Source: a virus (Duplodnaviria; Caudoviricetes). From it: a stretch of 64,000 nucleotides of DNA. The notes under the pieces are model-generated. The model was not told where the DNA came from. It searched no databases and saw only the letters and a list, made by a program, of their open reading frames with translations. Numbering within the stretch: the first letter of the stretch is position 1; each line of letters begins with the position of its first letter. This document shows, one piece after another, positions 1 to 64,000 of the stretch. The stretch lies in the IMG/VR virus record IMGVR_UViG_3300017700_000931, positions 160,001-224,000 of that record; one strand, written 5' to 3'. Made by a program: the position numbers and the translations under genes.

Positions 1-530
1 TCATACCAAGTATTTATTTGTGTTGGGTCTGTTGCCCCGAACCCAATTCTACAACCAATTGACATTCTATCAGTTGTCCAAGAACTACCAGAACCAGTAA
101 CAGCTGTTCCAGATACCTCAACAGTACCAGTAGTATACAATTCTCTTGAAACTCTGAAGCCCCTAATAGTATGGTTTGTTGCGGTTGGGAATGTTAAGGT
201 TACAAAACCCTTCCAGTTGAACTCCGAGGTTTCTTTATTATATTCATACATAATAATTCTTCTCGTTGGTGCCGCAGCTAAGTTATCAGCTAAAAAGACC
301 AAATCAATAGTATCGGAAAAAGAAATAACGTGTGGATATACTCCGGGTATTGCGGTAGATTGTTCAAATGGTCTAGCCATACCAATCCTTGCTGGACCAG
401 CATAAATATCTTCATTAGTAGCACCTGAATATTGTTTAATTAACGTACCTAAATTGGTAACAGTTGAATTATAAGTTGTTATACCAGTTGTTGGTCCATT
501 GAACCTAAAATTTACACCTTTTATTGCCAT
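1..530 (-). CDS. Virion structural / tail-fibre-like protein, 3'-truncated by the window edge
   Basis: Manually translated open frame from ATG at 530 (MAIKGVNFRFNGPTTGITTYNST...VEVSGTAVTGSGSSW...) with no stop to position 1; not in the ORF track; Thr/Gly-rich like its neighbours. Confidence 0.6.
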   Translation of the reverse strand, partial: MAIKGVNFRFNGPTTGITTYNSTVTNLGTLIKQYSGATNEDIYAGPARIGMARPFEQSTAIPGVYPHVISFSDTIDLVFLADNLAAAPTRRIIMYEYNKETSEFNWKGFVTLTFPTATNHTIRGFRVSRELYTTGTVEVSGTAVTGSGSSWTTDRMSIGCRIGFGATDPTQINTWY

Positions 531-531
531 T

Positions 532-1149
532 TTAATTTTTTATAACTTTTATTATTAGATTAATTCTTGAAACAGTTGTTGCACTAACAACATTAAATGC
601 AACTACATCATTTGTAAAGAGTGAAGTCGACCAAGAAGTTAATGTATTGTCTGAATTAATTTGTTGTGAATTTAATCTTGGTTTTTCAGTACCTGTGATG
701 GTATTTACTATTGTTGGTATACTAGGTCCAGTTGATTTCCAAACATCAACCATACAATCACCAGTAGTATTACCAATAATATCCCACCCAATAATTGTGG
801 CATTATATGGCATTACAACGAAACCTTTAACACCATTTGTCAAAACAGAACCTGAACCATCAACAGTAATACCAAAAGTACCTGTCATACCAGTGATGTT
901 AGAGCCATCACCATAAATTGTTGTTGCTGAAAGTGTTGGTACAAATAAAGTACCAGTCATAGTGTCACCAGTTCTAGACACTCTGTCCCAACCTATTGGT
1001 AATATCGAGTTTGAAGTAGTACCGGATGTATATAATTTAACGTCAGCTGTATTTAAGGCCATTTCCCCTAATAGTAAATCACCATTAATTGGTACCTTAC
1101 CAGCAACATTCGAACGTTTCCAAAGAAACGTATTTGACCTATTTGACAT
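532..1149 (-). CDS. Tail-fibre-associated protein with Mtd_N/hyaluronidase-N-like N-terminus
   Basis: N-term KRSNVAGKVP...GEMALNTADVKLY matches the KRS...P...GE.A.NT.D.KLY pattern of phage fibre N-termini. Confidence 0.55.
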   Translation of the reverse strand: MSNRSNTFLWKRSNVAGKVPINGDLLLGEMALNTADVKLYTSGTTSNSILPIGWDRVSRTGDTMTGTLFVPTLSATTIYGDGSNITGMTGTFGITVDGSGSVLTNGVKGFVVMPYNATIIGWDIIGNTTGDCMVDVWKSTGPSIPTIVNTITGTEKPRLNSQQINSDNTLTSWSTSLFTNDVVAFNVVSATTVSRINLIIKVIKN

Positions 1150-1170
1150 ATATATGACCTATTTTACTAC

Positions 1171-1209
1171 GCTCTATAAAGAGCTGAAATTATTTGGGTT
1201 ATAAAACCC
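1171..1209. other. Two adjacent 5-bp hairpins with identical ATAA loops
   Basis: gctct-ataa-agagc (1171-1184) and gggtt-ataa-aaccc (1196-1209), intergenic. Confidence 0.5.
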
Positions 1210-1237
1210 TTTTTTTGTTTTTAAAAATAAAAAATGA

Positions 1238-2371
1238 TTAATAACTACCACCATCTAAGGTATCGAATTCTGCTAACAGTCTAACCCCATTTGGTGTTGT
1301 AGTATTAGTACTTCTAATAACAATATCATGCAATTGTGTAACCCAACCCCTATTTGCAAAGCCAGTTGGCCCTGAGTATTCACTGATATCAGGAATTTGT
1401 GAACCAGTCAGACCAGTGAAACCATTCATTGCTCTAATATCTAAAGTAACATCACCATTTAATACACCATTACCATCTTGAATAGTAAATCCGGCACCGA
1501 TAGAACTTGATGTTGTATCACCAGTAGGATTATAATTAAGAATAATATTATTATCTTCCACATAAAGTTGACCAGTTGATGCAGTAATTGCATTACCAAA
1601 GATAGTTAAATTACCATGAATTGTAACATCACCCGTACCCGGAGTACCGACAGAACCACCAGAACCGACAGTTAAACCACCAGTTCCAACGAACGCATTT
1701 CCAGATGCAGAAGTATTAATATTACCAGTGGTTAATGTATTCGTACCCGCATTATATTCAAATCCAGATTCATCAGTTAATAAACCACCAGTACCAGCAT
1801 ATACAACTCTTCCGGCAGTTAAATTAGATACGGTTAACCCTGTGAGTGTATTAATTAGTATACTTAAATTTGATAAACCTTCATTTTGTCTTATTGTCAA
1901 TGTGTTATTAGTGAAAGTAAACCCAGTAACATATGAATCAGTAATACCAGTGATAGTAACATTTGGTTTACCTTGGTTCAACCTTAGAGTGATATTGTTA
2001 GTTAAATTATTATAAGTACCACCCGTTAAATATGAATCAACACTAACGATTGAACTTATGTCTGCTAATACGAATCCATTTGTTGTTCCAGATAGAAATT
2101 TGCCTATCAATCCAGCACCACTTGTGTCCTCATATTGTGTGATTCTATTTCTAAGTCTTAAATTATATAGATTTGACCCTACTTCAAAAAAACTTGCAGT
2201 TGCCCCAGTACCAGCTGGTGTCCACTCATCAGTTGATGTAGTGACACCAGAATACCATACAATCCCCTCCGCTGTATTTACTATTGGTTCACCAGCAAAT
2301 AATGTTGTTGGCAATGGTCTATTCACTATATCACTATTCCTTGTTATATGAGTAGTATTTCTTATTGCCAT
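1238..2371 (-). CDS. Tail-fibre-like virion protein
   Basis: Mtd_N-like start (GEPIVNTAEGIVWY), YVEDNNIILNY fibre segment, C-terminal LDGGSY; Thr/Gly-rich. Confidence 0.6.
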   Translation of the reverse strand: MAIRNTTHITRNSDIVNRPLPTTLFAGEPIVNTAEGIVWYSGVTTSTDEWTPAGTGATASFFEVGSNLYNLRLRNRITQYEDTSGAGLIGKFLSGTTNGFVLADISSIVSVDSYLTGGTYNNLTNNITLRLNQGKPNVTITGITDSYVTGFTFTNNTLTIRQNEGLSNLSILINTLTGLTVSNLTAGRVVYAGTGGLLTDESGFEYNAGTNTLTTGNINTSASGNAFVGTGGLTVGSGGSVGTPGTGDVTIHGNLTIFGNAITASTGQLYVEDNNIILNYNPTGDTTSSSIGAGFTIQDGNGVLNGDVTLDIRAMNGFTGLTGSQIPDISEYSGPTGFANRGWVTQLHDIVIRSTNTTTPNGVRLLAEFDTLDGGSY

Positions 2372-2385
2372 GTTTTCTTTTTTTA

Positions 2386-2392
2386 ATAAATA
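2386..2392 (-). promoter_or_regulatory. Putative late promoter TATTTAT
   Basis: 14 nt upstream of ATG 2371. Confidence 0.55.
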
Positions 2393-2404
2393 TTAGTTTA
2401 TCGA

Positions 2405-2806
2405 TTAATATCCGCCCCCGAATAAAATATCATTTTGAAGTATTGAATTATTAGCTGTTATTTGCCTAGTATTACCAGAAGAATCAAGACCTAAGTCAAG
2501 CATTGGTGTTTCAACTCTAGTTTGAGCTACCCAAACACTGGTTGTACCGCTGACTGAATTTAATTCTCTAAATCTTCTAATATTATTACCAATATTAATC
2601 GTATTATCAGTAATTGGTAATAAATCAGTATTGAATATTGTTGCTCCACTAGTTAATAGTATTTCGGTATCACCACTACAACTTTCAACTTTATTAGTAT
2701 AAACAACCGTACATGCAGATACGACTGGTGAACCACCAGTTATTGAAAGAGGTTCGATTATGAACGTCTTATTTATGTTAGTTGTATTATTACCTCCGCA
2801 GCTCAT
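2405..2806 (-). CDS. Small virion structural protein
   Basis: Fibre-like segment (LLPITDNTINIG...RFREL), C-terminal LFGGGY; lies in the neck/tail cluster. Confidence 0.45.
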   Translation of the reverse strand: MSCGGNNTTNINKTFIIEPLSITGGSPVVSACTVVYTNKVESCSGDTEILLTSGATIFNTDLLPITDNTINIGNNIRRFRELNSVSGTTSVWVAQTRVETPMLDLGLDSSGNTRQITANNSILQNDILFGGGY

Positions 2807-3844
2807 TTATATCAAATTTCCTGTTAGTGAAAAACTACCAGTATTGTTAAAATCTTTCGTTATATGAATATAAATAACATCCCCTGATGTTACAACAAAT
2901 GGGGCAGTCACATCAGACCCATTAACCTTAATCACAATATTCGTAATATTTGTAATATTAATAAGGTTTGTGAATCTAATATCATATTCAGCATCAATAG
3001 TAAGAGTAGTTTCAGCCATAGGTTTGAAAACAAAACTATAGTTCACAATATTTGTATCCCTATCACATGTTACTCTTACCCTAGGTTTTAAATTAGATTC
3101 AAGTAGTTCTGTAACCAATAAAGCTCTATTGAGTGTTGGAACCACTTCAAAGTCGTCTTCATCTAATAAATAACCCAATAATTTCATTTCGAATAATTGA
3201 ACATAAAATCTTCTGTTTTCAAAATCATCAACAGGACTTTCATCACCTCTACTCTCAAAATGAACTGGCATTGGATGTCCATTGGGTGAAATATAATGTT
3301 GTCTAGATTGAAATTTTTTTTGTACGATTTTATCTAATTTATTTAAATCTCTCATTCGATTACAAAATAATCTAATTTCGTATGTAACATCAACAGATGT
3401 CGGTTGTGGTATTTTGTATAAATCGATTCCTTTTCTACCACTTTCAAATGTTGGTACCTTAACGTAAGTATAACTTCTTCTACCTTGAGGTATGTTCCAA
3501 TTTCCAGCTTGATTAGTACCAACCTGAACATCCGGTTTTCTAACAATCGTAATAAATGGTAATTTAATATCTTTAAACTCATCTGAGTGTTGCCATGTTT
3601 TACTAAATTCTGACCACCTTTGAATTGTTAAGAAAATGACTGGCACCTTCTCACCATCAATAACAATCATTAAATCCTTATCAACAAAATCGATGAATGA
3701 TTTATCCATATCTTCGAATCCAACCCCCCTAGGTAAAAAAGTACCTTGATTGGCTATATCATCCAATAATTCTTGTCTTCTTTCAGGACCAACTTTTTGT
3801 TTGGTTATCTTAATATTTTTTAAAAATCCTTTTGGTAATGGCAT
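2807..3844 (-). CDS. Tail completion / sheath terminator protein (T4 gp15-like)
   Basis: KVPVIF...QRW...IKLPFITI.R...P.PTSVDVTYEIRLF pattern; adjacent to a gp14-like gene. Confidence 0.55.
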   Translation of the reverse strand: MPLPKGFLKNIKITKQKVGPERRQELLDDIANQGTFLPRGVGFEDMDKSFIDFVDKDLMIVIDGEKVPVIFLTIQRWSEFSKTWQHSDEFKDIKLPFITIVRKPDVQVGTNQAGNWNIPQGRRSYTYVKVPTFESGRKGIDLYKIPQPTSVDVTYEIRLFCNRMRDLNKLDKIVQKKFQSRQHYISPNGHPMPVHFESRGDESPVDDFENRRFYVQLFEMKLLGYLLDEDDFEVVPTLNRALLVTELLESNLKPRVRVTCDRDTNIVNYSFVFKPMAETTLTIDAEYDIRFTNLINITNITNIVIKVNGSDVTAPFVVTSGDVIYIHITKDFNNTGSFSLTGNLI

Positions 3845-3856
3845 AATTTACTGAGA

Positions 3857-4381
3857 TTAAATTCCACGAAATTCTGATGGGTCAGTTGGTGCACAAACAA
3901 CAGTCCTAAATGCCCCCTTATAACCCATAATAGTATGTTTGTTATCATAGTTCTTTCTTCCGTCGTTTACCACCACGAAATATCTAATCTCAGTTTCTGT
4001 TACAGGATAACCAATGTAATCCCCAAAGCTTATGTCTGTATCAAATTCACCTAATTGCTCTTCATAGATACCGAAGGTGAATTGACCATCTTGTAAATAC
4101 CTAAGACTTCCGGCAGTTTGGTTATATGTTTTATTATCCGGTGCAGCCATTATAGGTACAACTCTTAATTCAATTGGTGGGAAATATCTAATATCATCTT
4201 TACCAGCTTCACCATAAAGGTCATCTGAAGCAGTTTGTTCTCTATCAACCCTATAAAGGATAACCATGAAATTACCATCACCCTCAATAGCTTCTCTACC
4301 CATTTCAATTTCTAACCTGAAATCTTCATGACCAAAAAATTTATTAATCCTCGTAATTGGTATTTTCTTCTCCCCTGACAT
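3857..4381 (-). CDS. Neck / head-closure protein (T4 gp14-like)
   Basis: E..REAIE..G..V.LY.V......DDLYGE pattern typical of gp14-like neck proteins. Confidence 0.55.
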   Translation of the reverse strand: MSGEKKIPITRINKFFGHEDFRLEIEMGREAIEGDGNFMVILYRVDREQTASDDLYGEAGKDDIRYFPPIELRVVPIMAAPDNKTYNQTAGSLRYLQDGQFTFGIYEEQLGEFDTDISFGDYIGYPVTETEIRYFVVVNDGRKNYDNKHTIMGYKGAFRTVVCAPTDPSEFRGI

Positions 4382-4393
4382 AGTCTTTTTTAG

Positions 4394-4400
4394 ATAAATA
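4394..4400 (-). promoter_or_regulatory. Putative late promoter TATTTAT
   Basis: 12 nt upstream of ATG 4381. Confidence 0.55.
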
Positions 4401-4429
4401 TTTGTTATATTATAAATAACATCGAACTA

Positions 4430-4458
4430 TTGATTTTTATCTTTAAAATCATTATAAT
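4430..4458 (+). promoter_or_regulatory. Sigma70-type promoter for the helicase
   Basis: TTGATT(4430-4435)-17 nt-TATAAT(4453-4458). Confidence 0.6.
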
Positions 4459-4494
4459 TAAATAAATAACGAAAGAATTAAAAATCTGTGTATT

Positions 4495-6333
4495 GTGATA
4501 GATTTGAATGACCTTAAAAGTCGGTCAGCAATAAATCTTCTAAATGAGTACAATGGGAAAAACCCATATTTACGAAAATTGAAGCTTGAATACTTGAATA
4601 ATAAGAATCTTAGATTAACTGAGAATCAAACAAGGTATATTGTAGACTTCCATGATAAAGAACCAGAATTAATCAATAAAGTGGTTAATATTACTCAATT
4701 TTTGGGTGAAGAGTTGAAAAAACAAAATGATTTAACCTTTACCCCAGAAAGGATATTAGTTGAATTTATGTTAGCTGATACTGAAAAAACATTTCATGTT
4801 TATGGTAAATTGAAAAGAAATCAGCCAAAATCAAAATCTTATTGGTTACCAAAAACACAAGTTCTAGATGACCCATATCATGAGGAAATAAATATTGATG
4901 TAGATTTCGATAAATGGACCAGCATTGATAAGCAAAAAAGAAAACCATTTGAACACCAAAAAAGTGGTGTTAAATTCTTACTATCTAAAAATGGTTGCAT
5001 ATTAGCAGATGATATGGGTCTAGGAAAGACTTATACAGCTATTATGGCCGCATTAGAAAGCAATGTGGAACGTATCCTTATAGTTTGTCCATCTGCGGTT
5101 AAAATCAACTGGGAGAGAGAAATTAATGATTTTGACGATAACACAACAATTGTTAATGGAAAAAAATGGAATAGAAGTAAATTCACTATCATAAATTATG
5201 ATATTTTAAAAAACTTCCATACCATTGGTGATGCAAAAACTGATGCTGACGGTCATATTATTGAGTTCAATAGGGAATTAGTTAATTCTAAATTCGATTT
5301 GGTGATTATTGATGAGGCACATTATTTAAAAAATCACAAAAGTATTCGTGGTGAAATCATGGTAGACTTATGTGTGAAACATAATGTCGAAAAGGTTTGG
5401 TTACTAACCGGAACCCCCATTGCTAATAGGCCAATGGATTTTTATAATTTATTAAAATTAATCAAAGCTCCAATTGCTGATAACTGGAAATTCTTTGCAC
5501 AAAGGTATTGTGATGGAAAAAGATTTTACAAAACAGTTAGGGGTAGAAAACGTCAAATATGGCTTACCGATGGTGCATCCAATCTAGAGGAATTATCAAT
5601 TAAAACTAGAAATATTATCCTAAGAAGGAAAAAAGAGGATGTTTTGGATATGCCGGATAAAACCGTCGGAACAATTTATCAAGAATTGGATAAAAAGGGA
5701 TTGAAAAAATATGAAGACCTCTGGGAAGAGTATTTGGAAAAACGTATTGAGGAAAAGAAAAGAGGAACACCGGATAAAGATTTGGTTGAATTAATTCTTT
5801 TAAGAAAATTTATTGCTCTAGAAGCAATACCATACACTATAGAGTTAGCTGAAAACGCTGTTGAGCAAGGTCAAAAGGTGATAATATTCACAAGCTTTAC
5901 TGATGAATTAAATGAATTAGCAAATCATTTTGGTACTAAGTGTGTTGTTCATAATGGACCTATGTCTCAAGTAGCGAAACAAAATAGTGTTGATTCATTT
6001 CAAAATAATCCGAACATACAATATTTTATTGGTAACATTAGGTCTGCTGGGGTTGGTATTACTTTAACTGCTGCAAACTATGTTATATTTAATTCATTTG
6101 ATTGGGTACCCGGAAACAATGAACAAGCTGAAGACCGTGCATACCGTATTGGTCAAAAGAATAATGTTACTGTGAAATACCAATTATTTAAAGATACCAT
6201 CAGTACAAAAATGTGGTGGACTCTAAATAAGAAAAAAGATATCATTTCAACAATCATCGGTGAGAAAGAAATGGATGAAGCTGAAATTGAAAGAAGAATA
6301 ATAGATGAATCAATTAAAATCGATGAAGACTAA
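4495..6333 (+). CDS. SNF2-family (SMARCAL1/HARP-like) helicase
   Basis: LADDMGLGKT (motif I), IIDEAHYLKN (DEAH), LLTGTPIANRP, AGVGITLTAA, QAEDRAYRIGQ; GTG start. Confidence 0.92.
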   Translation: MIDLNDLKSRSAINLLNEYNGKNPYLRKLKLEYLNNKNLRLTENQTRYIVDFHDKEPELINKVVNITQFLGEELKKQNDLTFTPERILVEFMLADTEKTFHVYGKLKRNQPKSKSYWLPKTQVLDDPYHEEINIDVDFDKWTSIDKQKRKPFEHQKSGVKFLLSKNGCILADDMGLGKTYTAIMAALESNVERILIVCPSAVKINWEREINDFDDNTTIVNGKKWNRSKFTIINYDILKNFHTIGDAKTDADGHIIEFNRELVNSKFDLVIIDEAHYLKNHKSIRGEIMVDLCVKHNVEKVWLLTGTPIANRPMDFYNLLKLIKAPIADNWKFFAQRYCDGKRFYKTVRGRKRQIWLTDGASNLEELSIKTRNIILRRKKEDVLDMPDKTVGTIYQELDKKGLKKYEDLWEEYLEKRIEEKKRGTPDKDLVELILLRKFIALEAIPYTIELAENAVEQGQKVIIFTSFTDELNELANHFGTKCVVHNGPMSQVAKQNSVDSFQNNPNIQYFIGNIRSAGVGITLTAANYVIFNSFDWVPGNNEQAEDRAYRIGQKNNVTVKYQLFKDTISTKMWWTLNKKKDIISTIIGEKEMDEAEIERRIIDESIKIDED

Positions 6334-6589
6334 AGTTTATACAATACCGAAATGTCCATACTGCTCTAAATTGAAGACCTTATTGGATGAAATGAACATA
6401 GAATATGAAACAATTGATGTTTCATTAGATGAACATGAAGAAGAATTTAAAAAATTGATGGAGATATCAGGAAGTGATTCTGTCCCAATGATTACTGTTG
6501 GAGTTAATCTATTAGCCCCAGATGTGAATTTTTCATCAATAGACCAAGCAGCTAAATTAATTAAGTACATTCTAGAAAACGAATCTTAA
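6323..6589 (+). CDS. Glutaredoxin
   Basis: CPYC active site and SVP cis-Pro motif; start moved to the second Met. Confidence 0.85.
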   Translation: MKTKVYTIPKCPYCSKLKTLLDEMNIEYETIDVSLDEHEEEFKKLMEISGSDSVPMITVGVNLLAPDVNFSSIDQAAKLIKYILENES

Positions 6590-6882
6590 ACAGCGTCTTC
6601 GTATCCGGTTGAATAATCATTCATTAGACTTTGCAGATGAGAAATGATTGTTGGTTCAGTTACCTCAAATGAACTACTAGTGTCACTTGGTCTACCTAAC
6701 ATTTCTTTAATGGCCTCTAATCGTTGTCTAATCTCAGGATTATCACAATATTGTATTGCCATTTCCATTTCTCGATAAGCATCAAATAAGTGATTGGCGG
6801 CTTTATTAATAATACCGTATGTCACTGTTTGCCTCTTATGAAGTTCAAGTTTTTCTTTTATCAATCTCTTAGTTTCCATCAT
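6586..6882 (-). CDS. Hypothetical protein
   Basis: 98-aa ORF filling the gap between the glutaredoxin and neck genes. Confidence 0.6.
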   Translation of the reverse strand: MMETKRLIKEKLELHKRQTVTYGIINKAANHLFDAYREMEMAIQYCDNPEIRQRLEAIKEMLGRPSDTSSSFEVTEPTIISHLQSLMNDYSTGYEDAV

Positions 6883-6884
6883 TA

Positions 6885-6896
6885 ATAAATATTTAT
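6885..6896. promoter_or_regulatory. Palindromic double TATTTAT site between divergent genes
   Basis: ATAAATATTTAT carries the motif on both strands; 17 nt upstream of ATG 6914. Confidence 0.5.
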
Positions 6897-6913
6897 AAAA
6901 AAAGGAAAGAACT

Positions 6914-8059
6914 ATGGGCGTAAATACTGAAGATAAAGATAAAATATTCAGACAGTTTAGACATTCAATGGGGTCACCCCACAGAATGGTTGAATTAGAT
7001 GATGACCAATTAAGTACGTTTCTTGAAATTGCAATTGAAGATTATGCTCAATATGTTCAAGAATGGTTGATTGAACATCAATGGCAATCATTATTAGGTC
7101 AAAATATTGATACAATTGATATGGCATTCGCAATGAGTGTTAGAAATTTCGATTTCATGACCCAATATACTTATGCTTATTCCAAACAAGTTGGATTACA
7201 AGCTAGGGGTCCTTGGGAACTTAAAAAAGATTACATTGATATTGAACTTGGTCGTCAGGTTTATCAAATTCCAGCTGGAAGAGAAGTGAATGAAGTTTTA
7301 TGGTTGACACCAGGTTCGGTAGACCATGCATTATATGCACATTACGGTGGTTTTGATGCTGGTTTTGGTGGTGGATATGCACAAATTGGTAGTGGTACAG
7401 GAATGGGAGCTCAAGGTGGTATGGGCGGAATGGGTGGTTATTACATTGCACCTGCATTCGATATTTTATTAACTGCTGCTGACATGAATTTAAAAAATAG
7501 AATGTTAAGAAGTGATTTAGTATATAAATTAACTGCCGGACCAGATGGAACTAGATTATTACATTTATTGAGTACTCCGGGTTCTAAATTAACATTTGGT
7601 AATGGTGGAGCCCATGGTGGTAGTGCAGTCGGTTTACAAGGCTGTAAAGTTTGGTATTTTTATTATGATACTAGTGGGAACACAAATGAATGTAGATTAG
7701 ATAACCCTGATATTATCAAATTGCCTAACGAAGTTCCATTATCTAAATTAGATTTTTCTGAATTTAATGAACCAACAAAAACATTAGTTAGACAATTATT
7801 TATGGCAAACGCTAAAATTGCGTTAGGTAGGACCAGAGGTAAATTTGGTGGTGTTGTTGGGCCACCAGAAGCTGAGAGAACAATGGATTATGAATCATTG
7901 TTGTCTGAAGGTAATGACGAAAAGAAAGCAGTGTTGGAAAGACTAGATGAGCGATTAGCTAGGTTAAGTACTGAGAAACAAATAGAAAGAGCTGCTAAAG
8001 AATCTGAAGATTTAAATAGACACTTAAAATTTAGACCATTAGGTTTTTATTTCAAATAA
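6914..8059 (+). CDS. Neck / head completion protein (T4 gp13-like)
   Basis: MGSP...VELDDDQL...EIAIEDY resembles the gp13 N-terminus LG.P...VE....QI; Gly-rich insert. Confidence 0.7.
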   Translation: MGVNTEDKDKIFRQFRHSMGSPHRMVELDDDQLSTFLEIAIEDYAQYVQEWLIEHQWQSLLGQNIDTIDMAFAMSVRNFDFMTQYTYAYSKQVGLQARGPWELKKDYIDIELGRQVYQIPAGREVNEVLWLTPGSVDHALYAHYGGFDAGFGGGYAQIGSGTGMGAQGGMGGMGGYYIAPAFDILLTAADMNLKNRMLRSDLVYKLTAGPDGTRLLHLLSTPGSKLTFGNGGAHGGSAVGLQGCKVWYFYYDTSGNTNECRLDNPDIIKLPNEVPLSKLDFSEFNEPTKTLVRQLFMANAKIALGRTRGKFGGVVGPPEAERTMDYESLLSEGNDEKKAVLERLDERLARLSTEKQIERAAKESEDLNRHLKFRPLGFYFK

Positions 8060-8089
8060 AAAAGGAGGCAAATATTTGCCTCCTTTTTT
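8058..8089. terminator. Bidirectional intrinsic terminator
   Basis: Perfect 32-bp palindrome aaaaaaggaggcaaat/atttgcctcctttttt between convergent genes. Confidence 0.85.
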
Positions 8090-8090
8090 G

Positions 8091-11000
8091 TTAGAAATTC
8101 CATTCATCATCTTCATCAGTATCATCCGATGTTTTATTTTTCTCCTCTAATTCTTCCTTTTCAATTGCATCAACAACATCACGATTAGCACCACTCTTCA
8201 TAGCAATTGACGCTCTGCTTTCTGTTGCCTCAGCATTTTCTAATTGAAGCTCTAATACCTTCTCCGGTTCATTTGGGACATTAATTTTCTGTGACTCAAT
8301 ATAAGCATTCATCTTATCTTTATCACCACCGAATTGATTTGAACATGGACACACACCATCCCATTCTGGAGAACAACATAATTTTTCAGTACATGTTGGA
8401 TTGAATCTTTCTTCTTTAGTATCAATATCTGATGCATTTAATGTTTCCCAAACATCATATTTGGTAACACCTCTTTTTAATTTAACAAATGCTTCAGGAT
8501 GTGCAGCATAATATTCTGCCCTAAGTTTAGCATTCTCCTCATATTTGAATAAATCACCAAGATTACAAAGATAGATATCCCACTTAATTGAAATGAAAGA
8601 AGGACCGTGTTCTGAGTGATTACCAACTTCAGCAATAGCTAAAACATTTTTAGGTAAAATACCAACATTTTTTAATTCTTCTAATTCTTCAATTTCTAAT
8701 CGTTTAAATATATCATCCAGACGATTTTTTTCCTCCTTAATACCATCAATTCTAGCTTGTCGCATTCTCTCTTTCCAATCTAGCTCAATGGATATCCATT
8801 TTTCTTCAGACATATCATTGGGAACTAAACCAACACTTGACCAAAATTTGATTTCTTTATCGTCCATTATCATAAGGTCTTCATATGAGTCTTGGTCACT
8901 TTCTTCAAATGGAGTTCCAGAATGCATTACACATTGTTTGTGTGTATACTGACTTCGTGGTTGTAATGTCCATTCTAAATCAGCAGCTTTAACACCTTTA
9001 ATTTTTATTTTTTCAACACTAATAAGAATTTTATCTCTGATTTCTGGTGAGAAACAAACCAGTAATGAATGTATTCTTGTGTTGAAAGCCTCCAAATATT
9101 TTGGTACATTGTATTCGTCAGTTGTTAAATCTGGATTTTTTTCAATCTGGTCAGCAGGTATTAATTTACAATTCAAATCGATTACTTTTTTACCAGTTTC
9201 TTTATTTGTGTTTGTCTTAATATCACCGTGTGATTTAACATTTCCAGTGTTCACATAATAAATTACATCACCAATATCAACATGCAAATTATGTTTAATA
9301 GCTAATTCCATGTGTGCTTGTCTAGCCTTGCTAGCTCCGGCTTTATTCTTAGCTTTAAGATAAATGTTATTATAGTCAACAATACTTTGTTTCACTTTTT
9401 TCTTAGTAGCAATTTTTACCAAAGGTATTCTACAATTATAAATGTCTTCAACATATTTGTAGTAAAGTTCAATGAAATCATAACCATTACCTTCAAGCAA
9501 CATTTTTATGCCCTTATCAATGAATTCTTCGATATAAATTGGCATCGCTTTAGACTTAATTGAGTTACCAACTAATTTCACTTTACCATTAATCATATTG
9601 GCATAATTTTTACGTCGGAAATTGATTGTAGCTTCACATACGGCATCAATATCTAACCCCATTCTACCAATTAGGTACTCTTCATTAAATTCAGCTAACA
9701 CCGCTTTAAGGCCAGTCAATTCTTCACCCGCTTCAAATCGTTCAGTTTTCCAATGGTTAGCCTTACAAATATATTTTATTTCATCAATATTATCTGGAAT
9801 TGAAAAGTTAAAACCATCGGTATCACCAACTAAAGGTTGGAATCCGTGCTTTTCTGTAAAATGCTTAACCATTAATCGTAGATATTGTCTACCACGACAA
9901 GTAATTTCTTCAGCTGAATTGGTATCACCCCAGTTAAATAAATAAGGGGCACCAAATGAACCAAAGAAAGAGTTGGCAAGAATCTTAAGTGGTAATTGTT
10001 TCTTATCGTAATCTGAAGCAAGTCGTTTATGTTTATCAATAGTCGCTTCTAATTTTGAAACTTCTTCACCTGATAAATTACTTCTAGATTCTTCAAGTTC
10101 CTTGGTTAATTTCTTTACCAAATCCTCTTCATCACCAGTTAAAAATTTAAATTTATCACGAGTATCAACAACATAAGTTAATAAACCTTCCATTACACCA
10201 GAAATATCTAATTTAGGAAAAATACCATGTGTAATTTGTGTTTTAGGATAAAGTGCGGCGTAATCGAATTTAACAACATTCTTGGCCCAACCTACCCTAA
10301 GTAATCTAGCAAGACCACCAGTAAATTCTCTTTTCGGTTCAAAATCAGGAATCGCTAATTTATTTTCATATGACCAAGCCATCATAATTAATTTCCACGT
10401 ACCAGCAGTACCCATCGTAGAACTTCTCATGTATGAGGTTGGGATTAACTTAGATAATAAAAAGGATGCTTGATTATAAATCGCATCTACTTGTTCGGTT
10501 TCCCATAAATCGTCTAATAAATAGCGTTGTACGATATAATCACCTTTAACTTGGGTATAATCACCCGAATTCACTTTTTCAATATGTTGTTCATTTTCTG
10601 AATCTAATTCAAACCAATCACCATCTGAATCATTTAGGTAAAAAATACCTTCACTAGCCCATGTTGTGTGTAATTTATCACCATCAACATAAACACGATT
10701 TTTCTTTGCTACTTTTGAAAATTTAGTAATATATTTCAAACCAGCTTTTTTGATATCTGAATTGATTGCTTGAGCTTTACGAACAGCATGAATAATATCT
10801 AGAATATTATAACCCCACATGAAGGTTTGTTCGAAGTGTTCTGTTTCTTGACCTAATTTTAAGGTTGAGCCTTTTCTAAAAATACTAATTTTTGAATTTA
10901 ATGTTTTAGCCAGTGATTCGATATTCAAGTATAAAACCTCACATCTCTTATAGAAATAATCCCAGTCAAAGTTTTCAGAGTTATACCCAGTAATTGTATC

Positions 11001-11693
11001 CGGTTTTAAATCATCAATTATTTGAAAAAATTCTTTAATTGCTTCACGTTCTGAATCTCTTTTTTCTTGTTCAGTATTACCTCTAACCTCAATAACCCTC
11101 TCAAAACCTCTATTATCTTTGACCCCAATTTGGAAGATTGGATGCCTACGTGCATCCAATCCTAGGGTTTCAATATCGAACTGTAATCTATGGATATCAT
11201 TGTAATCATTCATACCCTTAAACAATCTTTTACCCGTTTGAATAAAGAATTGTTCTTCTGGTCTTAAAGCCATGAATAATCGCTCTTGGTCACCACCGTA
11301 TATATTTACACCACCATATTTGAAGAAGTTGATTAAATCATTTGGTGTCCCATCACACGTTGCAATGTATTTAAAACCCCTTGACATTCTTTGAGGTTCT
11401 TCATTATTTGCATTTGCAGTACTTAATGATTTAATTGTAATATTATGCTTAGCCATAGCTTTTCTTCTATCGGCTTTATTACCATTATACAATCTACTAG
11501 CAACCTCTTCTTTCAACCAAATAAATGGTTTGTATTTGTGTTTTTCGATGTATTTACCTTGTTCTGGGTCATTAATAATAAGTGAAACCTTATTATCATC
11601 ATAGGGAGCCTCGATTGCAACAATATACTTTTGTGGGTCGTGTCCTTCGAGGAATCGTTCGATTACTGAATCGTTAACTCTTTCTTGTGGCAT
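8091..11693 (-). CDS. polB: Family B DNA polymerase with 3'-5' exonuclease and long C-terminal extension
   Basis: ExoI FDIET, ExoII GYNSENFD, ExoIII YLLDD; motif A DYAALYP, motif B KQLPLKILANSFFG, motif C GDTDG. Confidence 0.93.
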   Translation of the reverse strand: MPQERVNDSVIERFLEGHDPQKYIVAIEAPYDDNKVSLIINDPEQGKYIEKHKYKPFIWLKEEVASRLYNGNKADRRKAMAKHNITIKSLSTANANNEEPQRMSRGFKYIATCDGTPNDLINFFKYGGVNIYGGDQERLFMALRPEEQFFIQTGKRLFKGMNDYNDIHRLQFDIETLGLDARRHPIFQIGVKDNRGFERVIEVRGNTEQEKRDSEREAIKEFFQIIDDLKPDTITGYNSENFDWDYFYKRCEVLYLNIESLAKTLNSKISIFRKGSTLKLGQETEHFEQTFMWGYNILDIIHAVRKAQAINSDIKKAGLKYITKFSKVAKKNRVYVDGDKLHTTWASEGIFYLNDSDGDWFELDSENEQHIEKVNSGDYTQVKGDYIVQRYLLDDLWETEQVDAIYNQASFLLSKLIPTSYMRSSTMGTAGTWKLIMMAWSYENKLAIPDFEPKREFTGGLARLLRVGWAKNVVKFDYAALYPKTQITHGIFPKLDISGVMEGLLTYVVDTRDKFKFLTGDEEDLVKKLTKELEESRSNLSGEEVSKLEATIDKHKRLASDYDKKQLPLKILANSFFGSFGAPYLFNWGDTNSAEEITCRGRQYLRLMVKHFTEKHGFQPLVGDTDGFNFSIPDNIDEIKYICKANHWKTERFEAGEELTGLKAVLAEFNEEYLIGRMGLDIDAVCEATINFRRKNYANMINGKVKLVGNSIKSKAMPIYIEEFIDKGIKMLLEGNGYDFIELYYKYVEDIYNCRIPLVKIATKKKVKQSIVDYNNIYLKAKNKAGASKARQAHMELAIKHNLHVDIGDVIYYVNTGNVKSHGDIKTNTNKETGKKVIDLNCKLIPADQIEKNPDLTTDEYNVPKYLEAFNTRIHSLLVCFSPEIRDKILISVEKIKIKGVKAADLEWTLQPRSQYTHKQCVMHSGTPFEESDQDSYEDLMIMDDKEIKFWSSVGLVPNDMSEEKWISIELDWKERMRQARIDGIKEEKNRLDDIFKRLEIEELEELKNVGILPKNVLAIAEVGNHSEHGPSFISIKWDIYLCNLGDLFKYEENAKLRAEYYAAHPEAFVKLKRGVTKYDVWETLNASDIDTKEERFNPTCTEKLCCSPEWDGVCPCSNQFGGDKDKMNAYIESQKINVPNEPEKVLELQLENAEATESRASIAMKSGANRDVVDAIEKEELEEKNKTSDDTDEDDEWNF

Positions 11694-11772
11694 AAATTAT
11701 TTTTTGATAAGCCTATTCATTAAAGCTTAAGCAAAAAAACAATAAAAAAATCTAATCCACAAGACTTTATAA

Positions 11773-12147
11773 TTATTTTTTTATCGAACCGTCCAAAACA
11801 TGAACGAATAATTCTTCCCTAATTGGTACTATAAGTGTACCAGAACCATCCAAGAATTCGATAATAAATTGTGCTGCATAGGTACCAGCGGTTTTTGTCT
11901 CTTTTTGTGTGAATTGGTAACCTAAGTAATATTCTTCAACCTCTAAATCACTTGCTGGTTCTTTGAATATACATAATGCTGGCTTTTTACCAACCTTCTT
12001 GATTCCGGTTACCACATCAGCCATAGAGAAATATATGTTTGAATTTTGAATTAATTCATGAAAATGTTTATAATCATTACGACCATCCTTGATTAATTCA
12101 AGTTTTAGTATTGGAAGTGTTGAGTTTTGATTAATAAAGAAGTCCAT
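11773..12147 (-). CDS. Small virion protein (BppU-N-like, tentative)
   Basis: F.I.QNSTLP.L...L pattern and ETKTAGTY.AQF.I beta-sandwich segment; preceded by TATTTAT. Confidence 0.4.
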   Translation of the reverse strand: MDFFINQNSTLPILKLELIKDGRNDYKHFHELIQNSNIYFSMADVVTGIKKVGKKPALCIFKEPASDLEVEEYYLGYQFTQKETKTAGTYAAQFIIEFLDGSGTLIVPIREELFVHVLDGSIKK

Positions 12148-12160
12148 AGTCTTTTTTATA

Positions 12161-12167
12161 ATAAATA
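12161..12167 (-). promoter_or_regulatory. Putative late promoter TATTTAT
   Basis: 13 nt upstream of ATG 12147. Confidence 0.55.
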
Positions 12168-12983
12168 TCAGACCCTAACCAAATCGTTGACCCAAGTGAA
12201 CCTATGATTGATTTTTTCTATAATATGTTTTGGTAATTTTACATCATGTTTTACATACTTAAGTGAACCCTCAACAATAGTGTGTGGAAATTTAAAATTA
12301 TAAACACTATCCAACTCTACCGTTGTTTGTTTTAAATCAGTAAAATTATTTGCATCATATTGAAATCTTTCTTCACCAATAAAATCATGAATTTTATTAA
12401 GTGTTTCTTGAGGTTTATATGTTAAATCAGAGTAATTTATAATTAAAATTCTATTAGCATAACCCATTTCGAATGCATCGTTTAATAACCATACTGGTCT
12501 GGCAACAATACCAGAATCATTTATAAAATTATCGACTCTAGCACTTAGGGTTGATAAATCAACTCCAGATATTTCATCTAAATTTTCTAATAAAATAGTT
12601 TTTTGGTGATGTTTTTCGATACTACTAACGATATCAACTGGGTCCCTGTAGGTCCAAATCACCTTAGTATCATTATGTCCTAATATTGCATCCAACAATG
12701 GTAAATTATTGGACCAACCCCGACATTTATCAAAAACAACATCCTTATCGTGATAGAATCCATCAATAAAACCCTTAAGACCACATCGCATATTTTCATA
12801 TTGATTTAGTCTATCATTTGATTTGAATGTTGGATTGTGTGAAAAGGTTGTTCGCATGTTACCTAAAACATCTATAACCGGAGATGTTGCCGTTGCATGA
12901 AATCTAGGATTCATGTTAAGTAAATTACACAAAAGCGTTGAACCACTACGTGGCATTCCAGAGATTAAATTTAATTTGTTCAT
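12168..12983 (-). CDS. Sulfotransferase family protein
   Basis: 5'-PSB loop GMPRSGSTLL and 3'-PB RDPVDIVSS. Confidence 0.85.
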   Translation of the reverse strand: MNKLNLISGMPRSGSTLLCNLLNMNPRFHATATSPVIDVLGNMRTTFSHNPTFKSNDRLNQYENMRCGLKGFIDGFYHDKDVVFDKCRGWSNNLPLLDAILGHNDTKVIWTYRDPVDIVSSIEKHHQKTILLENLDEISGVDLSTLSARVDNFINDSGIVARPVWLLNDAFEMGYANRILIINYSDLTYKPQETLNKIHDFIGEERFQYDANNFTDLKQTTVELDSVYNFKFPHTIVEGSLKYVKHDVKLPKHIIEKINHRFTWVNDLVRV

Positions 12984-12988
12984 GAACA

Positions 12989-13016
12989 ATTATATGAATA
13001 AATTAAAAAATGGAAA
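12989..13016 (-). promoter_or_regulatory. Possible sigma70-type promoter, near-leaderless, for the sulfotransferase
   Basis: TTTCCA-16 nt-TATAAT, with the -10 only 5 nt from ATG 12983. Confidence 0.35.
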
Positions 13017-13027
13017 TATCTTAATAA

Positions 13028-16000
13028 TTAAAATGCGTAGCTCCAAGCAATCCTACCCCAACCAGTATTTGTTTTTTGATACCAATAATCATCATCCCAA
13101 GCAACAGAACCAATATTACCAGCAGTATCGCCGGAACCAGTAGGTGTATATGATTGTTCAAGTCTAAATTGAGTACTTCCAGTAACACCATTAACATGTA
13201 ACATATCAGTTGGGGTAAGGGTACCAAAACCACTATCTCCACCATCCGTTATAATAGCATAATTTTCATTATTACTTACGTTAGTTGCCTTGAAATAACC
13301 AGATACATTAGTTACACCGGACCCAACCGCTGAAGCGTCTGAATAAATACCATATACAGTTTCAGCACTTACGGTAGAGACGTAACTAACCTCAAAACGC
13401 ATACCGTAAGAATTAGCATTTTCTATATTAGTACTTTGAGAAATATTAGCATATATAGCTCTACGGTCATCAGCTAAGGTAGCACCAACATTACCCCAAA
13501 CACCAGCAACAAAATCACTAGGAGTTACCGCATCACCACCATTAGCACTACCGTACACACCCACTGAATAAGTAGACCCGTTCCTAGCAGAAAAATATCC
13601 ACCATAATTTTGGGAGTACCCATTAATTCCAGAATTTCCATAAAAAGACCTACCAATTCCAGTTCCACCACCAGTAACATCAGACCAAATACCGTTATAG
13701 TTAGAACTACTAGTACCACCTTGTGCCAATATTGCATATCCATTATTAGCTAAGTTGGTACTTGATATATTTATAGCACCATCTAATCCACTACCAGCAG
13801 TGATATATATTCTATCACCTGAATTTGGTGCCACATTCACCCCAATACGGCCATTATCTTTAATTGTTAATAAATTATCTACAGTCGCACCCTCAACTTT
13901 GAATGCTATACCAGTAAAAGTATCACCAGTTGCCTTAGCATGAACTAATGCGGTAGGTGCAGTAATATTAAATCCAGATTTACCTGCATAGTGATTTATA
14001 GTATCAGCACCTTGTTGGTAAAATCCATAATCATTAGCACCAAGTGTGTTAGCTTGTAAAAGAACACCATATGTGTTTGTAACCGTTGGGGATGTAACGT
14101 TAACGGGGGTTCTAACCAGAACCCCAATCATATTTGAAATAGTTCCAGATAAATTTTCTTGGTATGAAACATCCAACCCACCTAGTAAACTAATGTTACC
14201 AGCTTGATACTGTACTCTTGCTGAATAAGCGAAAGCATTGGTGATATTAGCATTACCAATATTATAAATTTGTGATTCTGTACCATACATATAATTAATA
14301 CTACCAGTTCCATCATTCCTTGTTTGGTAATAAGAGCTATGTAAATAACCCAAATTAAATGCACTTGATTTATATATACGAGATACAAATGTATTTGCGG
14401 TGTTACTATTATTAGAAGTATTATTATATGTTTGGTCGAATACAACTGTGTTTGTATAATCTGCACTAGTTGTGACATCAACACGTAATCTAGCTGCATT
14501 TGCGAAACCACCAGCAAGTGTGTTTATACCGATACACAAACCACCATCATCAGTTATTCTAGCTAACTCTGTTGGAGTACCATTTTGCCATATTTGAGCA
14601 CTTGTATTCGTTGTTGTACCCGTACTTCTCACATGTAATGTTGCATCCGGTATTGTTAGATTTGTGGGTAAACCAATACCAACACGTCTATTATCACCAT
14701 TAATCAACATGGCTAAGGTACCACTAGTGTTGAAGTTATTATCCCAACCAGTCGAAAACGTCATAGTACCAGTTGATTCAATAAGTGATATATCATTAGC
14801 ACTGGTTGCTCTCATACTAATACCACTTCCATTCCTATCAGCATGGAAACCAGTATATGTTGCTGAATTACTAAATTGTACTAATCTATTGCCTATATGA
14901 TTTAAATAATTAGATGATGTACCAAAAACTGATTCAGCCCCATTTTTGGTGAATTCAGTATATCCATCATCTCTAACACTAATTAATTCAGTTGTTTGAT
15001 TTCTTACTTTAAATGTATGATTACCACTACCTGTTGTGGAACCATTAATCGTAACTGGCGAACAACCGTAAATATCTGTAACATATAAATCACTAATACA
15101 TGATGCTGATGTATTTCCAGTAAATGTAAATGAACTTGCTGCTTTATATTTAACTGTACCATCTGCTGCCCTAACTAATACTTGGGTTAAAGCATTATCA
15201 TTATCCGGCACATTATTTAAATTTAATGTAGGAACATAAACAGTATTATTTGAAGTACCACTAATATTATTACCACCTATTACAACTGCATTACCACTAG
15301 CATAATTGTTTAAACCACCTATGATTGCAGAATAGTAACCGTTATTAATTGTGTGATTTCTACCACCAATAATTGCTGAATAATAACCACCACCTTGGAT
15401 TGAACTATGCTTACCACCAAGTATTACTGATTGTAATGTTGAAATGGAATTATAACCACCACCACCAATAAATGAATGTGCCGCATAAGCACCACCACTA
15501 ATTATGTTTTTATATCCACCAACGATTGCTGAATTTTGTGTGGTAGCTGAATTTCCATAAGTACCACTATAACCAGCATAGAATCCACCACCACCAATGA
15601 ATGAACCAATACCACTAGCTAAATTTCTAGTACCACCAGCAATCGATGAATAATTTCCAGAAGTGGTATTCCCCAATCCACCACCAATTGCTGAATAATT
15701 TCCAGTCACTGAATTTTGTGTACCCCCAACAATTATGCTACCATAACCATTGATTGTGTTATAGAATCCACCACCAATAAAACTTTTGCTCCCACCATTC
15801 AATATTGTATTATTATTACCACCAACGATTGAAGATACATAACCATTATTTAGGTTATATAAACCACCAACAATTACGTTATAAGTATTACCACTAATGG
15901 TGTTATGGGCACCACCACCAATGAATGCCCTATAACCAGCTAATATTCTATTATCTATACCACCAACGATTGCGGATTCATTATTTGTTACTAAATTAAG

Positions 16001-16495
16001 TCTACCACTACCAATAAATGAATAATCACCACTAACAACGTTTTGATTACCACCACCGATAACACCATTAACTGATGTCACTGAATTACTACCACCACCA
16101 CCAATAAATGCATAGCTTCCAGAGGCGATGTTAAATCCACCACCAGCAATAGTAGTATAGGTACCACTAGCATTGTTACCACCAAGTGCTGGTTGTATTC
16201 CAGTAGCTCCAGAATAAACATATGGAGATATACCTCCACCAGTATTAAAAACTGACCAATCAGTAAAATCAAATAACCAAGGTTCTTGATTTAATTTATA
16301 ATAATCAGTACCACCGGATACACCAACCACCATACCAGCAATTCTTCTATCTTCAGTGATGTTATCTAAGTCTGCTAATGTATCAACATTCCTAAAACCA
16401 TCACGCATATACCTTGCATCGATAATTGCATATGTATCACCAGTTGATGTTGGTGCAAATTCACCAGTCGCTTGTACAGTTCCGTTTATTGCCAT
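13028..16495 (-). CDS. Long tail fibre / adhesin with Gly-Gly-x-x-Asn beta-roll repeats
   Basis: N-term DAR...RR.AGM.V.V attachment-type domain; ~15-aa [ST]xI[VG]GG..N repeats; C-term AWDDDYWYQKTNTGW.R module. Confidence 0.75.
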   Translation of the reverse strand: MAINGTVQATGEFAPTSTGDTYAIIDARYMRDGFRNVDTLADLDNITEDRRIAGMVVGVSGGTDYYKLNQEPWLFDFTDWSVFNTGGGISPYVYSGATGIQPALGGNNASGTYTTIAGGGFNIASGSYAFIGGGGSNSVTSVNGVIGGGNQNVVSGDYSFIGSGRLNLVTNNESAIVGGIDNRILAGYRAFIGGGAHNTISGNTYNVIVGGLYNLNNGYVSSIVGGNNNTILNGGSKSFIGGGFYNTINGYGSIIVGGTQNSVTGNYSAIGGGLGNTTSGNYSSIAGGTRNLASGIGSFIGGGGFYAGYSGTYGNSATTQNSAIVGGYKNIISGGAYAAHSFIGGGGYNSISTLQSVILGGKHSSIQGGGYYSAIIGGRNHTINNGYYSAIIGGLNNYASGNAVVIGGNNISGTSNNTVYVPTLNLNNVPDNDNALTQVLVRAADGTVKYKAASSFTFTGNTSASCISDLYVTDIYGCSPVTINGSTTGSGNHTFKVRNQTTELISVRDDGYTEFTKNGAESVFGTSSNYLNHIGNRLVQFSNSATYTGFHADRNGSGISMRATSANDISLIESTGTMTFSTGWDNNFNTSGTLAMLINGDNRRVGIGLPTNLTIPDATLHVRSTGTTTNTSAQIWQNGTPTELARITDDGGLCIGINTLAGGFANAARLRVDVTTSADYTNTVVFDQTYNNTSNNSNTANTFVSRIYKSSAFNLGYLHSSYYQTRNDGTGSINYMYGTESQIYNIGNANITNAFAYSARVQYQAGNISLLGGLDVSYQENLSGTISNMIGVLVRTPVNVTSPTVTNTYGVLLQANTLGANDYGFYQQGADTINHYAGKSGFNITAPTALVHAKATGDTFTGIAFKVEGATVDNLLTIKDNGRIGVNVAPNSGDRIYITAGSGLDGAINISSTNLANNGYAILAQGGTSSSNYNGIWSDVTGGGTGIGRSFYGNSGINGYSQNYGGYFSARNGSTYSVGVYGSANGGDAVTPSDFVAGVWGNVGATLADDRRAIYANISQSTNIENANSYGMRFEVSYVSTVSAETVYGIYSDASAVGSGVTNVSGYFKATNVSNNENYAIITDGGDSGFGTLTPTDMLHVNGVTGSTQFRLEQSYTPTGSGDTAGNIGSVAWDDDYWYQKTNTGWGRIAWSYAF
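15260..16160 (-). repeat. Degenerate ~14-16 aa tandem peptide repeats in the tail fibre
   Basis: e.g. SFIGGGFYNTING / SIIVGGTQNSVTG / SAIGGGLGNTTSG / SSIAGGTRNLASG; boundaries approximate. Confidence 0.75.
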
Positions 16496-16512
16496 TTTTT
16501 ATATTTTTATAA

Positions 16513-17928
16513 TTAAGTCGTGATTATAGAGATGGTACCACCCAAAGTATTTTTAGTCCTGTAAACATCGTAGGTTATAGGAATACCAAAGGCATTAGTA
16601 ACAACTACTTGTTGTGTATAGTAACCATTATTGAGTATTGTATAACCATCATCAATACCAGCCATAGCTACAGTTAAATTAGTTGAAGCATCTCTGAATA
16701 AAGTTGGGTTAGTTAATGCTACTGGAATACAAATATATTTGTAATTACCAGCACCTAAAGCATACGTTGCATTAGCAGTCGTTGCTAAATTGGTACTGGT
16801 TAAACCAGTAATATTACTCGCAGTTAAAGCAGTTAATGCACTGGTTCCGTAGTATATTCTATTATACCAGTTAACAACGAAATTTCTTGTAAATGTCGCA
16901 TTATTAGTATTCTTAGCTGAAATTTGCCAAGTTTGAGTACCAGCAACCGTCCTAGTTACACTTGGTATTGATATAACTTCAGAACCATCATTTGCAATAC
17001 CACTAGATGGTGTATTGATAAATGCACCAGTATTGATGTTTTTAATTTTAACTGAGTTTGCTTGGATATTCCCACTAAATGTCGTTGCCCAAGTAAATGT
17101 CCTAGGACCACCTAAAATACTAGCCCCAATTTCTAAACTAGTAGATTGGGCACTTATAAGGAATGAACTAAAAGCTGGATTCAAATATGGATATAATAAA
17201 GCATTCCACATTTCTTGCATTGTTACACCACTAAAACTACTACCAGCTAAAATACCACCAATTGTTGTTGGTGTTGGTGCCGGATTAGTATACAATAATG
17301 TACTTGATGAGGTTGGGTCCGTATCAAATACTTGCATTGAATCACCATTATAAACCATGAAATAAGTGATTCCGGTGGTTAACCCACTAGGTACTGGACC
17401 CTCCAAACCATTTTCTGTTGGTACAAATAAATCTAAAATACCATTTCCGTCAATATTAATTGTTGTTGCGGTAGTTATGTTTGTATCATCAAACATAATA
17501 GCATATACAACATTTGTTAAATAACCACCAGTAATGGTAGGGTCAGCAACACCAATATAATTGTCTGCTGTACTTGCCGTAACATTTACATATTGATTAA
17601 AAGAAGGTGTACCGAATCCTAAATTAGTCGTGACACTAAAACCATCGTTTCTACTCAGAACTAATGTTGCACCACTCATAGTAGCACCAGTAACAAATGT
17701 ATCTCCAGCTGAAACAATTCCACTAAGGTCTAAATCGATAGATGTACCATCGACTTTATACAATGTAAGTGTTGTACCAGAAGTATCACCAGTATACACT
17801 AAATTACCCTTAAGATTTATGAAGTTATTATCTAAATCAGTATGTGATAATACCGACCCTAGATTAATATCAGTAAATTGCCCTGAAAATGGACTGTTTT
17901 TGCTTCTAAGAATTAATTTATAGCTCAT
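16513..17928 (-). CDS. Virion structural protein (fibre/whisker-like)
   Basis: LSHTDLDNNFINL N-terminal fibre motif, Thr/Ser/Gly-rich beta-type composition, TATTTAT upstream. Confidence 0.6.
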   Translation of the reverse strand: MSYKLILRSKNSPFSGQFTDINLGSVLSHTDLDNNFINLKGNLVYTGDTSGTTLTLYKVDGTSIDLDLSGIVSAGDTFVTGATMSGATLVLSRNDGFSVTTNLGFGTPSFNQYVNVTASTADNYIGVADPTITGGYLTNVVYAIMFDDTNITTATTINIDGNGILDLFVPTENGLEGPVPSGLTTGITYFMVYNGDSMQVFDTDPTSSSTLLYTNPAPTPTTIGGILAGSSFSGVTMQEMWNALLYPYLNPAFSSFLISAQSTSLEIGASILGGPRTFTWATTFSGNIQANSVKIKNINTGAFINTPSSGIANDGSEVISIPSVTRTVAGTQTWQISAKNTNNATFTRNFVVNWYNRIYYGTSALTALTASNITGLTSTNLATTANATYALGAGNYKYICIPVALTNPTLFRDASTNLTVAMAGIDDGYTILNNGYYTQQVVVTNAFGIPITYDVYRTKNTLGGTISIITT

Positions 17929-17946
17929 TTGTTTACTAGTTTATCT

Positions 17947-17953
17947 ATAAATA
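17947..17953 (-). promoter_or_regulatory. Putative late promoter TATTTAT
   Basis: 18 nt upstream of ATG 17928. Confidence 0.55.
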
Positions 17954-17965
17954 GTTCTAGATAAG

Positions 17966-17993
17966 AAAAAAAGGTCTCAGTGAGACCTTTTTT
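17966..17993. terminator. Intrinsic terminator
   Basis: A7-ggtctc-agt-gagacc-T6 directly after the stop of 17997..19805. Confidence 0.8.
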
Positions 17994-17996
17994 CAA

Positions 17997-19805
17997 TTAA
18001 ATAGCTGAACAACCACTACATGTTCCATACCTATCACACTCTTCAGCACAATTAGCTTTTAATTCACACCAATTTAAATCACAAATGTGAAATCTAAATT
18101 GAGAAATACTACCAATGAATGTACCTGCAAAATTTTCTTGAATACATAATCCTAAATCATCTGGGTCTTGACCATCAAAAGTCATCGATTCTAATAATCC
18201 TTGAGAACCACCACCTAAGCTGATGTTATAAGGAACACCAACCTGTTTCTTCCAGTGTTCACCATTCGCAATCCCCAATCGTCTAGCAATAAATTCATCG
18301 AATTCAGCAACATGTTTGAGTCTACAATTCACATAAAACATTAATTTACCTTGTCTTGAGCCCTTAGTTTCTAATTCACACTCATCATACGTATCATTAG
18401 CTACAAATCTAACTGAAATGTTAGTCCAAACATTATCACTCACCATACCACTTGCTGAAAACGATTCTTCAATAGAACAACCGGACACATAAGTATCACC
18501 TGAGCATACACCACTAACCGTCAAAAGTCGGTAACCAATACTACCATCATCTTTAATAATGAAAGCCATTGCATTATCAACAACATCAAGTCGCCAATCT
18601 AATTCGGTTACTTCTACAGAATCACCAGAATAATTACATGCTAAAGTTGGTGTCGATGCTGTATCACCACAAGGAGAACAACCTCTACCGTTTGCTCTAT
18701 GATAAATTAGGAATGGATTTCTAAAATCAGTTTGTACCATTTGTGTACTAGTAACAAAAATACTATTACCAGTAAAACTGCAAGTGGTATATCTACCAAA
18801 TCTGTCTCCAACGGTATTACAAATAGTATCACATTCGAATGTTGATGCTGATGTCACACCAGTTGTACAACCAGTATTTATGTTAGTATTTCCTGTAGAA
18901 CCACAAGGTTGACAAGATGAATCTCTCGCCCTACCATAAATTAAAAATTGATTAGTAATTTCAGTAATGGTTATTAATGGTGGATTTAGTGGAAATGGTA
19001 ATCCACTCACATCATCCCAGATACAAAGGTCAATTTCTTTTGGAATCGTACACCATTCAGTTGCACCGGATGTGCATGCTGATGTACTACCAGTATTCAA
19101 CCCTTCAAACTGATTCCAGAATTTATTCTCAGCCCTAGTCCCTAAATAAAAAAATATTCCTTTATTTTCTGGATACAAATCATTCAGAGTAGTCCCAGTT
19201 GTTCCACTACAAATATCATCTGACTTATTTAACCAAAATTCAGCAACCCAAGCCTTCGGTACTCTATTCGGTAATACCTCATAAGAATTACCATCTAATT
19301 TATAAAATCCTTGGTAAAAACCACCACATAAATTCATGTAATCACCAACGGCACCAGAAAAAGAAACATGCTCCATTGGATAAACATAATTTCCTGTCAT
19401 ACCAGTTACTCGATTTAAAATTAGTCTTGTATCTCCAGATACAATTACAAGTGTTGAGCCAGTTAATGCAGATAATAGTGCTTGATTAGTTGTATCACCA
19501 GATAATTTATTATAAGTGATTAATCCATTATCAATACCTGTTAAACCAATGGTATTTAATGTGTAACCAGTATTTGTTGCACCAGTCCATGATGTTAGGC
19601 TATAAATGGTATCTGCTGATGTAGAGCCGCTAGAATATATATCACCATCATTAAAATCATAATGCACTACAAGACAATCAGCAACCAAGCCAGTATTTTG
19701 TGCTGAACAAGATTCATCTTTCCCTAAATAAAAATCATAGTATTCACTATCACTCAATCTAAGCTCTAATTTTTTTGCATTAAAATTTAAAATATTACCA
19801 GCCAT
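17997..19805 (-). CDS. Cys-rich virion protein with LamG/concanavalin-like elements
   Basis: WVAEFWL, WTNISVRF, KLMFYVN and FIGSISQFRF segments typical of LamG folds; 27 Cys counted. Confidence 0.5.
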   Translation of the reverse strand: MAGNILNFNAKKLELRLSDSEYYDFYLGKDESCSAQNTGLVADCLVVHYDFNDGDIYSSGSTSADTIYSLTSWTGATNTGYTLNTIGLTGIDNGLITYNKLSGDTTNQALLSALTGSTLVIVSGDTRLILNRVTGMTGNYVYPMEHVSFSGAVGDYMNLCGGFYQGFYKLDGNSYEVLPNRVPKAWVAEFWLNKSDDICSGTTGTTLNDLYPENKGIFFYLGTRAENKFWNQFEGLNTGSTSACTSGATEWCTIPKEIDLCIWDDVSGLPFPLNPPLITITEITNQFLIYGRARDSSCQPCGSTGNTNINTGCTTGVTSASTFECDTICNTVGDRFGRYTTCSFTGNSIFVTSTQMVQTDFRNPFLIYHRANGRGCSPCGDTASTPTLACNYSGDSVEVTELDWRLDVVDNAMAFIIKDDGSIGYRLLTVSGVCSGDTYVSGCSIEESFSASGMVSDNVWTNISVRFVANDTYDECELETKGSRQGKLMFYVNCRLKHVAEFDEFIARRLGIANGEHWKKQVGVPYNISLGGGSQGLLESMTFDGQDPDDLGLCIQENFAGTFIGSISQFRFHICDLNWCELKANCAEECDRYGTCSGCSAI

Positions 19806-19809
19806 TTAA

Positions 19810-21930
19810 TTAAAATTTTTCTAGACCAGTCCTTCTCCAACCAGTATTTGTTTTTATGTAAACATAATCATCATCCCAAACAACATCTCCAACTAATCCA
19901 ATTTTATCGCTAGAAGAAATTGGTGAAAATTCAGGTAGTGTTAATTGACTCGTAGTCAAAGAAGGTCCGACAACCCATCTACCATTTTCATCTATCTTAA
20001 TGAAAGAATCAGTATTATTGTTGACACCATTTTTTACTGAAATACCACCACCGACAGATGTTTCATGAGTACCACCAAAATTCAATTCAATAGTATTATC
20101 TTCAGCTGCAATCGTTTGTGTTTCTAATACTGTATTTGTAATAATAACATCACCAGAACTCAGCTCTTTAATAGCTTCAACTAACCATGGGATTATTTCA
20201 GTATAACTAAGATTTAACATACCATCACCCTTAGACCTAAATTTAACGATTTCTGGTATTATTTTTTGTACTTCTTGGGCGATAAATCCATATCTAAGAC
20301 CAGAACCCATATTTGATTCTTCGGTATATTCAAATGAAACACCCCTAATATTCTTAATAGATTCTAATGCATTTGACAATCCATTAATATTTTTCTTAAG
20401 TCTAGCATCAGAAGTACCAGCAACAATTTTTCCATTAACATCGGTCGCAATTGGGTCTGTTGATGTCAAGCCATCAATAATTAAATCTGGAACATATACC
20501 ATATTACTAAAAGCTCCAGTAAAACCAACACCACCAATAATCACAGTATCACTAAGTCCAGAATTAATTGTTGAACCAGAACTACCGATTATTACATTTC
20601 TAGAACCAGCATTAATTAAGTTGGTGTCACCACCAACTATAGCCGAACTAGATGAACCAAGAATCGTATTTGAAGAACCACCAATTAGTGATGCTGATGC
20701 ACCACTTATGAATCCACTATCAGAACCCCCGATAAATGAACCAGAAGAATCACCAGCACCATCATTAATCAAATTACTACTACCACCAACAATAATTGAT
20801 GTGTTAGAATCAATAGCATTATTATCACCACCAATAATAAATGATTTTGACCCACCAGATAAAACATGGTCAAAACCACCAATAATACCACTATATGTTG
20901 TTGACCCACTAATAATATTAAACGACCCGCCTAGTAAAATAGAATGGGTCGAACCAGATGCAATCAAAAAATCAGAACCACCTAAAATTGCAGAATAATT
21001 AGCATTAGCTTCTGAATCCATAAATGTTGAAGAAGAATGATTAAATGCTGCAATACCTTTAGCTTTTGTATAATAAGGTGAAACTGACTTACCACCAGAA
21101 AATGTAGCTGCACCTAAAGCTTGTGTTCTGGTACCAATTGCTGTTGCGGTATCACCAGTAGCTAAGGTAGCACCACCAAATGATGTAGAATATCTACCAC
21201 TACTAGTAGTTCCACTACCCCATGCGACTGAATATAAATTACTAGCTGTAGAACCATGATTTTTAGCTGAAATGGCATTAGTACCAGTACCTGCTGACCA
21301 TAATGTAGTACCGCCAGTAATGCCTGACACAGGAGCATAATAAACATCACCATCATTATTTAATGCAGTTAAAACGTATCCTGTTTGTGCTCCATTGGTA
21401 ACAATCAAACGATTAGTTTTATGTATTCCTTTGACTTCTGACCAAATAGTTCTACCAGTAAAATCTAAAGTACCTGCACTAAGATAAAAAACATCATCCG
21501 AAACAACTGAACCAGTAAATATACCCGGAGAAGTTTCAGTAATTGCTGTTACAATTATATCAAATGTAATTCCAGTATAATTTAGATATGACACATTACC
21601 ATCAAGTGTTTGTGAATTATCACCTACCCAAACATAACCACTATTTTGTGTTATTGCACTAGTCGAATCTGTAATAGCTGAAAAAACATTTTGAGCTATA
21701 TTCATACTAGGGTGACCAAATGTGAATACCGTTGTACCAGTATTTCCAGAAAAATTACTAACGATATTGATAATAGTACTGGTTGTTGCTGAAGTAGTTG
21801 AATCAGGTCCAGATGTTAGAGCACTAAAAGGTACACCAAACTCAGTAATACCACCTAAATTATGGTATTCTCTCTCCGGTAGACGATGTTGTCTATTATC
21901 TTGAAAGTTAATTTTTGTGGTAAAAGGCAT
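19810..21930 (-). CDS. Tail fibre with Gly-rich repeats and peptidase S74 chaperone domain
   Basis: SDARLKKNI...GFIAQEV...Y.EIIP.LVEAIKEL (S74); [ST]xI[LI]GG repeats; C-term WDDDYVYIKTNTGW.R. Confidence 0.8.
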   Translation of the reverse strand: MPFTTKINFQDNRQHRLPEREYHNLGGITEFGVPFSALTSGPDSTTSATTSTIINIVSNFSGNTGTTVFTFGHPSMNIAQNVFSAITDSTSAITQNSGYVWVGDNSQTLDGNVSYLNYTGITFDIIVTAITETSPGIFTGSVVSDDVFYLSAGTLDFTGRTIWSEVKGIHKTNRLIVTNGAQTGYVLTALNNDGDVYYAPVSGITGGTTLWSAGTGTNAISAKNHGSTASNLYSVAWGSGTTSSGRYSTSFGGATLATGDTATAIGTRTQALGAATFSGGKSVSPYYTKAKGIAAFNHSSSTFMDSEANANYSAILGGSDFLIASGSTHSILLGGSFNIISGSTTYSGIIGGFDHVLSGGSKSFIIGGDNNAIDSNTSIIVGGSSNLINDGAGDSSGSFIGGSDSGFISGASASLIGGSSNTILGSSSSAIVGGDTNLINAGSRNVIIGSSGSTINSGLSDTVIIGGVGFTGAFSNMVYVPDLIIDGLTSTDPIATDVNGKIVAGTSDARLKKNINGLSNALESIKNIRGVSFEYTEESNMGSGLRYGFIAQEVQKIIPEIVKFRSKGDGMLNLSYTEIIPWLVEAIKELSSGDVIITNTVLETQTIAAEDNTIELNFGGTHETSVGGGISVKNGVNNNTDSFIKIDENGRWVVGPSLTTSQLTLPEFSPISSSDKIGLVGDVVWDDDYVYIKTNTGWRRTGLEKF
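20520..21000 (-). repeat. Degenerate Gly-Gly peptide repeats in the second fibre
   Basis: SILLGGSFN / SFIIGGDNN / SIIVGGSSN / SAIVGGDTN; boundaries approximate. Confidence 0.7.
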
Positions 21931-21945
21931 AATTTGTGTTTTTTA

Positions 21946-21952
21946 ATAAATA
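21946..21952 (-). promoter_or_regulatory. Putative late promoter TATTTAT
   Basis: 15 nt upstream of ATG 21930. Confidence 0.55.
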
Positions 21953-21967
21953 TTGCAAACTCAGGTA

Positions 21968-21974
21968 TATTTAT
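21968..21974 (+). promoter_or_regulatory. Putative late promoter TATTTAT
   Basis: 15 nt upstream of ATG 21990 (divergent from the previous site). Confidence 0.55.
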
Positions 21975-21989
21975 AGTAAAGTAATATTT

Positions 21990-22565
21990 ATGGCTACGAT
22001 TAAAAAAAAGGATTTAAATAAGTACAAGGCGAAATCACCTAAACCAAAAAAAATTGATTTGGATGAATTAGTAGATGCTGATGGTTCACCTATTGAAGGC
22101 GACCGTAATCCGGTTAATAATAGTGAAATTGAAACGGCTCCACAACAGACAACTGATGATTTTGCTAATTCTGCCATTCAACCAAATCGTTATTTTTATG
22201 GGTTGGGTGGAACTGCTTATAGTCATGGGCAACATATACAAGCCGAATCGGAAAAAAATAGAGTTGCTGAGGAGAAAATGAAAAAAATCATTGAGGACCT
22301 TACAAATAAATCCGGTGACCGTGAAATGGTTAAACGATATAAGGATAATGATGTGAATAGAAATGAAATTCCTGATTTAGAAGAATTATCAACAAAATAT
22401 CAAAAACCCATCGTTGCTAAAAAAGCACAAGAACTTTTAAAAACATTTGAAATGAACCAGTTAACTGGTGAAGAAATTGGGATTGTAATTAATTATATTT
22501 TAACCAATATTAATATAGCTGATATCCCGATGGATTACAAATCATTATTAAGAAAAAGTATCTAA
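21990..22565 (+). CDS. Hypothetical protein
   Basis: ORF; start reassigned to ATG 21990 (MATIKKK) by promoter spacing. Confidence 0.6.
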   Translation: MATIKKKDLNKYKAKSPKPKKIDLDELVDADGSPIEGDRNPVNNSEIETAPQQTTDDFANSAIQPNRYFYGLGGTAYSHGQHIQAESEKNRVAEEKMKKIIEDLTNKSGDREMVKRYKDNDVNRNEIPDLEELSTKYQKPIVAKKAQELLKTFEMNQLTGEEIGIVINYILTNINIADIPMDYKSLLRKSI

Positions 22566-23020
22566 TGCCAAATTTAGATTTAAAAAAACAAGAATTTAAA
22601 GTTAACGATAGTTTAGTTAAAGATTACTTTGGTGGTAATACTAGTGTTTCCTATGAGTATATGAATAAAGTCAAATCAGAATTAACAAATAAATCTGATA
22701 AGAATCCTAACGATATCAAAGCATTAAAGTGGCTTGAAAAAACACTTAAAACCAAAATAGATGCTGTTGACGCACCAAAGCGAATAATTATGCAAACTGA
22801 TGGTCAGGGTGGTAAAGCTGGAGGTAATGCTTATAAAGACACTCACCAAAAGGATAAAGCAAACGCTGACCCAACAAGGGTCAGAATGCCTAAAATCCAT
22901 AAGGGTAAAGTTAGTCGACAAATAATGACAAATAAAGTACAATATGAATCAGTATCTGATGAAATAACTGAAATCAACTATTTAATAGAGTACATGAATA
23001 ACAACAAAAAACAATTATAA
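22565..23020 (+). CDS. Hypothetical protein
   Basis: ORF overlapping the previous stop (TAATG). Confidence 0.6.
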   Translation: MPNLDLKKQEFKVNDSLVKDYFGGNTSVSYEYMNKVKSELTNKSDKNPNDIKALKWLEKTLKTKIDAVDAPKRIIMQTDGQGGKAGGNAYKDTHQKDKANADPTRVRMPKIHKGKVSRQIMTNKVQYESVSDEITEINYLIEYMNNNKKQL

Positions 23021-23022
23021 TT

Positions 23023-23340
23023 ATGGCAAGTAATAAATTAGAAGAAGCGGCACTACAACAAAGAAGTGCGTTAATCCCATTAAACACTTATAACCATGCA
23101 TCACCAAATAATGAGTACTCTGGACAACATCCAAATGCTTTAGGTGATGGGGACAAAAAAGGAAAAGGAACTGGTATCTTTTTGGATATCTTTAACGGTG
23201 GTGGTGATTATGATATCAATGGTAATCCAAATGTTGCTGGTTCTGGTAGAATCAAAAACATAGCTATTAATCAATACAATGGTGATAATGGTTATCAACA
23301 CCCAGATACATCTGGAAATGTTGGTCAAGTAGTAATATAA
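23023..23340 (+). CDS. Hypothetical Gly/Asn-rich protein
   Basis: ORF with internal duplication (NTYN..NEY..QHP / NQYN.DNGYQHP). Confidence 0.55.
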   Translation: MASNKLEEAALQQRSALIPLNTYNHASPNNEYSGQHPNALGDGDKKGKGTGIFLDIFNGGGDYDINGNPNVAGSGRIKNIAINQYNGDNGYQHPDTSGNVGQVVI

Positions 23341-23348
23341 TTTTATAA

Positions 23349-23732
23349 GTGAAGCTTTACAAAATATATAAAGAGCTTATAATGGAAAACACAGCACGTA
23401 ACTCCATTATTGATGCAATCGATAAACATTATCGTGTGTCAATATACTATATGGGTGATGACAATACTGCGGCTGGTAAGAGAACTATTGAAGTTTATGC
23501 TTATGGAATGTCCATAGGCGGAAACCAAGTAATAAGAGCTTATCAAATTTTTGGTGATACCAAAACTATTATTCCGCAATGGAAATTATTTAGGGTTGAT
23601 AGAATTTCAAGATGGGAACCACAAAACTTTACGTTTTATAAACCCATTTCAGAAAGGGACCCAACGATTCCAAAGTATAATCCAAATGGTGACGGTAGTA
23701 TGGTAGGTACTGTTTATAATGCAAAATTTTAA
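23349..23732 (+). CDS. Stand-alone WYL-domain protein
   Basis: V.I.Y......G.RTIEVY......RAY.......WKLFRVDRI WYL signature; GTG start. Confidence 0.75.
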   Translation: MKLYKIYKELIMENTARNSIIDAIDKHYRVSIYYMGDDNTAAGKRTIEVYAYGMSIGGNQVIRAYQIFGDTKTIIPQWKLFRVDRISRWEPQNFTFYKPISERDPTIPKYNPNGDGSMVGTVYNAKF

Positions 23733-23743
23733 AAACAAATGTT

Positions 23744-24349
23744 ATGAATAATCCAGCACCAGTAGATGCAAGTAGACTTAAGGGTATGTTAAAAGGAGCC
23801 AAAGCTCTTATGGATAAGGTAGAAACAGGAAATTATCAAACAGGTAATGTAAATATTGATACTTCAATCACCGGAGACCAATTAGTCGAATCAGTACATG
23901 GAAACCAAGGTATGGGTGGAGAAAATACCACAAATGTAGCACCAAAAATTGTTGGTGGCCAACCTATTTATAAAAACTTAGAAACATCTAGAATGCCTAA
24001 GAGTATAAAAGAAGCCATGCTTAAACAGCCGATACCACAAATGTCAATGGCTAATAATACATTTACATTGGATGATGTTAGTGATTTGATTGAAAAACCA
24101 TTACCTAGAACTACACCAGTAACAAAACGACCACAAATTTTAGAAACACGCCAACCAATTTCACAAGTTAACGACACTTTTACGGTTAGTGAAACTGCGT
24201 TAAGAGGAATCATTCAAGATGTTGTTAACAAACAATTACTAGAATTCATGAGCGAAACTTTTGCCAAAAAATTGACTGAAGAAGCAATCAAAAAAACAAT
24301 TAATACTCTTATAAAAGAGGGAAAGATATCAACCAAGAAAAGGGTTTAA
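23744..24349 (+). CDS. Hypothetical protein
   Basis: 201-aa ORF ending before a terminator. Confidence 0.6.
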   Translation: MNNPAPVDASRLKGMLKGAKALMDKVETGNYQTGNVNIDTSITGDQLVESVHGNQGMGGENTTNVAPKIVGGQPIYKNLETSRMPKSIKEAMLKQPIPQMSMANNTFTLDDVSDLIEKPLPRTTPVTKRPQILETRQPISQVNDTFTVSETALRGIIQDVVNKQLLEFMSETFAKKLTEEAIKKTINTLIKEGKISTKKRV

Positions 24350-24374
24350 TACTTAATCTAACTAACAGAATTTG

Positions 24375-24405
24375 AAAAGGTCCACATATTATGTGGACCT
24401 TTTTT
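24375..24405 (+). terminator. Intrinsic terminator
   Basis: aaaaggtccacat-att-atgtggacctttttt. Confidence 0.8.
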
Positions 24406-24406
24406 A

Positions 24407-24434
24407 TTTACTAATAATTTTAAAGCATTATAAT
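24407..24434 (+). promoter_or_regulatory. Possible sigma70-type promoter of the glycan/nucleotide operon
   Basis: TTTACT-16 nt-TATAAT(24429-24434). Confidence 0.4.
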
Positions 24435-24453
24435 TAAACCAAAAAGTTTTATT

Positions 24454-25698
24454 ATGAGCAAAATTAAAGTTTTAGTAGTACCATCAGACCGAACAGGTGT
24501 AAGTTTTTTTAGAAGTACCAAACCACACATTTATTTGGAACAAATGTATCCAGAAGAATTTCATATTGATATTGAGTATTCTCCACAATTGAATAATGAT
24601 GAATGGTTAAAGCAGTATGATATTATTCATTATCATAGAACCCTTGGTCCATACGAAGAAATGGCTAAGCTAAATGAAAGATTGAAAAATCTAGGTATTG
24701 TGAGTATTATGGATTTAGATGATTATTGGTCTCCGGGCCAACATCACCCAGCATATTTAATAATCAAAAATAATAAAATATCTGATAAGATTATCAGCAA
24801 TTTAAAAACTGCTGAGTATGTTACAACAACCACTGATATTTTTGCTAAAGAAATATCAAAATTCAATAAGAATGTTTCAGTATTTCCGAATGGAATCGAC
24901 CCGAATGAAAAACAATTCATTCCAAACCCAGAGGCTTCAGAAAGAATTAGAATTGGTTGGCTAGGTGGGTCATCTCACTTAAAAGATTTAGAACTATTGA
25001 ACGGGCTTGTTAGTAAGCTTAAAGGTGATGGGTTGATTGATAAAATTCAATTTGTACTTTGTGGTTTTGACCTTAGAGGTAAAGTAACAATGCTTAATGA
25101 AAAAACTGGTGAACAAACCAGTAGAGATATCTTACCAAAAGAAAGTGTTTGGTATAAATACGAACAAATTTTTACCAACAACTATACTACTGTTAGCCCT
25201 GAATACAAAGAACACTTACTTAGATTTACTAAAGAAGAATTCGAGGGTATTCAAAATGAACCATATAGAAGGGTTTGGACTAAACCTATCAGCAGCTATG
25301 CTTCAAATTATAATTTATTTGATATTTCTTTGGCACCGCTTGAAGAGAATGTTTTTAATAAAATGAAAAGTCAATTAAAAATAATTGAAGCCGGATTCCA
25401 TAAGAAGGCAGTGATTGCCCAAGATTTTGGTCCGTATCAAATTGATATGATTAATGCCTACCAGAAGGCTACTGGTAAGAATGAAGAACCAAAATTCAAT
25501 GAAAATGCTAATGGTTACTTAGTTGAATCAGCTAAGAATCATAAACAATGGTATCAATATTTGAAAAAATTGATACAAAATCCTGAGCAAATTAAATTGT
25601 TAAGTGATAATCTTCATAAGACTATCTCTCAAACATATTCGCTTAAAAAAATTAGTGAAGATAGAAGAAATTTCTATCAATCACTTGTGAAGAAATAA
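24454..25698 (+). CDS. GT-B (GT4-like) glycosyltransferase
   Basis: IMDLDDYW, PNGID, RIGWLGGSSHLKDL, DISLAPLEEN.FN.MKS.LKIIEAG. Confidence 0.8.
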   Translation: MSKIKVLVVPSDRTGVSFFRSTKPHIYLEQMYPEEFHIDIEYSPQLNNDEWLKQYDIIHYHRTLGPYEEMAKLNERLKNLGIVSIMDLDDYWSPGQHHPAYLIIKNNKISDKIISNLKTAEYVTTTTDIFAKEISKFNKNVSVFPNGIDPNEKQFIPNPEASERIRIGWLGGSSHLKDLELLNGLVSKLKGDGLIDKIQFVLCGFDLRGKVTMLNEKTGEQTSRDILPKESVWYKYEQIFTNNYTTVSPEYKEHLLRFTKEEFEGIQNEPYRRVWTKPISSYASNYNLFDISLAPLEENVFNKMKSQLKIIEAGFHKKAVIAQDFGPYQIDMINAYQKATGKNEEPKFNENANGYLVESAKNHKQWYQYLKKLIQNPEQIKLLSDNLHKTISQTYSLKKISEDRRNFYQSLVKK

Positions 25699-25723
25699 AA
25701 AATTGTGTAATTTCGTAAAAGTA

Positions 25724-26164
25724 ATGAAAAAATTGTTTATTAATATTGGTGCGTGGTTTAAAAAAATCTTTAATTGGAAAACCAAGGAAGTAGTCAATAC
25801 TAAAATTGAAGTTGAGGTTAAAGTTAAAGAAAAATCTCGTGAAGAATTGTTATTTGATGAACTAAAAAGAAGAGATTTTTTTAAGGGTTCTATTACCAGA
25901 AAACAACTAAATGAAGATTTAGCCAAAAGTGCTAAAAAGCTTAATGATTATAGGGATTCGCAGAATGCGATTAAAGGGTTTAATAAACCTAGTCCAGCTT
26001 TAAAAGGAAAGCTTAATGGTGAAATGGCTAAAGATATAACCACAATTAAGAGACAAGAAATCAGAACTAATAAAAGGGATGAAAACAAATCAACAACACA
26101 CTCAGATTATAATCTAGATGTTGATATCGATACATTTGGCCTTTTGAATAACGATAATGATTAA
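25724..26164 (+). CDS. Hypothetical protein
   Basis: Lys-rich ORF; start moved to MKKLF. Confidence 0.5.
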   Translation: MKKLFINIGAWFKKIFNWKTKEVVNTKIEVEVKVKEKSREELLFDELKRRDFFKGSITRKQLNEDLAKSAKKLNDYRDSQNAIKGFNKPSPALKGKLNGEMAKDITTIKRQEIRTNKRDENKSTTHSDYNLDVDIDTFGLLNNDND

Positions 26165-26173
26165 ATTTACACA

Positions 26174-26734
26174 ATGTCTATTACAAAAGAACAAGCAATT
26201 AAAAATGCTAAAAAGTATTTCTCCACCGGAGAAAAATACGGTTTCATGACCGAAAAATTACAAAATTTATTGGGGGTCGAATTTATTGGTGCACCAGCAT
26301 CAACTAGAACTGATTTACATAATGCCTATGAGGGTGGATTAATTGAGCATTTATTGTTAGTAACAAAATATGCAGTATCTTTAAATGGAATTTTACCAGA
26401 AGCATTACAAGTTGATATGAATTCCTTAGTTAAGGTTTGTTGTCTACACCAAATTGGTAAAGCAAAACAATATGTGCCGAAGGTTTCAAAATGGCACAAT
26501 GACCAAGGAATTATGTATGACTTTAATGATAACCAAATCTCTATGAGAGTAGGAGAAAGGTCAGCATTTTATGCTTTAGATTGTGGTGTCACTCTAACTG
26601 AAGATGAATTTCAAGCTATTGTTAATCATGATAAAGGTGATGAAGACAAACAATCTAAATGGCATTCAAATCCATTAGCTATTATTCTTAAACAAGCTAA
26701 TGAATTAGCTATCATGGAAGAAAAAAGCAAATAA
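26174..26734 (+). CDS. HD-superfamily (YhaM-like) protein with HD changed to HQ
   Basis: APAS...[11 protein letters not shown]...LHQIGK...IVNHD...ANELA. Confidence 0.65.
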
Positions 26735-27312
26735 TGGCATCAGAAACTGAAAATCGTTTAAGGGATAAATTGTTTGAAGCCTTAGACCCAAACAACTCAT
26801 ATAGTTATGATGACTTTACAGAAGAATTTGGGTCTTTGAAAATGGAAAATTCAAATTTCATGAAAATACAGATAAAATTCACAAATAAATCTAAGAATGA
26901 AGACCCAAATTATGCAACTGATGGTGCATCTGGTTTTGACTTGAGAGCAAATTTAGATTCCCCACTAACACTTCCAGTTGGTGGTAGGGCATTAGTTCCT
27001 ACTGGTTTATTTTTTGAGTTACCACCAAATTTTGAAATACAAGTAAGACCTAGAAGTGGCTTAGCTTTAAAAAAAGGTGTTACTGTATTAAATTCCCCCG
27101 GAACTGTTGATGCAGATTATAGGGGTGAAATTGGTGTAGTATTGATTAATCATGGACAAGAACCATTTGTAATTGAAAATGGTGAAAGAATTGCACAAGC
27201 AGTTATCTCCACAGTCATATCCAAAAATGTTATTAATCTTAATAGGGTTGATGAAATATCAACTGACACAACAAGAGGTGATGGTGGTTTTGGTTCAACA
27301 GGTATAAAATAA
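26734..27312 (+). CDS. dut: Trimeric dUTPase
   Basis: [42 protein letters not shown]. Confidence 0.95.
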
Positions 27313-27316
27313 AATT

Positions 27317-27481
27317 ATGGAAACATCAATTCATTTATTAAGTCAATCTCAACCAATTGTTTATACTAATGTAAAAAATTGTTATACAAAAGATGGGATG
27401 TATTGTGTTTATCAAAATGATGGTAAAGTAATCAAGTACCCAATGGTCAATATATTCAGAGTAGAAGAATCATACAAATAA
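27317..27481 (+). CDS. Small hypothetical protein (54 aa), not in the ORF track
   Basis: METSIHLLSQSQPIVYTNVKNCYTKDGMYCVYQNDGKVIKYPMVNIFRVEESYK; exactly fills the gap between dut and the IMPDH-like gene. Confidence 0.6.
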   Translation: METSIHLLSQSQPIVYTNVKNCYTKDGMYCVYQNDGKVIKYPMVNIFRVEESYK

Positions 27482-27488
27482 AAAAATT

Positions 27489-28520
27489 ATGAGCGATATA
27501 AAATTTGATTTAAACGATATTTTAATCAAACCAGTGGCGATAAGCAATATTTCATCGAGAGCTGAAATAAACCCATTCACTGCGAGTGGGTTTTTGCCTT
27601 TAATAACAGCTCCTATGGATACTGTTATTGATGTTAGAAATCAAGATGTATTTGTTAAGAATAAAATAATACCATGCCAAAGTAGAGGTGTTGAATCTGG
27701 GCCGGATGGATTTACATCTTATTCATTAAGTGAGTTCATCGAAAAATTCCTAGACAATGGTAAAATTGCAGTCACATCAAAAATTCTAATTGATATGGCC
27801 AATGGTCATATGTCAATATTACACCAAACAATAAAAAAAGCTAAAGACATTTATGGTGATGAAATGATTTTAATGGCTGGAAACGTCGCTAATGCAACAA
27901 CATATATGTTGTTATCTGAGGCTGGTGCTGATTATGTTAGAGTTGGTATTGGAAACGGTGGTGGTTGTTTGACAACACAGCAGTTAGGTGTTGGCTACCC
28001 AATGGGTTCATTAATTGAAGAGTGTTATTACGCTTCCATGAATTTAGACAACCCAGCTAAAATTGTTGCTGATGGTGGTATGAAGGATTATTCCGATATA
28101 ATTAAAGCCTTAGCGTTAGGTGCTGACTACGTAATGATTGGTAGTATTTTGAATAAGGCACTTGAAAGTGCATCTCATTCTTATATAGAAAATACTAATT
28201 TAGCTGGTGGTGCTTGGGAAAAAATTGATGATATTAAAGCTGAAACACTTTTTAACCGAGGAAGAGACGTTTATAAAAAATTTAGGGGTATGTCAACTAA
28301 AGAAGTTCAAATCAATTGGGGTGTTTTAAATCCAAAAACTTCAGAAGGTGTTGTTAAATATCAAAAAATTGAATACACTATAGCCGGATGGGTTGAAAAT
28401 TTTGAATCCTATCTTAGGTCAGCCATGAGTTATACAAATTCTAAAACTTTAAAGAATTTTTGTGGTGAAGTTGATTTGATTCGAATAACTGAACAAGCTT
28501 ATAATCGATTTAAAAAATAA
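27489..28520 (+). CDS. IMP dehydrogenase / GMP reductase family protein
   Basis: TAPMDTV, IDMANGH, AGNVA, RVGIGNGGGCLT (catalytic Cys), ADGG, GADYVMIGS, GMST...SEG; no CBS domains. Confidence 0.88.
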   Translation: MSDIKFDLNDILIKPVAISNISSRAEINPFTASGFLPLITAPMDTVIDVRNQDVFVKNKIIPCQSRGVESGPDGFTSYSLSEFIEKFLDNGKIAVTSKILIDMANGHMSILHQTIKKAKDIYGDEMILMAGNVANATTYMLLSEAGADYVRVGIGNGGGCLTTQQLGVGYPMGSLIEECYYASMNLDNPAKIVADGGMKDYSDIIKALALGADYVMIGSILNKALESASHSYIENTNLAGGAWEKIDDIKAETLFNRGRDVYKKFRGMSTKEVQINWGVLNPKTSEGVVKYQKIEYTIAGWVENFESYLRSAMSYTNSKTLKNFCGEVDLIRITEQAYNRFKK

Positions 28521-28702
28521 TGAATATTCAAGCTGCATTACATGATTTATTAGCTAAGCACGAATCTAGGCTTAAACAATTGTTAATTGAGGTTGTAATG
28601 GGTAACTATTATGACGGATGGAGCTTGAATGGTATTAGAAACGAAATAGTAATTTTAGAAAAACAAATAATTGAAATTAAAAAAGACTTAAAAATATGGT
28701 AA
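28520..28702 (+). CDS. Small hypothetical protein
   Basis: 60-aa ORF with overlapping stop/start on both sides. Confidence 0.5.
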   Translation: MNIQAALHDLLAKHESRLKQLLIEVVMGNYYDGWSLNGIRNEIVILEKQIIEIKKDLKIW

Positions 28703-29814
28703 CAGTAATTTATTGTACACGAGAATCAAAACCAAGTCACACTGAACACATTATTAAGTCATCAGGCTTACATAAATCAATCGAGGTGATTGAAATTATT
28801 AATAATGGTGAATCACTAACCAAGGCGTATAATCGTGGCTTAAAACAAGCTAAAAATGATATTGTAGTTTTTTGTCATGATGATATTACTATCGAAACCA
28901 AGCAATGGGGTAATAAATTAATCAAACAATTTGATGAAAATCCAGAATATGGTATAATCGGTATCGCTGGTTCTAAGTATATGTCAACTACTGGTAGATG
29001 GTGGGATGATAGAAAAACCATGTATGGTAGAGTTAAACATACGCATGAAGGTAAAACTTGGCTATCAGCATATAGTGGTGACCAAGGAAATAAGCTTGAA
29101 GAGATGGTTAATATTGATGGATTATTTTTTGCTATTGATAAAAAAAGAATCACCAAAGATTTTGATGAATCAGTAGAAGGATTCCATTTTTATGATGTAG
29201 ACTTTTCATTTCAAAACCATTTATCCGGTGTTAAAATTGGTGTAACTACTAAAATTTTGGTTAATCACCAATCGATTGGTGCTACAAATGAACAATGGGA
29301 AGATAATAGAAAAATATTTGCTGAAAAATATAAAGACACATTACCAAAAAGGGTTATTGAAAGATTTGAAAACACAAGAAAACTTAAGGTAATGTTACCA
29401 CACGTTAATGGTGAAAACTCTTTGGAATCAGTAATTAAATTAGGTGTTGAGTTAACTAAAATGGATTGTATGGTTGCCGTTATAGCTAACTTTGATGCTA
29501 AAAATTATTTAGCATCAAAAAGACAAGGTATTAGACCGTTCACCTTACAAGAACCGCCTAGTTTTAGATTAGGTGATGGAAAATTTACGATGCAAACACA
29601 AAAGGGCCCAATCGTATCAGAACCGAATCGTTTATACAAAATTAGTCAATCAGAATATGATGTTATCTTTACAACTAACGCTGATTTATTAAATTCATAC
29701 AAAAATATGTATCCTGAGTGTAAATTTGTTGATGTAAACGCTGAAGAATTTATAGAGATGGATAAAAACCCGATAAATTATAAAGAATTGTTTATCAAAA
29801 CATATAATGCATAA
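28696..29814 (+). CDS. GT-A (GT2-like) glycosyltransferase with extra C-terminal domain
   Basis: AYNRGL..AKNDIVVFCHDD, IDGLFFA, FHFYDVD. Confidence 0.8.
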   Translation: MVTVIYCTRESKPSHTEHIIKSSGLHKSIEVIEIINNGESLTKAYNRGLKQAKNDIVVFCHDDITIETKQWGNKLIKQFDENPEYGIIGIAGSKYMSTTGRWWDDRKTMYGRVKHTHEGKTWLSAYSGDQGNKLEEMVNIDGLFFAIDKKRITKDFDESVEGFHFYDVDFSFQNHLSGVKIGVTTKILVNHQSIGATNEQWEDNRKIFAEKYKDTLPKRVIERFENTRKLKVMLPHVNGENSLESVIKLGVELTKMDCMVAVIANFDAKNYLASKRQGIRPFTLQEPPSFRLGDGKFTMQTQKGPIVSEPNRLYKISQSEYDVIFTTNADLLNSYKNMYPECKFVDVNAEEFIEMDKNPINYKELFIKTYNA

Positions 29815-30445
29815 ACCATTAATTAACATATTAACAAGAACATCAAATAGGCCAAATGCGTTTGAGCTAAATAGAAATACTATTTTGAGTCAAACATATG
29901 ATAATATTAATCAAATCGTATGTGTTGATGATGATGTTAGTGAAAATTATGTTAAAAATCATGGTGTTACTTATATTAAAATTGATAGAGAAAATTTGAT
30001 AAAATCAGATACCTCTGTCAACCCAAACACTGGAAAATATTCACCACACAATTTATATTTTAATCCACTAATGGCCGAAGTTAAAGACGGTTGGATTATG
30101 ATTCTTGATGATGACGACCGTTTAAGTAATATAAACGTTATTAGCAAGATTGTTGATAAGATTGAGGATGAGGATACCATGGTGATTTGGCAAATGAGAT
30201 TCCCAAACCATCAAGCAATACCTTCAACAGACACAATAAATCTACCACCACGGTTAGGTAATATTGGTTCACCATGCTTCTTATTTCATAGCAAACATTT
30301 AGGTGATATAAAATGGGATGGATGGAAATGCGGTGATTTTAGATTCATCGAAAAAATTTATAATAAAATACCGAAAAAAGTAACCATTCCAGAAACACTG
30401 GTAGTAATTGGACAAATCGGTGATGGAAACAGAACAGATTTATGA
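29807..30445 (+). CDS. GT2-family glycosyltransferase
   Basis: INILTRTSNRP, SQTY, ILDDDD, GDFRF. Confidence 0.8.
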   Translation: MHKPLINILTRTSNRPNAFELNRNTILSQTYDNINQIVCVDDDVSENYVKNHGVTYIKIDRENLIKSDTSVNPNTGKYSPHNLYFNPLMAEVKDGWIMILDDDDRLSNINVISKIVDKIEDEDTMVIWQMRFPNHQAIPSTDTINLPPRLGNIGSPCFLFHSKHLGDIKWDGWKCGDFRFIEKIYNKIPKKVTIPETLVVIGQIGDGNRTDL

Positions 30446-31173
30446 TATCAGTAATTTTAAATGTATATAAAAGACCATATAGTTTGGAGGACCAAATAAA
30501 CGCAATTAAATCTCAATCAATTGAGATTAAAAGTGAAGATATTCATGTTTGGTATAACCTACCGGATGAGGAAATAGAACAATTCTTACCTAGCGATAAA
30601 AAAATCAAAACCTATAGGTGTAATTATAACACCAAATTTTTTGGTAGATTTACAATTCCATTATTGTGTAAAACAAAATACGTTGCAATATTTGATGATG
30701 ATATCATCGCTGGAAAATATTGGTTTGAAAACTGCATTCGTACTATAGAAAAAGAAGATGCTATTTTAGGTGGGAGTGGTGTTGTTTTGCAAGGAGATAA
30801 ATACGTTCCTAATTATAAAGTGGGTTGGAATGGAAATAAAAGCGATGTTGCAACTGAGGTAGATTTGGTAGGTCATGCTTGGTTTTTCAAGCAAGAATAT
30901 GGTAAGTTTATGTTCGAAGAAGAACCACCTTCATGGGATAATGGTGAAGATATGTTTTTATCATACATAGCACAAAAACATGGTATTAAAACTATAGTAC
31001 CGCCACACCCAATAAATGATGTTGAAATGTGGTCTAATGTACCAGCTAGAGACAAAAATATGGGTAATGATGCAGCTGCATCATGGTTAAATAATAAAAA
31101 TCATTATGCTGAAAGAAATTCAATAGTTACAAAACTAATTGAAAGGGGTTGGCTAAGAGTAACAAAAAAGTAA
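30442..31173 (+). CDS. GT-A fold glycosyltransferase
   Basis: ISVILNVYKRP, AIFDDD DxD motif, NGED. Confidence 0.75.
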   Translation: MISVILNVYKRPYSLEDQINAIKSQSIEIKSEDIHVWYNLPDEEIEQFLPSDKKIKTYRCNYNTKFFGRFTIPLLCKTKYVAIFDDDIIAGKYWFENCIRTIEKEDAILGGSGVVLQGDKYVPNYKVGWNGNKSDVATEVDLVGHAWFFKQEYGKFMFEEEPPSWDNGEDMFLSYIAQKHGIKTIVPPHPINDVEMWSNVPARDKNMGNDAAASWLNNKNHYAERNSIVTKLIERGWLRVTKK

Positions 31174-31928
31174 TGAAAACATTTGAAGGACATTTTAAAA
31201 TGCTATTAGATAAACTGAAGGCCGGAGAGCACTTCGGTTATTGTCGTTTTTCTGATGGTGAATTAAGAATAATGCAGAATCTAGAATTAGTATTAGCAGC
31301 TGACCATTTCAAAATCGGTGATAAAAAAACTGGTGGTAGTTATGCTGAAGAAGACCATAAACACTTTGACCCAAAACAACATCAATTTTTTCATGAAAAA
31401 TTAATGGAATCATATCGTTTTAAAAAGGATAATTATTTTGTTGGGTTAAGTTGTCGTTGTTGTGTTGGTGAAGCTGATTTCAAACAAATGTTGGAATGGT
31501 ATGATGGCGATGTAAATAGCGATAATTTGACTTGGTCAAATTTATTTTTGAATGGTAATTACAACAGATTCATTAGTGAATTTTTACCAGAATTAAAAAA
31601 TAAAAAAATTGTTTATGTTGTAAATGAAAATGCTGATTTATCAGGGTTACCATTTGATGTGGTAAAAGATTTTAGAGTTGGTAAAAATTGCATCATAAAT
31701 AACTATGGATTGATTGACGAGATGAAAAAATGGATGGATGAAAATGAAATAAAAGACCATGTATTTTTATTTTCCGCATCCAGTTTAAGCAATTTTATGG
31801 TTCATCAATTATTTGATTATAATGATAAAAACACATACATTGATATTGGAACCACATTGAATCCATATATTGGTATGAAAGCAAGACGTGGATATCACAC
31901 AGGAAACAAAAAAATATGTATATGGTAA
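31173..31928 (+). CDS. GT-D fold (DUF1792-like) glycosyltransferase
   Basis: RFSDGE resembles the RFGDGE signature of DUF1792; C-terminal IDIG. Confidence 0.6.
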   Translation: MKTFEGHFKMLLDKLKAGEHFGYCRFSDGELRIMQNLELVLAADHFKIGDKKTGGSYAEEDHKHFDPKQHQFFHEKLMESYRFKKDNYFVGLSCRCCVGEADFKQMLEWYDGDVNSDNLTWSNLFLNGNYNRFISEFLPELKNKKIVYVVNENADLSGLPFDVVKDFRVGKNCIINNYGLIDEMKKWMDENEIKDHVFLFSASSLSNFMVHQLFDYNDKNTYIDIGTTLNPYIGMKARRGYHTGNKKICIW

Positions 31929-32335
31929 CATTAGAATTAGTCGAGAACGAAGAAAAATATTATGAATTTATTAGATTGTTAAGAATACATCCAGAAAATA
32001 TTTCTGGATTTATAGAACAATTTAGTATTACACCAGAGCAACAATTAGCCTATATGCAAAAGTATAAAGCTAATTATTACATCGCATTAGAAAATAATGT
32101 ACCAGTTGGTTGGGTTGGCGTAATTGATGATGATATTAGAGTATGTACGGACCCTGAATATAAAGGTAAGGGTGTTGGTAAATTTATGATTAATGAAGTC
32201 ATGAAATTGCACCCAACTGCATTCGCAAAAGTATTATTGGATAACGAGGCAAGTAAAAATTTATTTATTTCTTGTGGTTTTAAACAATTCTCAGAGGATA
32301 AAAACTTTATTTATTATAGAAATTATGGAGTATAA
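31922..32335 (+). CDS. GNAT acetyltransferase
   Basis: PEYKGKGVGK acetyl-CoA loop, N.AS..LF..CGF. Confidence 0.8.
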   Translation: MVTLELVENEEKYYEFIRLLRIHPENISGFIEQFSITPEQQLAYMQKYKANYYIALENNVPVGWVGVIDDDIRVCTDPEYKGKGVGKFMINEVMKLHPTAFAKVLLDNEASKNLFISCGFKQFSEDKNFIYYRNYGV

Positions 32336-32993
32336 CAAACCAAAACACAATCCTTACAAAATAGTAAAAATGTTTGAAGAGGAAGTAGCAGAGTATACCG
32401 GAGCACCTTATGCAGTATCAATTGATAGTTGCACTAATGCGTTATTCCTATGTCTTGAATATCAAAAACATTTATTAAAAGAAAAAGGTCTTTGGGATGA
32501 TTTCAAAAAAGAAGTAACCCTACCATCAAAAACTTATTTATCGGTACCACAATCAATAATACATTCAGGTTTCGAACCAATTTTCGATACCACAATTAAT
32601 GATTGGAAAGGTTTATATCAATTAAAACCATTTCCTATTTTCGATTCAGCCAAAAGATTTACTTCTGGAATGTATGAGGCCGGAACATTTATGTGCCTAT
32701 CTTTTCACATTAAAAAACATTTAAAAATTGGTAAGGGTGGAATGATTCTTTGTGATAATTTAGATGCTGTCGAATGGTTTAAAACCGCAAGATATGAGGG
32801 AAGAAGCGAAAAATTATATCATGAAGATGATATCCATATGTTAGGGTGGAACATGTATATGACACCTCAAGAGGCCGCACATGGGTTAGCATTAATGCAG
32901 AATTACCCAACTAATATGCCGGACCTTGGTGAGAATAATGGTTACAGGGATTTAACTGAATTTACAGTATTTAAAGGTTACAAAAAAATATAA
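32325..32993 (+). CDS. Short DegT/DnrJ/EryC1/StrS PLP aminotransferase
   Basis: FEE..A.Y.G..YAV..DSCTNAL, DSA, SFHIKK (Schiff-base Lys region), GWNMYM; only 222 aa. Confidence 0.75.
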   Translation: MEYNKPKHNPYKIVKMFEEEVAEYTGAPYAVSIDSCTNALFLCLEYQKHLLKEKGLWDDFKKEVTLPSKTYLSVPQSIIHSGFEPIFDTTINDWKGLYQLKPFPIFDSAKRFTSGMYEAGTFMCLSFHIKKHLKIGKGGMILCDNLDAVEWFKTARYEGRSEKLYHEDDIHMLGWNMYMTPQEAAHGLALMQNYPTNMPDLGENNGYRDLTEFTVFKGYKKI

Positions 32994-33817
32994 TGAAAAT
33001 TGCATTATGTTTATATGGTTATTATAATAACATAGCTGATAATAATGCTGGTGACAAGGGCTTTGAATATATTCAAAAGCAAATCATGAAAACATCTGGT
33101 GATATTGATGTTTTCATTCATTCTTGGGATACTAAAAACCAAGATAAAATCCTGAATAAATATTCACCTAAAAAATACTTAATTGAGCCACAAATAGATT
33201 TTCATTCATTAGCCACCAGTGCTGGTATTGATGAAGCAAAAATTAACACTGGTTTCAATAGGGATAGGACAATATACAAACAATGTACAGTTAACGCTTC
33301 ATTAAGTTTTTTTTATTCTAGGTCCAAATCAATCCAATTTGCCATAGAACATGCGAAGGAAAACAATTTTGTTTATGATTGCGTAATATCATGTCGATTT
33401 GATTTAGGTCAAAGAAGTGGATGGCACACCGGATATAATGTCTCTTTAATGGAATTCGACCCAAATCTTGATATGAATTGTGTTTATTCAGCTATGTGGA
33501 AACAATTAAATGCTGGATATGCTGACCAATGGTTTTTTTCAAATCAATCAAACATGGAAAAATTGAGTACCATGTTTGATTGTACTTTAAAAGATTATTT
33601 TATTATTGGTGGGGAGTATAATAGAACATTACTTAATGGTTGGCCAGATAGTAACGTTTCAAATGAGTTTTCAAATGAAATATTAAATAAAACTGAAGCA
33701 CAACCAATCAAATACCCACAATGGCAAATGATTAATAATCATTTATTACATAAATGGCATTTTATCAAAACTGGGTTATATAACGACTCTAAATTTATTG
33801 GGGAATTAAAATTATGA
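32993..33817 (+). CDS. Putative glycosyltransferase-like protein
   Basis: MKIALCLYG...DVFIHSW...YD.VI..RFD...DQWFF pattern seen in glycan-locus proteins. Confidence 0.5.
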   Translation: MKIALCLYGYYNNIADNNAGDKGFEYIQKQIMKTSGDIDVFIHSWDTKNQDKILNKYSPKKYLIEPQIDFHSLATSAGIDEAKINTGFNRDRTIYKQCTVNASLSFFYSRSKSIQFAIEHAKENNFVYDCVISCRFDLGQRSGWHTGYNVSLMEFDPNLDMNCVYSAMWKQLNAGYADQWFFSNQSNMEKLSTMFDCTLKDYFIIGGEYNRTLLNGWPDSNVSNEFSNEILNKTEAQPIKYPQWQMINNHLLHKWHFIKTGLYNDSKFIGELKL

Positions 33818-34395
33818 CAACATTTAGTACACAAAATTATTGGGAAAGTAGATATAAAAATGGTGGGAATTCTGGATGGGGTAGCCATAATGAATCATCA
33901 GTAATATTTAAAAAAGATTATGTAAACAATTTAATACTTGAGTCAGGTGTAAAAACTATGGTGGAATTAGGTTGTGGGGATGGTAATCAATTATCTTATT
34001 TTGAAAATTATGAATCTTATATTGGTTATGACATAAGCAATGATATTATAACTAAATGTGTTAAAAAATTTAGTGGGGATAATACAAAATCGTTTACTAG
34101 TGATATTACTAGCCTAACCAAAAATGTTGATAAATATGATATTGCATTAAGTTTAGATGTCGTTTATCATTTAGTAGAGGATGATGTTTATGAGTCCTAT
34201 ATGCATGTATTATTTGGGTTATCTGACAATATTTGTATTTTTGGTACGGATAATGAAAATGTGGTTTCAGCTACGCATGTTAAAAATAGAAAAATTAGTG
34301 AATTTATTACTAAATACTACCCAAATTATAAACTATGTGATACCAAACCATTTAATGAGAACGTTGGTTTTTATTTTTATAAAAAAGATGTATGA
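33814..34395 (+). CDS. Class I SAM-dependent methyltransferase
   Basis: YW..RY..GGNSG.GS, VELGCGDG, IGYDIS, SLDVVYHL. Confidence 0.8.
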   Translation: MTTFSTQNYWESRYKNGGNSGWGSHNESSVIFKKDYVNNLILESGVKTMVELGCGDGNQLSYFENYESYIGYDISNDIITKCVKKFSGDNTKSFTSDITSLTKNVDKYDIALSLDVVYHLVEDDVYESYMHVLFGLSDNICIFGTDNENVVSATHVKNRKISEFITKYYPNYKLCDTKPFNENVGFYFYKKDV

Positions 34396-35108
34396 AACCA
34401 GCAATAATCGTATACACCCATACAGATGTTTCGGATGTATGGTCCCCATTTTTCGGTCAAACGTCTGAGTATTTAAGTGACTTTAAAAAGTATATTTTCA
34501 TTAATAGTAATTCTGATTTAATACCGAATGATTATATTACGTGTGTGTATGATGATAATGAGGTATATCGAAAAAGATTTCTATCTTGTTTGAGGCAAAT
34601 AGATGATGAATATGTCATCATCCATCATGAGGATATGTTTTTGTACGATAAGCCAGATATCGATAGATTAATTAATTATAAAAATAGATTGACAAATCAA
34701 TATTCATTCATTAAATTAATAAGGGGTGGAAATGGTGAAGGACAATCAGATGAAGTTTATCCTGAATTGAAAAAAATTGATAAATCATTTGATTACATAT
34801 TTGCCATACAACCCACTATTTGGAAAACTGATAAACTCATCGAATTACTTGAATATAGTGGTGGTGATTCTATTTGGGAATTCGAAATAGCAGCACAGAA
34901 GACTTGTAAAGATAGAAATATTTTAGGATATTATGTTGATGATGGTGGCATTAAACGTGGTAGATTACATTGGGATTCTAAAGTTTATCCATACATAGCT
35001 ACGGCTGTGGTTAAAGGTAAATGGAATACCAAAGAATACAAAATAGAGCTTGAAAAAATCAGTCAGAAGTATAATATTGATTTTAAGATAAGAGGAACAA
35101 ATGATTAA
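34392..35108 (+). CDS. Putative GT-A-like glycosyltransferase
   Basis: YVIIHHEDMFL, QPTIWK, SIWEFE pattern of glycan-locus proteins. Confidence 0.5.
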   Translation: MKPAIIVYTHTDVSDVWSPFFGQTSEYLSDFKKYIFINSNSDLIPNDYITCVYDDNEVYRKRFLSCLRQIDDEYVIIHHEDMFLYDKPDIDRLINYKNRLTNQYSFIKLIRGGNGEGQSDEVYPELKKIDKSFDYIFAIQPTIWKTDKLIELLEYSGGDSIWEFEIAAQKTCKDRNILGYYVDDGGIKRGRLHWDSKVYPYIATAVVKGKWNTKEYKIELEKISQKYNIDFKIRGTND

Positions 35109-36471
35109 ATTAATCGTATTCGATTTAGATGGGGTGTTAGTTGATGCAAAAGAAATACATTATGAATCACTTAACATGGCTTTAAGTGAAATGAATCCCA
35201 ATTACGTTATTTCTAGAGAAGACCATATTACAAAATATGACGGATTACCCACCAATGTAAAATTAAATTTACTGTCTGACGATAAAGGATTACCAAGAAA
35301 TTCACATGCTGATATATGGCGACGTAAACAAGAGTTAACCTCATCAGTAATCAAAGATAAATTACATTATGATGAAAGATTGAGAGGTGTATTAAAACAT
35401 CTCAAAGATGATGGTTTCAAAATCTATGTGTGCTCAAATTCAATTCGTGAAAGTCTTAAATTAATGCTCTATAAAACCGGATTAATGGAGTTTGTGGATT
35501 ATTTTATTGCTAACGATGACGTAAAACAACCAAAACCTAGTCCTGAAATATATTTGAAAGCAATTATTCATGCCGGAGTTAAACCTAGTGAAACATTAAT
35601 CGTTGAAGACAGTTACCATGGCCGTCAAGCAGCAATTGATTCTGGTGGTAATTTATTTGGTGTTGAATCACCAAATGACGTTACATATGAATCATTAAAA
35701 AATCAAATAAACAAGGTTAGTGATGGTTTAGTTAGTGGAGCCAAATGGTCCGGTGATGATTTTAATATCCTAATACCAATGGCTGGTGCTGGGTCAAGGT
35801 TTGCAAATGCTGGATACACATTCCCAAAACCACTAATTGAAGTTGGTCATAAACCAATGATACAAGTGGTTGTTGAAAATTTAAACATAAATGCCAACTA
35901 CATTTATTTGGTTCAGAAAGAACATTATGAAAAGTATAATTTAAAATATTTGCTAAACCTTATTACACCAAACTGTAAAATAGTGCAGGTTGATGGTGTT
36001 ACTGAAGGGGCTGCATGTACAACATTATTAGCGAAAGAATTTATCGACAATGATAAGCATTTATTAATTGCTAATTCGGACCAATTTGTTGAATGGGATA
36101 GTAATAATTTTTATTATTCAACTGTTGGGGATAAGATAGATGGCTCTATTTTAACCTTCGAATCCACTCACCCAAAATGGAGTTTTGTGAGATTAAATGA
36201 AGAAGGTAATGTTATTGAATTAGCCGAAAAAAAACCAATAAGTAATATTGCAACAGTTGGTATATATTGCTGGACTAAGGGTTCTGATTACGTAAAATAC
36301 GCTGAACAGATGATAGAAAAAAATATTAGAGTTAATAATGAATTCTATGTTGCTCCGGTTTATAATGAAGCAATCGCTGACGGTAAAAAAATAAAAACAT
36401 ATAATATTGAAAAAATGTGGGGCTTAGGAACACCGGAGGATTTAAACCATTTTATTGAAAATTTTAAATAA
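35101..36471 (+). CDS. HAD phosphatase fused to sugar-phosphate nucleotidyltransferase
   Basis: N-term FDLDGVLVD, KP.P and VEDS (HAD); C-term LIPMAGAGSRF...PKPLI, ANSDQ, EKKPIS, LGTPEDL. Confidence 0.85.
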   Translation: MIKLIVFDLDGVLVDAKEIHYESLNMALSEMNPNYVISREDHITKYDGLPTNVKLNLLSDDKGLPRNSHADIWRRKQELTSSVIKDKLHYDERLRGVLKHLKDDGFKIYVCSNSIRESLKLMLYKTGLMEFVDYFIANDDVKQPKPSPEIYLKAIIHAGVKPSETLIVEDSYHGRQAAIDSGGNLFGVESPNDVTYESLKNQINKVSDGLVSGAKWSGDDFNILIPMAGAGSRFANAGYTFPKPLIEVGHKPMIQVVVENLNINANYIYLVQKEHYEKYNLKYLLNLITPNCKIVQVDGVTEGAACTTLLAKEFIDNDKHLLIANSDQFVEWDSNNFYYSTVGDKIDGSILTFESTHPKWSFVRLNEEGNVIELAEKKPISNIATVGIYCWTKGSDYVKYAEQMIEKNIRVNNEFYVAPVYNEAIADGKKIKTYNIEKMWGLGTPEDLNHFIENFK

Positions 36472-37148
36472 TGGATAAGAATAACAAATATACACGAATG
36501 CAAGAATCATTTTATTCAACTGGAACATCGAACCATGCTGAACATAATGACAATAAAGACTATTGGGATATTCTTCTCGGTGGATTAAATAATCTTGATT
36601 TGACTAATTCAGTTGCCTTGGATTTTGGATGTGGAAAAGGTAGAAATATTACGAATTTAATCAATACAACAAATTTCAAAAGGGTTGATGGGGTTGATGT
36701 TAGTCAAGCTAATATTTCACACTGTAATACCATATTGAAAGATTCTAAATTATACAAAAATAATGGTGTTGATTTATCAGGAATAGAATCAGATGTTTAT
36801 GATTTCGTAATGTCCACAATAGTTCTACAACACATCCCTGTATATGATATTAGGTTTTCAATATTAAAAGAAATATACCGAGTGATGAAGGCTGGTGGTG
36901 AATTTAGATTTCAAATGGGGTATGGTGATGACTTAATCAACCCAAACGGTAACAATCGGATTCCATACCACGACAATCATTATGATGCAAAAGGCACCAA
37001 CGGTGTCTTGGATGTTAGAATTACTAACGTTGATGACATAAAAAATGATTTGGAAAAAATTGGTTTTCAAATTAAAACTATTGATATCAAAGAATCATTC
37101 TCAGATAAAGGCCATCCAAAATGGATTTACATAACTTGCTTAAAATGA
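36471..37148 (+). CDS. Class I SAM-dependent methyltransferase
   Basis: LDFGCGKGR, GVDVS, STIVLQHI, MKAGG. Confidence 0.85.
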   Translation: MDKNNKYTRMQESFYSTGTSNHAEHNDNKDYWDILLGGLNNLDLTNSVALDFGCGKGRNITNLINTTNFKRVDGVDVSQANISHCNTILKDSKLYKNNGVDLSGIESDVYDFVMSTIVLQHIPVYDIRFSILKEIYRVMKAGGEFRFQMGYGDDLINPNGNNRIPYHDNHYDAKGTNGVLDVRITNVDDIKNDLEKIGFQIKTIDIKESFSDKGHPKWIYITCLK

Positions 37149-37462
37149 AAAAAAATATAAAGGATTTTATTAAGGGTTGGTTTATTGGTGATTTCGAACC
37201 AACGATATTAAAAACAAAGGATTTTGAAGTTGGTATCAAAGAATACGATGCCGGAACCATAGAGGAAAAACATTTCCATAAAGAAGCGGTGGAGTTTACC
37301 ATCGTATTAGATGGTATTATCAGAATGAATGGTATTGAATATTATCGTAACGATATTATTCAGGTTGATAAAAATGAAATTAATCAATTTGAATCAATAA
37401 CCACTTCTAGATTACTAGTGATAAAAACACCCTCAGTAAATAATGACAAATATATCGTATGA
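37145..37462 (+). CDS. Cupin-fold protein
   Basis: KGWFIGDFEP, H.HKEAVEF; start moved to MKKNIK. Confidence 0.7.
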   Translation: MKKNIKDFIKGWFIGDFEPTILKTKDFEVGIKEYDAGTIEEKHFHKEAVEFTIVLDGIIRMNGIEYYRNDIIQVDKNEINQFESITTSRLLVIKTPSVNNDKYIV

Positions 37463-37911
37463 AATTAATATCACATAGAGGCAATATTTCTGGTAAGATT
37501 GAATCGTTAGAAAATAATCCTGATTATATCGATAAAGCAATTGAAAACGGTTATGATGTTGAGATTGATATATGGTGCATCAATAATGTTTTATATTTGG
37601 GTCATGACAAAGCACAATATGAAATAACAATAGAATGGGTTCGATATAGAATTACTAAATTATGGATTCATTGTAAAAATATTGATGCATTATTATACCT
37701 ACAAAATCATGAAGATGTTGGTCAATACACTAATTACTTTTGGCATCAAAACGATGATATTACATTAACATCTTTTAATATCATCTGGACCTACCCTAAT
37801 AAACAACTATCAAATAATTCAGTTTGTGTACTTCCAGAGTTATACAACCAAGAAGTACCAAATTTCGTTTATGGGGTATGCAGCGATTACATAGCAAATT
37901 ATAAATTATGA
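37459..37911 (+). CDS. GDPD/PI-PLC-like phosphodiesterase
   Basis: ISHRGN, EN, GYDVEIDIW, LGHD, WIHCKN, GVCSD. Confidence 0.7.
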   Translation: MKLISHRGNISGKIESLENNPDYIDKAIENGYDVEIDIWCINNVLYLGHDKAQYEITIEWVRYRITKLWIHCKNIDALLYLQNHEDVGQYTNYFWHQNDDITLTSFNIIWTYPNKQLSNNSVCVLPELYNQEVPNFVYGVCSDYIANYKL

Positions 37912-38912
37912 TACTATTAACATACGGAACTAGACCGGAGTACATTAAAATTAAACCATTAATCGATGAAATGTCATTGAGAAATATGAAATTTAAAACA
38001 TTATTCACTGGACAACATAAAGATATTGTGAATAAAAACGCTGACTTCAATTTAAATGTTATTGATTACGATGGTAATAGATTAGATTCAATATTAAAAA
38101 ATTGCTTGAGTATTCCAGAAGATTGGTTTAATGGTATCACTTATATTCTGGTTCAAGGTGACACAACATCTGTGGTTGGTTTGTCACTGGCTGCATTACA
38201 TAGAAAGATAAAAATAATTCATTTAGAAGCTGGTTTGAGGTCCGGTGATGTTGAGAACCCATTTCCAGAAGAAAATAATCGTAAAATAGTTTCTAGTATC
38301 GCATCCATCCACCTGTGCCCAACTGAAAATAATTTAACTAACTTAACACTTGAAAATATTTTTGATGGTGTCCATGTGGTTGGTAATACAGTGTTGGACA
38401 ATTTAAAAGATTATAAAAAATATTGTGAATATACAAATAGTGTTTTAATCACTATGCACCGAAGGGAGAATCATGAATTGATGGGTCAATGGTTTGAAAA
38501 AATCAATGACTTAGCAATTAAATACCCGGACTTAGAATTCATTTTACCAATTCATCCAAATCCAAACGTAAATAAACACAAAGATAGACTGACAAACGTT
38601 AATGTTATAGAACCATTATCACATGAAACCTTGATTAATTCATTAATTAAAAGTAAATTGGTAATTACTGATAGCGGTGGTATTCAAGAAGAGTGTTCTT
38701 TCTTTAATAAAAAAGCACTGGTTTGTAGGAAAGTTACTGAAAGACCAGAGTCGGTTGGGTTGAGTAGTTTCTTGGTTGATACTCCAGATAATTTAATTAG
38801 TATTTTTGACCAACACATAAATGATTATGCAATAGATATTGTATCACCATACGGTGATGGTATGGCAGCTAATCACATTTGCAATATTTTTGAAACATAT
38901 GGAATTTATTAA
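37908..38912 (+). CDS. wecB: UDP-N-acetylglucosamine 2-epimerase (non-hydrolysing type)
   Basis: GTRPE.IK, TGQH, VQGDT, HLEAGLRS, HRREN, TDSGGIQEE, R..TERPE, PYGDG. Confidence 0.93.
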   Translation: MILLTYGTRPEYIKIKPLIDEMSLRNMKFKTLFTGQHKDIVNKNADFNLNVIDYDGNRLDSILKNCLSIPEDWFNGITYILVQGDTTSVVGLSLAALHRKIKIIHLEAGLRSGDVENPFPEENNRKIVSSIASIHLCPTENNLTNLTLENIFDGVHVVGNTVLDNLKDYKKYCEYTNSVLITMHRRENHELMGQWFEKINDLAIKYPDLEFILPIHPNPNVNKHKDRLTNVNVIEPLSHETLINSLIKSKLVITDSGGIQEECSFFNKKALVCRKVTERPESVGLSSFLVDTPDNLISIFDQHINDYAIDIVSPYGDGMAANHICNIFETYGIY

Positions 38913-39750
38913 TTGGGTTAAAAGAAAGATGGCACAATTCGCATTGGCCACGGCCACTGTTGAAAAACAATCATTCACTCAGAACAAAGAAGATTCATTA
39001 CCATCTATCGGTCAAATCCAGAGCCATAAACAAGGTATGTTATCCGATGCGCTTATGCGTGGTGAATTGACCCAAGAAGTCAAAGACTTGAGATGGAGAA
39101 CTTATAAGATTATGAATGCTAGTTCTAATCTTAAACTAGTCTTTGATGGTTATGATGAAAATGGAGAAATGATAAACCCAAGAGCTCAGCGTAAATCTAT
39201 TAATCTAAATGAGGTTAATTTAGATACCCACGATAACTATGAACCACTTTTGGTATTATATAATCAAGAAAGCACTGTTAGTATTGTTGAAGCGGTAGAT
39301 ACCCCTGAATTTATTAAACCCGAAAAACCATTAAATGTTATTAGAGACATAAGGCCAAGATTAGAAATAGAAGAATACACAAAAAAAATGGCTGTCAGAA
39401 AAATTGATGATAATAATGTTCTTTTAGAATTTTATATTTCAAAATATCCAGACGTAGAAAATAAAAAAAGTGTATTTTTGTTAAGTGAATTGAAAAAATC
39501 GGTAGCTAATCCTAAAAGCAGTGATTTATTAGATATTAAAGGGGTGAGTTTCACTAGTTTAAATACTATTGGTGTTGACGATTATGGATTATATCATTAT
39601 GATATAACTGGCTTTGACAAAATTGTTGAACATAAACAATATTATGTAGTCAAATTTAAGGCTAGTGTAGTTATTGGTGGTGAAAATATTTTTGATAAAT
39701 TCAGAGAAACCGATTTGGATGAAAAATATAAAAATAAGGAGAGAAAATAA
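38899..39750 (+). CDS. Hypothetical protein
   Basis: ORF; start moved to MEFIN. Confidence 0.6.
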   Translation: MEFINWVKRKMAQFALATATVEKQSFTQNKEDSLPSIGQIQSHKQGMLSDALMRGELTQEVKDLRWRTYKIMNASSNLKLVFDGYDENGEMINPRAQRKSINLNEVNLDTHDNYEPLLVLYNQESTVSIVEAVDTPEFIKPEKPLNVIRDIRPRLEIEEYTKKMAVRKIDDNNVLLEFYISKYPDVENKKSVFLLSELKKSVANPKSSDLLDIKGVSFTSLNTIGVDDYGLYHYDITGFDKIVEHKQYYVVKFKASVVIGGENIFDKFRETDLDEKYKNKERK

Positions 39751-40118
39751 TGGGAAAGATTAAACAAGTATTGATAGTTAGAAAAGATTTGAACATGAGA
39801 CGTGGTAAAGAAGATGCCCAATGTTCTCATGCATCACAAGCATTTATGGTTCCAGTATATTTAAATGGTGGAAAACCTACTAAGGATGCCGTAGAGTGGT
39901 TTAATTCTGGCCAAACAAAAATAACTGTTTCGGTAGATTCAGAAGAAAAATTATTGGATATTTTTAAACAAGCCAAATCCATGGGTCTTGAGACTCATAT
40001 AATTACGGATGCCGGACATACAGAATTCAATGGAGTACCAACCAAAACAGTCGTAGCGATAGGGCCAAATGATGCCTCAAAAATTGACACCATAACTGGT
40101 GGTTTACCACTTAGGTAA
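39750..40118 (+). CDS. Peptidyl-tRNA hydrolase, PTH2 type
   Basis: KQVL.VR.DL.M..GK..AQC.HA, DAG.TE, T.VAIGP. Confidence 0.85.
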   Translation: MGKIKQVLIVRKDLNMRRGKEDAQCSHASQAFMVPVYLNGGKPTKDAVEWFNSGQTKITVSVDSEEKLLDIFKQAKSMGLETHIITDAGHTEFNGVPTKTVVAIGPNDASKIDTITGGLPLR

Positions 40119-40120
40119 GA

Positions 40121-40127
40121 TATTTAT
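40121..40127 (+). promoter_or_regulatory. Putative late promoter TATTTAT
   Basis: 14 nt upstream of ATG 40142. Confidence 0.5.
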
Positions 40128-40141
40128 ATGTAAAAACATAT

Positions 40142-40975
40142 ATGGCTAAAAGGCAAGAAAGACAAGTAATAAAAAAACCAGAAACTAATACAGTTGAAAA
40201 TATATTACCAGTCAAATATCGGTTAAAATGTAAAAATCATAACCAAAAAGATTTCGCCAATCTAATTGCAGAAAAAGAAATAGTCATTGCTTCCGGCCCA
40301 GCTGGTGTCGGTAAATCTTATGTAGCTGTGGCTGTCGCCATAGAACTATTGCAAGACAAAACAAATTCATATAAAAAAATTCTAATATCAACTCCGGCAG
40401 AAGAGGCTGGGGAAAGTCTTGGTTACCTTCCGGGTAACCTACGTGAAAAAATGGAACCATATTTGGCATCCACTTTAAGTATTTTTGACAAAATCATTGG
40501 AAAAAATAAAAGATTATTATTAGAAGAATCAGAAATCATTCAAATCCAACCATTAGGTTTTATTAGGGGTGAATCTATCGATAATACCATATTTTTGATG
40601 GAGGAAGCTCAAAATATGACCCCTGCCCAAATGAAAACTCTACTTACTAGGATTGGGGAGAATTCTAAATTTATAATCTCTGGGGACCTTGACCAATCAG
40701 ATAGATTTAAACGAATTGAACAAACCGGATTATACGATGCGCTTAACCGACATAAAAATGTTGAGGCAATCGGTTTCATAGAATTTAGCACAAAAGATAT
40801 TGTAAGGAATCCATTAATTTCAAAAATCCTTGACAATTACAAAAACGATGATACAATTGGTAAAGTAAATGTTACCAAAGATTTTTCGAAAGCTAAATCA
40901 ATAGTGAAAGAAGAGCCAAAATCTAATACTTTTAATAAGGTTAAAACTTGGTTTGTAAAAAACTTTAAATGGTAG
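40142..40975 (+). CDS. phoH: PhoH-family ATPase
   Basis: GPAGVGKS, LGYLPG.L.EK..PY, RGESI, EEAQN, LLTRIGENSK..I.GD..QSD. Confidence 0.93.
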   Translation: MAKRQERQVIKKPETNTVENILPVKYRLKCKNHNQKDFANLIAEKEIVIASGPAGVGKSYVAVAVAIELLQDKTNSYKKILISTPAEEAGESLGYLPGNLREKMEPYLASTLSIFDKIIGKNKRLLLEESEIIQIQPLGFIRGESIDNTIFLMEEAQNMTPAQMKTLLTRIGENSKFIISGDLDQSDRFKRIEQTGLYDALNRHKNVEAIGFIEFSTKDIVRNPLISKILDNYKNDDTIGKVNVTKDFSKAKSIVKEEPKSNTFNKVKTWFVKNFKW

Positions 40976-41012
40976 CATTTACTTTAAACACGTTTTAAAG
41001 TAAATATGCACT

Positions 41013-41618
41013 ATGAAGATTGGAATTACATTAAATGAAGTCTTAAGAGACTTCATTGGTCAATTATCGTACACTTACGATAAATACATTGAGGTTACTG
41101 GTATTAAAGAAGATGATGTCAAAACTTTTGATTTGATTAAATATTTTCCATTTGATACCACAGATGACTTAAATAATTTTCTTTATTCAGAATCCGCTTT
41201 AGAAATATTTGGTCATGCTGACCAAATGCATGAAAACACCATGAGTATTTTTAATGCATTTTTAATGGATATTGAGGACGAAGAAGAACACGAAATTATT
41301 CTAACTAGTCGTGAAGCCATCAAAAGTATCCCAGCAACAAATTTCTTTTTATCAAAATTAGGTTGTAGAGCGAAACACTGTAAGTGGGTTTCTAATTACG
41401 AGGATAAGTGGGAGTTGGTTGATGTATTAATCACTGCTAATCCAAAGGCTTTAGAATCAAAACCAGTCGGTAAAATTTCAGTAAAAGTTAATGCTTCTTA
41501 CAATAAAGAAGTTAAAGCTGATTATGAAATTGATAGTATTATGGATTTCATAAAAAACGAAGATTTAAGAAATAAAATTTTGAATACTAAAATAACAAAT
41601 TACGAAGAAATTAAATAA
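41013..41618 (+). CDS. 5'(3')-nucleotidase-like HAD-fold protein with degenerate motif I
   Basis: MKIGITLNEVLRDF aligns to MxIxxDxDxVLxDF; later ILTSR and DVLI. Confidence 0.5.
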   Translation: MKIGITLNEVLRDFIGQLSYTYDKYIEVTGIKEDDVKTFDLIKYFPFDTTDDLNNFLYSESALEIFGHADQMHENTMSIFNAFLMDIEDEEEHEIILTSREAIKSIPATNFFLSKLGCRAKHCKWVSNYEDKWELVDVLITANPKALESKPVGKISVKVNASYNKEVKADYEIDSIMDFIKNEDLRNKILNTKITNYEEIK

Positions 41619-41619
41619 T

Positions 41620-41976
41620 ATGATTAAAATTGGAGGAGTGTCTTTCTACATAAATTTTGAAGGATTAGATGCATTAATATCATCAGATAAAAGTTTAGAA
41701 GCACAAGAAGTGTCTGAAACATCAACCAAAGAGTTGTTCGATGAATCAGGAAAGACTGTAAACAAAGAAATTACAGTACGAAAGTATCCTAAAGGTAAAG
41801 AAATTGATGGGGCTAGGTATGATTGTTTAGGTTCTTTATTAGAAATTATTCTAAATGGAGAAGCAGAAATTGATGATAGCCTTGGTATTGATAGAGCATT
41901 AAATGCGATGCCTTTAAACTGGAAAATCGCTTTCAACACATTAACAAAATACGAGATATTAAAATCCGTAAAATAA
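41620..41976 (+). CDS. Hypothetical protein
   Basis: 118-aa ORF within the operon. Confidence 0.55.
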   Translation: MIKIGGVSFYINFEGLDALISSDKSLEAQEVSETSTKELFDESGKTVNKEITVRKYPKGKEIDGARYDCLGSLLEIILNGEAEIDDSLGIDRALNAMPLNWKIAFNTLTKYEILKSVK

Positions 41977-41995
41977 TAAAATAAATAGTTTCAAA

Positions 41996-43093
41996 ATGGA
42001 AGAAAAAACAAAACAAATTACAGATGCAATTGAACGTTTAGACAATAAAAAATTTGGTCTATATTTCTTTGCACTAGACACTAAAGGCAACCCAACCGCA
42101 GGTATTGCCAATATTTACGAACATGTTAAGGTTCTTAATGAATTAGGTTTCATGGCAACAATTTTACATGAGAAAAATGACTACCATGGTGTTCAAGATT
42201 GGTTAGGTGAGGAATACGCTAAGTTACCACACATTTCTATCGAATCACAAAACCTAAATATCACTGGGACTGATTTCATTATCGTACCAGAAATATTTGC
42301 TAATGTGATGGACCAAATAAAAGGATTCCCGTGTAAGAAGATTGTATTTTCACAATCATATTTCTATGCATTAGAATTATTACCAATCGGAAAAAGATGG
42401 GGTGATTATGGCTTCTCAGATGTAATTACAACTTCTCAAAAACAAGCAACATATTTGAGTCATTTATTCCCTCAAATTAATACACACATTATACCAGTTG
42501 GTATTCCTAGCTATTTTAAGCCAACCAAACAAAAAAAACAACCAGTTGTTACAATTGTTTCCAGAGACCAATCTGATGCGCTTAAAATCGTTAAATCATT
42601 TTACCTTCAATTCCCAACATACAAATGGGTTACTTTTAAAGACCTTAGAGGTCTTCCAAGAAAAACATTTGCTGAAGAATTAGGTAAAGCATGTTTGGCC
42701 ATTTGGGTTGATGATGTATCCGGTTTCGGAACATTCCCAATTGAAGCTATTGAGTGTGATACTCCAGTGATTGGTAAAATACCAACGCTTGTACCAGAAT
42801 GGATGGAAGAACCTAATGATAAAATTGGTGAAATAACTATTACCAACAATGGTGTTTGGACAAACAACTTCCTTAATATTCCAGAATTAATTGCCACCTA
42901 TATGAAGGTATGGTTAGAGGATTCAGTTCCAACTGACTTACTTGATGGGATGGCTAAAACTAAGGGTAGATATTCTGAAGAAAATCAAAAAATTAAAATC
43001 GAAGAAGTGTATACCACTTTAGTGGCAAATAGAAGAGCTGAATTCGAAAAAATGTTAGAATCACAAAAAGAAAAAACTGATAGCAATGAGTAA
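41996..43093 (+). CDS. GT-B (GT4-like) glycosyltransferase
   Basis: GIANIYEH...L.ELG, IVPE, GFGTFPIEAIEC..PVIG donor-binding motif. Confidence 0.7.
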   Translation: MEEKTKQITDAIERLDNKKFGLYFFALDTKGNPTAGIANIYEHVKVLNELGFMATILHEKNDYHGVQDWLGEEYAKLPHISIESQNLNITGTDFIIVPEIFANVMDQIKGFPCKKIVFSQSYFYALELLPIGKRWGDYGFSDVITTSQKQATYLSHLFPQINTHIIPVGIPSYFKPTKQKKQPVVTIVSRDQSDALKIVKSFYLQFPTYKWVTFKDLRGLPRKTFAEELGKACLAIWVDDVSGFGTFPIEAIECDTPVIGKIPTLVPEWMEEPNDKIGEITITNNGVWTNNFLNIPELIATYMKVWLEDSVPTDLLDGMAKTKGRYSEENQKIKIEEVYTTLVANRRAEFEKMLESQKEKTDSNE

Positions 43094-43880
43094 TAAGAAA
43101 ACCGATATAACAGTAATTATTCCTGTTCATGAAATAACTGAGGTAACTGAGAAGTTATTCTCTAATGCGATTAAAAGCGTTGCTGACCAATTTGTTAGAC
43201 CTGACGCAGTAATTATCGTAGCTCCAACTAATTTAATTGAATTTATGTCAACATTTAATTTTGGTGAGATTAAAGATATTGTAACCATTGTTGAAAACAA
43301 AGGTCTTACTGATTTTGCATCTCAAATTAATCTAGGTGTTTCTGAAGTTAAAACAACATGGTTTAGCTTACTAGAATATGATGATGAATTCTCTAAGATT
43401 TGGATTAAAAATGCTGATGAATATAAAGACATTTATACTGATGTTAATATGTTTTTACCAATCATTGTTGATGTTGACGATAAAGGTGGTTTCTTGGGAT
43501 TAACAAATGAGGCGGTTTGGGCTGCGGAATTCTCTGATGAAATGGGTATTTTAGATAACTCAGCACTTTTAGCTTATCAAAACTTCAATTTTGATGGTAT
43601 GGTTATGAAAAAAGAAACCTATGAAGAGATGGGTGGAATCAAAGCTAGTATGAAACTTACATTCATTTATGAATTCTTATTGAGATTAACATACTTCTCA
43701 ACTAGGATTATGATTATCCCTAGATTCGGTTACAAACATGTTAATCAAAGAAACGGGTCTTTATTTAAAAATTATAGAACTGAATTAACGCCGGACGAAG
43801 CTAGATGGTGGATGTCGTTAGCTAAAAAAGAATATTTTCATCAAGACGATAGGAAAATAACATACGATAAAGCACAATAA
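43086..43880 (+). CDS. GT2-family glycosyltransferase
   Basis: ITVIIPVH, IKSV..Q, IN.GV..V.T.W...LEYDD. Confidence 0.75.
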   Translation: MSNKKTDITVIIPVHEITEVTEKLFSNAIKSVADQFVRPDAVIIVAPTNLIEFMSTFNFGEIKDIVTIVENKGLTDFASQINLGVSEVKTTWFSLLEYDDEFSKIWIKNADEYKDIYTDVNMFLPIIVDVDDKGGFLGLTNEAVWAAEFSDEMGILDNSALLAYQNFNFDGMVMKKETYEEMGGIKASMKLTFIYEFLLRLTYFSTRIMIIPRFGYKHVNQRNGSLFKNYRTELTPDEARWWMSLAKKEYFHQDDRKITYDKAQ

Positions 43881-43881
43881 A

Positions 43882-44622
43882 ATGGCTAGCAAAAGAGGAC
43901 GTAAAAGGAAAAACGATTTGTACTTTGGTCCAGATGAAGAGAAAGCCGTTGTTGAGTTTTTAGCATGTGATGATTCGATTGAAAGAAATAAAATTTATAA
44001 TGAATGGTTGAGAGCACCATTCGATAAAATGATAGAATCAATTATTAGAAGATACAAACTTTATAGAAAAGCATATTCATTTGAAGACCTACACAGTGAT
44101 ACACTTTCATTTTTAATAACCAAGGCTGATAAATTTGACCATACTCAGAATAACAGAGCTTATTCTTATTATGGTACTATCTGTAAAAACTATATTCTAA
44201 TGTTATTGATTAAAGATGACAAAGGAATAAAAACCAATGCTTCATTTGAGGATACCTTTGAAAGTATCCAACATCGAGAGGACTTAACATATTATTTGAC
44301 TGATACTGATTATGGGTTAACTGAATTCATACAAACAATTTCAGAAGAAATTAAAAGTGAGTTGGCTTGTATTGATGAACCCAAAAAGAAAATCACTGAA
44401 AACGAAAGGAAAGTCGGTGAGGCATTGATTGAAATTCTAGAAAATTATTCTGGGATATTTGAAAATATGGAAGGTGGGTCAAAATACAATAAAAATATTG
44501 TATTAGCCACTATCAGGGATTATACGAATCTAAGTACAAAGGATATTAGAGTAGCCATGCGTAGGTTCAAAAAACTTTATTATCTTATTAAAGATGATAA
44601 AACGGATGAGGGTTATTTGTAA
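43882..44622 (+). CDS. Phage RNA polymerase sigma factor (T4 gp55-like)
   Basis: EDL.SD...FL..K..KFD....RAYSYYGTICKN resembles sigma region 2 as in gp55 (NFDP...NPFAYFT.I). Confidence 0.6.
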   Translation: MASKRGRKRKNDLYFGPDEEKAVVEFLACDDSIERNKIYNEWLRAPFDKMIESIIRRYKLYRKAYSFEDLHSDTLSFLITKADKFDHTQNNRAYSYYGTICKNYILMLLIKDDKGIKTNASFEDTFESIQHREDLTYYLTDTDYGLTEFIQTISEEIKSELACIDEPKKKITENERKVGEALIEILENYSGIFENMEGGSKYNKNIVLATIRDYTNLSTKDIRVAMRRFKKLYYLIKDDKTDEGYL

Positions 44623-44639
44623 AAAACCACATTATTAGG

Positions 44640-44646
44640 TATTTAT
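44640..44646 (+). promoter_or_regulatory. Putative late promoter TATTTAT
   Basis: 15 nt upstream of ATG 44662. Confidence 0.55.
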
Positions 44647-44661
44647 AATTAAACGTGAGCC

Positions 44662-45051
44662 ATGCCTAGAAAGAGAAAACAACACATTAAAGTAAATAAC
44701 ACTTCAAGCCTTGAAGGTTTAATGCAAGAAGTCTATAATGACGCTTGTACACAAATCAATGATGCCCAAAGAATAATTAATGAATTAAATAATTCAACAA
44801 CCGCTGAGGACGTTGATGATGCAACAAAAATAGCTAGAGAAAAATCAAATGCTCAGAAAATAAAAGATTCTGGAATCAAGATTAAACTAGAGGTAGCTAA
44901 ATTGCAATCAGATATCATCAAACACAATGGAAATCTAGAAGATGTTAATAAAGATAGAACAGCATCCGGTGCACCATCATTAGACGATTTCAAACAAATA
45001 AGAAACTACGTTAAAAATGGTGGAGATTTAGATAACGAAACAGAAGATTAA
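44662..45051 (+). CDS. Hypothetical coiled-coil protein
   Basis: First gene after a TATTTAT site. Confidence 0.55.
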   Translation: MPRKRKQHIKVNNTSSLEGLMQEVYNDACTQINDAQRIINELNNSTTAEDVDDATKIAREKSNAQKIKDSGIKIKLEVAKLQSDIIKHNGNLEDVNKDRTASGAPSLDDFKQIRNYVKNGGDLDNETED

Positions 45052-45062
45052 TATTTTATTGT

Positions 45063-46505
45063 ATGTCAATCATAGACAAAAAAAGAGAAATATATGGTCA
45101 AATTGCTGCGTTACGAACATCTTGTGAGGGGTTTCCTAAGTTCGAATTGAACTCATCAATGTGTTCCATTGATAACACAAGTAATAGTTTAGATTTTCTA
45201 ATCGATTTATTAAAGGTGACCGTTGGTTTCGAAACATTAAATGTAATTCTAACAAATACGCTTACTTTTAAATTAGATTCCATTGAAATTGAAATCAAAA
45301 AAGCACTAAAACGAGAATTAAAAAAATTGGTAAGCTGTGGTGTAAATCCATCAATACCAGACTTTTTTAAACATCAAAACGTATACCCATTATCGACTGG
45401 GGTTGATTTAGACTTAAGAAAAATTGATTACTTAGGGGTTATGCTAGTCGACCCAAACACATCCGGCGGTTTTCTAACTTATGAGGATACCTCTGGTGGA
45501 TTAACTAGTACTGATTTTCACACTTATTTATTTGAAACAATTCAATTAGATGGAACACAAACAGATTGGGGTTCCTCTACTATGAGTTCAGATATCCTAT
45601 CATTTGAATTTAATTCTGTTGGACCACCCAATAATTACTTAAATATTAAAGCAAGTGAATATTACAGCGACCCAATCAATGGTAAGAAGTTAACTGATTT
45701 GAATAATGATTTCATTGATAGCGTTAGTTTATTTGGTTCTGGAGTAATGATAAATGCATTAGTCGATAGTTTATTCGGTTCAGTTAGTCTTGAGGTTGGT
45801 AAAACAAAAGAACAAATCAAAAAAGAAATTGAAATTGAACAAATAATAGAATGCTTTTTAAATTCAGATGATAGTGAGATTATTGATGATTCATATTTCA
45901 CATTCTCAAATGAATCTATCAGAGCCCAAGAAGAAGAAGCTAGCAATAGAGAAAGGGGTATAAGGTCCCTTAAAACTTGTGGTAATGTTGCAACTAGTAT
46001 TGCCCCTCAAACACTAACGGGTATTACAAATAATATTATGACGGCAACCACAATGACAAGTGTTGCAGAAGCAATTGCTTCTGGTATGTCAGCAATTGCT
46101 GACGAGGCTTCATCAGCTGTTGGTGATGTTAATAAAATCACTGCCAAATTAGAATTTATTGATGGTGCAATAAAAAAATTGATGATTAAAATGGCTAATG
46201 TTATTTTATCACCAAAGATTATTACAATTTTTGCCATAAATCACCACATAATTTATGGTACTAATATTGAGAGTCCAATAGAATGGATGAAAAAAAATAA
46301 AATTTTAATGGCCTCAATCGTCAGAGCAATTAGAGAAACTATTATTAAGATTTTATTGGAAGAAGCGATTAAAAATATAAAGAATATTGTAAAATGTGCG
46401 GCCCAACAAGTTGCAATTGAATACGCAAAATCAAAGGTAGCTCAATTAGCTAGTCTTGCTGGTATCCCCCAACACGTTTTACGAATGATACAAGGTTTAG
46501 GATAA
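45063..46505 (+). CDS. Hypothetical, probably baseplate/tail-associated protein
   Basis: 480-aa ORF upstream of the spike gene; helical C-terminal half. Confidence 0.45.
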   Translation: MSIIDKKREIYGQIAALRTSCEGFPKFELNSSMCSIDNTSNSLDFLIDLLKVTVGFETLNVILTNTLTFKLDSIEIEIKKALKRELKKLVSCGVNPSIPDFFKHQNVYPLSTGVDLDLRKIDYLGVMLVDPNTSGGFLTYEDTSGGLTSTDFHTYLFETIQLDGTQTDWGSSTMSSDILSFEFNSVGPPNNYLNIKASEYYSDPINGKKLTDLNNDFIDSVSLFGSGVMINALVDSLFGSVSLEVGKTKEQIKKEIEIEQIIECFLNSDDSEIIDDSYFTFSNESIRAQEEEASNRERGIRSLKTCGNVATSIAPQTLTGITNNIMTATTMTSVAEAIASGMSAIADEASSAVGDVNKITAKLEFIDGAIKKLMIKMANVILSPKIITIFAINHHIIYGTNIESPIEWMKKNKILMASIVRAIRETIIKILLEEAIKNIKNIVKCAAQQVAIEYAKSKVAQLASLAGIPQHVLRMIQGLG

Positions 46506-46509
46506 AGTT

Positions 46510-46974
46510 ATGGCATGTGAAGATGGTGGAATTGGTTGTAAAGGAACCAAAAAAGGACAAAGTAATGGGTTTAATTTAAGCTCAATAACTAGTGTATTGA
46601 GTATACTAGCGGCAGCATTTAAATTGCAAAGTGCACCAGTTACCCCAATTCCACCTCCATTATTATTAATTGGAGCTAAATTGAGACCCGGACTATCTGC
46701 ACGTAATATTGCATCTAGAGTTATTTCGAGACAATCGGAAGCTGGTGCACCAGCTGGTGATATCTTCTCCGAAGATAATAATATTGCTGAGGCTATGGAA
46801 ACTATTAGAGCTCAAGAATACATCAATGCAATATTAACTGAAAGTAAAGTGGAAATCGCTTTGCCTCCGGGAGCGATTCAAACAATTTCAATAGGTGTTG
46901 GTAATTTAGGTGCACCAATCACATCGAATGGAACTAATATTAACATCGTTAGCGGTGATGGGATAATCAGATAA
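46510..46974 (+). CDS. Hypothetical structural protein
   Basis: ORF in the baseplate-proximal operon. Confidence 0.45.
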   Translation: MACEDGGIGCKGTKKGQSNGFNLSSITSVLSILAAAFKLQSAPVTPIPPPLLLIGAKLRPGLSARNIASRVISRQSEAGAPAGDIFSEDNNIAEAMETIRAQEYINAILTESKVEIALPPGAIQTISIGVGNLGAPITSNGTNINIVSGDGIIR

Positions 46975-46976
46975 GT

Positions 46977-47165
46977 ATGATAGATTTTAAAAATATGAGT
47001 AATAATCAAATTCTCACTGAGATTTATGCATTGAAATCAGAACATGAAGCTATTAAGATTAGAATGAATAAAGACTTGGATGAATTGGAGCGAGTTGAAA
47101 AGGAATTCAACGAAGCTAATAAAATATTAAGTGAAAGAATAAAGGGTCAAAGAAATGAGCAATAA
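46977..47165 (+). CDS. Small coiled-coil protein
   Basis: 62-aa heptad-like ORF overlapping the next start. Confidence 0.5.
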   Translation: MIDFKNMSNNQILTEIYALKSEHEAIKIRMNKDLDELERVEKEFNEANKILSERIKGQRNEQ

Positions 47166-48105
47166 ACACGCATTTGGTAATAGTAAGAATATGTTTAATA
47201 AGGGTGAGAACTCTGTTAACGTATTTTATTTTGCTAAGGTTGAAAGTAATCAAGATGATTACGATGGTGGAACAATTAGGGCTAGGATTAAAGGTATTGA
47301 TGACCATATTGCGGCCATTGATTTACCAACAGCATTCCCAATGGTTTCTAAGGTATTCCAAGTGGTTCCTAAAGCTGGTGAAACTGTATTGATTTTTGTT
47401 CCAAATGCATCCAATCCATTTATGGATAGAATCTATACTGGCCCATTAATTTCACAACCACAATTTTTAGAAAAAGATTTACATTTATATACTTCAAGGT
47501 CCATGATGGACAGTGGGATAACCGAACCAAAAGAAGCCCCTAGTCGAATACCAGAAAACAAAGGTGTTGAGCCATTTAAAGAAGATGTATCATTGCAGGG
47601 TAGAAAAAATACTGACATTACATTAAAACCAAATGAAATTTGGATAAGAGCTGGTAAATTCGTTACTACTGATACCAAAGATGAAACTAAAATTTTCAAT
47701 AAAGAAAATCCGGCGTACATACAACTTAAACATGATGTTGTTTTAAAGAAACCAACAACCGGAACCATGCAAAATGGTAAGCCAGAACTTGGTTCCGTAA
47801 CAAATATTGTTGCATCCAAAATTAATCTATTAACCCATAAAGATGGGCAACCACGATTTACATTAAACAATCAGGATTCGTTGATTAGCGAAGAACAAAT
47901 GTTGGAAATCTTATCCAAAGCCCATCCATTAGTGTTTGGTGATTTATTAGTGGAATATTTAAAATTACAAAGAAACGCATTTATAAATCACGTACATCCA
48001 TACCATGGTAAAAAGCCTCAAGACCTTTCTGGTTCAGAGGATATTGACAAATATTTAGAATTTGATTTGAATCGCTTATTATCCAAAAACATCCGTATTA
48101 ATTAG
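47155..48105 (+). CDS. Baseplate central spike (gp5/gpV-like)
   Basis: N-terminal OB-fold pattern (AKVES..D....IRARI...VPK.GE.V.I) and C-terminal HxH tip motif NHVHPYHG. Confidence 0.65.
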   Translation: MSNKHAFGNSKNMFNKGENSVNVFYFAKVESNQDDYDGGTIRARIKGIDDHIAAIDLPTAFPMVSKVFQVVPKAGETVLIFVPNASNPFMDRIYTGPLISQPQFLEKDLHLYTSRSMMDSGITEPKEAPSRIPENKGVEPFKEDVSLQGRKNTDITLKPNEIWIRAGKFVTTDTKDETKIFNKENPAYIQLKHDVVLKKPTTGTMQNGKPELGSVTNIVASKINLLTHKDGQPRFTLNNQDSLISEEQMLEILSKAHPLVFGDLLVEYLKLQRNAFINHVHPYHGKKPQDLSGSEDIDKYLEFDLNRLLSKNIRIN

Positions 48106-48115
48106 TATCAGTTGA

Positions 48116-48122
48116 TATTTAT
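48116..48122 (+). promoter_or_regulatory. Putative late promoter TATTTAT
   Basis: 14 nt upstream of ATG 48137. Confidence 0.55.
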
Positions 48123-48136
48123 TATAAAAAGATAAC

Positions 48137-49552
48137 ATGGTAATACGCACATTTTTTGATAGAAACAATACTATTGTTTATAACGATTTAATCAATACTG
48201 GTAGAAACCCAGTTGCTGAACTATTTTATGGTGGTTCAGTTGGTGAAGAATCATATAGTAGATTTATATTTCATTTTGATGAAACTAGATTAAATGAGAT
48301 TCATAGTTGTGGTGGTTTTGGTGATTTAACTAATGTCAGACATACCCTTAGAATGACCAATACTGGAGCCTTTGACGCTGCTTTATTAGGTAAAACCACT
48401 TGTAGTGGTAAAGATAGAGCATCATCATTCGATTTAATAGTATTCAGGTTAGAACAACCTTGGGATGAGGGTAATGGTTATGACTATAATCACAATAATT
48501 TTTTAATCCAAGGTAATAGTGCCATAGTTATAAACTCACCATCTAATTGGGTTGAAGCCCAAACAAACGTATCTTGGTCCGGTGGGAATGGAACATATAG
48601 TGGTTCATCATCCGGCGTAACAATTGCGACACAACATTTTGAACAAGGTAATGAAAATCTTGAAATAGATATTACCGATTATGTTAATGGTATATTAACA
48701 GGTGATACTAATTATGGTTTGGGTATCGCATTCCCGTCATCATTCGAAGCCACCCCAACCGACAACTTAAAATATGTAGGATTTTTTACCAGACACACTC
48801 AAACATTTTATGAACCACATGTCGAAACAATTTACAATAATCCTATAATGGATGATAGGGCTAATTTTTATTTGGATAAAGTAAATAAATTGTATTTGTA
48901 TTCTAATGTTGGAGGTGTACCAACTTCATTGGATAATTTACCTACAGTAACAATTTTGGACCCATCTGGTGCAGTATTTTCAGCAATAACATCTGGTGTA
49001 ACACAAGTATCGTGCGGTGTTTATTCTGTTGAAGTATTCGTTCCAACGTATTCAGCTTATACCGATTGTATGCAATTTGAAGATATCTGGAGCAACATTT
49101 CTATTAATGGTATAAGTAGACCGGATATTGAGTTAGATTTTATAATTCAAGATTCATCTAAGTATTATAATATTGGTCAAAATATTGAATTACCAAAAAA
49201 ATATGGCTTTACTGTAACTGGTATCAAAAGAGATGAAAGAATTAAACGTGGAGATATTAGAAGAGTTAACGTGGTGGCCAGAATACCATACACAATAAAC
49301 CAAACTGAAGTAATCGATAGACTACAATATAGATTGTACGTTAAAGAGGGTAGAAATGAATATACTGTAATCGATTTTCAAGATGTTAATAGAGCTTTCA
49401 ATGGTAATTATTTTTTATTAGATACTGCTAGCTTGATACCAAATACTTATTATTTGGATGTTCAAGTAGAATCTAATTATGAAATTACCACAATAACAGA
49501 TGTCCTGAGTTTTGATATTGTTAGTCAATCAGAATTAAGGGATAGTCAATAA
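48137..49552 (+). CDS. Virion structural protein (DNRLRE/beta-sandwich-like, tentative)
   Basis: DRNNTI.Y....NTG.NP..EL, SRFIFHFD, W.EG.G, IDITDYV pattern. Confidence 0.5.
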   Translation: MVIRTFFDRNNTIVYNDLINTGRNPVAELFYGGSVGEESYSRFIFHFDETRLNEIHSCGGFGDLTNVRHTLRMTNTGAFDAALLGKTTCSGKDRASSFDLIVFRLEQPWDEGNGYDYNHNNFLIQGNSAIVINSPSNWVEAQTNVSWSGGNGTYSGSSSGVTIATQHFEQGNENLEIDITDYVNGILTGDTNYGLGIAFPSSFEATPTDNLKYVGFFTRHTQTFYEPHVETIYNNPIMDDRANFYLDKVNKLYLYSNVGGVPTSLDNLPTVTILDPSGAVFSAITSGVTQVSCGVYSVEVFVPTYSAYTDCMQFEDIWSNISINGISRPDIELDFIIQDSSKYYNIGQNIELPKKYGFTVTGIKRDERIKRGDIRRVNVVARIPYTINQTEVIDRLQYRLYVKEGRNEYTVIDFQDVNRAFNGNYFLLDTASLIPNTYYLDVQVESNYEITTITDVLSFDIVSQSELRDSQ

Positions 49553-49575
49553 CGATAAATGTAAATTAAAAAATC

Positions 49576-49683
49576 ATGGACGAAGAAAAAGAATGCACTT
49601 GCAAAGATTGTAACCCTAATGGACAATGTGAGTGCACTGGTGAATGTGAAGAAACATGCACTTGTGGATGTTGTAAAAAATAA
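49576..49683 (+). CDS. Metallothionein-like 35-aa peptide (not in the ORF track)
   Basis: MDEEKECTCKDCNPNGQCECTGECEETCTCGCCKK: 10 Cys in CxC/CxCxCC arrays, no aromatic residue; followed by a terminator. Confidence 0.65.
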   Translation: MDEEKECTCKDCNPNGQCECTGECEETCTCGCCKK

Positions 49684-49699
49684 ATTTAAGAAAATTATT

Positions 49700-49727
49700 A
49701 AAACCACTTGACTAAAGTGGTTTTTTT
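49700..49727 (+). terminator. Intrinsic terminator whose loop carries a -35 box
   Basis: aaaaccact-tgactaa-agtggttttttt. Confidence 0.75.
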
Positions 49728-49735
49728 ATTATACT
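49708..49735 (+). promoter_or_regulatory. Sigma70-type promoter
   Basis: TTGACT(49708-49713)-16 nt-TATACT(49730-49735). Confidence 0.55.
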
Positions 49736-49757
49736 TATCAAATCGTGATTGATACAC

Positions 49758-49815
49758 GTATTGGTCTTGAGTCATTTTGGCTTTAGAGTTTTCTAGGAAA
49801 CAAAAAGATTAGTAC
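49758..49815 (+). ncRNA. Candidate cis-regulatory three-way-junction leader RNA
   Basis: 11-bp P1 49758-49768/49805-49815 enclosing hairpins 49769-49783 and 49788-49801; hand-folded only. Confidence 0.35.
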
Positions 49816-49846
49816 ATAATAACAAATGTTTATTAAAAATTAAATT

Positions 49847-50722
49847 ATGAAACAAGTAAAGCAATCAATGCCTACTGCTAACATCGCAATTAACAAAAGC
49901 AGACTTAAGGTATATCAAAACAATGGCGATGTTCCGACCTATTATTTACAAAAAGGTCAAGAGTTCCAAATCGAACTTTTCAATCCAACTAACAAAAAAA
50001 TCTTAGCTAAGATTTCATTAAACAATATGCTTATCACACAAGGTGGTTTAGTATTGAATCCGGGACAACGTGTGTTCTTGGACCGTTATATTGATGTAGC
50101 TAAGAAATTTAGATTTGATACTTATGAGGTATCAAATACTGCTGAAGTAAAAGAAGCGATTCGTGATAATGGTGATTTTAAAGTTCAATTCTTTAGAGAG
50201 GAAGAACCTAAACCATATTATGGTAATTTGCGCTCAATCCAAGATTATTGGCATAATGGTCCAATATACGGTGGAACTGGTGGTGGTTACAGTGGTTCCG
50301 GTGGTTATGTATTTAATTCACCATCAAACATGAATGGTTCAATTGGTTTAACGAGCTTAACAAGCCACAATTCAACTACTTTAAATGTTAGTAATGCATC
50401 TTATACAAGTGATGTAACATTAGATTCACTAAACTCAATGAATTCATTGAGTAGTGAATTGAAAAAAAGTAGTCCAGTAAGGTCTAAAAAATCCATTGAA
50501 ACTGGTAGAGTTGAAGCTGGGTCAGCTTCAGACCAAAAGCTTGAAACTGTCAATTATAATTTTGAAAGTTGGGCGTTCCATACCATAACATATAAAATGT
50601 TACCAGTATCACAAAAAGTTAATACAGTACAAGATATTCAAGTTAAAAAATATTGTACTGAATGTGGTGCTAAACAAAAACCGACAAATAAATTTTGCCC
50701 TAGCTGCGGAGCTAAGGTTTAA
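49847..50722 (+). CDS. Hypothetical protein with C-terminal double zinc ribbon
   Basis: CTECG...CPSCG at the C-terminus; Gly/Ser-rich linker. Confidence 0.7.
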   Translation: MKQVKQSMPTANIAINKSRLKVYQNNGDVPTYYLQKGQEFQIELFNPTNKKILAKISLNNMLITQGGLVLNPGQRVFLDRYIDVAKKFRFDTYEVSNTAEVKEAIRDNGDFKVQFFREEEPKPYYGNLRSIQDYWHNGPIYGGTGGGYSGSGGYVFNSPSNMNGSIGLTSLTSHNSTTLNVSNASYTSDVTLDSLNSMNSLSSELKKSSPVRSKKSIETGRVEAGSASDQKLETVNYNFESWAFHTITYKMLPVSQKVNTVQDIQVKKYCTECGAKQKPTNKFCPSCGAKV

Positions 50723-50745
50723 TTAAATAATTCAATCACGATATT

Positions 50746-50774
50746 AAAAAGGGTCCACAATGTGGACCCTTTTT
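50746..50774. terminator. Bidirectional intrinsic terminator
   Basis: aaaaagggtccaca-a-tgtggaccctttt between convergent genes. Confidence 0.8.
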
Positions 50775-50777
50775 GTT

Positions 50778-51350
50778 TTACGATAATCTAATTGGTTTTA
50801 AATTATTAAAAATATTACCATCACCATTCCTATCAGCAATTAGTAATTCCATCCCTTCTAAGGTCATCTGATTCCAAACGAAGTACATAATAATATCTCT
50901 CATATCACTTGATGCATGTTCGAATGTATCCATATCAACACCAAGACTAACTAAATCATCATCATCAATACTAACATTATCCATATCGGCATATGCATAC
51001 GTTGCAATGAAGTCTAACGGAACATTAACTCTATATAAGACTGGTCTATCAGAAGAAACATAATCAGACTTCCCAATTTGGAAATAAATAATATCTTCAT
51101 TAGAAAATGAAGTATAATTTTTACCATCAGTTAATTTAAAACCCTCAACATCAATTAACTTTGCCGTTTCTTCACTAGTCGCATGAAATAATGGTACAGT
51201 ATTACCATACTTTAGGCTTAATGCTGTGATGAAATCATCAATATCTGACCCATTTAAAATTATATTTTTGATTTTTAAATTGACATTTGATTTTGAATTC
51301 TCATTCAAAATTGTCTTAACTTTATTGGTTATAAATCTTTTTAAATCCAT
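50778..51350 (-). CDS. Putative ADP-ribosyltransferase-fold protein
   Basis: LFHATS...A..I...GF, IYF and late MELLI resemble the H-Y-E ART pattern. Confidence 0.4.
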   Translation of the reverse strand: MDLKRFITNKVKTILNENSKSNVNLKIKNIILNGSDIDDFITALSLKYGNTVPLFHATSEETAKLIDVEGFKLTDGKNYTSFSNEDIIYFQIGKSDYVSSDRPVLYRVNVPLDFIATYAYADMDNVSIDDDDLVSLGVDMDTFEHASSDMRDIIMYFVWNQMTLEGMELLIADRNGDGNIFNNLKPIRLS

Positions 51351-51397
51351 TCTTTTAATTTTTAAAATATCACTTGATACATTAGATAAATATCATA

Positions 51398-51404
51398 TAT
51401 TTAT
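51398..51404 (+). promoter_or_regulatory. Putative late promoter TATTTAT
   Basis: 15 nt upstream of ATG 51420; an opposite-strand copy lies at 51386-51392. Confidence 0.5.
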
Positions 51405-51419
51405 ACTAAAAAACAAGAT

Positions 51420-51731
51420 ATGCGTATATTAAGTGACGATGAATTTAAATCTGAAATAGCATCACATGCTTTTGATGGTGGATTACCAACTCTAATGGAG
51501 TTAACTGATAATGATTCTGAAATGGCATCAGAATTAGCGGAAGGTGGCTGGTCATCAGTCTATGAATATGTTTCTGACATTCATATTGACACCTTAAATG
51601 AAAAATATGATTTCTTACTTGAGGAAGAAAATTATGAATCAACTTCAATTGTTTATGAAAATGATTATGATGACGACGAAGATGAAGACACATTCGATTA
51701 TGACGAAGATAACGATGACTATGATTATTAA
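51420..51731 (+). CDS. Highly acidic hypothetical protein
   Basis: 103-aa ORF with an Asp/Glu-rich tail. Confidence 0.55.
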   Translation: MRILSDDEFKSEIASHAFDGGLPTLMELTDNDSEMASELAEGGWSSVYEYVSDIHIDTLNEKYDFLLEEENYESTSIVYENDYDDDEDEDTFDYDEDNDDYDY

Positions 51732-51732
51732 C

Positions 51733-51765
51733 AAAAAAGGCTTGAATTAATTCAAGCCTTTTTTT
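51733..51765. terminator. Bidirectional intrinsic terminator
   Basis: aaaaaaggcttgaat-ta-attcaagccttttttt between convergent genes. Confidence 0.8.
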
Positions 51766-52688
51766 ATTCTATCAAATACACATCTGTGAAAATCATCATA
51801 ACCCAACTTACCACCTAACTTAATGATTGGGTTCTGTTTTATCGTTAATGATACATTGAGCGGTTTTTTCAAAATCATTGCTGCATAATACCTATGGTGC
51901 CCATCATCTATATAGAAATTATTTTTCTCGTAGACTACATCAATTGGCTCAGATAAATTGATTTTTTTTGCATATTCAAGTTTAGATAAACCACTTTTTT
52001 CTTGCTCAAATTTAACATTTTCTAAATCATCTTTCCATTTAATTTTCAATTGTTTCGGATTAATGGTTTTGATATCATCAACAGTAAAACCAAATGCAGC
52101 CCTATCTAACGTATCAATTGAAAAACCACCGGACCTTAAAAACTCCTCTGAAGTATTATACGGTTTAACTTCTGCAACCATGTCTTGACTTATAGGAATA
52201 TTATTGCACAAATCATTTATTTTATTTTTTGATTCACCAAATAAAGCTTTTCTTTTTGCCCATAATTTTTTTACTTCTGATGATTGGGTTTCTGCTGGTA
52301 TTATTTTAATATTAGCTATGTTCTCAGCAAAATCATACATGGCCATTGCAATACCTTTCCTTCTGTACTCCGGGTTAACAAATATTGCATCTGATTTACC
52401 TGCGATAGGTGTATATGTTTTACCATCTTCGTTTTGATGTAAAAATAAACTACCAATTGGTATCAACCCATTTGGTGTGGAATCATATACACGAAAGTAC
52501 ATGTGTGATGTTTTATCGTCTTGTGTAATGTAATAAACTTTATTATCAGACCCTTTAAATTCAGCAAATCTATCAATTGAAGCCATTGATTTTTGTCTAT
52601 TGAATCTATTCAATAATAATTCATCACTAATGCTATGAAATTTAACATTTTCATTCAATAAACTATTATATATGGTCAACAATTTCAT
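51747..52688 (-). CDS. GNAT-like domain fused to ParB/Srx-like domain
   Basis: VNPEYRRKGIA.AMY (GNAT) then PI.V......IDDGHHR..AA (ParB/Srx); start moved to MKLLTIY. Confidence 0.65.
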   Translation of the reverse strand: MKLLTIYNSLLNENVKFHSISDELLLNRFNRQKSMASIDRFAEFKGSDNKVYYITQDDKTSHMYFRVYDSTPNGLIPIGSLFLHQNEDGKTYTPIAGKSDAIFVNPEYRRKGIAMAMYDFAENIANIKIIPAETQSSEVKKLWAKRKALFGESKNKINDLCNNIPISQDMVAEVKPYNTSEEFLRSGGFSIDTLDRAAFGFTVDDIKTINPKQLKIKWKDDLENVKFEQEKSGLSKLEYAKKINLSEPIDVVYEKNNFYIDDGHHRYYAAMILKKPLNVSLTIKQNPIIKLGGKLGYDDFHRCVFDRIKKGLN

Positions 52689-52712
52689 ATTAATAAATAT
52701 CATTATAAAAAC

Positions 52713-52742
52713 AAAAAAGGCTAACCGAATGGTTAGCCTTTT
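52713..52742 (-). terminator. Terminator of the major capsid transcript
   Basis: aaaaaaggctaacc-gaat-ggttagcctttt. Confidence 0.8.
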
Positions 52743-52763
52743 AAGTTTATATTTTAGAAAAGA

Positions 52764-54563
52764 TTATCTCAATTCTGCAATGTTGAATGTTGGAATTCCA
52801 TCAACTCTAACATGTCCGTAGAACCTGTTATTTACCACTTTCTTAGCGTATCTAGTCATGATACCTTTTACTGGTGCGAAGTTGAATGGGTTATACATTG
52901 TAGGTGTAAGTTGCATTGGCACGTATGGTGCGTAGATGTAACCAGTGTCTAACAATGATTTTCCTTTATGTCCAATAATCATTGAGTTAGCTGGAGCATA
53001 AGGGTCACGATACACTTGGTATCTACCGCTTAATGAACCGATTCTCTCAATCCCCATGTTATATTGGTCTTGCTCTGGTGAAGCATCACTTACGTGGAAG
53101 TACTCAAGGTCATCCATAACAGCTGAGATTTCAGAAGAAACCACGATGAAGTTAGCACCACCTCTAAGAGTTGATTTATGGATTTGAGCAGAAACTTGGT
53201 TTACTTTAGTAATCAAAGTTTGGTTCCAATCCTTTTGAGTGTATGGGCTTGCAGCTGAAGAAGCTTTTCTCCATCCGTTATAATCCCATCTCAATTGCCA
53301 AGCAGCAGCTTTTCTCAAATCTCTCAAGATTTCTCTATCGATTTCAGCAGCAACTTGCTCAGAAAGCATAGCTGTTAATTCAGCCTCAGCATCAATGTTG
53401 TGGAATGCACTAACATCTTGCGCTAATTCTGGTGACCAAGTAGCTCTAAGTTTTCTTTCTTCAACAGAAACAACAACTTCATCAAGTCTAAATGAAACTT
53501 CACCAAGTTCTGTTTCAAGCTCAAGAGATGCATATTCTGCCCAAGATACGATAAAATCAGCACTTGTATAAGCAGTTAAGAATGCTGTAGAAGCAGTAGC
53601 ACCGATGTAACCATCGTATGTTTCAGTTCCGTTCAATCCAACTGGGTGAGACAAATCAGCTTCCAAATAAATGTTACCTAATGAGTCACAGATATCATCG
53701 TATTCTACGATACCTTTACCATATTTTTGTGTTACCAATCTGAAAGGTATTTCAGCGTTTGCAGCGATGATAGTATTACCATCTTGGTCAAGGAATGCAG
53801 TAGCACCGTTAACAATCTTAAGTGAAGCCAAGAATGATTCAGTGTCCATGTTATGACCATCCGGTCCTGTTAACCTACCTTTGTCTGTACCAGCTCCACC
53901 AGTGAAACCAGATACTCTCAACATAATGTTTCTCAATGAACCATCAGTTGCTAAAGCAGAGTTAGTTGCGTTTGTTTGGTCAGTAAATGTACCATTAGTT
54001 CCTAATGTTACGATTTTTACTGTACCAGCAACGATTGTGATTTCACCTTTAGATGCATCGAACAAACCGTCATTGTAGTAAATATCATAAAGGTTTTTAG
54101 CCTCAAATACTGTCAAGTTACATCCAACACCTTGTACACAATCTGGCAATTGGTCAGCCATTGATGTGTGTGCAGAATATTGAGCACTTACATGTGGGTT
54201 ACCAGCAGTTCCAGAAGCGTTAACTCTAGATGATGTTTGTGGTACGAAGAAGAACAATTTACCAATTGGCATGTTCATAGCTTGTACTGATACGATATCG
54301 TTCGCCAATAATTTAGAGAATACTCTCCTTACGATTGGGAATACTACAGTTTCGAATGACCCTGAAGAGTCAGCTGTAGTTGATTCGTTTAATAAATGAG
54401 AAGCCTCATTCTCATATAACTGAGCGATGTTCTCTTTTACGTGGCCTTTAAGACCTTCTAGAAATCCTAAACCTTCCCATTTTGCTTGGGTTTGTCTACG
54501 AACTTCTTTCATGTGGTTAAGTCCGATATTTCCGACTACCCCAGAGGTTAATAAATGTGACAT
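52764..54563 (-). CDS. gp23: Major capsid protein (T4 gp23-like)
   Basis: VSVQAM..P.G.LF, RKLRATWSPELAQD..A.H.IDAEAEL...LSE...AEIDREI, YAPYVP. Confidence 0.95.
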   Translation of the reverse strand: MSHLLTSGVVGNIGLNHMKEVRRQTQAKWEGLGFLEGLKGHVKENIAQLYENEASHLLNESTTADSSGSFETVVFPIVRRVFSKLLANDIVSVQAMNMPIGKLFFFVPQTSSRVNASGTAGNPHVSAQYSAHTSMADQLPDCVQGVGCNLTVFEAKNLYDIYYNDGLFDASKGEITIVAGTVKIVTLGTNGTFTDQTNATNSALATDGSLRNIMLRVSGFTGGAGTDKGRLTGPDGHNMDTESFLASLKIVNGATAFLDQDGNTIIAANAEIPFRLVTQKYGKGIVEYDDICDSLGNIYLEADLSHPVGLNGTETYDGYIGATASTAFLTAYTSADFIVSWAEYASLELETELGEVSFRLDEVVVSVEERKLRATWSPELAQDVSAFHNIDAEAELTAMLSEQVAAEIDREILRDLRKAAAWQLRWDYNGWRKASSAASPYTQKDWNQTLITKVNQVSAQIHKSTLRGGANFIVVSSEISAVMDDLEYFHVSDASPEQDQYNMGIERIGSLSGRYQVYRDPYAPANSMIIGHKGKSLLDTGYIYAPYVPMQLTPTMYNPFNFAPVKGIMTRYAKKVVNNRFYGHVRVDGIPTFNIAELR

Positions 54564-54596
54564 AATTTTTCTTTTTTTTGTTTAATTATTTTTGAA

Positions 54597-56147
54597 TTAG
54601 TTTCTAGGTTTCTCAACTCTATTAATCAAATCCATTATTCTCTTTGTTGAAGAATCAACATAGGCAGTATTCTCGTTTAATTGTTTTGAATTACTACTTG
54701 TTGCTTCTTTAATTATTTTACTCTCAATTGATTCAGCGATTGGTTTTTTAGAAGCCAATTCATTCACAATTGTTTTATATAACCTTTTAGATTCTTTGAT
54801 TGTTGTTACTTCTTCATCAAATCTTGCTATGATTGCTTCCTTCTCTTCTCTAGTAGTAGAGTGTTCAGTGAACAATCTTGTAACATTGGTTAAATTAGTA
54901 TTAAAAACTACTGTTTCTCCTAGCATTGTTCTAAATTTCTTAAGAGCACTTCTGAATTCATCATTTTGCTTTTTAAGTTCTCTAGCCTCAGCTAAAAGTC
55001 TATTATATTTTGCAACAGATTCAGCGGTAACATTACCGTCTTTAACATTGTTAGCTTTAGCACCAGCACCTTCAATTGAAGTTTTCTTGTTAGTTACATT
55101 TCTGCCTTTACCAACTTGAATTTTTTCGTCAATTGCTTCCTCACCTTCAACAACATCTTCCTCAGAAAGTTCTGATTCCATTACGTGTTCACCGTGATTA
55201 TCTCCAGCCGGAGCTCCATCGTCATCAAATCCACCTTCTAGATTATCTCCAGATGTATCTTTGTCAACAGGAGCTTTTTGTCCTTCAATATTACCTGAGT
55301 TACCACCTTTTGAGTTTTTACCCATAGTAACATCACTTGTTGCTGTTCTAACTTTGTCTTCTGTTATTTCTTCATTTTCAGAAACTTCTTCTTCGTCAAG
55401 TGCTATTTCATAAACAACACCTTCTTCGATACCTTCTTCTGTGGCCTCGGTATCAGAAGTATCCATGTACTCATCTTCAGCACCCAAATCCATTTCGGAA
55501 TCATCTTCCATTTCACCACCTAAGTCGGAACCCAAACTGCTATCCATTTCTGAATCATCGTCTGAATCTAATCCTAAACCTAAATCTAATCCGGTTGCGC
55601 CTCCTAATGCAGCTTCTTTTTTCCCACCCATTTTAACGTGGTACTCACTTCCGCTCACTGGGTCTTTAATGTGTACTTCATTATCAGAAACTACTTCAAT
55701 TTCATCATCTCCTGACAATTTCTTGTAAACAGAAATTACGTCTTCGTCAGATGCACCAGTCATGTCCAATTCATAATCTTCTTCAGATTCTTCTTCTCCA
55801 CCGTAGTTAATTTCACTACCTTGCGTGTCGTCCATTCCAGCCTCGTCATAGTCATCAGATGCATCATCTAATCCTAAATCTTCACCAGCTTCTTCTCCAG
55901 CTTCATCATCACCAGTAACATCGTCACCAGTTTCAGAATCAGCAGCAGCTAAATCTAATGTGTCTTCAGAATCATCAACATCTTCTTCTTCATAGTCATC
56001 CTCATTCAAGGATTCTTTCACCAAACCATCAATTTCTTCTCTCGCAACGGAACGAAGTATTTCTTTAGTATTGGAATTTAAAGCTTCTTGGATTCTTTTA
56101 GCATCCAAAAGTGCTTCTTCAATTATTGACTTTTTCTTTTCGGCCAT
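54597..56147 (-). CDS. Prohead core scaffolding protein
   Basis: Very acidic N-terminal two-thirds, coiled-coil C-terminus; lies between protease and capsid genes. Confidence 0.75.
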   Translation of the reverse strand: MAEKKKSIIEEALLDAKRIQEALNSNTKEILRSVAREEIDGLVKESLNEDDYEEEDVDDSEDTLDLAAADSETGDDVTGDDEAGEEAGEDLGLDDASDDYDEAGMDDTQGSEINYGGEEESEEDYELDMTGASDEDVISVYKKLSGDDEIEVVSDNEVHIKDPVSGSEYHVKMGGKKEAALGGATGLDLGLGLDSDDDSEMDSSLGSDLGGEMEDDSEMDLGAEDEYMDTSDTEATEEGIEEGVVYEIALDEEEVSENEEITEDKVRTATSDVTMGKNSKGGNSGNIEGQKAPVDKDTSGDNLEGGFDDDGAPAGDNHGEHVMESELSEEDVVEGEEAIDEKIQVGKGRNVTNKKTSIEGAGAKANNVKDGNVTAESVAKYNRLLAEARELKKQNDEFRSALKKFRTMLGETVVFNTNLTNVTRLFTEHSTTREEKEAIIARFDEEVTTIKESKRLYKTIVNELASKKPIAESIESKIIKEATSSNSKQLNENTAYVDSSTKRIMDLINRVEKPRN

Positions 56148-56202
56148 TTTTTTTTCTCTTTTAATAGAAAATTATCTAGTTGGGTTTTATCCCATCTTGT
56201 TT

Positions 56203-56209
56203 ATAAATA
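56203..56209 (-). promoter_or_regulatory. Putative late promoter TATTTAT with longer leader
   Basis: 55 nt upstream of ATG 56147; the leader contains the hairpin tggg-ataaaa-ccca. Confidence 0.4.
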
Positions 56210-56273
56210 TGTTTCAAAAATCAAAAAATTCAGTTTTCATTAAAAAAACTAACATAATGAAAACTTTTTTTTC

Positions 56274-56969
56274 TTAACCCAGTAAAAATTTATTTAATTT
56301 ATCAACCAATAATGGTTTATCTTTTTTAGCTGATTCCACGAATGGCCTAGCTTCTTGAGTGTTGTTGAACATATATGCTCCCGGAGTACTAGGACTAGTT
56401 ACGATGTCCCAACAAATTAATTCAAAATCATCTTGAACAATATGTTTTCCATCAATTTCTTGTAGTGAACCAACACCTCTTGATGATACACCAACTCTAA
56501 TTCCTCTTCTCAACATATTAGCAACTCTATCACCTTCACAAGATATAATACCTTGTGTGATGAATCCGGGTGACATTAGTATTTCTATTTCACCAACAAG
56601 TGTTTTCCCTTCCCACCAAATTTTAGTAATTTCATGTGATACTCTATCGTTAGAAATGATAGAAGATTCAGGGTGGTCCGATTCACCAATAGCAGACCTA
56701 TTATTAATTAATTCTTGATAAGCCTCAGCTTGTTTTCTCAATAAATTTTCTGGATAAATTCTACCGTTTCTATTAACTACACCATATTTTTGTAGGATAA
56801 CAAATAACTTAAGTGGTTCAACCATTATAACAGAACCCTTCTCTAATTTTTTAACCTCAGTAATGAATGGTTGATTGCGGATATCGTTTGGAGCTATATA
56901 TCCGGCATCACTTTCAATCATAAGACCGAATCCAGTCTTACCAGCTTTTAATAATTTTATATCAGACAT
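56274..56969 (-). CDS. gp21: Prohead protease (T4 gp21-like)
   Basis: NRNGRIYP, GESDHP, GVSSRGVGSL, WDIV..PS. Confidence 0.92.
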   Translation of the reverse strand: MSDIKLLKAGKTGFGLMIESDAGYIAPNDIRNQPFITEVKKLEKGSVIMVEPLKLFVILQKYGVVNRNGRIYPENLLRKQAEAYQELINNRSAIGESDHPESSIISNDRVSHEITKIWWEGKTLVGEIEILMSPGFITQGIISCEGDRVANMLRRGIRVGVSSRGVGSLQEIDGKHIVQDDFELICWDIVTSPSTPGAYMFNNTQEARPFVESAKKDKPLLVDKLNKFLLG

Positions 56970-56986
56970 ATTTGATTGCTTTCACT

Positions 56987-56993
56987 ATAAATA
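56987..56993 (-). promoter_or_regulatory. Putative late promoter TATTTAT
   Basis: 17 nt upstream of ATG 56969. Confidence 0.55.
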
Positions 56994-57005
56994 TATGCCA
57001 TAAAT

Positions 57006-57039
57006 AAAAAAACCCTTAACTATCATAGTTAAGGGTTTT
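57006..57039 (-). terminator. Intrinsic terminator
   Basis: aaaaaaacccttaacta-tca-tagttaagggtttt. Confidence 0.8.
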
Positions 57040-57057
57040 CAATTAAATTATTTTGTA

Positions 57058-57513
57058 TTAATTTTTCTTCTTGTCGAAATCAAAATGCTCAAAGCTTTCT
57101 AAACAGCTAACAGCTTCATTGATTATTCCATTTAAGATTTCTGATATTTGCCCATCATTTATGGAACCATTGGATTCTTTATTAATTTTTTGAAATAATG
57201 TCATCTCACAATTCATGAAACTACGCTTACCAACCTTAATCCCTGACTCTCGCATATCTAAATCTACAATGGTCCTATCAGCATAAAAGGTATCTGAATG
57301 ATTTTTAAATAAATAATTATAGGTTGATTGTTTAACGCACTTATTTAATTTACTGATGATTCTACCATAATCTAAATCATCGGCAGTATTGGGCTCACCC
57401 CAAGCGGATATATTGATGTAAACAGCCTTTGCGTTCTTATTGTCAACAGTACCACAAACAATATTATAATTTTGATGTGTGGCGATTTTAATTTCTTTTC
57501 CTCTTTTGCTCAT
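57058..57513 (-). CDS. Hypothetical protein
   Basis: ORF with its own sigma70-type promoter and terminator; start moved to MSKRG. Confidence 0.6.
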   Translation of the reverse strand: MSKRGKEIKIATHQNYNIVCGTVDNKNAKAVYINISAWGEPNTADDLDYGRIISKLNKCVKQSTYNYLFKNHSDTFYADRTIVDLDMRESGIKVGKRSFMNCEMTLFQKINKESNGSINDGQISEILNGIINEAVSCLESFEHFDFDKKKN

Positions 57514-57533
57514 ACCTGGTTTTTTATATACCA

Positions 57534-57562
57534 AGTATACTCATAAAATTTGGATTAGTCAA
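57534..57562 (-). promoter_or_regulatory. Sigma70-type promoter
   Basis: TTGACT(57562-57557)-17 nt-TATACT(57539-57534). Confidence 0.65.
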
Positions 57563-57567
57563 ATCTA

Positions 57568-57963
57568 TTAACCCCTGAAGATATCATCCCAAAAAACAGC
57601 TAACGCCATCAATCCTTGGACGATTATCCAAATCATCATTGCTTGTGTTTTAAATGTCTTGAAACTCTCGTGTTCACTAATGTGTTGTGATAATTGTGAT
57701 ACTGACATTTGTTCCTCCATTTTACCCTTCCATTCCTTTAGCTCTTTAAGCTCTGATGTAGAGATTGTTTCTTGAATTTTTTCCTTCCATTCTTTGATAT
57801 TATCAACGGTATGTTCTATCGTCTTAATCTTAGTTAATTGAAGGGTTAATTCTTCTTGTTTTCTTGAGATATCATCAACCTTTTTGTTGAACTCATCTTG
57901 TTTTCTTGAAATCTCATCTAGTCGGTGTAATATCAATTCAATATTTACTTTATCCATATCCAT
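57568..57963 (-). CDS. Coiled-coil protein with C-terminal transmembrane helix
   Basis: Heptad repeats (DEISRKQDE/DDISRKQEE) then AMMIWIIVQGLMALAVFW. Confidence 0.6.
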   Translation of the reverse strand: MDMDKVNIELILHRLDEISRKQDEFNKKVDDISRKQEELTLQLTKIKTIEHTVDNIKEWKEKIQETISTSELKELKEWKGKMEEQMSVSQLSQHISEHESFKTFKTQAMMIWIIVQGLMALAVFWDDIFRG

Positions 57964-57980
57964 AATTTTATAACAATTTT

Positions 57981-58763
57981 TTATTCGCTTAAATCGCTTT
58001 TTAATTCAATTAACTTACTGATATCAGTAATAAAACTATCGTTGGTATATTCTAATCTGAGAATTCTGTCTTTAACTTGTAATAACTTTTCTTTCGCTTC
58101 AATATCTGATTCCATTAAGTTAGCATCTATTAAATCAATACATTCCCTCGATAGGTTTTTTAAAACGACCTTTTTACCATCTTCATCTGATTCTAGTATT
58201 GTTTTGAAAACACTTTTTTCACTTTCAGACATGTCTGAATATTTTTCGTTGAATTTATCTACAGCAATGTTAGATAATACACTATTAGGTAGTCCACCGG
58301 ACTTATTATCCTCGGTAACTTGTGTTGTATTTTCTTTGATATAAGAAACAATACCAATTAAAGATTCAACTACTGAATCAACTGTATTTGCATTTTTATT
58401 GGTGAAAATTAATGTTGTAATATCTTCATGTAACTGAGCAAATTTAACATCTGAAAATTCAGGAAGTTTTTGTTCAGAAAGAAGTGGTTTAGCTAGTAGT
58501 TTATTAGCCTCCAATATTTGTTCGGTAGTATACTTTCTTAGCACATCAATATTAGCTTTAACGAACTCAGTTGCCTTATGTTCATTAGTCTCTACTTTCT
58601 TTTCGATGTTATTATAAACTAAGAATTGTGCTCTAAGAATTTCGTTATTTTTGATAGTCTTAACATACTCCTTGAATAACTTTTTCTTATTAACATCCTT
58701 TGTAGCAATAGCTTCAACTAATAGTGTATTGAAAATATTTTTAATCTTACCAAAATTTTGCAT
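57981..58763 (-). CDS. Hypothetical head-module protein
   Basis: Downstream of portal, with a TATTTAT site upstream. Confidence 0.6.
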   Translation of the reverse strand: MQNFGKIKNIFNTLLVEAIATKDVNKKKLFKEYVKTIKNNEILRAQFLVYNNIEKKVETNEHKATEFVKANIDVLRKYTTEQILEANKLLAKPLLSEQKLPEFSDVKFAQLHEDITTLIFTNKNANTVDSVVESLIGIVSYIKENTTQVTEDNKSGGLPNSVLSNIAVDKFNEKYSDMSESEKSVFKTILESDEDGKKVVLKNLSRECIDLIDANLMESDIEAKEKLLQVKDRILRLEYTNDSFITDISKLIELKSDLSE

Positions 58764-58780
58764 AACCTTTGTATTTAATT

Positions 58781-58787
58781 ATAAATA
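58781..58787 (-). promoter_or_regulatory. Putative late promoter TATTTAT
   Basis: 17 nt upstream of ATG 58763. Confidence 0.55.
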
Positions 58788-58810
58788 TTACGGGTTACCC
58801 AAAACGAAGC

Positions 58811-60907
58811 TTAAGCATTCAATTTATCATCAATTTCATCAATCATAGAATTGATATCATCATTTATTTTCAAATTCTTGTTTATCATTTTGGTCTTCAT
58901 CTCAATGTTTTCCTTAACTGGGATGATTGATTCAGTTAATTTATTCAAATAATTACCAGTGTGTTTTTGTATTTTAACTTTACGTTCTGCTACTAATTTT
59001 TTTCGTTGTTCGGTTAAAAGATTTTGAGCTCGTTTAATTGACTCGGCAGCAGCTTTTGGTGTAGTATCACTACCACCTGCATCATCAGCGGCTCCACCAG
59101 CATCACCAAAATCCATATCAGCACCTCCGGCATCAGCCCCACCGAAATCAATATCTTCAGCCCCAGCAGCACCTTCTTCACCTAAGTCCTCATCAGTTTC
59201 ATCTCCGAAGTCCAAGTCTTCACCACCTAGGCCGCCTCCACCTCCGAAACCACCACCGGATGAACCAGCTCCACCTTCTTCACCGCCATCTTCAGCACCT
59301 CCACCACCTTCCATGGCAGCTTCCATATCACCATAAAGCTTATCGACTTTATCGAATAATCCAGTGTGTTTAATAACGTTAGAAGTATTTTCTAATTCAG
59401 CAGCAGCTGCTTTTTCCATACGTTGTTCAAGTAAATCTTGTTTAATTTCATCATCTGACCAACCTAAAATTTCTCTTTTGGCTTTTGTCATACTCATTAA
59501 TCCAAAACCATTACCAGCATCACTAACAGCATCTTTATACGCAGTTATCTTTTGTTGTAAGTGTTCTATCTTAAGCATCTCAGCTTGTGTAGATGGATTA
59601 TTAAGTGTTAGTGTAAAATTATCTAAGTCCTCATCGAAGCCTAACAAATATAAATGGATGATAGCAATTTTATTCATCTCCATAATCATGGCTTGTTGTA
59701 TTCTATTTACTGTTCTTGAAAATCTAATGTCTTGTAAAGCCAAATTTTTACCCTCACCAACAGCTTCCTCGAAACCTAAAAATGATTTTGGTACTCTTAA
59801 TGCTGTGAATAATTTCCTTTGCAAGTATTCAATATCGGCAATCTGGTCTAAGTTCTGTGCTCCGGGTAGTGTATCAATCGGATTTGGTGCATCCTCACTC
59901 CTAACTGGAATAAAAATATCTTGGTCCATACCAAGTTGATTCATTCTTAAATCTACTTGACCTGTTTGTCCATCAACTATTGGATTACGTTTAAATCTAT
60001 TCGCAATTTCATTTACATACGCTGGAACATCTTCGTTATCAATGTTACCAACAAATACCTTATAAACTCTTCTTTCTGGAGCCCTTGTAACCCTGTACAC
60101 TAACATGGCATCCTCAGATAACACTAATTGTTTCCAGATTCTTCTAGCCTTTTCTAATACTGAAGTTCCATATGGAAGTCTTCTATCATCCCCAAGTAAT
60201 CTAAAGTGTGCAATTTGCCAAGAATTAAATTCGATATCCTTAGTCTTCCAGTAAAATTTAATTCTATTATCGTGTTCGCTTGGATTTCCGTTTGCTGAAA
60301 CCATGCCCCTACGTGAGTGAGAACTAATAGAATTATAAAGGTCACCCTCTCTTCTTTCCATTTCAAAATTAGGTAATTGTTTGGCACCTAAAATACCAGC
60401 TTTGTCGTCAATGTTCAAATGGATAAAATTATCACCATATTTACAAACATTTCTAGTCCACATAGGTAATGATGTGTGGATATCCAATCTATTTTTAAAC
60501 AAATCTTCTAGGATAGCTTTAACCCTCTTAGAATCTGAATAAATATTAATTACTTGGCCCTTATCATTAGGGGTTGTAGCCTCTTCCATCATGATATCTA
60601 AAGCCGCTGAAATTTCTGGATAAAATTCCATAGCTTCAAAGTCAGCATAAGAACCAATACGAGTGGTTTCATAATGAATAGCTTTTTGAGTTAACTCATC
60701 ATCAACCCTAGACCACATACCACTAAGGTATTTGTTTTGTTGTGCTTGTAGCTTGGCTGCTTGGAATTCTTCTTTCGATTGTGTCCTAAGTAATTCTTGA
60801 TTACCTAACGAATAACGATTTGTTTGACTCCTAGGCACATTTACACCATCAGGGCCAAGGATATTATTTAACCTTTGAAATATTGTTAATTTTTTCTTAT
60901 TTGCCAT
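58811..60907 (-). CDS. gp20: Portal protein (T4 gp20-like) with acidic Gly-rich tail
   Basis: M...PEIS.ALDI..EE, YG.S.LEKARRIWKQL.L.EDAM.VYR.TRAPERRV, I.TLPG.QNL..I.DIEY. Confidence 0.93.
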   Translation of the reverse strand: MANKKKLTIFQRLNNILGPDGVNVPRSQTNRYSLGNQELLRTQSKEEFQAAKLQAQQNKYLSGMWSRVDDELTQKAIHYETTRIGSYADFEAMEFYPEISAALDIMMEEATTPNDKGQVINIYSDSKRVKAILEDLFKNRLDIHTSLPMWTRNVCKYGDNFIHLNIDDKAGILGAKQLPNFEMERREGDLYNSISSHSRRGMVSANGNPSEHDNRIKFYWKTKDIEFNSWQIAHFRLLGDDRRLPYGTSVLEKARRIWKQLVLSEDAMLVYRVTRAPERRVYKVFVGNIDNEDVPAYVNEIANRFKRNPIVDGQTGQVDLRMNQLGMDQDIFIPVRSEDAPNPIDTLPGAQNLDQIADIEYLQRKLFTALRVPKSFLGFEEAVGEGKNLALQDIRFSRTVNRIQQAMIMEMNKIAIIHLYLLGFDEDLDNFTLTLNNPSTQAEMLKIEHLQQKITAYKDAVSDAGNGFGLMSMTKAKREILGWSDDEIKQDLLEQRMEKAAAAELENTSNVIKHTGLFDKVDKLYGDMEAAMEGGGGAEDGGEEGGAGSSGGGFGGGGGLGGEDLDFGDETDEDLGEEGAAGAEDIDFGGADAGGADMDFGDAGGAADDAGGSDTTPKAAAESIKRAQNLLTEQRKKLVAERKVKIQKHTGNYLNKLTESIIPVKENIEMKTKMINKNLKINDDINSMIDEIDDKLNA

Positions 60908-60953
60908 TACTTAAATTTTTACTATAATAAGCCACTTTTTTTAAAATTAAAGC

Positions 60954-61199
60954 TTATCTTACATAATCACATGCGACATAGGCGAATCTATGTTGCACAC
61001 CGTCAGAGCTGGTTAATTCATAAACATAACTAACCACCCAATCCTCACCCTGTGTTCTAGGTAAAGCATCACAATAGAATTTAACGTTCTGTTGTTGCTT
61101 TTTTATTTTTTTATCATCGCATGGTGGAGACCATTTATACAATTGCTTGTCATATGGTTTTCTCACAAATACTCTACTACAATTCTTCTCTAGTCCCAT
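60954..61199 (-). CDS. Small hypothetical protein between terminase and portal
   Basis: ORF; start moved to MGLEK to avoid overlap with the terminase. Confidence 0.5.
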   Translation of the reverse strand: MGLEKNCSRVFVRKPYDKQLYKWSPPCDDKKIKKQQQNVKFYCDALPRTQGEDWVVSYVYELTSSDGVQHRFAYVACDYVR

Positions 61200-61207
61200 G
61201 ATTTTAA

Positions 61208-63010
61208 TTATTTCATTCCACTGAATAACCACATATAATCACCATTAGGGTCTTGCATATTTCGCCTAACCTCACTAGTGAATTTTGGTTTTGGTATTGA
61301 TTCCTTATTTTTTTTATCTTTAGGAACAAAATTGTTACCTTGATAATTGATATCCTTCGCTCCATCACCAGTCATAACCCAACTAGCCAACATTGCTTTG
61401 GTTTGTTTTTCTAATTTTTCTAATTTTTTAAATGAGTGTTCCAAAACCCATAATGCCATACCTAATGCCATTAATAAGTCATCATGTTTTCCTTCCATGT
61501 GGTCCGGTCTACCATTACGATAAACAAATGTTTTCATTTCAGAAGTCATTCTTCTAGACCTAATTTTTATTTGATTCGTTCTAATCATAAATTCAAGATT
61601 AGCAATCATAGGAAGTCTAACACCATTAGCATTGAAGCCCGGAACGTTATTTCCATCACTACTGTAAGCATCTAAATCTTTTTTCCTAGCCAATACCTTA
61701 CTCCTGTCATCATAATGTAAATTAGTGTAATTTATTTCTAGTAATTTTAATACTGTCGTCACACCCATACCACCAGTAATATCTACTACAGCATAAGCAT
61801 TATAAAGTGACCCATATTCTTCAACAATTTGCGCTAATAAATCCGGTTGTATCATACCCTGATATTCCATGACTTGTTCCATCGTAGTAAAATCAATGAT
61901 AACAATTGTGGATGCATCCTCACTATCACCCCTAGAAACATCGACACCCATAATATATTGGTGCCCTTCAACAGGCTTTTCCCAAATCCAAAATTCACCA
62001 TTATTACCTGATATCCATTTAGGGTCTTTTACATTGTTTTTTTCATGGAAAGAAATCCATTCATCAGAAATAACGTTACCACCGGAACCTAAGAACGATA
62101 CGTCAAGCTCTTGAGAAATCATACGAGCATCGTTATTCATACCCCTACACATTTCGTCATACCAGAATGACCTAGGTTTCCATCCGTCAGCAATTCTTTC
62201 TTGATAAGATGCCTTAGTAAATGCGACTTCATATTCCATAGTCTCATCTTCACTACCATCAATTCTTTTATACCATCTTAAATCTTTATTGTACCTTGGG
62301 TCTTCATACCAGTATAATTCTATAATATTAAAACCATTTCGTTTAAGCTTAGCTTGTTCGTAAGTTTCATAGTATAATGCATCCATACCATTGGGTGTGG
62401 AAATCAATGTTGCTCTACCACCAGTACCTAAAGCTGTTAAGGCAGCACCAAATACAATAGCACCGTTATCAATAAATGCTGCTTCATCCATTACTAAATG
62501 TGTTGGAGCATAACCCCTTAAAGCATCTTTTGATGTCGCAACCGCCTTAACTCTAGAATTGTTAGGTAACTTAAGTTCTTTTTTTGATTCAGTAAGGAAT
62601 ATTGTTTTAGCTTCCTTTTCTGGACTACCATAATACTCGGAACCCCAAACCCATCTTGGTAATTGACTTAAAAAATCCTTAACCTTAGCTAAGAATTCTT
62701 GCGCCATATCTTGCTTATTCGCAAGAATAAGAATCGCTTCAGGGTTATCTTTATCAGCAAAGGCTACTTGAATTGATAAATAAGCCGCCGTGGTGGTTGA
62801 TACCCCAGCTTGCCTAGGTTTTGCGATGATATTAAATCTATGCTCTCGATAGGCAGCAATGATTTCTCTTTGTTTTGGGAATAGCTTAAATGGAACGAAA
62901 CCCTCTTGTGTTTTGTCGAAGGTTTCTAAGAAACTTTCAACAGCATATACTGGGTCCATCAGACACTTAGTATATTCTTTTAATATTTCTCCAGATGTTA
63001 ATACTTGCAT
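61208..63010 (-). CDS. gp17: Terminase large subunit (T4 gp17-like)
   Basis: KPRQAGVST (Walker A), VMDEAAF (Walker B), ISTPNG, GVDVSRG and HDDL nuclease motifs. Confidence 0.95.
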   Translation of the reverse strand: MQVLTSGEILKEYTKCLMDPVYAVESFLETFDKTQEGFVPFKLFPKQREIIAAYREHRFNIIAKPRQAGVSTTTAAYLSIQVAFADKDNPEAILILANKQDMAQEFLAKVKDFLSQLPRWVWGSEYYGSPEKEAKTIFLTESKKELKLPNNSRVKAVATSKDALRGYAPTHLVMDEAAFIDNGAIVFGAALTALGTGGRATLISTPNGMDALYYETYEQAKLKRNGFNIIELYWYEDPRYNKDLRWYKRIDGSEDETMEYEVAFTKASYQERIADGWKPRSFWYDEMCRGMNNDARMISQELDVSFLGSGGNVISDEWISFHEKNNVKDPKWISGNNGEFWIWEKPVEGHQYIMGVDVSRGDSEDASTIVIIDFTTMEQVMEYQGMIQPDLLAQIVEEYGSLYNAYAVVDITGGMGVTTVLKLLEINYTNLHYDDRSKVLARKKDLDAYSSDGNNVPGFNANGVRLPMIANLEFMIRTNQIKIRSRRMTSEMKTFVYRNGRPDHMEGKHDDLLMALGMALWVLEHSFKKLEKLEKQTKAMLASWVMTGDGAKDINYQGNNFVPKDKKNKESIPKPKFTSEVRRNMQDPNGDYMWLFSGMK

Positions 63011-63022
63011 ATCTTTTTTATA

Positions 63023-63029
63023 ATAAATA
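63023..63029 (-). promoter_or_regulatory. Putative late promoter TATTTAT
   Basis: 12 nt upstream of ATG 63010. Confidence 0.55.
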
Positions 63030-63050
63030 TGCTAAAACACCCTAAAAACA

Positions 63051-63080
63051 GAAAAGACCAACGAATTCGTTGGTCTTTTC
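63051..63080. terminator. Palindromic hairpin, probable terminator
   Basis: gaaaagaccaacg-aatt-cgttggtcttttc after the stop at 63099. Confidence 0.7.
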
Positions 63081-63098
63081 ACTTATAATCATTTGGTT

Positions 63099-64000
63099 TT
63101 AAAACAAACCGGATAGGTCAATATCATCTAGGTCATTATAACCATATGAATCATCTGAACTATTCATTTCTTTAATAGAATTCTCGTAATCATCTCGTTT
63201 CATATCAGCATCAATGTTGCTTACAATTTCACGAATCTTTTCTTTACCCTCCTTAGAACCCAACATAATTTCTCTCATTGTATGATTAAATTCTTCAGTC
63301 GGTAATGCAACAAGGTCAGCATAGATATGATGTTTCTTATCAAAATCTTTCGGGTCAATACAATCAGTAAAACGTTCCCAAATTGGTGCCCCTAATCTCA
63401 TATCCCAAGGTTCGGCATTCATAAAATCTGCTTTACCCATAACATACTCAGTCAATTTTTCATCTTGAGGTAATCCATTTGCTGATAGTATTTCCATCAC
63501 ACCTTTAACCAATTCATGGATTAGAACCGGAAAGACAAATGCTTGAGCATGAATTACTGGTTTACCATCAACATACTCTACTCTAACAACACCACCAGCT
63601 TGTTTAGGCATACTATCGTCCATAGTAAGGTACCCATAATCAGCTGCGGCCATCATTTTAGCGTATTTATTCGGTAAGGTAGGGTTCATGTTGGTTAAAT
63701 CATTTTCAGCCATGTGAAACATATGGTGACCCTTTTTAGATGCACCTTGAATCATACTGTTAATGAATCTTCTTTTATAAACTTCAGCATTTGCTGATTT
63801 AACACTATCATGGTTTTCAAATTCCATGTTCTCAATTCTAATTGGAGATGGATTTTTTTGAATACTATCGATATTAATATCTTGAGTTAATTCAGCGATA
63901 ATTTCCACATCATCTTCGCCCATATCATACTCTTTTCTAATCATAGAGATAGCTAATTCTTGCAATTTTTCTCTGTGTTTAGTTTCAAGTTTCATACACT
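63099..64000 (-). CDS. Hypothetical protein, possibly 5'-truncated by the window edge
   Basis: Frame stays open upstream of ATG 63995 to the window end; contains the RRFINSMIQGASKKG block. Confidence 0.6.
   Translation of the reverse strand, partial: CMKLETKHREKLQELAISMIRKEYDMGEDDVEIIAELTQDINIDSIQKNPSPIRIENMEFENHDSVKSANAEVYKRRFINSMIQGASKKGHHMFHMAENDLTNMNPTLPNKYAKMMAAADYGYLTMDDSMPKQAGGVVRVEYVDGKPVIHAQAFVFPVLIHELVKGVMEILSANGLPQDEKLTEYVMGKADFMNAEPWDMRLGAPIWERFTDCIDPKDFDKKHHIYADLVALPTEEFNHTMREIMLGSKEGKEKIREIVSNIDADMKRDDYENSIKEMNSSDDSYGYNDLDDIDLSGLF

Follow-up and report, generated by a model that had tools for sequence, protein, structure and literature searches.

A [Ser/Thr]-[Gly/Ala]-x-Thr motif multiplied in outer virion proteins of a jumbo phage lineage, a putative acceptor signal for phage-encoded glycosyltransferases

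The stretch of DNA analysed here (64,000 nucleotides, hereafter the window) comes from the complete 362-kb genome of an uncultured jumbo phage and begins with a minus-strand fibre region whose products repeatedly contain the tetrapeptide [ST]GxT. The ORFs of the window were divided into eight of fibre type (positions 1-21930) and 60 others; the former are listed below with their [ST]GxT counts against expectation and with z-scores from whole-protein shuffles.

3..530, minus strand: fibre-like ORF truncated by the start of the window (176 aa visible), two copies, without a family match
532..1149, minus strand: 205-aa tail-fibre-type protein, three copies (against 0.8), matching the tail-fibre N-terminus families phrog_17885 and phrog_35830
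1238..2371, minus strand: 377-aa fibre-like protein, 10 copies (against 2.06, z 5.7)
2405..2806, minus strand: 133-aa fibre-associated protein, four copies (against 0.37, z 5.9), weak tail-fibre PHROG match
13028..16495, minus strand: 1155-aa Gly/Ser/Thr-rich long fibre, 10 copies (against 3.8, z 3.2)
16513..17928, minus strand: 471-aa fibre-module protein, eight copies (against 1.68, z 5.1)
17997..19805, minus strand: 602-aa outer protein with a concanavalin-A-like/CBM40-like jelly-roll, 15 [ST]GxT and five [ST]AxT copies (z 13.6)
19810..21930, minus strand: 706-aa tail fibre, 11 copies (against 2.5, z 5.6), PF13884 (63.5 bits) and many tail-fibre PHROGs

The same window encodes a sulfotransferase and an island of glycan-related genes:

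12168..12989, minus strand: soluble sulfotransferase, its gene flanked by the fibre genes and the DNA polymerase gene (PF13469, 50.6 bits; PF00685, 47.2 bits)
24454..25698, plus strand: soluble GT-B (GT4/RfaG-like) glycosyltransferase (phrog_7162, E 5e-41; Atlas viral GT clusters)
28696..29814, plus strand: GT-A glycosyltransferase of the Glyco_tranf_2_5 family (PF13712, 122.5 bits)
29807..31173, plus strand: two translationally coupled small GT-A-like ORFs (29807-30445 and 30442-31173) with DxD motifs (PF00535, 18.9 and 21.1 bits, below cut-off)
31916..38912, plus strand: sugar-tailoring block identified by Pfam matches (GNAT acetyltransferase, DegT-type aminotransferase fragment, two SAM methyltransferases, HAD-nucleotidyltransferase fusion, UDP-GlcNAc 2-epimerase)
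43086..43880, plus strand: weak GT-A-like ORF (PF00535, 17.5 bits)

All glycosyltransferases of the island are predicted to be soluble, and the GT-B and Glyco_tranf_2_5 genes lie 2.5-7 kb from the fibre operon. The preliminary description of this DNA counted about nine glycosyltransferase-like genes, two of which are solid (24454-25698 and 28696-29814) and three or four are weak GT2-type matches, whereas the GT-D-like call at 31149-31928 lacks Pfam support; its sulfotransferase at 12168-12989 is confirmed by solid Pfam matches.

The hand counts given in that description (15, 10, 8 and 3 copies in 17997-19805, 1238-2371, 16513-17928 and 532-1149, respectively, with xT following 15 of the 26 SG/TG dipeptides in the first of these) are exact on recount. 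The motif is also, as claimed, frequent in both long fibres (10 copies in 13028-16495 and 11 in 19810-21930) and inconspicuous in the enzymes (none) and the head proteins (one copy in the major capsid protein, 52764-54563, against 0.5 expected). The comparison with shuffled controls that had been proposed shows strong enrichment specific to virion-type ORFs: pooled, the eight fibre-type ORFs contain 63 copies against 12.8 after shuffling (sd 3.5; maximum of 1000 shuffles, 25), whereas the remaining 60 contain 10 against 6.8. The lowest enrichment among the listed fibre ORFs is that of 532-1149 (z 2.5, p 0.04). Across the whole genome, the proteins with enrichment fall into two groups of minus-strand genes, located at genome positions 104-116 kb and 155-182 kb, and the remaining proteome is at expectation (about 44 copies against 44). 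With Ala admitted at the second position, the Ser/Thr-Gly/Ala-x-Thr pattern occurs at approximately five times the chance level in the tail fibres, the tail sheath and the 602-aa lectin-like protein.

The motif-bearing proteins differ in architecture. In particular, the 377-aa protein contains repeats of about 25 residues with the pattern Y-x-TG-x-T...N-x-T-L-x-[IL], the 471-aa protein contains the tandem pairs TGDT-SGTT and TGAT-x-SGAT, and the 706-aa fibre combines YadA-head-like repeats with a C-terminal intramolecular chaperone domain, which alone matched solved structures in a sequence search. The same type of search found nothing for the 602-aa or the 377-aa protein, and megablast and tblastn against 50,697 cultured phage records gave no match for the fibre region, the 377-aa protein or a TGGT-repeat fibre.

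An unbiased scan refines the motif to (hydrophobic)-[S/T]-[G/A]-x-T. The top patterns of a gapped-triplet scan over 14 motif-bearing proteins are S-G-x-T (47 against 8.6), T-G-x-T (53 against 10.5) and S-A-x-T (29 against 4.8), and the flanks are biased at position -1 alone (hydrophobic in 54% against 34%). It is hardly credible that the enrichment is an artefact of Ser/Thr/Gly-rich composition or of a nucleotide word such as ACTGGT. Ser, Thr and Gly are indeed abundant in the motif-bearing proteins, and ACT is the codon for 81% of the Thr residues at position 0, compared to a background of 41%; however, shuffling within blocks of 20 or 40 residues leaves 100 copies observed against 21-22 in the 15 motif-bearing proteins of the genome, and permuted or nearly identical patterns show no enrichment in the 14 proteins together with ORF 3-530 ([ST]G.S 1.4x, NG.T 1.0x, DG.T 0.9x, T.G[ST] 1.1x). 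The N-linked sequon N-x-[ST] is likewise not enriched in the motif-bearing proteins (143 against 133.8, or 1.07x). The ACT preference holds before every Gly codon genome-wide, including non-motif T-G pairs (76% in the fibre/sheath set and 67% in the remaining proteome), and is therefore a codon-pair effect, which rules out a DNA-level signal behind it.

The 602-aa protein belongs to a family with 626 representatives, the best 150 of which carry between zero and 23 copies of the motif. Homologues with the same fold in other jumbo phages have none and use N/D/K/E-G-x at the equivalent turns, so the fold is independent of the motif; in the aligned columns, the motif-free members show N/D/E-G-x-N/K/E. 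Accordingly, [ST]G.T is found at 12.4x expectation in motif-rich family members and at 0.67x in motif-free ones. Sixteen homologues carry 13-23 copies each, yet the positions shift and only two are common to all 17 sequences. An AF2 model of the 602-aa protein, built from 113 sequences (pLDDT 85.7), places the motifs in loops, hairpin turns and a disordered insert, with the Thr at or just before the start of a strand; Foldseek relates this model to the PilC lectin module, CBM40 and pentraxin. According to the preliminary description, burial of these Thr residues in predicted structures would count against modification; burial is not indicated by the predicted location of the motifs in loops and turns, a reading of the model at the level of backbone position.

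These features bear on a possible, if less likely, explanation, the beta-turn alternative already named in the preliminary description, under which nothing is attached to the motif, and [ST]-[GA]-x-T is an ST-turn followed by a strand start, the core of exchangeable beta-hairpin or solenoid fibre repeats, favoured where outer proteins have swapped charged residues for Ser, Thr and Gly, for example, for binding host polysaccharides. The glycan genes would then act on another target or simply be co-inherited. The predicted placement of Thr at strand starts and Gly in turns is compatible with such a role, as is the choice of Thr over Ser at position +3, which is what beta-strand propensity predicts. 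Also, Gly, and partly G-x-T, is retained in the motif-free homologues ([ND]G.T at 2.9x), and the motif-rich proteins are low in Lys and Glu and high in Ser, Thr and Gly. Against a purely structural role, Asn and Asp, the turn formers of the motif-free homologues, precede G-x-T at or below expectation (0.6-1.0x) in the motif-rich proteins, and the joint change of three unrelated folds, namely the fibres, the lectin-like protein and the sheath insert, is left unexplained. Neither is the enrichment a general property of phage fibres, which also weighs against this explanation: the T4 fibres gp34-38 lack it, with eight copies against 4.7 expected, the mild excess being that of gp36 and gp37 (8 against 2.3).

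The repeats of some fibres speak in the opposite direction. In one of these (L002:4180-8865), 99 copies of the motif each form the centre of a repeat unit of 15-17 residues, and this periodicity of the TGGT-type fibres has the appearance of a structural repeat. The TGGT repeat has no Pfam family and no relative in 185,579 bacterial and archaeal genomes. Furthermore, motif-rich fibres are encoded in two contigs of one small-phage family unrelated to the jumbo phages, G059 (28,983 bp, 95% complete according to CheckV; 42 copies against 8.2) and G061 (27,931 bp, 87%; 33 against 8.1), neither of which contains a homologue of GT2, Glyco_tranf_2_5, GT1, GT1_4, phrog_7162 or the GT-B protein, in line with a structural function. 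The best segment of these fibres reaches 71% identity to a jumbo-phage fibre repeat (residues 10-388 matched).

Within the jumbo phages, the motif is restricted by lineage and its distribution follows that of the GT-B gene (24454-25698), the product of which contains an E-x7-E motif at residues 350-358 and is predicted to lack transmembrane segments. Among 74 distinct homologues of the 602-aa protein, all 62 from GT-B-positive records carry at least two copies and all 12 from GT-B-negative records fewer than two, giving a presence table of 62/0/0/12. Copy density in this protein is 0.21 per 100 aa without a transferase, 0.76 where GT-B alone is present and 2.02 where Glyco_tranf_2_5 accompanies it. 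At the level of complete genomes, four GT-B-positive ones show observed/expected ratios of 2.1-2.8 and 4-9 enriched proteins, compared to 1.17-1.25 and 0-1 in four GT-B-negative ones. The tail sheath shows a similar trend, with 13 copies against 2.4 in this phage, 10 of these within a variable insert, and 4-10 copies in relatives with the transferase against 0-4 in those without; the sheath of one transferase-bearing relative, G017, is not enriched, its ORF being partial. In a phyletic profile of 56 proteins that are common to three distant motif-bearing genomes and were checked in four motif-free genomes, the GT-B gene ranks first as the best match to the motif distribution; three of the four motif-free genomes lack it, which holds for no other protein of the set, and the fourth has only a weak match (29% identity). 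A structural role gives no reason why the only conserved gene with this distribution encodes a glycosyltransferase.

The preliminary description had predicted that enrichment should depend on the glycan genes across relatives. This holds in the jumbo family, where the motif is absent exactly where GT-B is absent; the two unrelated contigs of about 28 kb count against it. The 62/0/0/12 pattern itself amounts to two independent evolutionary events: the GT-B state changes just twice on the tree, and there are only two independent pairs (sign-test p 0.5), so that shared ancestry could account for the link, as a structural origin of the motif would have it. Phylogenetically independent pair tests, with 1-3 pairs, have no power.

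The other genes of the island follow the motif less closely. Glyco_tranf_2_5 occurs in the clade richest in the motif and, in other parts of the tree, in several smaller lineages, and is absent from several motif-bearing complete genomes, so it is not a universal partner. The weak GT-A-like ORF at 43086..43880 is conserved in all seven compared genomes, motif-free ones included, and is therefore not linked to the motif. The UDP-GlcNAc 2-epimerase is present in only six of 22 motif-rich relatives and is not a marker of the motif, which shows that the sugar-tailoring block is variable. Methyltransferases, two of which are encoded in this block, reportedly accompany the glycosyltransferases of mycobacteriophages as well.

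A reader of another kind than a glycosyltransferase is improbable, be it an enzyme of sulfation or phosphorylation, an assembly chaperone or a ligand bound directly by the repeated surface. The turnover of positions at a maintained copy number (13-23 in 16 homologues) does suggest some reader, and a soluble sulfotransferase is encoded within the fibre module, with 80% identity to that of the closest relative (L058) and no predicted transmembrane segment. However, this gene was seen in the flanks of three related loci only and therefore does not track the motif, and the phyletic profile brought up neither a kinase nor a dedicated chaperone distributed like the motif. DNA also looks unlikely as the target of the island. 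The only ThyA homologue exceeds the thymidylate synthase equivalog cut-offs (TIGR03284, 329 bits; NF002496, 327 against 325) and is thus not a hydroxymethylase, so that no dCMP/dUMP hydroxymethylase of the kind needed for T4-type DNA glucosylation was found in the genome; a search for a TET/JBP oxygenase (PF12851) gave no match in this genome, nor in any control genome.

Several known systems offer points of comparison. The BAHT heptosyltransferases (Aah/TibC) modify AIDA-I and TibA by cytoplasmic, multi-site O-glycosylation of beta-helical adhesin repeats, and they recognise a short strand-loop-strand element as acceptor, not an extended sequence. The acceptor logic would be alike here, with a turn motif inside TGGT-type fibre repeats: the motifs are located, in some fibres, in 15-17-residue repeats and, in the 602-aa model, in predicted turns with Thr at strand starts. 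In contrast to BAHT, the candidate enzyme is a GT4-like GT-B and the motif differs; no match to TIGR04414 or a GT9-type heptosyltransferase was found in the complete genome. As for the serine-rich-repeat system (GtfA/B and GT-D/DUF1792), neither Pfam nor PHROG gives a match for the ORF at 31149-31928, nor does NCBIfam give a meaningful one, and the fibres, unlike serine-rich-repeat adhesins, are Thr/Gly-rich and free of S-x dipeptide arrays. The GDTMTG tail fibre repeat (PF03406) does contain [ST/A]-G-D-T, and one [ST]GxT of the 205-aa protein at 532..1149 falls within this signature (TGDTMTGTL, the single instance in the window). Nevertheless, PF03406 has no Pfam match in the window, and since Asp occupies x in only 14 of 147 instances and the downstream M-T-G is not conserved, the GDTMTG repeat does not explain the enrichment.

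Phage-encoded O-glycosylation of virions has been described for mycobacteriophages (Freeman et al., 2023, as cited in PMC12619734). As in the present case, soluble phage glycosyltransferases are encoded near structural genes, and the phage's own particle proteins, modified in the cytoplasm, are the proposed target. The glycans of mycobacteriophages were reportedly measured on capsid and tail-tube subunits, at their C-termini, whereas the system proposed here is a prediction from sequence, its capsid is not enriched (1 against 0.5) and the candidate sites are internal and dispersed in fibres, the sheath insert and the lectin-like protein. For moraphages, jumbo phages of Bacteroidota with genomes no larger than 307 kb, four core glycosyltransferase groups are listed (PMC12619734). 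These and the glycan ('LPS'/cell-wall) gene clusters of large aquatic T4-like myoviruses resemble the present island, being large, strain-variable sets of soluble glycosyltransferases and tailoring enzymes beside tail-fibre genes. Those clusters were described without an acceptor motif; here, a candidate acceptor is proposed together with the transferase that tracks it best.

Taken with its enrichment and specificity, the co-distribution of the motif with GT-B leads us to favour, with a rough probability of 0.45, the interpretation that the motif is a putative acceptor signal for the phage's own glycosyltransferases; the support is correlational throughout, and the two evolutionary events and the motif-rich contigs with no glycosyltransferase found qualify the claim of glycosylation sites made in the preliminary description. 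Under this interpretation, (hydrophobic)-[Ser/Thr]-[Gly/Ala]-x-Thr would form a small surface turn, consisting of a hydroxyl residue, a small residue, any residue and then the Thr that opens the next beta-strand, multiplied in this jumbo lineage over the outward-facing proteins (fibres, the 602-aa lectin-like protein and the outer sheath insert). Soluble phage glycosyltransferases would read it as an acceptor in the cytoplasm, either ahead of particle assembly or while it proceeds. As the enzyme acting directly on the protein, GT-B (24454-25698) is the leading candidate, whereas Glyco_tranf_2_5, further GT-A enzymes and the variable tailoring genes might extend a strain-specific glycan, to be modified, perhaps, by the sulfotransferase. 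The more specific proposal that GT-B reads the refined motif as an O-glycosylation sequon, and that variable enzymes help to coat fibres, sheath and lectin-like adhesins across a large, globally distributed jumbo-phage clade, is tentatively plausible. Sulfated glycans and shielding of the virion, both suggested in the preliminary description, are speculative. Given that the tetrapeptide is not avoided in non-virion proteins, the reader enzyme would need context beyond the four residues.

Large phages of water and sediment have long been known to carry sugar-gene islands, the target of which is unknown. If the motif is indeed an acceptor, it names a target (the outer tail proteins), a probable initiating enzyme and a searchable four-residue signal, and would represent the first protein-glycosylation sequon to be defined in a bacterial virus, as well as a general means of surface variation in large phages, with a bearing on host binding, on concealment from hosts and on the engineering of glycan-coated particles. 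If it is structural instead, the motif would still be a useful marker of an exchangeable fibre-repeat family. Finally, the GT-B gene is preceded by a promoter-like word that is also found before a gene adjoining the DNA polymerase gene, rather than by the word of the structural genes, which weighs against the acceptor interpretation.

The outer-protein motif of this phage, [S/T]-[G/A]-x-T, is real, narrow, lineage-specific and surface-located, and across relatives its distribution matches that of one phage glycosyltransferase, the GT-B enzyme. Our best reading, to which we assign a probability of about 0.45, is that a turn element might have been recruited in the outer proteins and then multiplied, and that the multiplied element would act as an acceptor for phage-encoded O-glycosylation. 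The virus record has 362,532 bp, direct terminal repeats and a rating of 100% complete; the window spans its bases 160001-224000 and has a G+C content of 30-37%. The genes of its general layout and the solid assignments among the glycan genes are as follows.

Genome 155108-157948 (L103:609-3449 of the fetched locus), immediately upstream of the window: tail sheath (phrog_23), 946 aa
1-21930, minus strand: fibre-type gene block, broken up by a few replication genes
8091-11693: DNA polymerase, a replication gene within the fibre-type block
12168-12989: sulfotransferase
21936 to about 50 kb, plus strand: gene block
24454-25698, plus strand: GT-B glycosyltransferase (phrog_7162, E 5e-41), with E-x7-E at residues 350-358
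28696-29814: Glyco_tranf_2_5 enzyme
52764-54563: major capsid protein, T4-type (PF07068)

Also solid are the assignments of a GNAT, a DegT, two methyltransferases, a HAD-nucleotidyltransferase and a UDP-GlcNAc 2-epimerase; three or four GT-A-like ORFs are weak assignments, and a GT-D-like call at 31149-31928 is unsupported. The enzymes encoded by the glycan genes are all predicted to be soluble.

The hand counts of [ST]GxT in the preliminary description proved exact on recount, and its proposal that the motif is characteristic of the virion fibres was borne out: the eight fibre-type ORFs pooled contain 63 copies against 12.8 expected from shuffled proteins, and the motif is unremarkable in the remaining 60 ORFs of the window (10 observed, 6.8 expected). 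In whole-protein shuffles, the z-score is 13.6 for the 602-aa protein (17997-19805, minus strand), 5 to 6 for the ORFs at 1238-2371, 2405-2806, 16513-17928 and 19810-21930, 3.2 for the 1155-aa fibre and 2.5 for 532-1149. Block shuffles of 20 or 40 residues leave 100 copies against 21-22 expected in the 15 motif-bearing proteins of the genome, which excludes local composition as the cause. Genome-wide, the motif-enriched proteins, the tail sheath among them, form two minus-strand clusters, and the motif count in the rest of the proteome is at expectation.

The motif was defined by an unbiased scan over all gapped triplets. The four best-scoring were S-G-x-T (47 copies against 8.6 expected), T-G-x-T (53 against 10.5), S-A-x-T (29 against 4.8) and T-A-x-T (19 against 6.5), so that the true pattern is [S/T]-[G/A]-x-T. 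This pattern is narrow and directional: the near-variants [ST]G.S, NG.T and DG.T are at 1.4x, 1.0x and 0.9x, respectively, the reversed order T.G[ST] is at 1.1x and N-x-[ST] at 1.07x, and the flank bias is confined to position -1 (hydrophobic in 54% against 34%). The gp34-38 proteins of T4 contain 8 copies against 4.7 expected, and thus the motif is not generic to fibres. The GDTMTG fibre signature, considered as a source of the enrichment, accounts for a single site only. A bias toward the ACT codon at position 0 was likewise set aside as a codon-pair effect, given that it occurs before every Gly codon genome-wide. Across the whole genome, Thr and Ser preceding a Gly codon favour T-ending codons and shun A-ending ones (ACT share of 67-81% before Gly; 35-36% for Thr without a following Gly).

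The family of the 602-aa protein includes 626 representatives (E <= 0.001), with more than 580 matching stretches in IMG/VR. Each of 16 close relatives (35-57% identity) contains 13-23 copies of the motif, and only two motif positions are common to all 17 sequences, that is, the positions turn over and the number is held. In the loci of these relatives, the fibre-like neighbours are all motif-enriched and none of the non-fibre neighbours are. Among the best 150 of the 626 representatives, the number of copies ranges from 0 to 23. Motif-rich members show [ST]G.T at 12.4x and [ND]G.T at 0.6x; the respective values in motif-free members are 0.67x and 2.9x, and their aligned turns read N/D/E-G-x-N/K/E. 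This usage in the motif-free homologues indicates that the Gly turn is ancestral, that the hydroxyl residues were added to it in a lineage-specific manner, and that the fold does not need them.

The AlphaFold model of the 602-aa protein (113-sequence input; pLDDT 85.7, pTM 0.85) matches concanavalin-A-like lectin modules (PilC lectin module, CBM40, pentraxin), and given this predicted fold the protein is more likely to be an outer protein that binds glycans than the shaft of a fibre. The majority of the 20 motif copies in the model are in loops, and the Thr at +3 is located on a strand start or one residue ahead (e.g., at sites 63, 79, 115, 123 and 435, the last of which is a hairpin of two residues). 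One other copy is in a helix, and residues 295-332, a Cys-rich insert modelled with low confidence, contain four. This insert (window 18810-18923) is Cys/Thr/Gly-rich, and most homologues lack it or have a different one. With regard to the earlier suggestion that the motif marks modification sites on the virion surface, the model does not bury the sites, but a turn-forming role fits their placement equally well. The main rival explanation, that the motif is purely a structural turn or repeat signature, is possible although we are inclined to doubt it. Beta-propensity would likewise predict the preference for Thr over Ser where a strand starts. Furthermore, the tetrapeptide is not avoided in the non-virion proteome, so that an enzyme reading it would need extra context.

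In a 1561-aa fibre from another fetched locus (L002:4180-8865), the motif occurs 99 times and forms the core of repeats 15-17 residues long, of the type V-TGGT-Y-x-N-G-x-x-T-F-T-N-N-TGGT-F. This fibre has about 60 TGGT repeat copies, with a YadA-head-like block in between; the repeat has no match among the Pfam families, and searches of cultured phages and of the bacterial genome set found no relatives of it. The tail sheath contains 13 copies, 10 of which are within a variable insert (approximately residues 114-349). The sheaths of transferase-bearing relatives contain 4-10 copies, with the exception of one partial ORF with 2, and those of transferase-free relatives contain 0-4. The lengths of the sheath homologues, 817 to 1492 aa, indicate high plasticity of the outer sheath domains in the family of this phage.

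To relate the motif to the glycan genes, 160 further loci of the 602-aa family were fetched and the long records were searched for transferases. The GT-B gene follows the motif without exception in the 74 distinct homologues whose status is known: each of the 62 GT-B-positive rows has two or more copies, and none of the 12 GT-B-negative rows reaches two. Motif density in the 602-aa homologue is graded: 0.21 copies per 100 aa where there is no transferase, 0.76 where GT-B is the only one and 2.02 where Glyco_tranf_2_5 is present in addition; the latter enzyme marks the motif-richest clade and also, in other parts of the tree, several smaller lineages. The epimerase was rejected as a motif partner, being variable (6 of 22 motif-rich records). 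Four complete GT-B-positive genomes show observed over expected ratios of 2.1-2.8, with 4-9 significantly enriched proteins (in the extreme, 66 copies against 5.3 and 100 against 22.6); four complete GT-B-negative genomes show 1.17-1.25, with 0-1 enriched proteins. Three distant motif-bearing genomes share 56 proteins with this phage. In a blind phyletic profile, 40 of these occur in every one of the four motif-free genomes, another 8 are missing from one of the four and another 7 from two; the GT-B enzyme is the sole protein present in at most one, and there only as a 29%-identity match. On the tree, the motif state changes three times and the GT-B state only twice, the latter a point in favor of the structural explanation; the two independent pairs are both concordant, a number with which significance is unreachable for the GT-B/motif link.

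We consider a further observation on the side of the structural explanation to be more serious than the few tree events. TGGT-type motif-rich fibres are encoded on two contigs (G059 and G061) that belong to an unrelated family of small phages, which has a terminase, a portal and a protease of its own. The G059 contig (28,983 bp, 95% complete by CheckV) encodes a fibre with 42 copies against 8.2 expected, and G061 (27,931 bp, 87% complete) encodes fibres with 33 against 8.1, 16 against 3.8 and 15 against 5.3; no GT2, Glyco_tranf_2_5, GT1, GT1_4, phrog_7162 or GT-B homologue was found on either contig. This family has at least 597 matching stretches in IMG/VR, the longest contigs among the matches listed being about 32 kb. 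The other members among the matches listed are not motif-rich, and hence these fibres probably were acquired by exchange, the motif being kept without a visible transferase. The pattern resembles an exchange of fibre modules between phages of very different kinds. The jumbo-phage-like TGGT fibres at the respective loci (L178-L181) are missing from the relatives of the two contigs.

The region upstream of the GT-B gene also counts against the glycosylation reading. The gene is preceded by the promoter-like word CATTATAATTAAA (window 24400-24453) rather than by the structural-gene word ATATTTATA, which suggests that the transferase is outside the late class. The same CATTATAATTAAA word is found at 4440-4494, ahead of the 612-aa gene at 4495 that adjoins the DNA polymerase gene, and ATATTTATA or CTATTTATAG is found ahead of fibre, head and other structural genes (17929-17996, 56148-56273, 56970-57057, 58764-58810 and 63011-63098).

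A hydroxymethyl-base acceptor for DNA glycosylation is not evident from the gene content, given that the sole ThyA homologue is a true thymidylate synthase and that a search for a TET/JBP gene found none. This thymidylate synthase (371 aa; L101:160-1275, genome 227959-229074) aligns to its family in two or three segments and is interrupted at approximately residues 223-254, suggesting an insertion. In several relatives, the GT-B gene itself is split (G001:C1:181765-184074, G030:C1:41393-43747, G029:C1:134915-137224 and G004:C1:69405-72845), with residues 16-183 and residues 168-414 matched as two separate stretches of an open frame 771-1156 aa long, a pattern resembling that of an intein or of a mobile element inserted in frame; the GT-B homologues in four other records (G041, G046, G053 and G060) contain a single in-frame TGA or TAA. 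Finally, genes for a PTH2-type peptidyl-tRNA hydrolase, a PhoH-like ATPase and a sigma-70 region-2-like protein are located at 39750-40975 and 43882-44622, within the supposed glycan island, and thus this stretch does not consist purely of glycan genes.

What the first reader, a model, noticed from the sequence alone, without database searches (positions are those of the whole stretch)
49576..49683. Metallothionein-like micro-protein hidden below the ORF cut-off
Seen: 35 aa with 10 Cys (29%) arranged CxCxxC...CxC...C...CxCxCC, rich in Glu/Lys/Thr/Gly, no aromatic residue or His. It ends a late-type operon and is followed 17 nt later by a terminator. Known: this composition is the hallmark of metallothioneins, which are rarely reported in phages. 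Inference: it buffers or delivers Zn/Cu/Fe, for example for the HxH spike, the Cys-rich virion protein or the neighbouring zinc-ribbon protein, or it counters host metal intoxication.
Basis: partly seen in the sequence, partly recalled or inferred. Interest (0 to 1): 0.75.

Follow-up and report, generated by a model that had tools for sequence, protein, structure and literature searches.

The report
Metallothionein-like micro-gene in jumbo phage
A real, conserved 35-codon gene at the end of a tail-gene operon of a 362-kb phage encodes a peptide that is nearly one-third cysteine; it probably folds around a few metal ions, but it matches no described metallothionein family and metal binding is untested.

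Summary
Window 49576..49683 (+) is an ATG-to-TAA frame of 35 codons with 10 Cys and no aromatic residue or His. An intrinsic terminator follows 16 nt later.

It is a real gene. I found 13 distinct peptides of 21-35 aa on about 20 phage or metagenome contigs. They share the core CxCxxCxCxxxCxxxCxCxCCKK. Nearly all lie just after the homologue of the upstream 471-aa gene. dN/dS is about 0.1-0.3, and Cys codons swap TGT and TGC while Cys is kept.

The gene is patchy among close relatives, so it is a dispensable accessory gene and not a fixed partner of the spike, the 471-aa protein or the zinc-ribbon gene.

It meets the compositional definition of a metallothionein but matches no Pfam metallothionein model, no NCBIfam model and no solved structure. 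Metal binding could not be tested here.

RiPP-precursor and Cys-sensing leader-peptide readings fit poorly.

The phage is a distant T4-like jumbo phage, probably of a Bacteroidota host.

This scan has already noted metallothionein-like micro-genes on other DNA (marine archaea, SAR202, SAR86, ocean phages). None of them shares sequence words with this family.

Verdict: new sequence family of a known kind, function inferred only.

The parts
49576..49683 (+). Micro-gene: 35 codons plus TAA, encoding a 10-Cys peptide with no hydrophobic core
   Evidence: Searches give the sequence. Purifying selection is shown.
49553..49575 (+). 23-nt A-rich spacer between the stop of the 471-aa gene and the ATG. 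It has no Shine-Dalgarno motif and matches the genome's own start context.
   Evidence: 14 of 252 long genes have an SD-like 4-mer, against 17 in random windows. A is enriched at -13..-3, and the micro-gene leader is AAATTAAAAAATC.
49700..49727 (+). Intrinsic terminator: stem 49700-49709/49715-49724, loop GACTA, T-run to 49727
   Evidence: The same hairpin type follows the orthologues in L002, L004 and L091.
49708..49735 (+). Promoter-like site (TTGACT, 16 nt, TATACT) whose first hexamer sits in the terminator loop. It probably serves the next gene (49847..50722).
   Evidence: CTTGACT in the loop and a TATAnT after the T-run recur in L002, L004 and L091. Function not tested.
48137..49552 (+). 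Upstream 471-aa gene, the syntenic anchor. It is an all-beta multi-domain protein, presumably a virion (tail or baseplate) component.
   Evidence: One search found 26 related loci. The AF2 model has pLDDT 73.7 and gives only generic Ig/FN3-type sandwich matches.

Best explanation
The frame is a real, translated accessory gene of a distant T4-like jumbo phage. It is transcribed as the last cistron of a + strand operon of virion-type genes. Its product is a cytoplasmic peptide with no hydrophobic core, no signal peptide and no leader. Nine conserved cysteines, spaced CxCxxCxCxxxCxxxCxCxCC and followed by KK, can give it a defined structure only by wrapping around metal ions. The most likely form is one small metal-thiolate cluster of the kind seen in single-domain metallothioneins: about three Zn/Cd or several Cu(I). 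This window's copy carries a tenth Cys on a six-residue insertion and an acidic N-terminal extension. The most likely role is to buffer, store or sequester Zn or Cu in the infected cell while virion genes are expressed. That benefit would depend on the niche, which fits the gene being repeatedly gained or lost. Shown here: coding status, conservation, selection, synteny, patchy distribution, and the absence of homology to known families. Inferred: metal binding, stoichiometry and the physiological role.
For: (1) 13 distinct peptides of 21-35 aa on about 20 contigs keep the Cys spacing and the C-terminal CCKK.
(2) Selection acts on the protein. NG86 dN/dS is about 0.1-0.3 with synonymous sites near saturation. 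L041 and L081 differ by 5 synonymous and 0 non-synonymous changes. 8 of 9 Cys columns use both TGT and TGC.
(3) It is unique in the genome for Cys density.
(4) Its start context matches the genome's SD-less, A-rich leaders.
(5) The shortest members (21-24 aa) begin with Met-Cys, so there is no room for a signal or leader peptide.
(6) The composition meets the metallothionein class criteria (class description in PMC10612145).
(7) The nearest named cluster by language-model features is Metallothio_5, at score 0.82. This is a lead only.
(8) The AF2 model shows almost no regular secondary structure, as expected for a metal-dependent fold.
(9) The patchy distribution on the neighbour-gene tree fits an auxiliary, condition-dependent gene.
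Against: No metallothionein HMM, NCBIfam model or PDB sequence matches, even at permissive thresholds. A profile search of 1.8 billion proteins returned only the family itself. No metal transporter, metal sensor or other metal-homeostasis gene was seen beside it in any locus. Two complete relatives (353 kb and 288 kb) gave no family member by two motif patterns, so the phage type does without it. No copy with the CxCxCCKK motif was found in 401 sampled Flavobacteriaceae genomes, so there is no evident host source. There is no expression or metal-binding data.
Confidence: 0.55

Rival explanations
1. A small metal-stabilised peptide that acts on another protein and not on the metal pool. It could be an inhibitor or decoy against a host factor or defence system, as many small accessory phage proteins at variable hot-spots are. 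It could also be a non-essential virion or assembly accessory of the tail module.
For: In 11 of 12 viral contigs it sits at the end of the tail/baseplate operon, directly after the 471-aa gene or one small gene further on. This slot is a variable hot-spot that also holds a 90-aa gene, a 127-aa gene, a GalE-like gene and, in L006, two zinc-ribbon micro-proteins. The distribution is patchy, as for anti-defence or host-takeover genes.
Against: The peptide has no hydrophobic residues with which to form an interface. Relatives with a 60-74% identical 471-aa protein lack it, so it is not needed for that protein. In L121 it lies in a different, non-structural context.
Confidence: 0.22
2. A cysteine-sensing regulatory short ORF. 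Ribosomes pausing on Cys codons when Cys-tRNA is scarce would alter termination at the hairpin 16 nt downstream or translation of the next gene. This resembles classical leader peptides and the mycobacterial polycysteine 'Cys ribulon'.
For: The architecture in this window is a short Cys-dense ORF followed closely by a terminator. A precedent for polycysteine attenuator sORFs exists (bioRxiv 10.1101/834739).
Against: It is the last cistron, not the first. The terminator folds on its own, and no competing antiterminator appears in the MFE or centroid fold. In L003, L034, L060, L100 and L293 no terminator follows; a GalE-like gene starts 6-8 nt later instead. The downstream genes vary and are not Cys-metabolism genes. 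Only one CC pair is present, not a run. The Cys spacing, Gly, the acidic positions and the terminal KK are conserved, which a codon sensor does not need.
Confidence: 0.05
3. A precursor of a post-translationally modified peptide (RiPP), or a secreted disulfide-knotted peptide.
For: It is Cys- and Thr-rich and very small.
Against: The short members have no leader or signal sequence. Thr positions are not conserved. No conserved maturase lies beside it in any locus. The genome has no MNIO (PF05114) or YcaO (PF02624) gene. Its single radical-SAM gene is RlmN/Cfr-like and lies 132 kb away.
Confidence: 0.04
4. Not a gene: a chance open frame or a nucleic-acid element.
For: The frame is short and has no SD. 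A codon-aligned antisense frame is also open.
Against: The frame is kept open in about 20 contigs, and the changes are concentrated at third codon positions of the + frame. These same changes would be Thr/Ala replacements in the antisense frame. No gene in this genome uses an SD.
Confidence: 0.03

Closest known systems
Single-domain metallothioneins: the nine-Cys beta-domain of animal MTs and the 25-26-aa fungal copper-thioneins (from my own knowledge of the class, not tested here)
   Same: They share size (about 20-35 aa per domain) and 7-10 Cys in CxC, CxxC and CC motifs. They share the filler residues Gly/Asn/Thr/Lys/Asp/Glu, the absence of aromatics and His, and the lack of a hydrophobic core. 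A basic C-terminal end after the last Cys is also common.
   Different: No detectable sequence homology. The gene is phage-borne and sits in a virion-gene operon. Metal binding is unmeasured.
Bacterial metallothioneins SmtA/BmtA (Pfam PF02069 Metallothio_Pro)
   Same: Small prokaryotic Cys-rich metal-binding proteins.
   Different: From my own knowledge, SmtA-type proteins are about 55 aa, use His as well as Cys, and have a zinc-finger-like fold with aromatic residues. A six-frame search of the whole genome with PF02069 gave no match at E<=10.
Dipteran metallothioneins (Pfam PF02067 Metallothio_5)
   Same: Nearest named cluster in the ESM Atlas feature search, at score 0.82 with 169 of 256 shared features.
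   Different: A score below 0.9 is a lead only. The HMM finds nothing in the genome.
Mycobacterial polycysteine leaderless sORFs, the 'Cys ribulon' (bioRxiv 10.1101/834739)
   Same: Unannotated, very short, Cys-dense ORFs inside operons.
   Different: Those ORFs are the first cistron of leaderless transcripts, rely on consecutive Cys codons and control Cys-metabolism genes. This one is a last or internal cistron with a fixed CxC spacing, conserved non-Cys residues and unrelated downstream genes.
Unnamed 38-42-aa Cys-rich micro-ORFs of Acidobacteriota MAGs (L210, L213, L253)
   Same: They end in the same CxCxCCKK, have 13-15 Cys in CxC/CC motifs, and match no Pfam or NCBIfam family.
   Different: They have high GC, a strong AAGGAG ribosome-binding site, a longer peptide and a KKCC start. 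Homology versus convergence cannot be decided on such short, biased sequences.

Membership tests
Metallothionein (class defined by properties, polyphyletic) | Low molecular mass (below about 10 kDa) | tested here: met
   35 aa here, 21-30 aa in relatives.
Metallothionein (class defined by properties, polyphyletic) | High Cys content (roughly 15-35%) in CxC, CxxC and CC motifs | tested here: met
   29% here, up to 43% in the 21-aa member. The motifs CxC, CxxC and CC are all present and conserved.
Metallothionein (class defined by properties, polyphyletic) | Aromatic residues and His absent or scarce | tested here: met
   None in this window's peptide. Among the 13 distinct peptides only L002 has one Trp.
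Metallothionein (class defined by properties, polyphyletic) | High metal content bound in metal-thiolate clusters | not testable with these tools
   This needs ESI-MS, UV/CD or 113Cd-NMR on the peptide.
Described metallothionein sequence families (Pfam PF00131, PF02067, PF02069, and all other Pfam-A models) | Match to the family HMM | tested here: not met
   No hit at E<=10 for any of 8 members against Pfam-A. No six-frame hit in the genome for the three models. NCBIfam gave none. The PDB profile search gave only a defensin, at E = 0.66.
RiPP precursor peptide | Leader or follower peptide plus a co-located maturase | tested here: not met
   The short members start Met-Cys. There is no conserved neighbouring enzyme. 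The genome has no MNIO or YcaO gene, and its only radical-SAM gene is RlmN/Cfr-like and 132 kb away.
Amino-acid-sensing leader peptide or attenuator | Position upstream of the regulated genes, with mutually exclusive terminator and antiterminator (or RBS-sequestering) structures | tested here: not met
   It is the last cistron. No alternative pairing with the terminator arm appears. The terminator is absent in at least 5 orthologous loci.

The most novel reading that the evidence does not exclude
These 21-35-aa nine-Cys peptides are a phage-specific metallothionein family, the smallest known. Large T4-like phages of Bacteroidota would carry it as a mobile auxiliary gene to take control of Zn or Cu availability in the infected cell. 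They could supply their own many zinc proteins, or strip or withhold metal from host enzymes or defences. The duplicated copies that flank a two-gene cassette in L293 hint that the gene also serves as a recombination anchor for swapping cassettes.
Probability: 0.3. Interest if true: 0.7.

Novelty: new variant of a known kind. Interest (0 to 1): 0.55.

Why it matters
Genes of 21-35 codons are mostly invisible to annotation. The one database protein of this family exists only because a gene caller read its TGA stop as Trp. If the peptide binds metals, it would be a new and very small metallothionein family. It would also be a clear case of a phage carrying its own metal buffer, which makes phage control of trace metals in infected cells testable with a peptide that can simply be synthesised. 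If it does not bind metals, a nine-Cys peptide under strong purifying selection still needs an explanation.

Tried and rejected
Searches that found no homologue:
- tblastn of the peptide against 50,697 phage records: no match; the low-complexity filter is probably the cause.
- The search for related loci with the peptide alignment: 146 pattern hits, none confirmed by tblastn because the query is too short. Degenerate DNA patterns were used instead.
- Profile search of 1.8 billion representatives: only the family's own TGA-readthrough product.

Structure of the micro-protein (AF2, pLDDT 69.5, pTM 0.29):
- No Foldseek PDB match and no VIA-align match with Z>=2. This is uninformative for a metal-dependent fold.

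The 471-aa neighbour:
- No PHROG or PDB sequence match, and only a weak CBM96 hit. Fold search gave only generic beta-sandwich matches.

- Complex prediction (micro-protein with the 471-aa protein).
- The look-up of sequencing runs, so there is no expression evidence.

Other checks:
- 'AATAACA' occurs 22-30 nt upstream of every copy, but it is not enriched in the window (33 found, 35 expected). I dropped it as a promoter motif.
- Flavobacteriaceae genomes (401 sampled): 21 pattern hits against 8 controls, all out-of-frame chance matches.
- Gene neighbourhoods of the acidobacterial look-alikes (DUF6152, FecR, GrpE and others) gave no clear metal link.

Full report
OBSERVATION

Window 49576..49683 (+) is an ATG-to-TAA frame of 35 codons. 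The peptide has 10 Cys, at positions 7, 9, 12, 18, 20, 24, 28, 30, 32 and 33. The rest is 9 acidic residues, 4 Lys, 4 Thr, 3 Gly, 2 Asn, 1 Pro and 1 Gln. There is no aromatic residue, no His, and no aliphatic residue after Met1.

The stop codon is followed after 16 nt by a 10-bp hairpin (49700..49724) and a run of T. On its own the hairpin folds at -12.1 kcal/mol, z = -4.7 against shuffles. In the whole 362,532-bp genome this is the only ORF with at least 6 Cys and at least 20% Cys.

THE GENOME

The window is bases 160001-224000 of a virus record with direct terminal repeats, estimated 100% complete. Several features place it among distant T4-like phages:
- The 599-aa protein at 52764..54563 (-) is a gp23-type major head protein (phrog_138, E = 3e-67).
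- Portal and large terminase genes follow.
- The nearest cultured phages by head protein, at 38-43% identity, infect Flavobacterium, Microcystis and Rhodothermus.

The host is probably a Bacteroidota member. The genome does not use Shine-Dalgarno sites: 14 of 252 long genes have an SD-like 4-mer, against 17 in random windows. Instead it has A-rich leaders from -13 to -3. The most enriched upstream 7-mers, ATCTTTG, ATATTTG and TATCTTT, spell the Bacteroidota -7 promoter box TAnnTTTG (the box is from my own knowledge). The micro-gene's leader, AAATTAAAAAATC before the ATG, fits this context.

IS IT A GENE?

Yes. The upstream 471-aa gene has many relatives in IMG/VR. Directly downstream of that homologue, L002, L003 and L004 carry Cys-rich frames of 24-26 codons.

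Degenerate DNA patterns for the conserved C-terminus found more copies:
- Viral contigs: L034, L041, L060, L081, L091, L100, L121 and L137.
- Metagenome contigs: L280, L285, L293, L309 and others.

In all there are 13 distinct peptides of 21-35 aa on about 20 distinct contigs. They share the core CxCxxCxCxxxCxxxCxCxCCKK (alignments A2 and A4). This window's copy is the longest. It adds an acidic N-terminal extension and a six-residue insertion that carries the tenth Cys.

Selection acts on the peptide:
- Pairwise Nei-Gojobori dN/dS is about 0.1-0.3, with synonymous sites near saturation.
- L041 and L081 encode the same peptide through 5 synonymous differences; L034 and L100 do so through 1.
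- 8 of the 9 core Cys columns use both TGT and TGC.

The codon-aligned antisense frame is open only because the sense peptide lacks Leu and Ser codons whose complements are stops. In that antisense frame the TGT/TGC swaps would be Thr/Ala replacements, so it is not the selected frame.

CONTEXT AND DISTRIBUTION

In every contig of the clade the micro-gene lies at the end of the same + strand module: sigma-like gene, 129-, 480-, 154- and 62-aa genes, the 316-aa spike-like gene, then the 471-aa gene. It sits either directly after the 471-aa gene or after one inserted small gene of 90 aa (L003) or 127 aa (L293).

What follows the micro-gene varies:
- Terminator plus zinc-ribbon gene: this window, L002, L004 and L091.
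- A GalE-like epimerase starting 6-8 nt after the stop: L003, L034, L060, L100 and L293.
- The convergent head module.

L293 has two paralogous copies that flank a GalE-like gene and a 252-aa gene. L121 is a 197-kb contig of a more distant relative, with 36-59% identity to other G000 proteins. It carries a 30-aa member in an unrelated context.

On a maximum-likelihood tree of the 471-aa protein the micro-gene is scattered. The tree needs 6 gains or losses, at least 3 of them forced by well-supported branches, and the gene is no more clustered than shuffled labels (156 of 500 shuffles scored as low). The window's two nearest relatives, L001 and L016, lack it. Two complete relatives of 353 and 288 kb show no member by two motif patterns.

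The gene is therefore a dispensable accessory gene at a variable hot-spot. It is not a fixed partner of the spike, the 471-aa protein or the zinc-ribbon protein.

WHAT THE PEPTIDE IS LIKE

It matches nothing by sequence:
- No Pfam-A family at E<=10 for any of 8 members.
- No six-frame match in the genome to PF00131, PF02067 or PF02069.
- No NCBIfam model.
- No PDB sequence except a defensin at E = 0.66.
- Only the family's own member in a profile search of 1.8 billion representatives. That member is a 34-aa product created by reading TGA as Trp.

The ESM Atlas feature search puts a Metallothio_5 cluster as the nearest named family at 0.82, which is a lead only. AlphaFold2 with the family alignment gives a low-confidence model (pLDDT 69.5, pTM 0.29) with one short hairpin and otherwise no regular structure. 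Neither Foldseek nor VIA-align finds a match. This is what one expects of a peptide that cannot fold without ligands.

By composition it meets every sequence-level criterion of the metallothionein class: small, about 30-40% Cys in CxC, CxxC and CC motifs, and no aromatics or His. The class is described in PMC10612145. The decisive criterion, metal-thiolate clusters, cannot be tested here.

MECHANISM PROPOSED

The short members begin Met-Cys. They leave no room for a signal peptide or RiPP leader, so the product is cytoplasmic and its thiols are reduced. Nine fixed Cys in 23 residues with no hydrophobic core most plausibly enclose one small metal-thiolate cluster. By analogy with nine-Cys metallothionein domains, which I know from the literature and did not test, this would hold about three divalent ions or several Cu(I).

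The gene is co-transcribed with virion genes, so the peptide would be made in bulk late in infection. The likely benefit is buffering or sequestering Zn or Cu in the infected cell. That advantage would depend on the habitat, which fits the repeated gain and loss. I put 0.55 on this reading. Coding status and selection are shown; binding and role are inferred.

RIVALS

(a) A metal-stabilised mini-protein that acts on another protein, either as an anti-host or anti-defence factor or as a non-essential virion accessory (0.22). Its place at a variable hot-spot of the tail operon favours this. The absence of any hydrophobic surface, and its absence from relatives with a nearly identical 471-aa protein, count against it.

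(b) A cysteine-sensing leader peptide like the mycobacterial polycysteine sORFs (bioRxiv 10.1101/834739) (0.05). Against this:
- It is a last cistron.
- No antiterminator competes with the hairpin.
- At least five orthologues have no terminator.
- The downstream genes are unrelated to Cys metabolism.
- The spacing and the non-Cys residues are conserved.

(c) A RiPP precursor or secreted knotted peptide (0.04). There is no leader and no conserved neighbouring enzyme. The genome has no MNIO or YcaO gene, and its only radical-SAM gene is RlmN/Cfr-like and 132 kb away.

(d) Not a gene (0.03). The comparative data contradict this.

COMPARISON WITH WHAT IS KNOWN

Two papers mention metallothionein genes annotated by homology on viral contigs or transferred by temperate phages (PMC13317609; PMC12917443). 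I found no characterised phage metallothionein.

Earlier notes of this scan describe metallothionein-like micro-genes in marine archaea, SAR202, SAR86 and ocean phages. None of them shares sequence words with this family. The theme has therefore been seen before on other DNA, but this sequence family has not.

Acidobacteriota MAGs carry SD-preceded 38-42-aa frames with 13-15 Cys and the same CxCxCCKK ending. Whether they are homologous or convergent cannot be decided.

No look-alike was found in the 401 sampled Flavobacteriaceae genomes.

VERDICT

This is a new, phage-borne sequence family of metallothionein-like micro-proteins, that is, a new variant of a known kind. The function is inferred from composition only. 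Interest 0.55.

Noticed in passing
window 49700-49735; also L002, L004 and L091 just after their micro-genes: The terminator loop contains CTTGACT, and a TATAnT box follows the T-run at sigma-70-like spacing. One compact element may therefore end the tail operon and start the next transcript. The arrangement is conserved in four loci.
   Followed up: partly
L293:5900-7960: Two paralogous micro-genes on one contig flank a GalE-like gene (6019..7017) and a 252-aa gene (7019..7777). This looks as if cassettes are exchanged by recombination between copies.
   Followed up: partly
L006:5800-6110: At the same hot-spot after the 471-aa gene, this relative has two small CxxC...CxxC zinc-ribbon-type frames (about 40 and 60 aa) in place of the Cys-rich micro-gene.
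   Followed up: no
G000:C1:264578-264778 (-), outside the window: A 66-aa frame with 13 Cys and several His, starting MNHCEDCN. It is probably a zinc-finger-type small protein and is unlike the micro-gene.
   Followed up: no
L114 (G000:C1:340024-343527), outside the window: The phage encodes a translation initiation factor IF-3 homologue (TIGR00168, E = 9e-48). Two genes away lies an RlmN/Cfr-like radical-SAM RNA methyltransferase.
   Followed up: no
L210:591-707 (-), L213:7580-7693 (+), L253:4737-4862 (-): Acidobacteriota MAGs carry 38-42-aa frames with 13-15 Cys, preceded by AAGGAG and ending in CxCxCCKK. None matches a Pfam or NCBIfam family. In L253 the neighbours are DUF6152 and FecR genes.
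   Followed up: partly
P0001; L388:94-198, L389:210-314: The only database protein of this family is a 34-aa product made by reading the TGA stop as Trp, which also runs into the next gene. It is an annotation artefact from a wrong genetic code.
   Followed up: yes
whole genome G000 (upstream regions of 406 long ORFs): Upstream 7-mers ATCTTTG, ATATTTG and TATCTTT are enriched 3.5- to 6-fold and Shine-Dalgarno motifs are absent. Together with the head-protein relatives, this points to a Bacteroidota host.
   Followed up: partly
window 43882-44622 (+): A 246-aa protein has a weak Sigma-70 region 2 match (E = 8e-5, below the Pfam cut-off). It heads the conserved module that ends with the micro-gene and may be the phage's own late sigma factor.
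   Followed up: no
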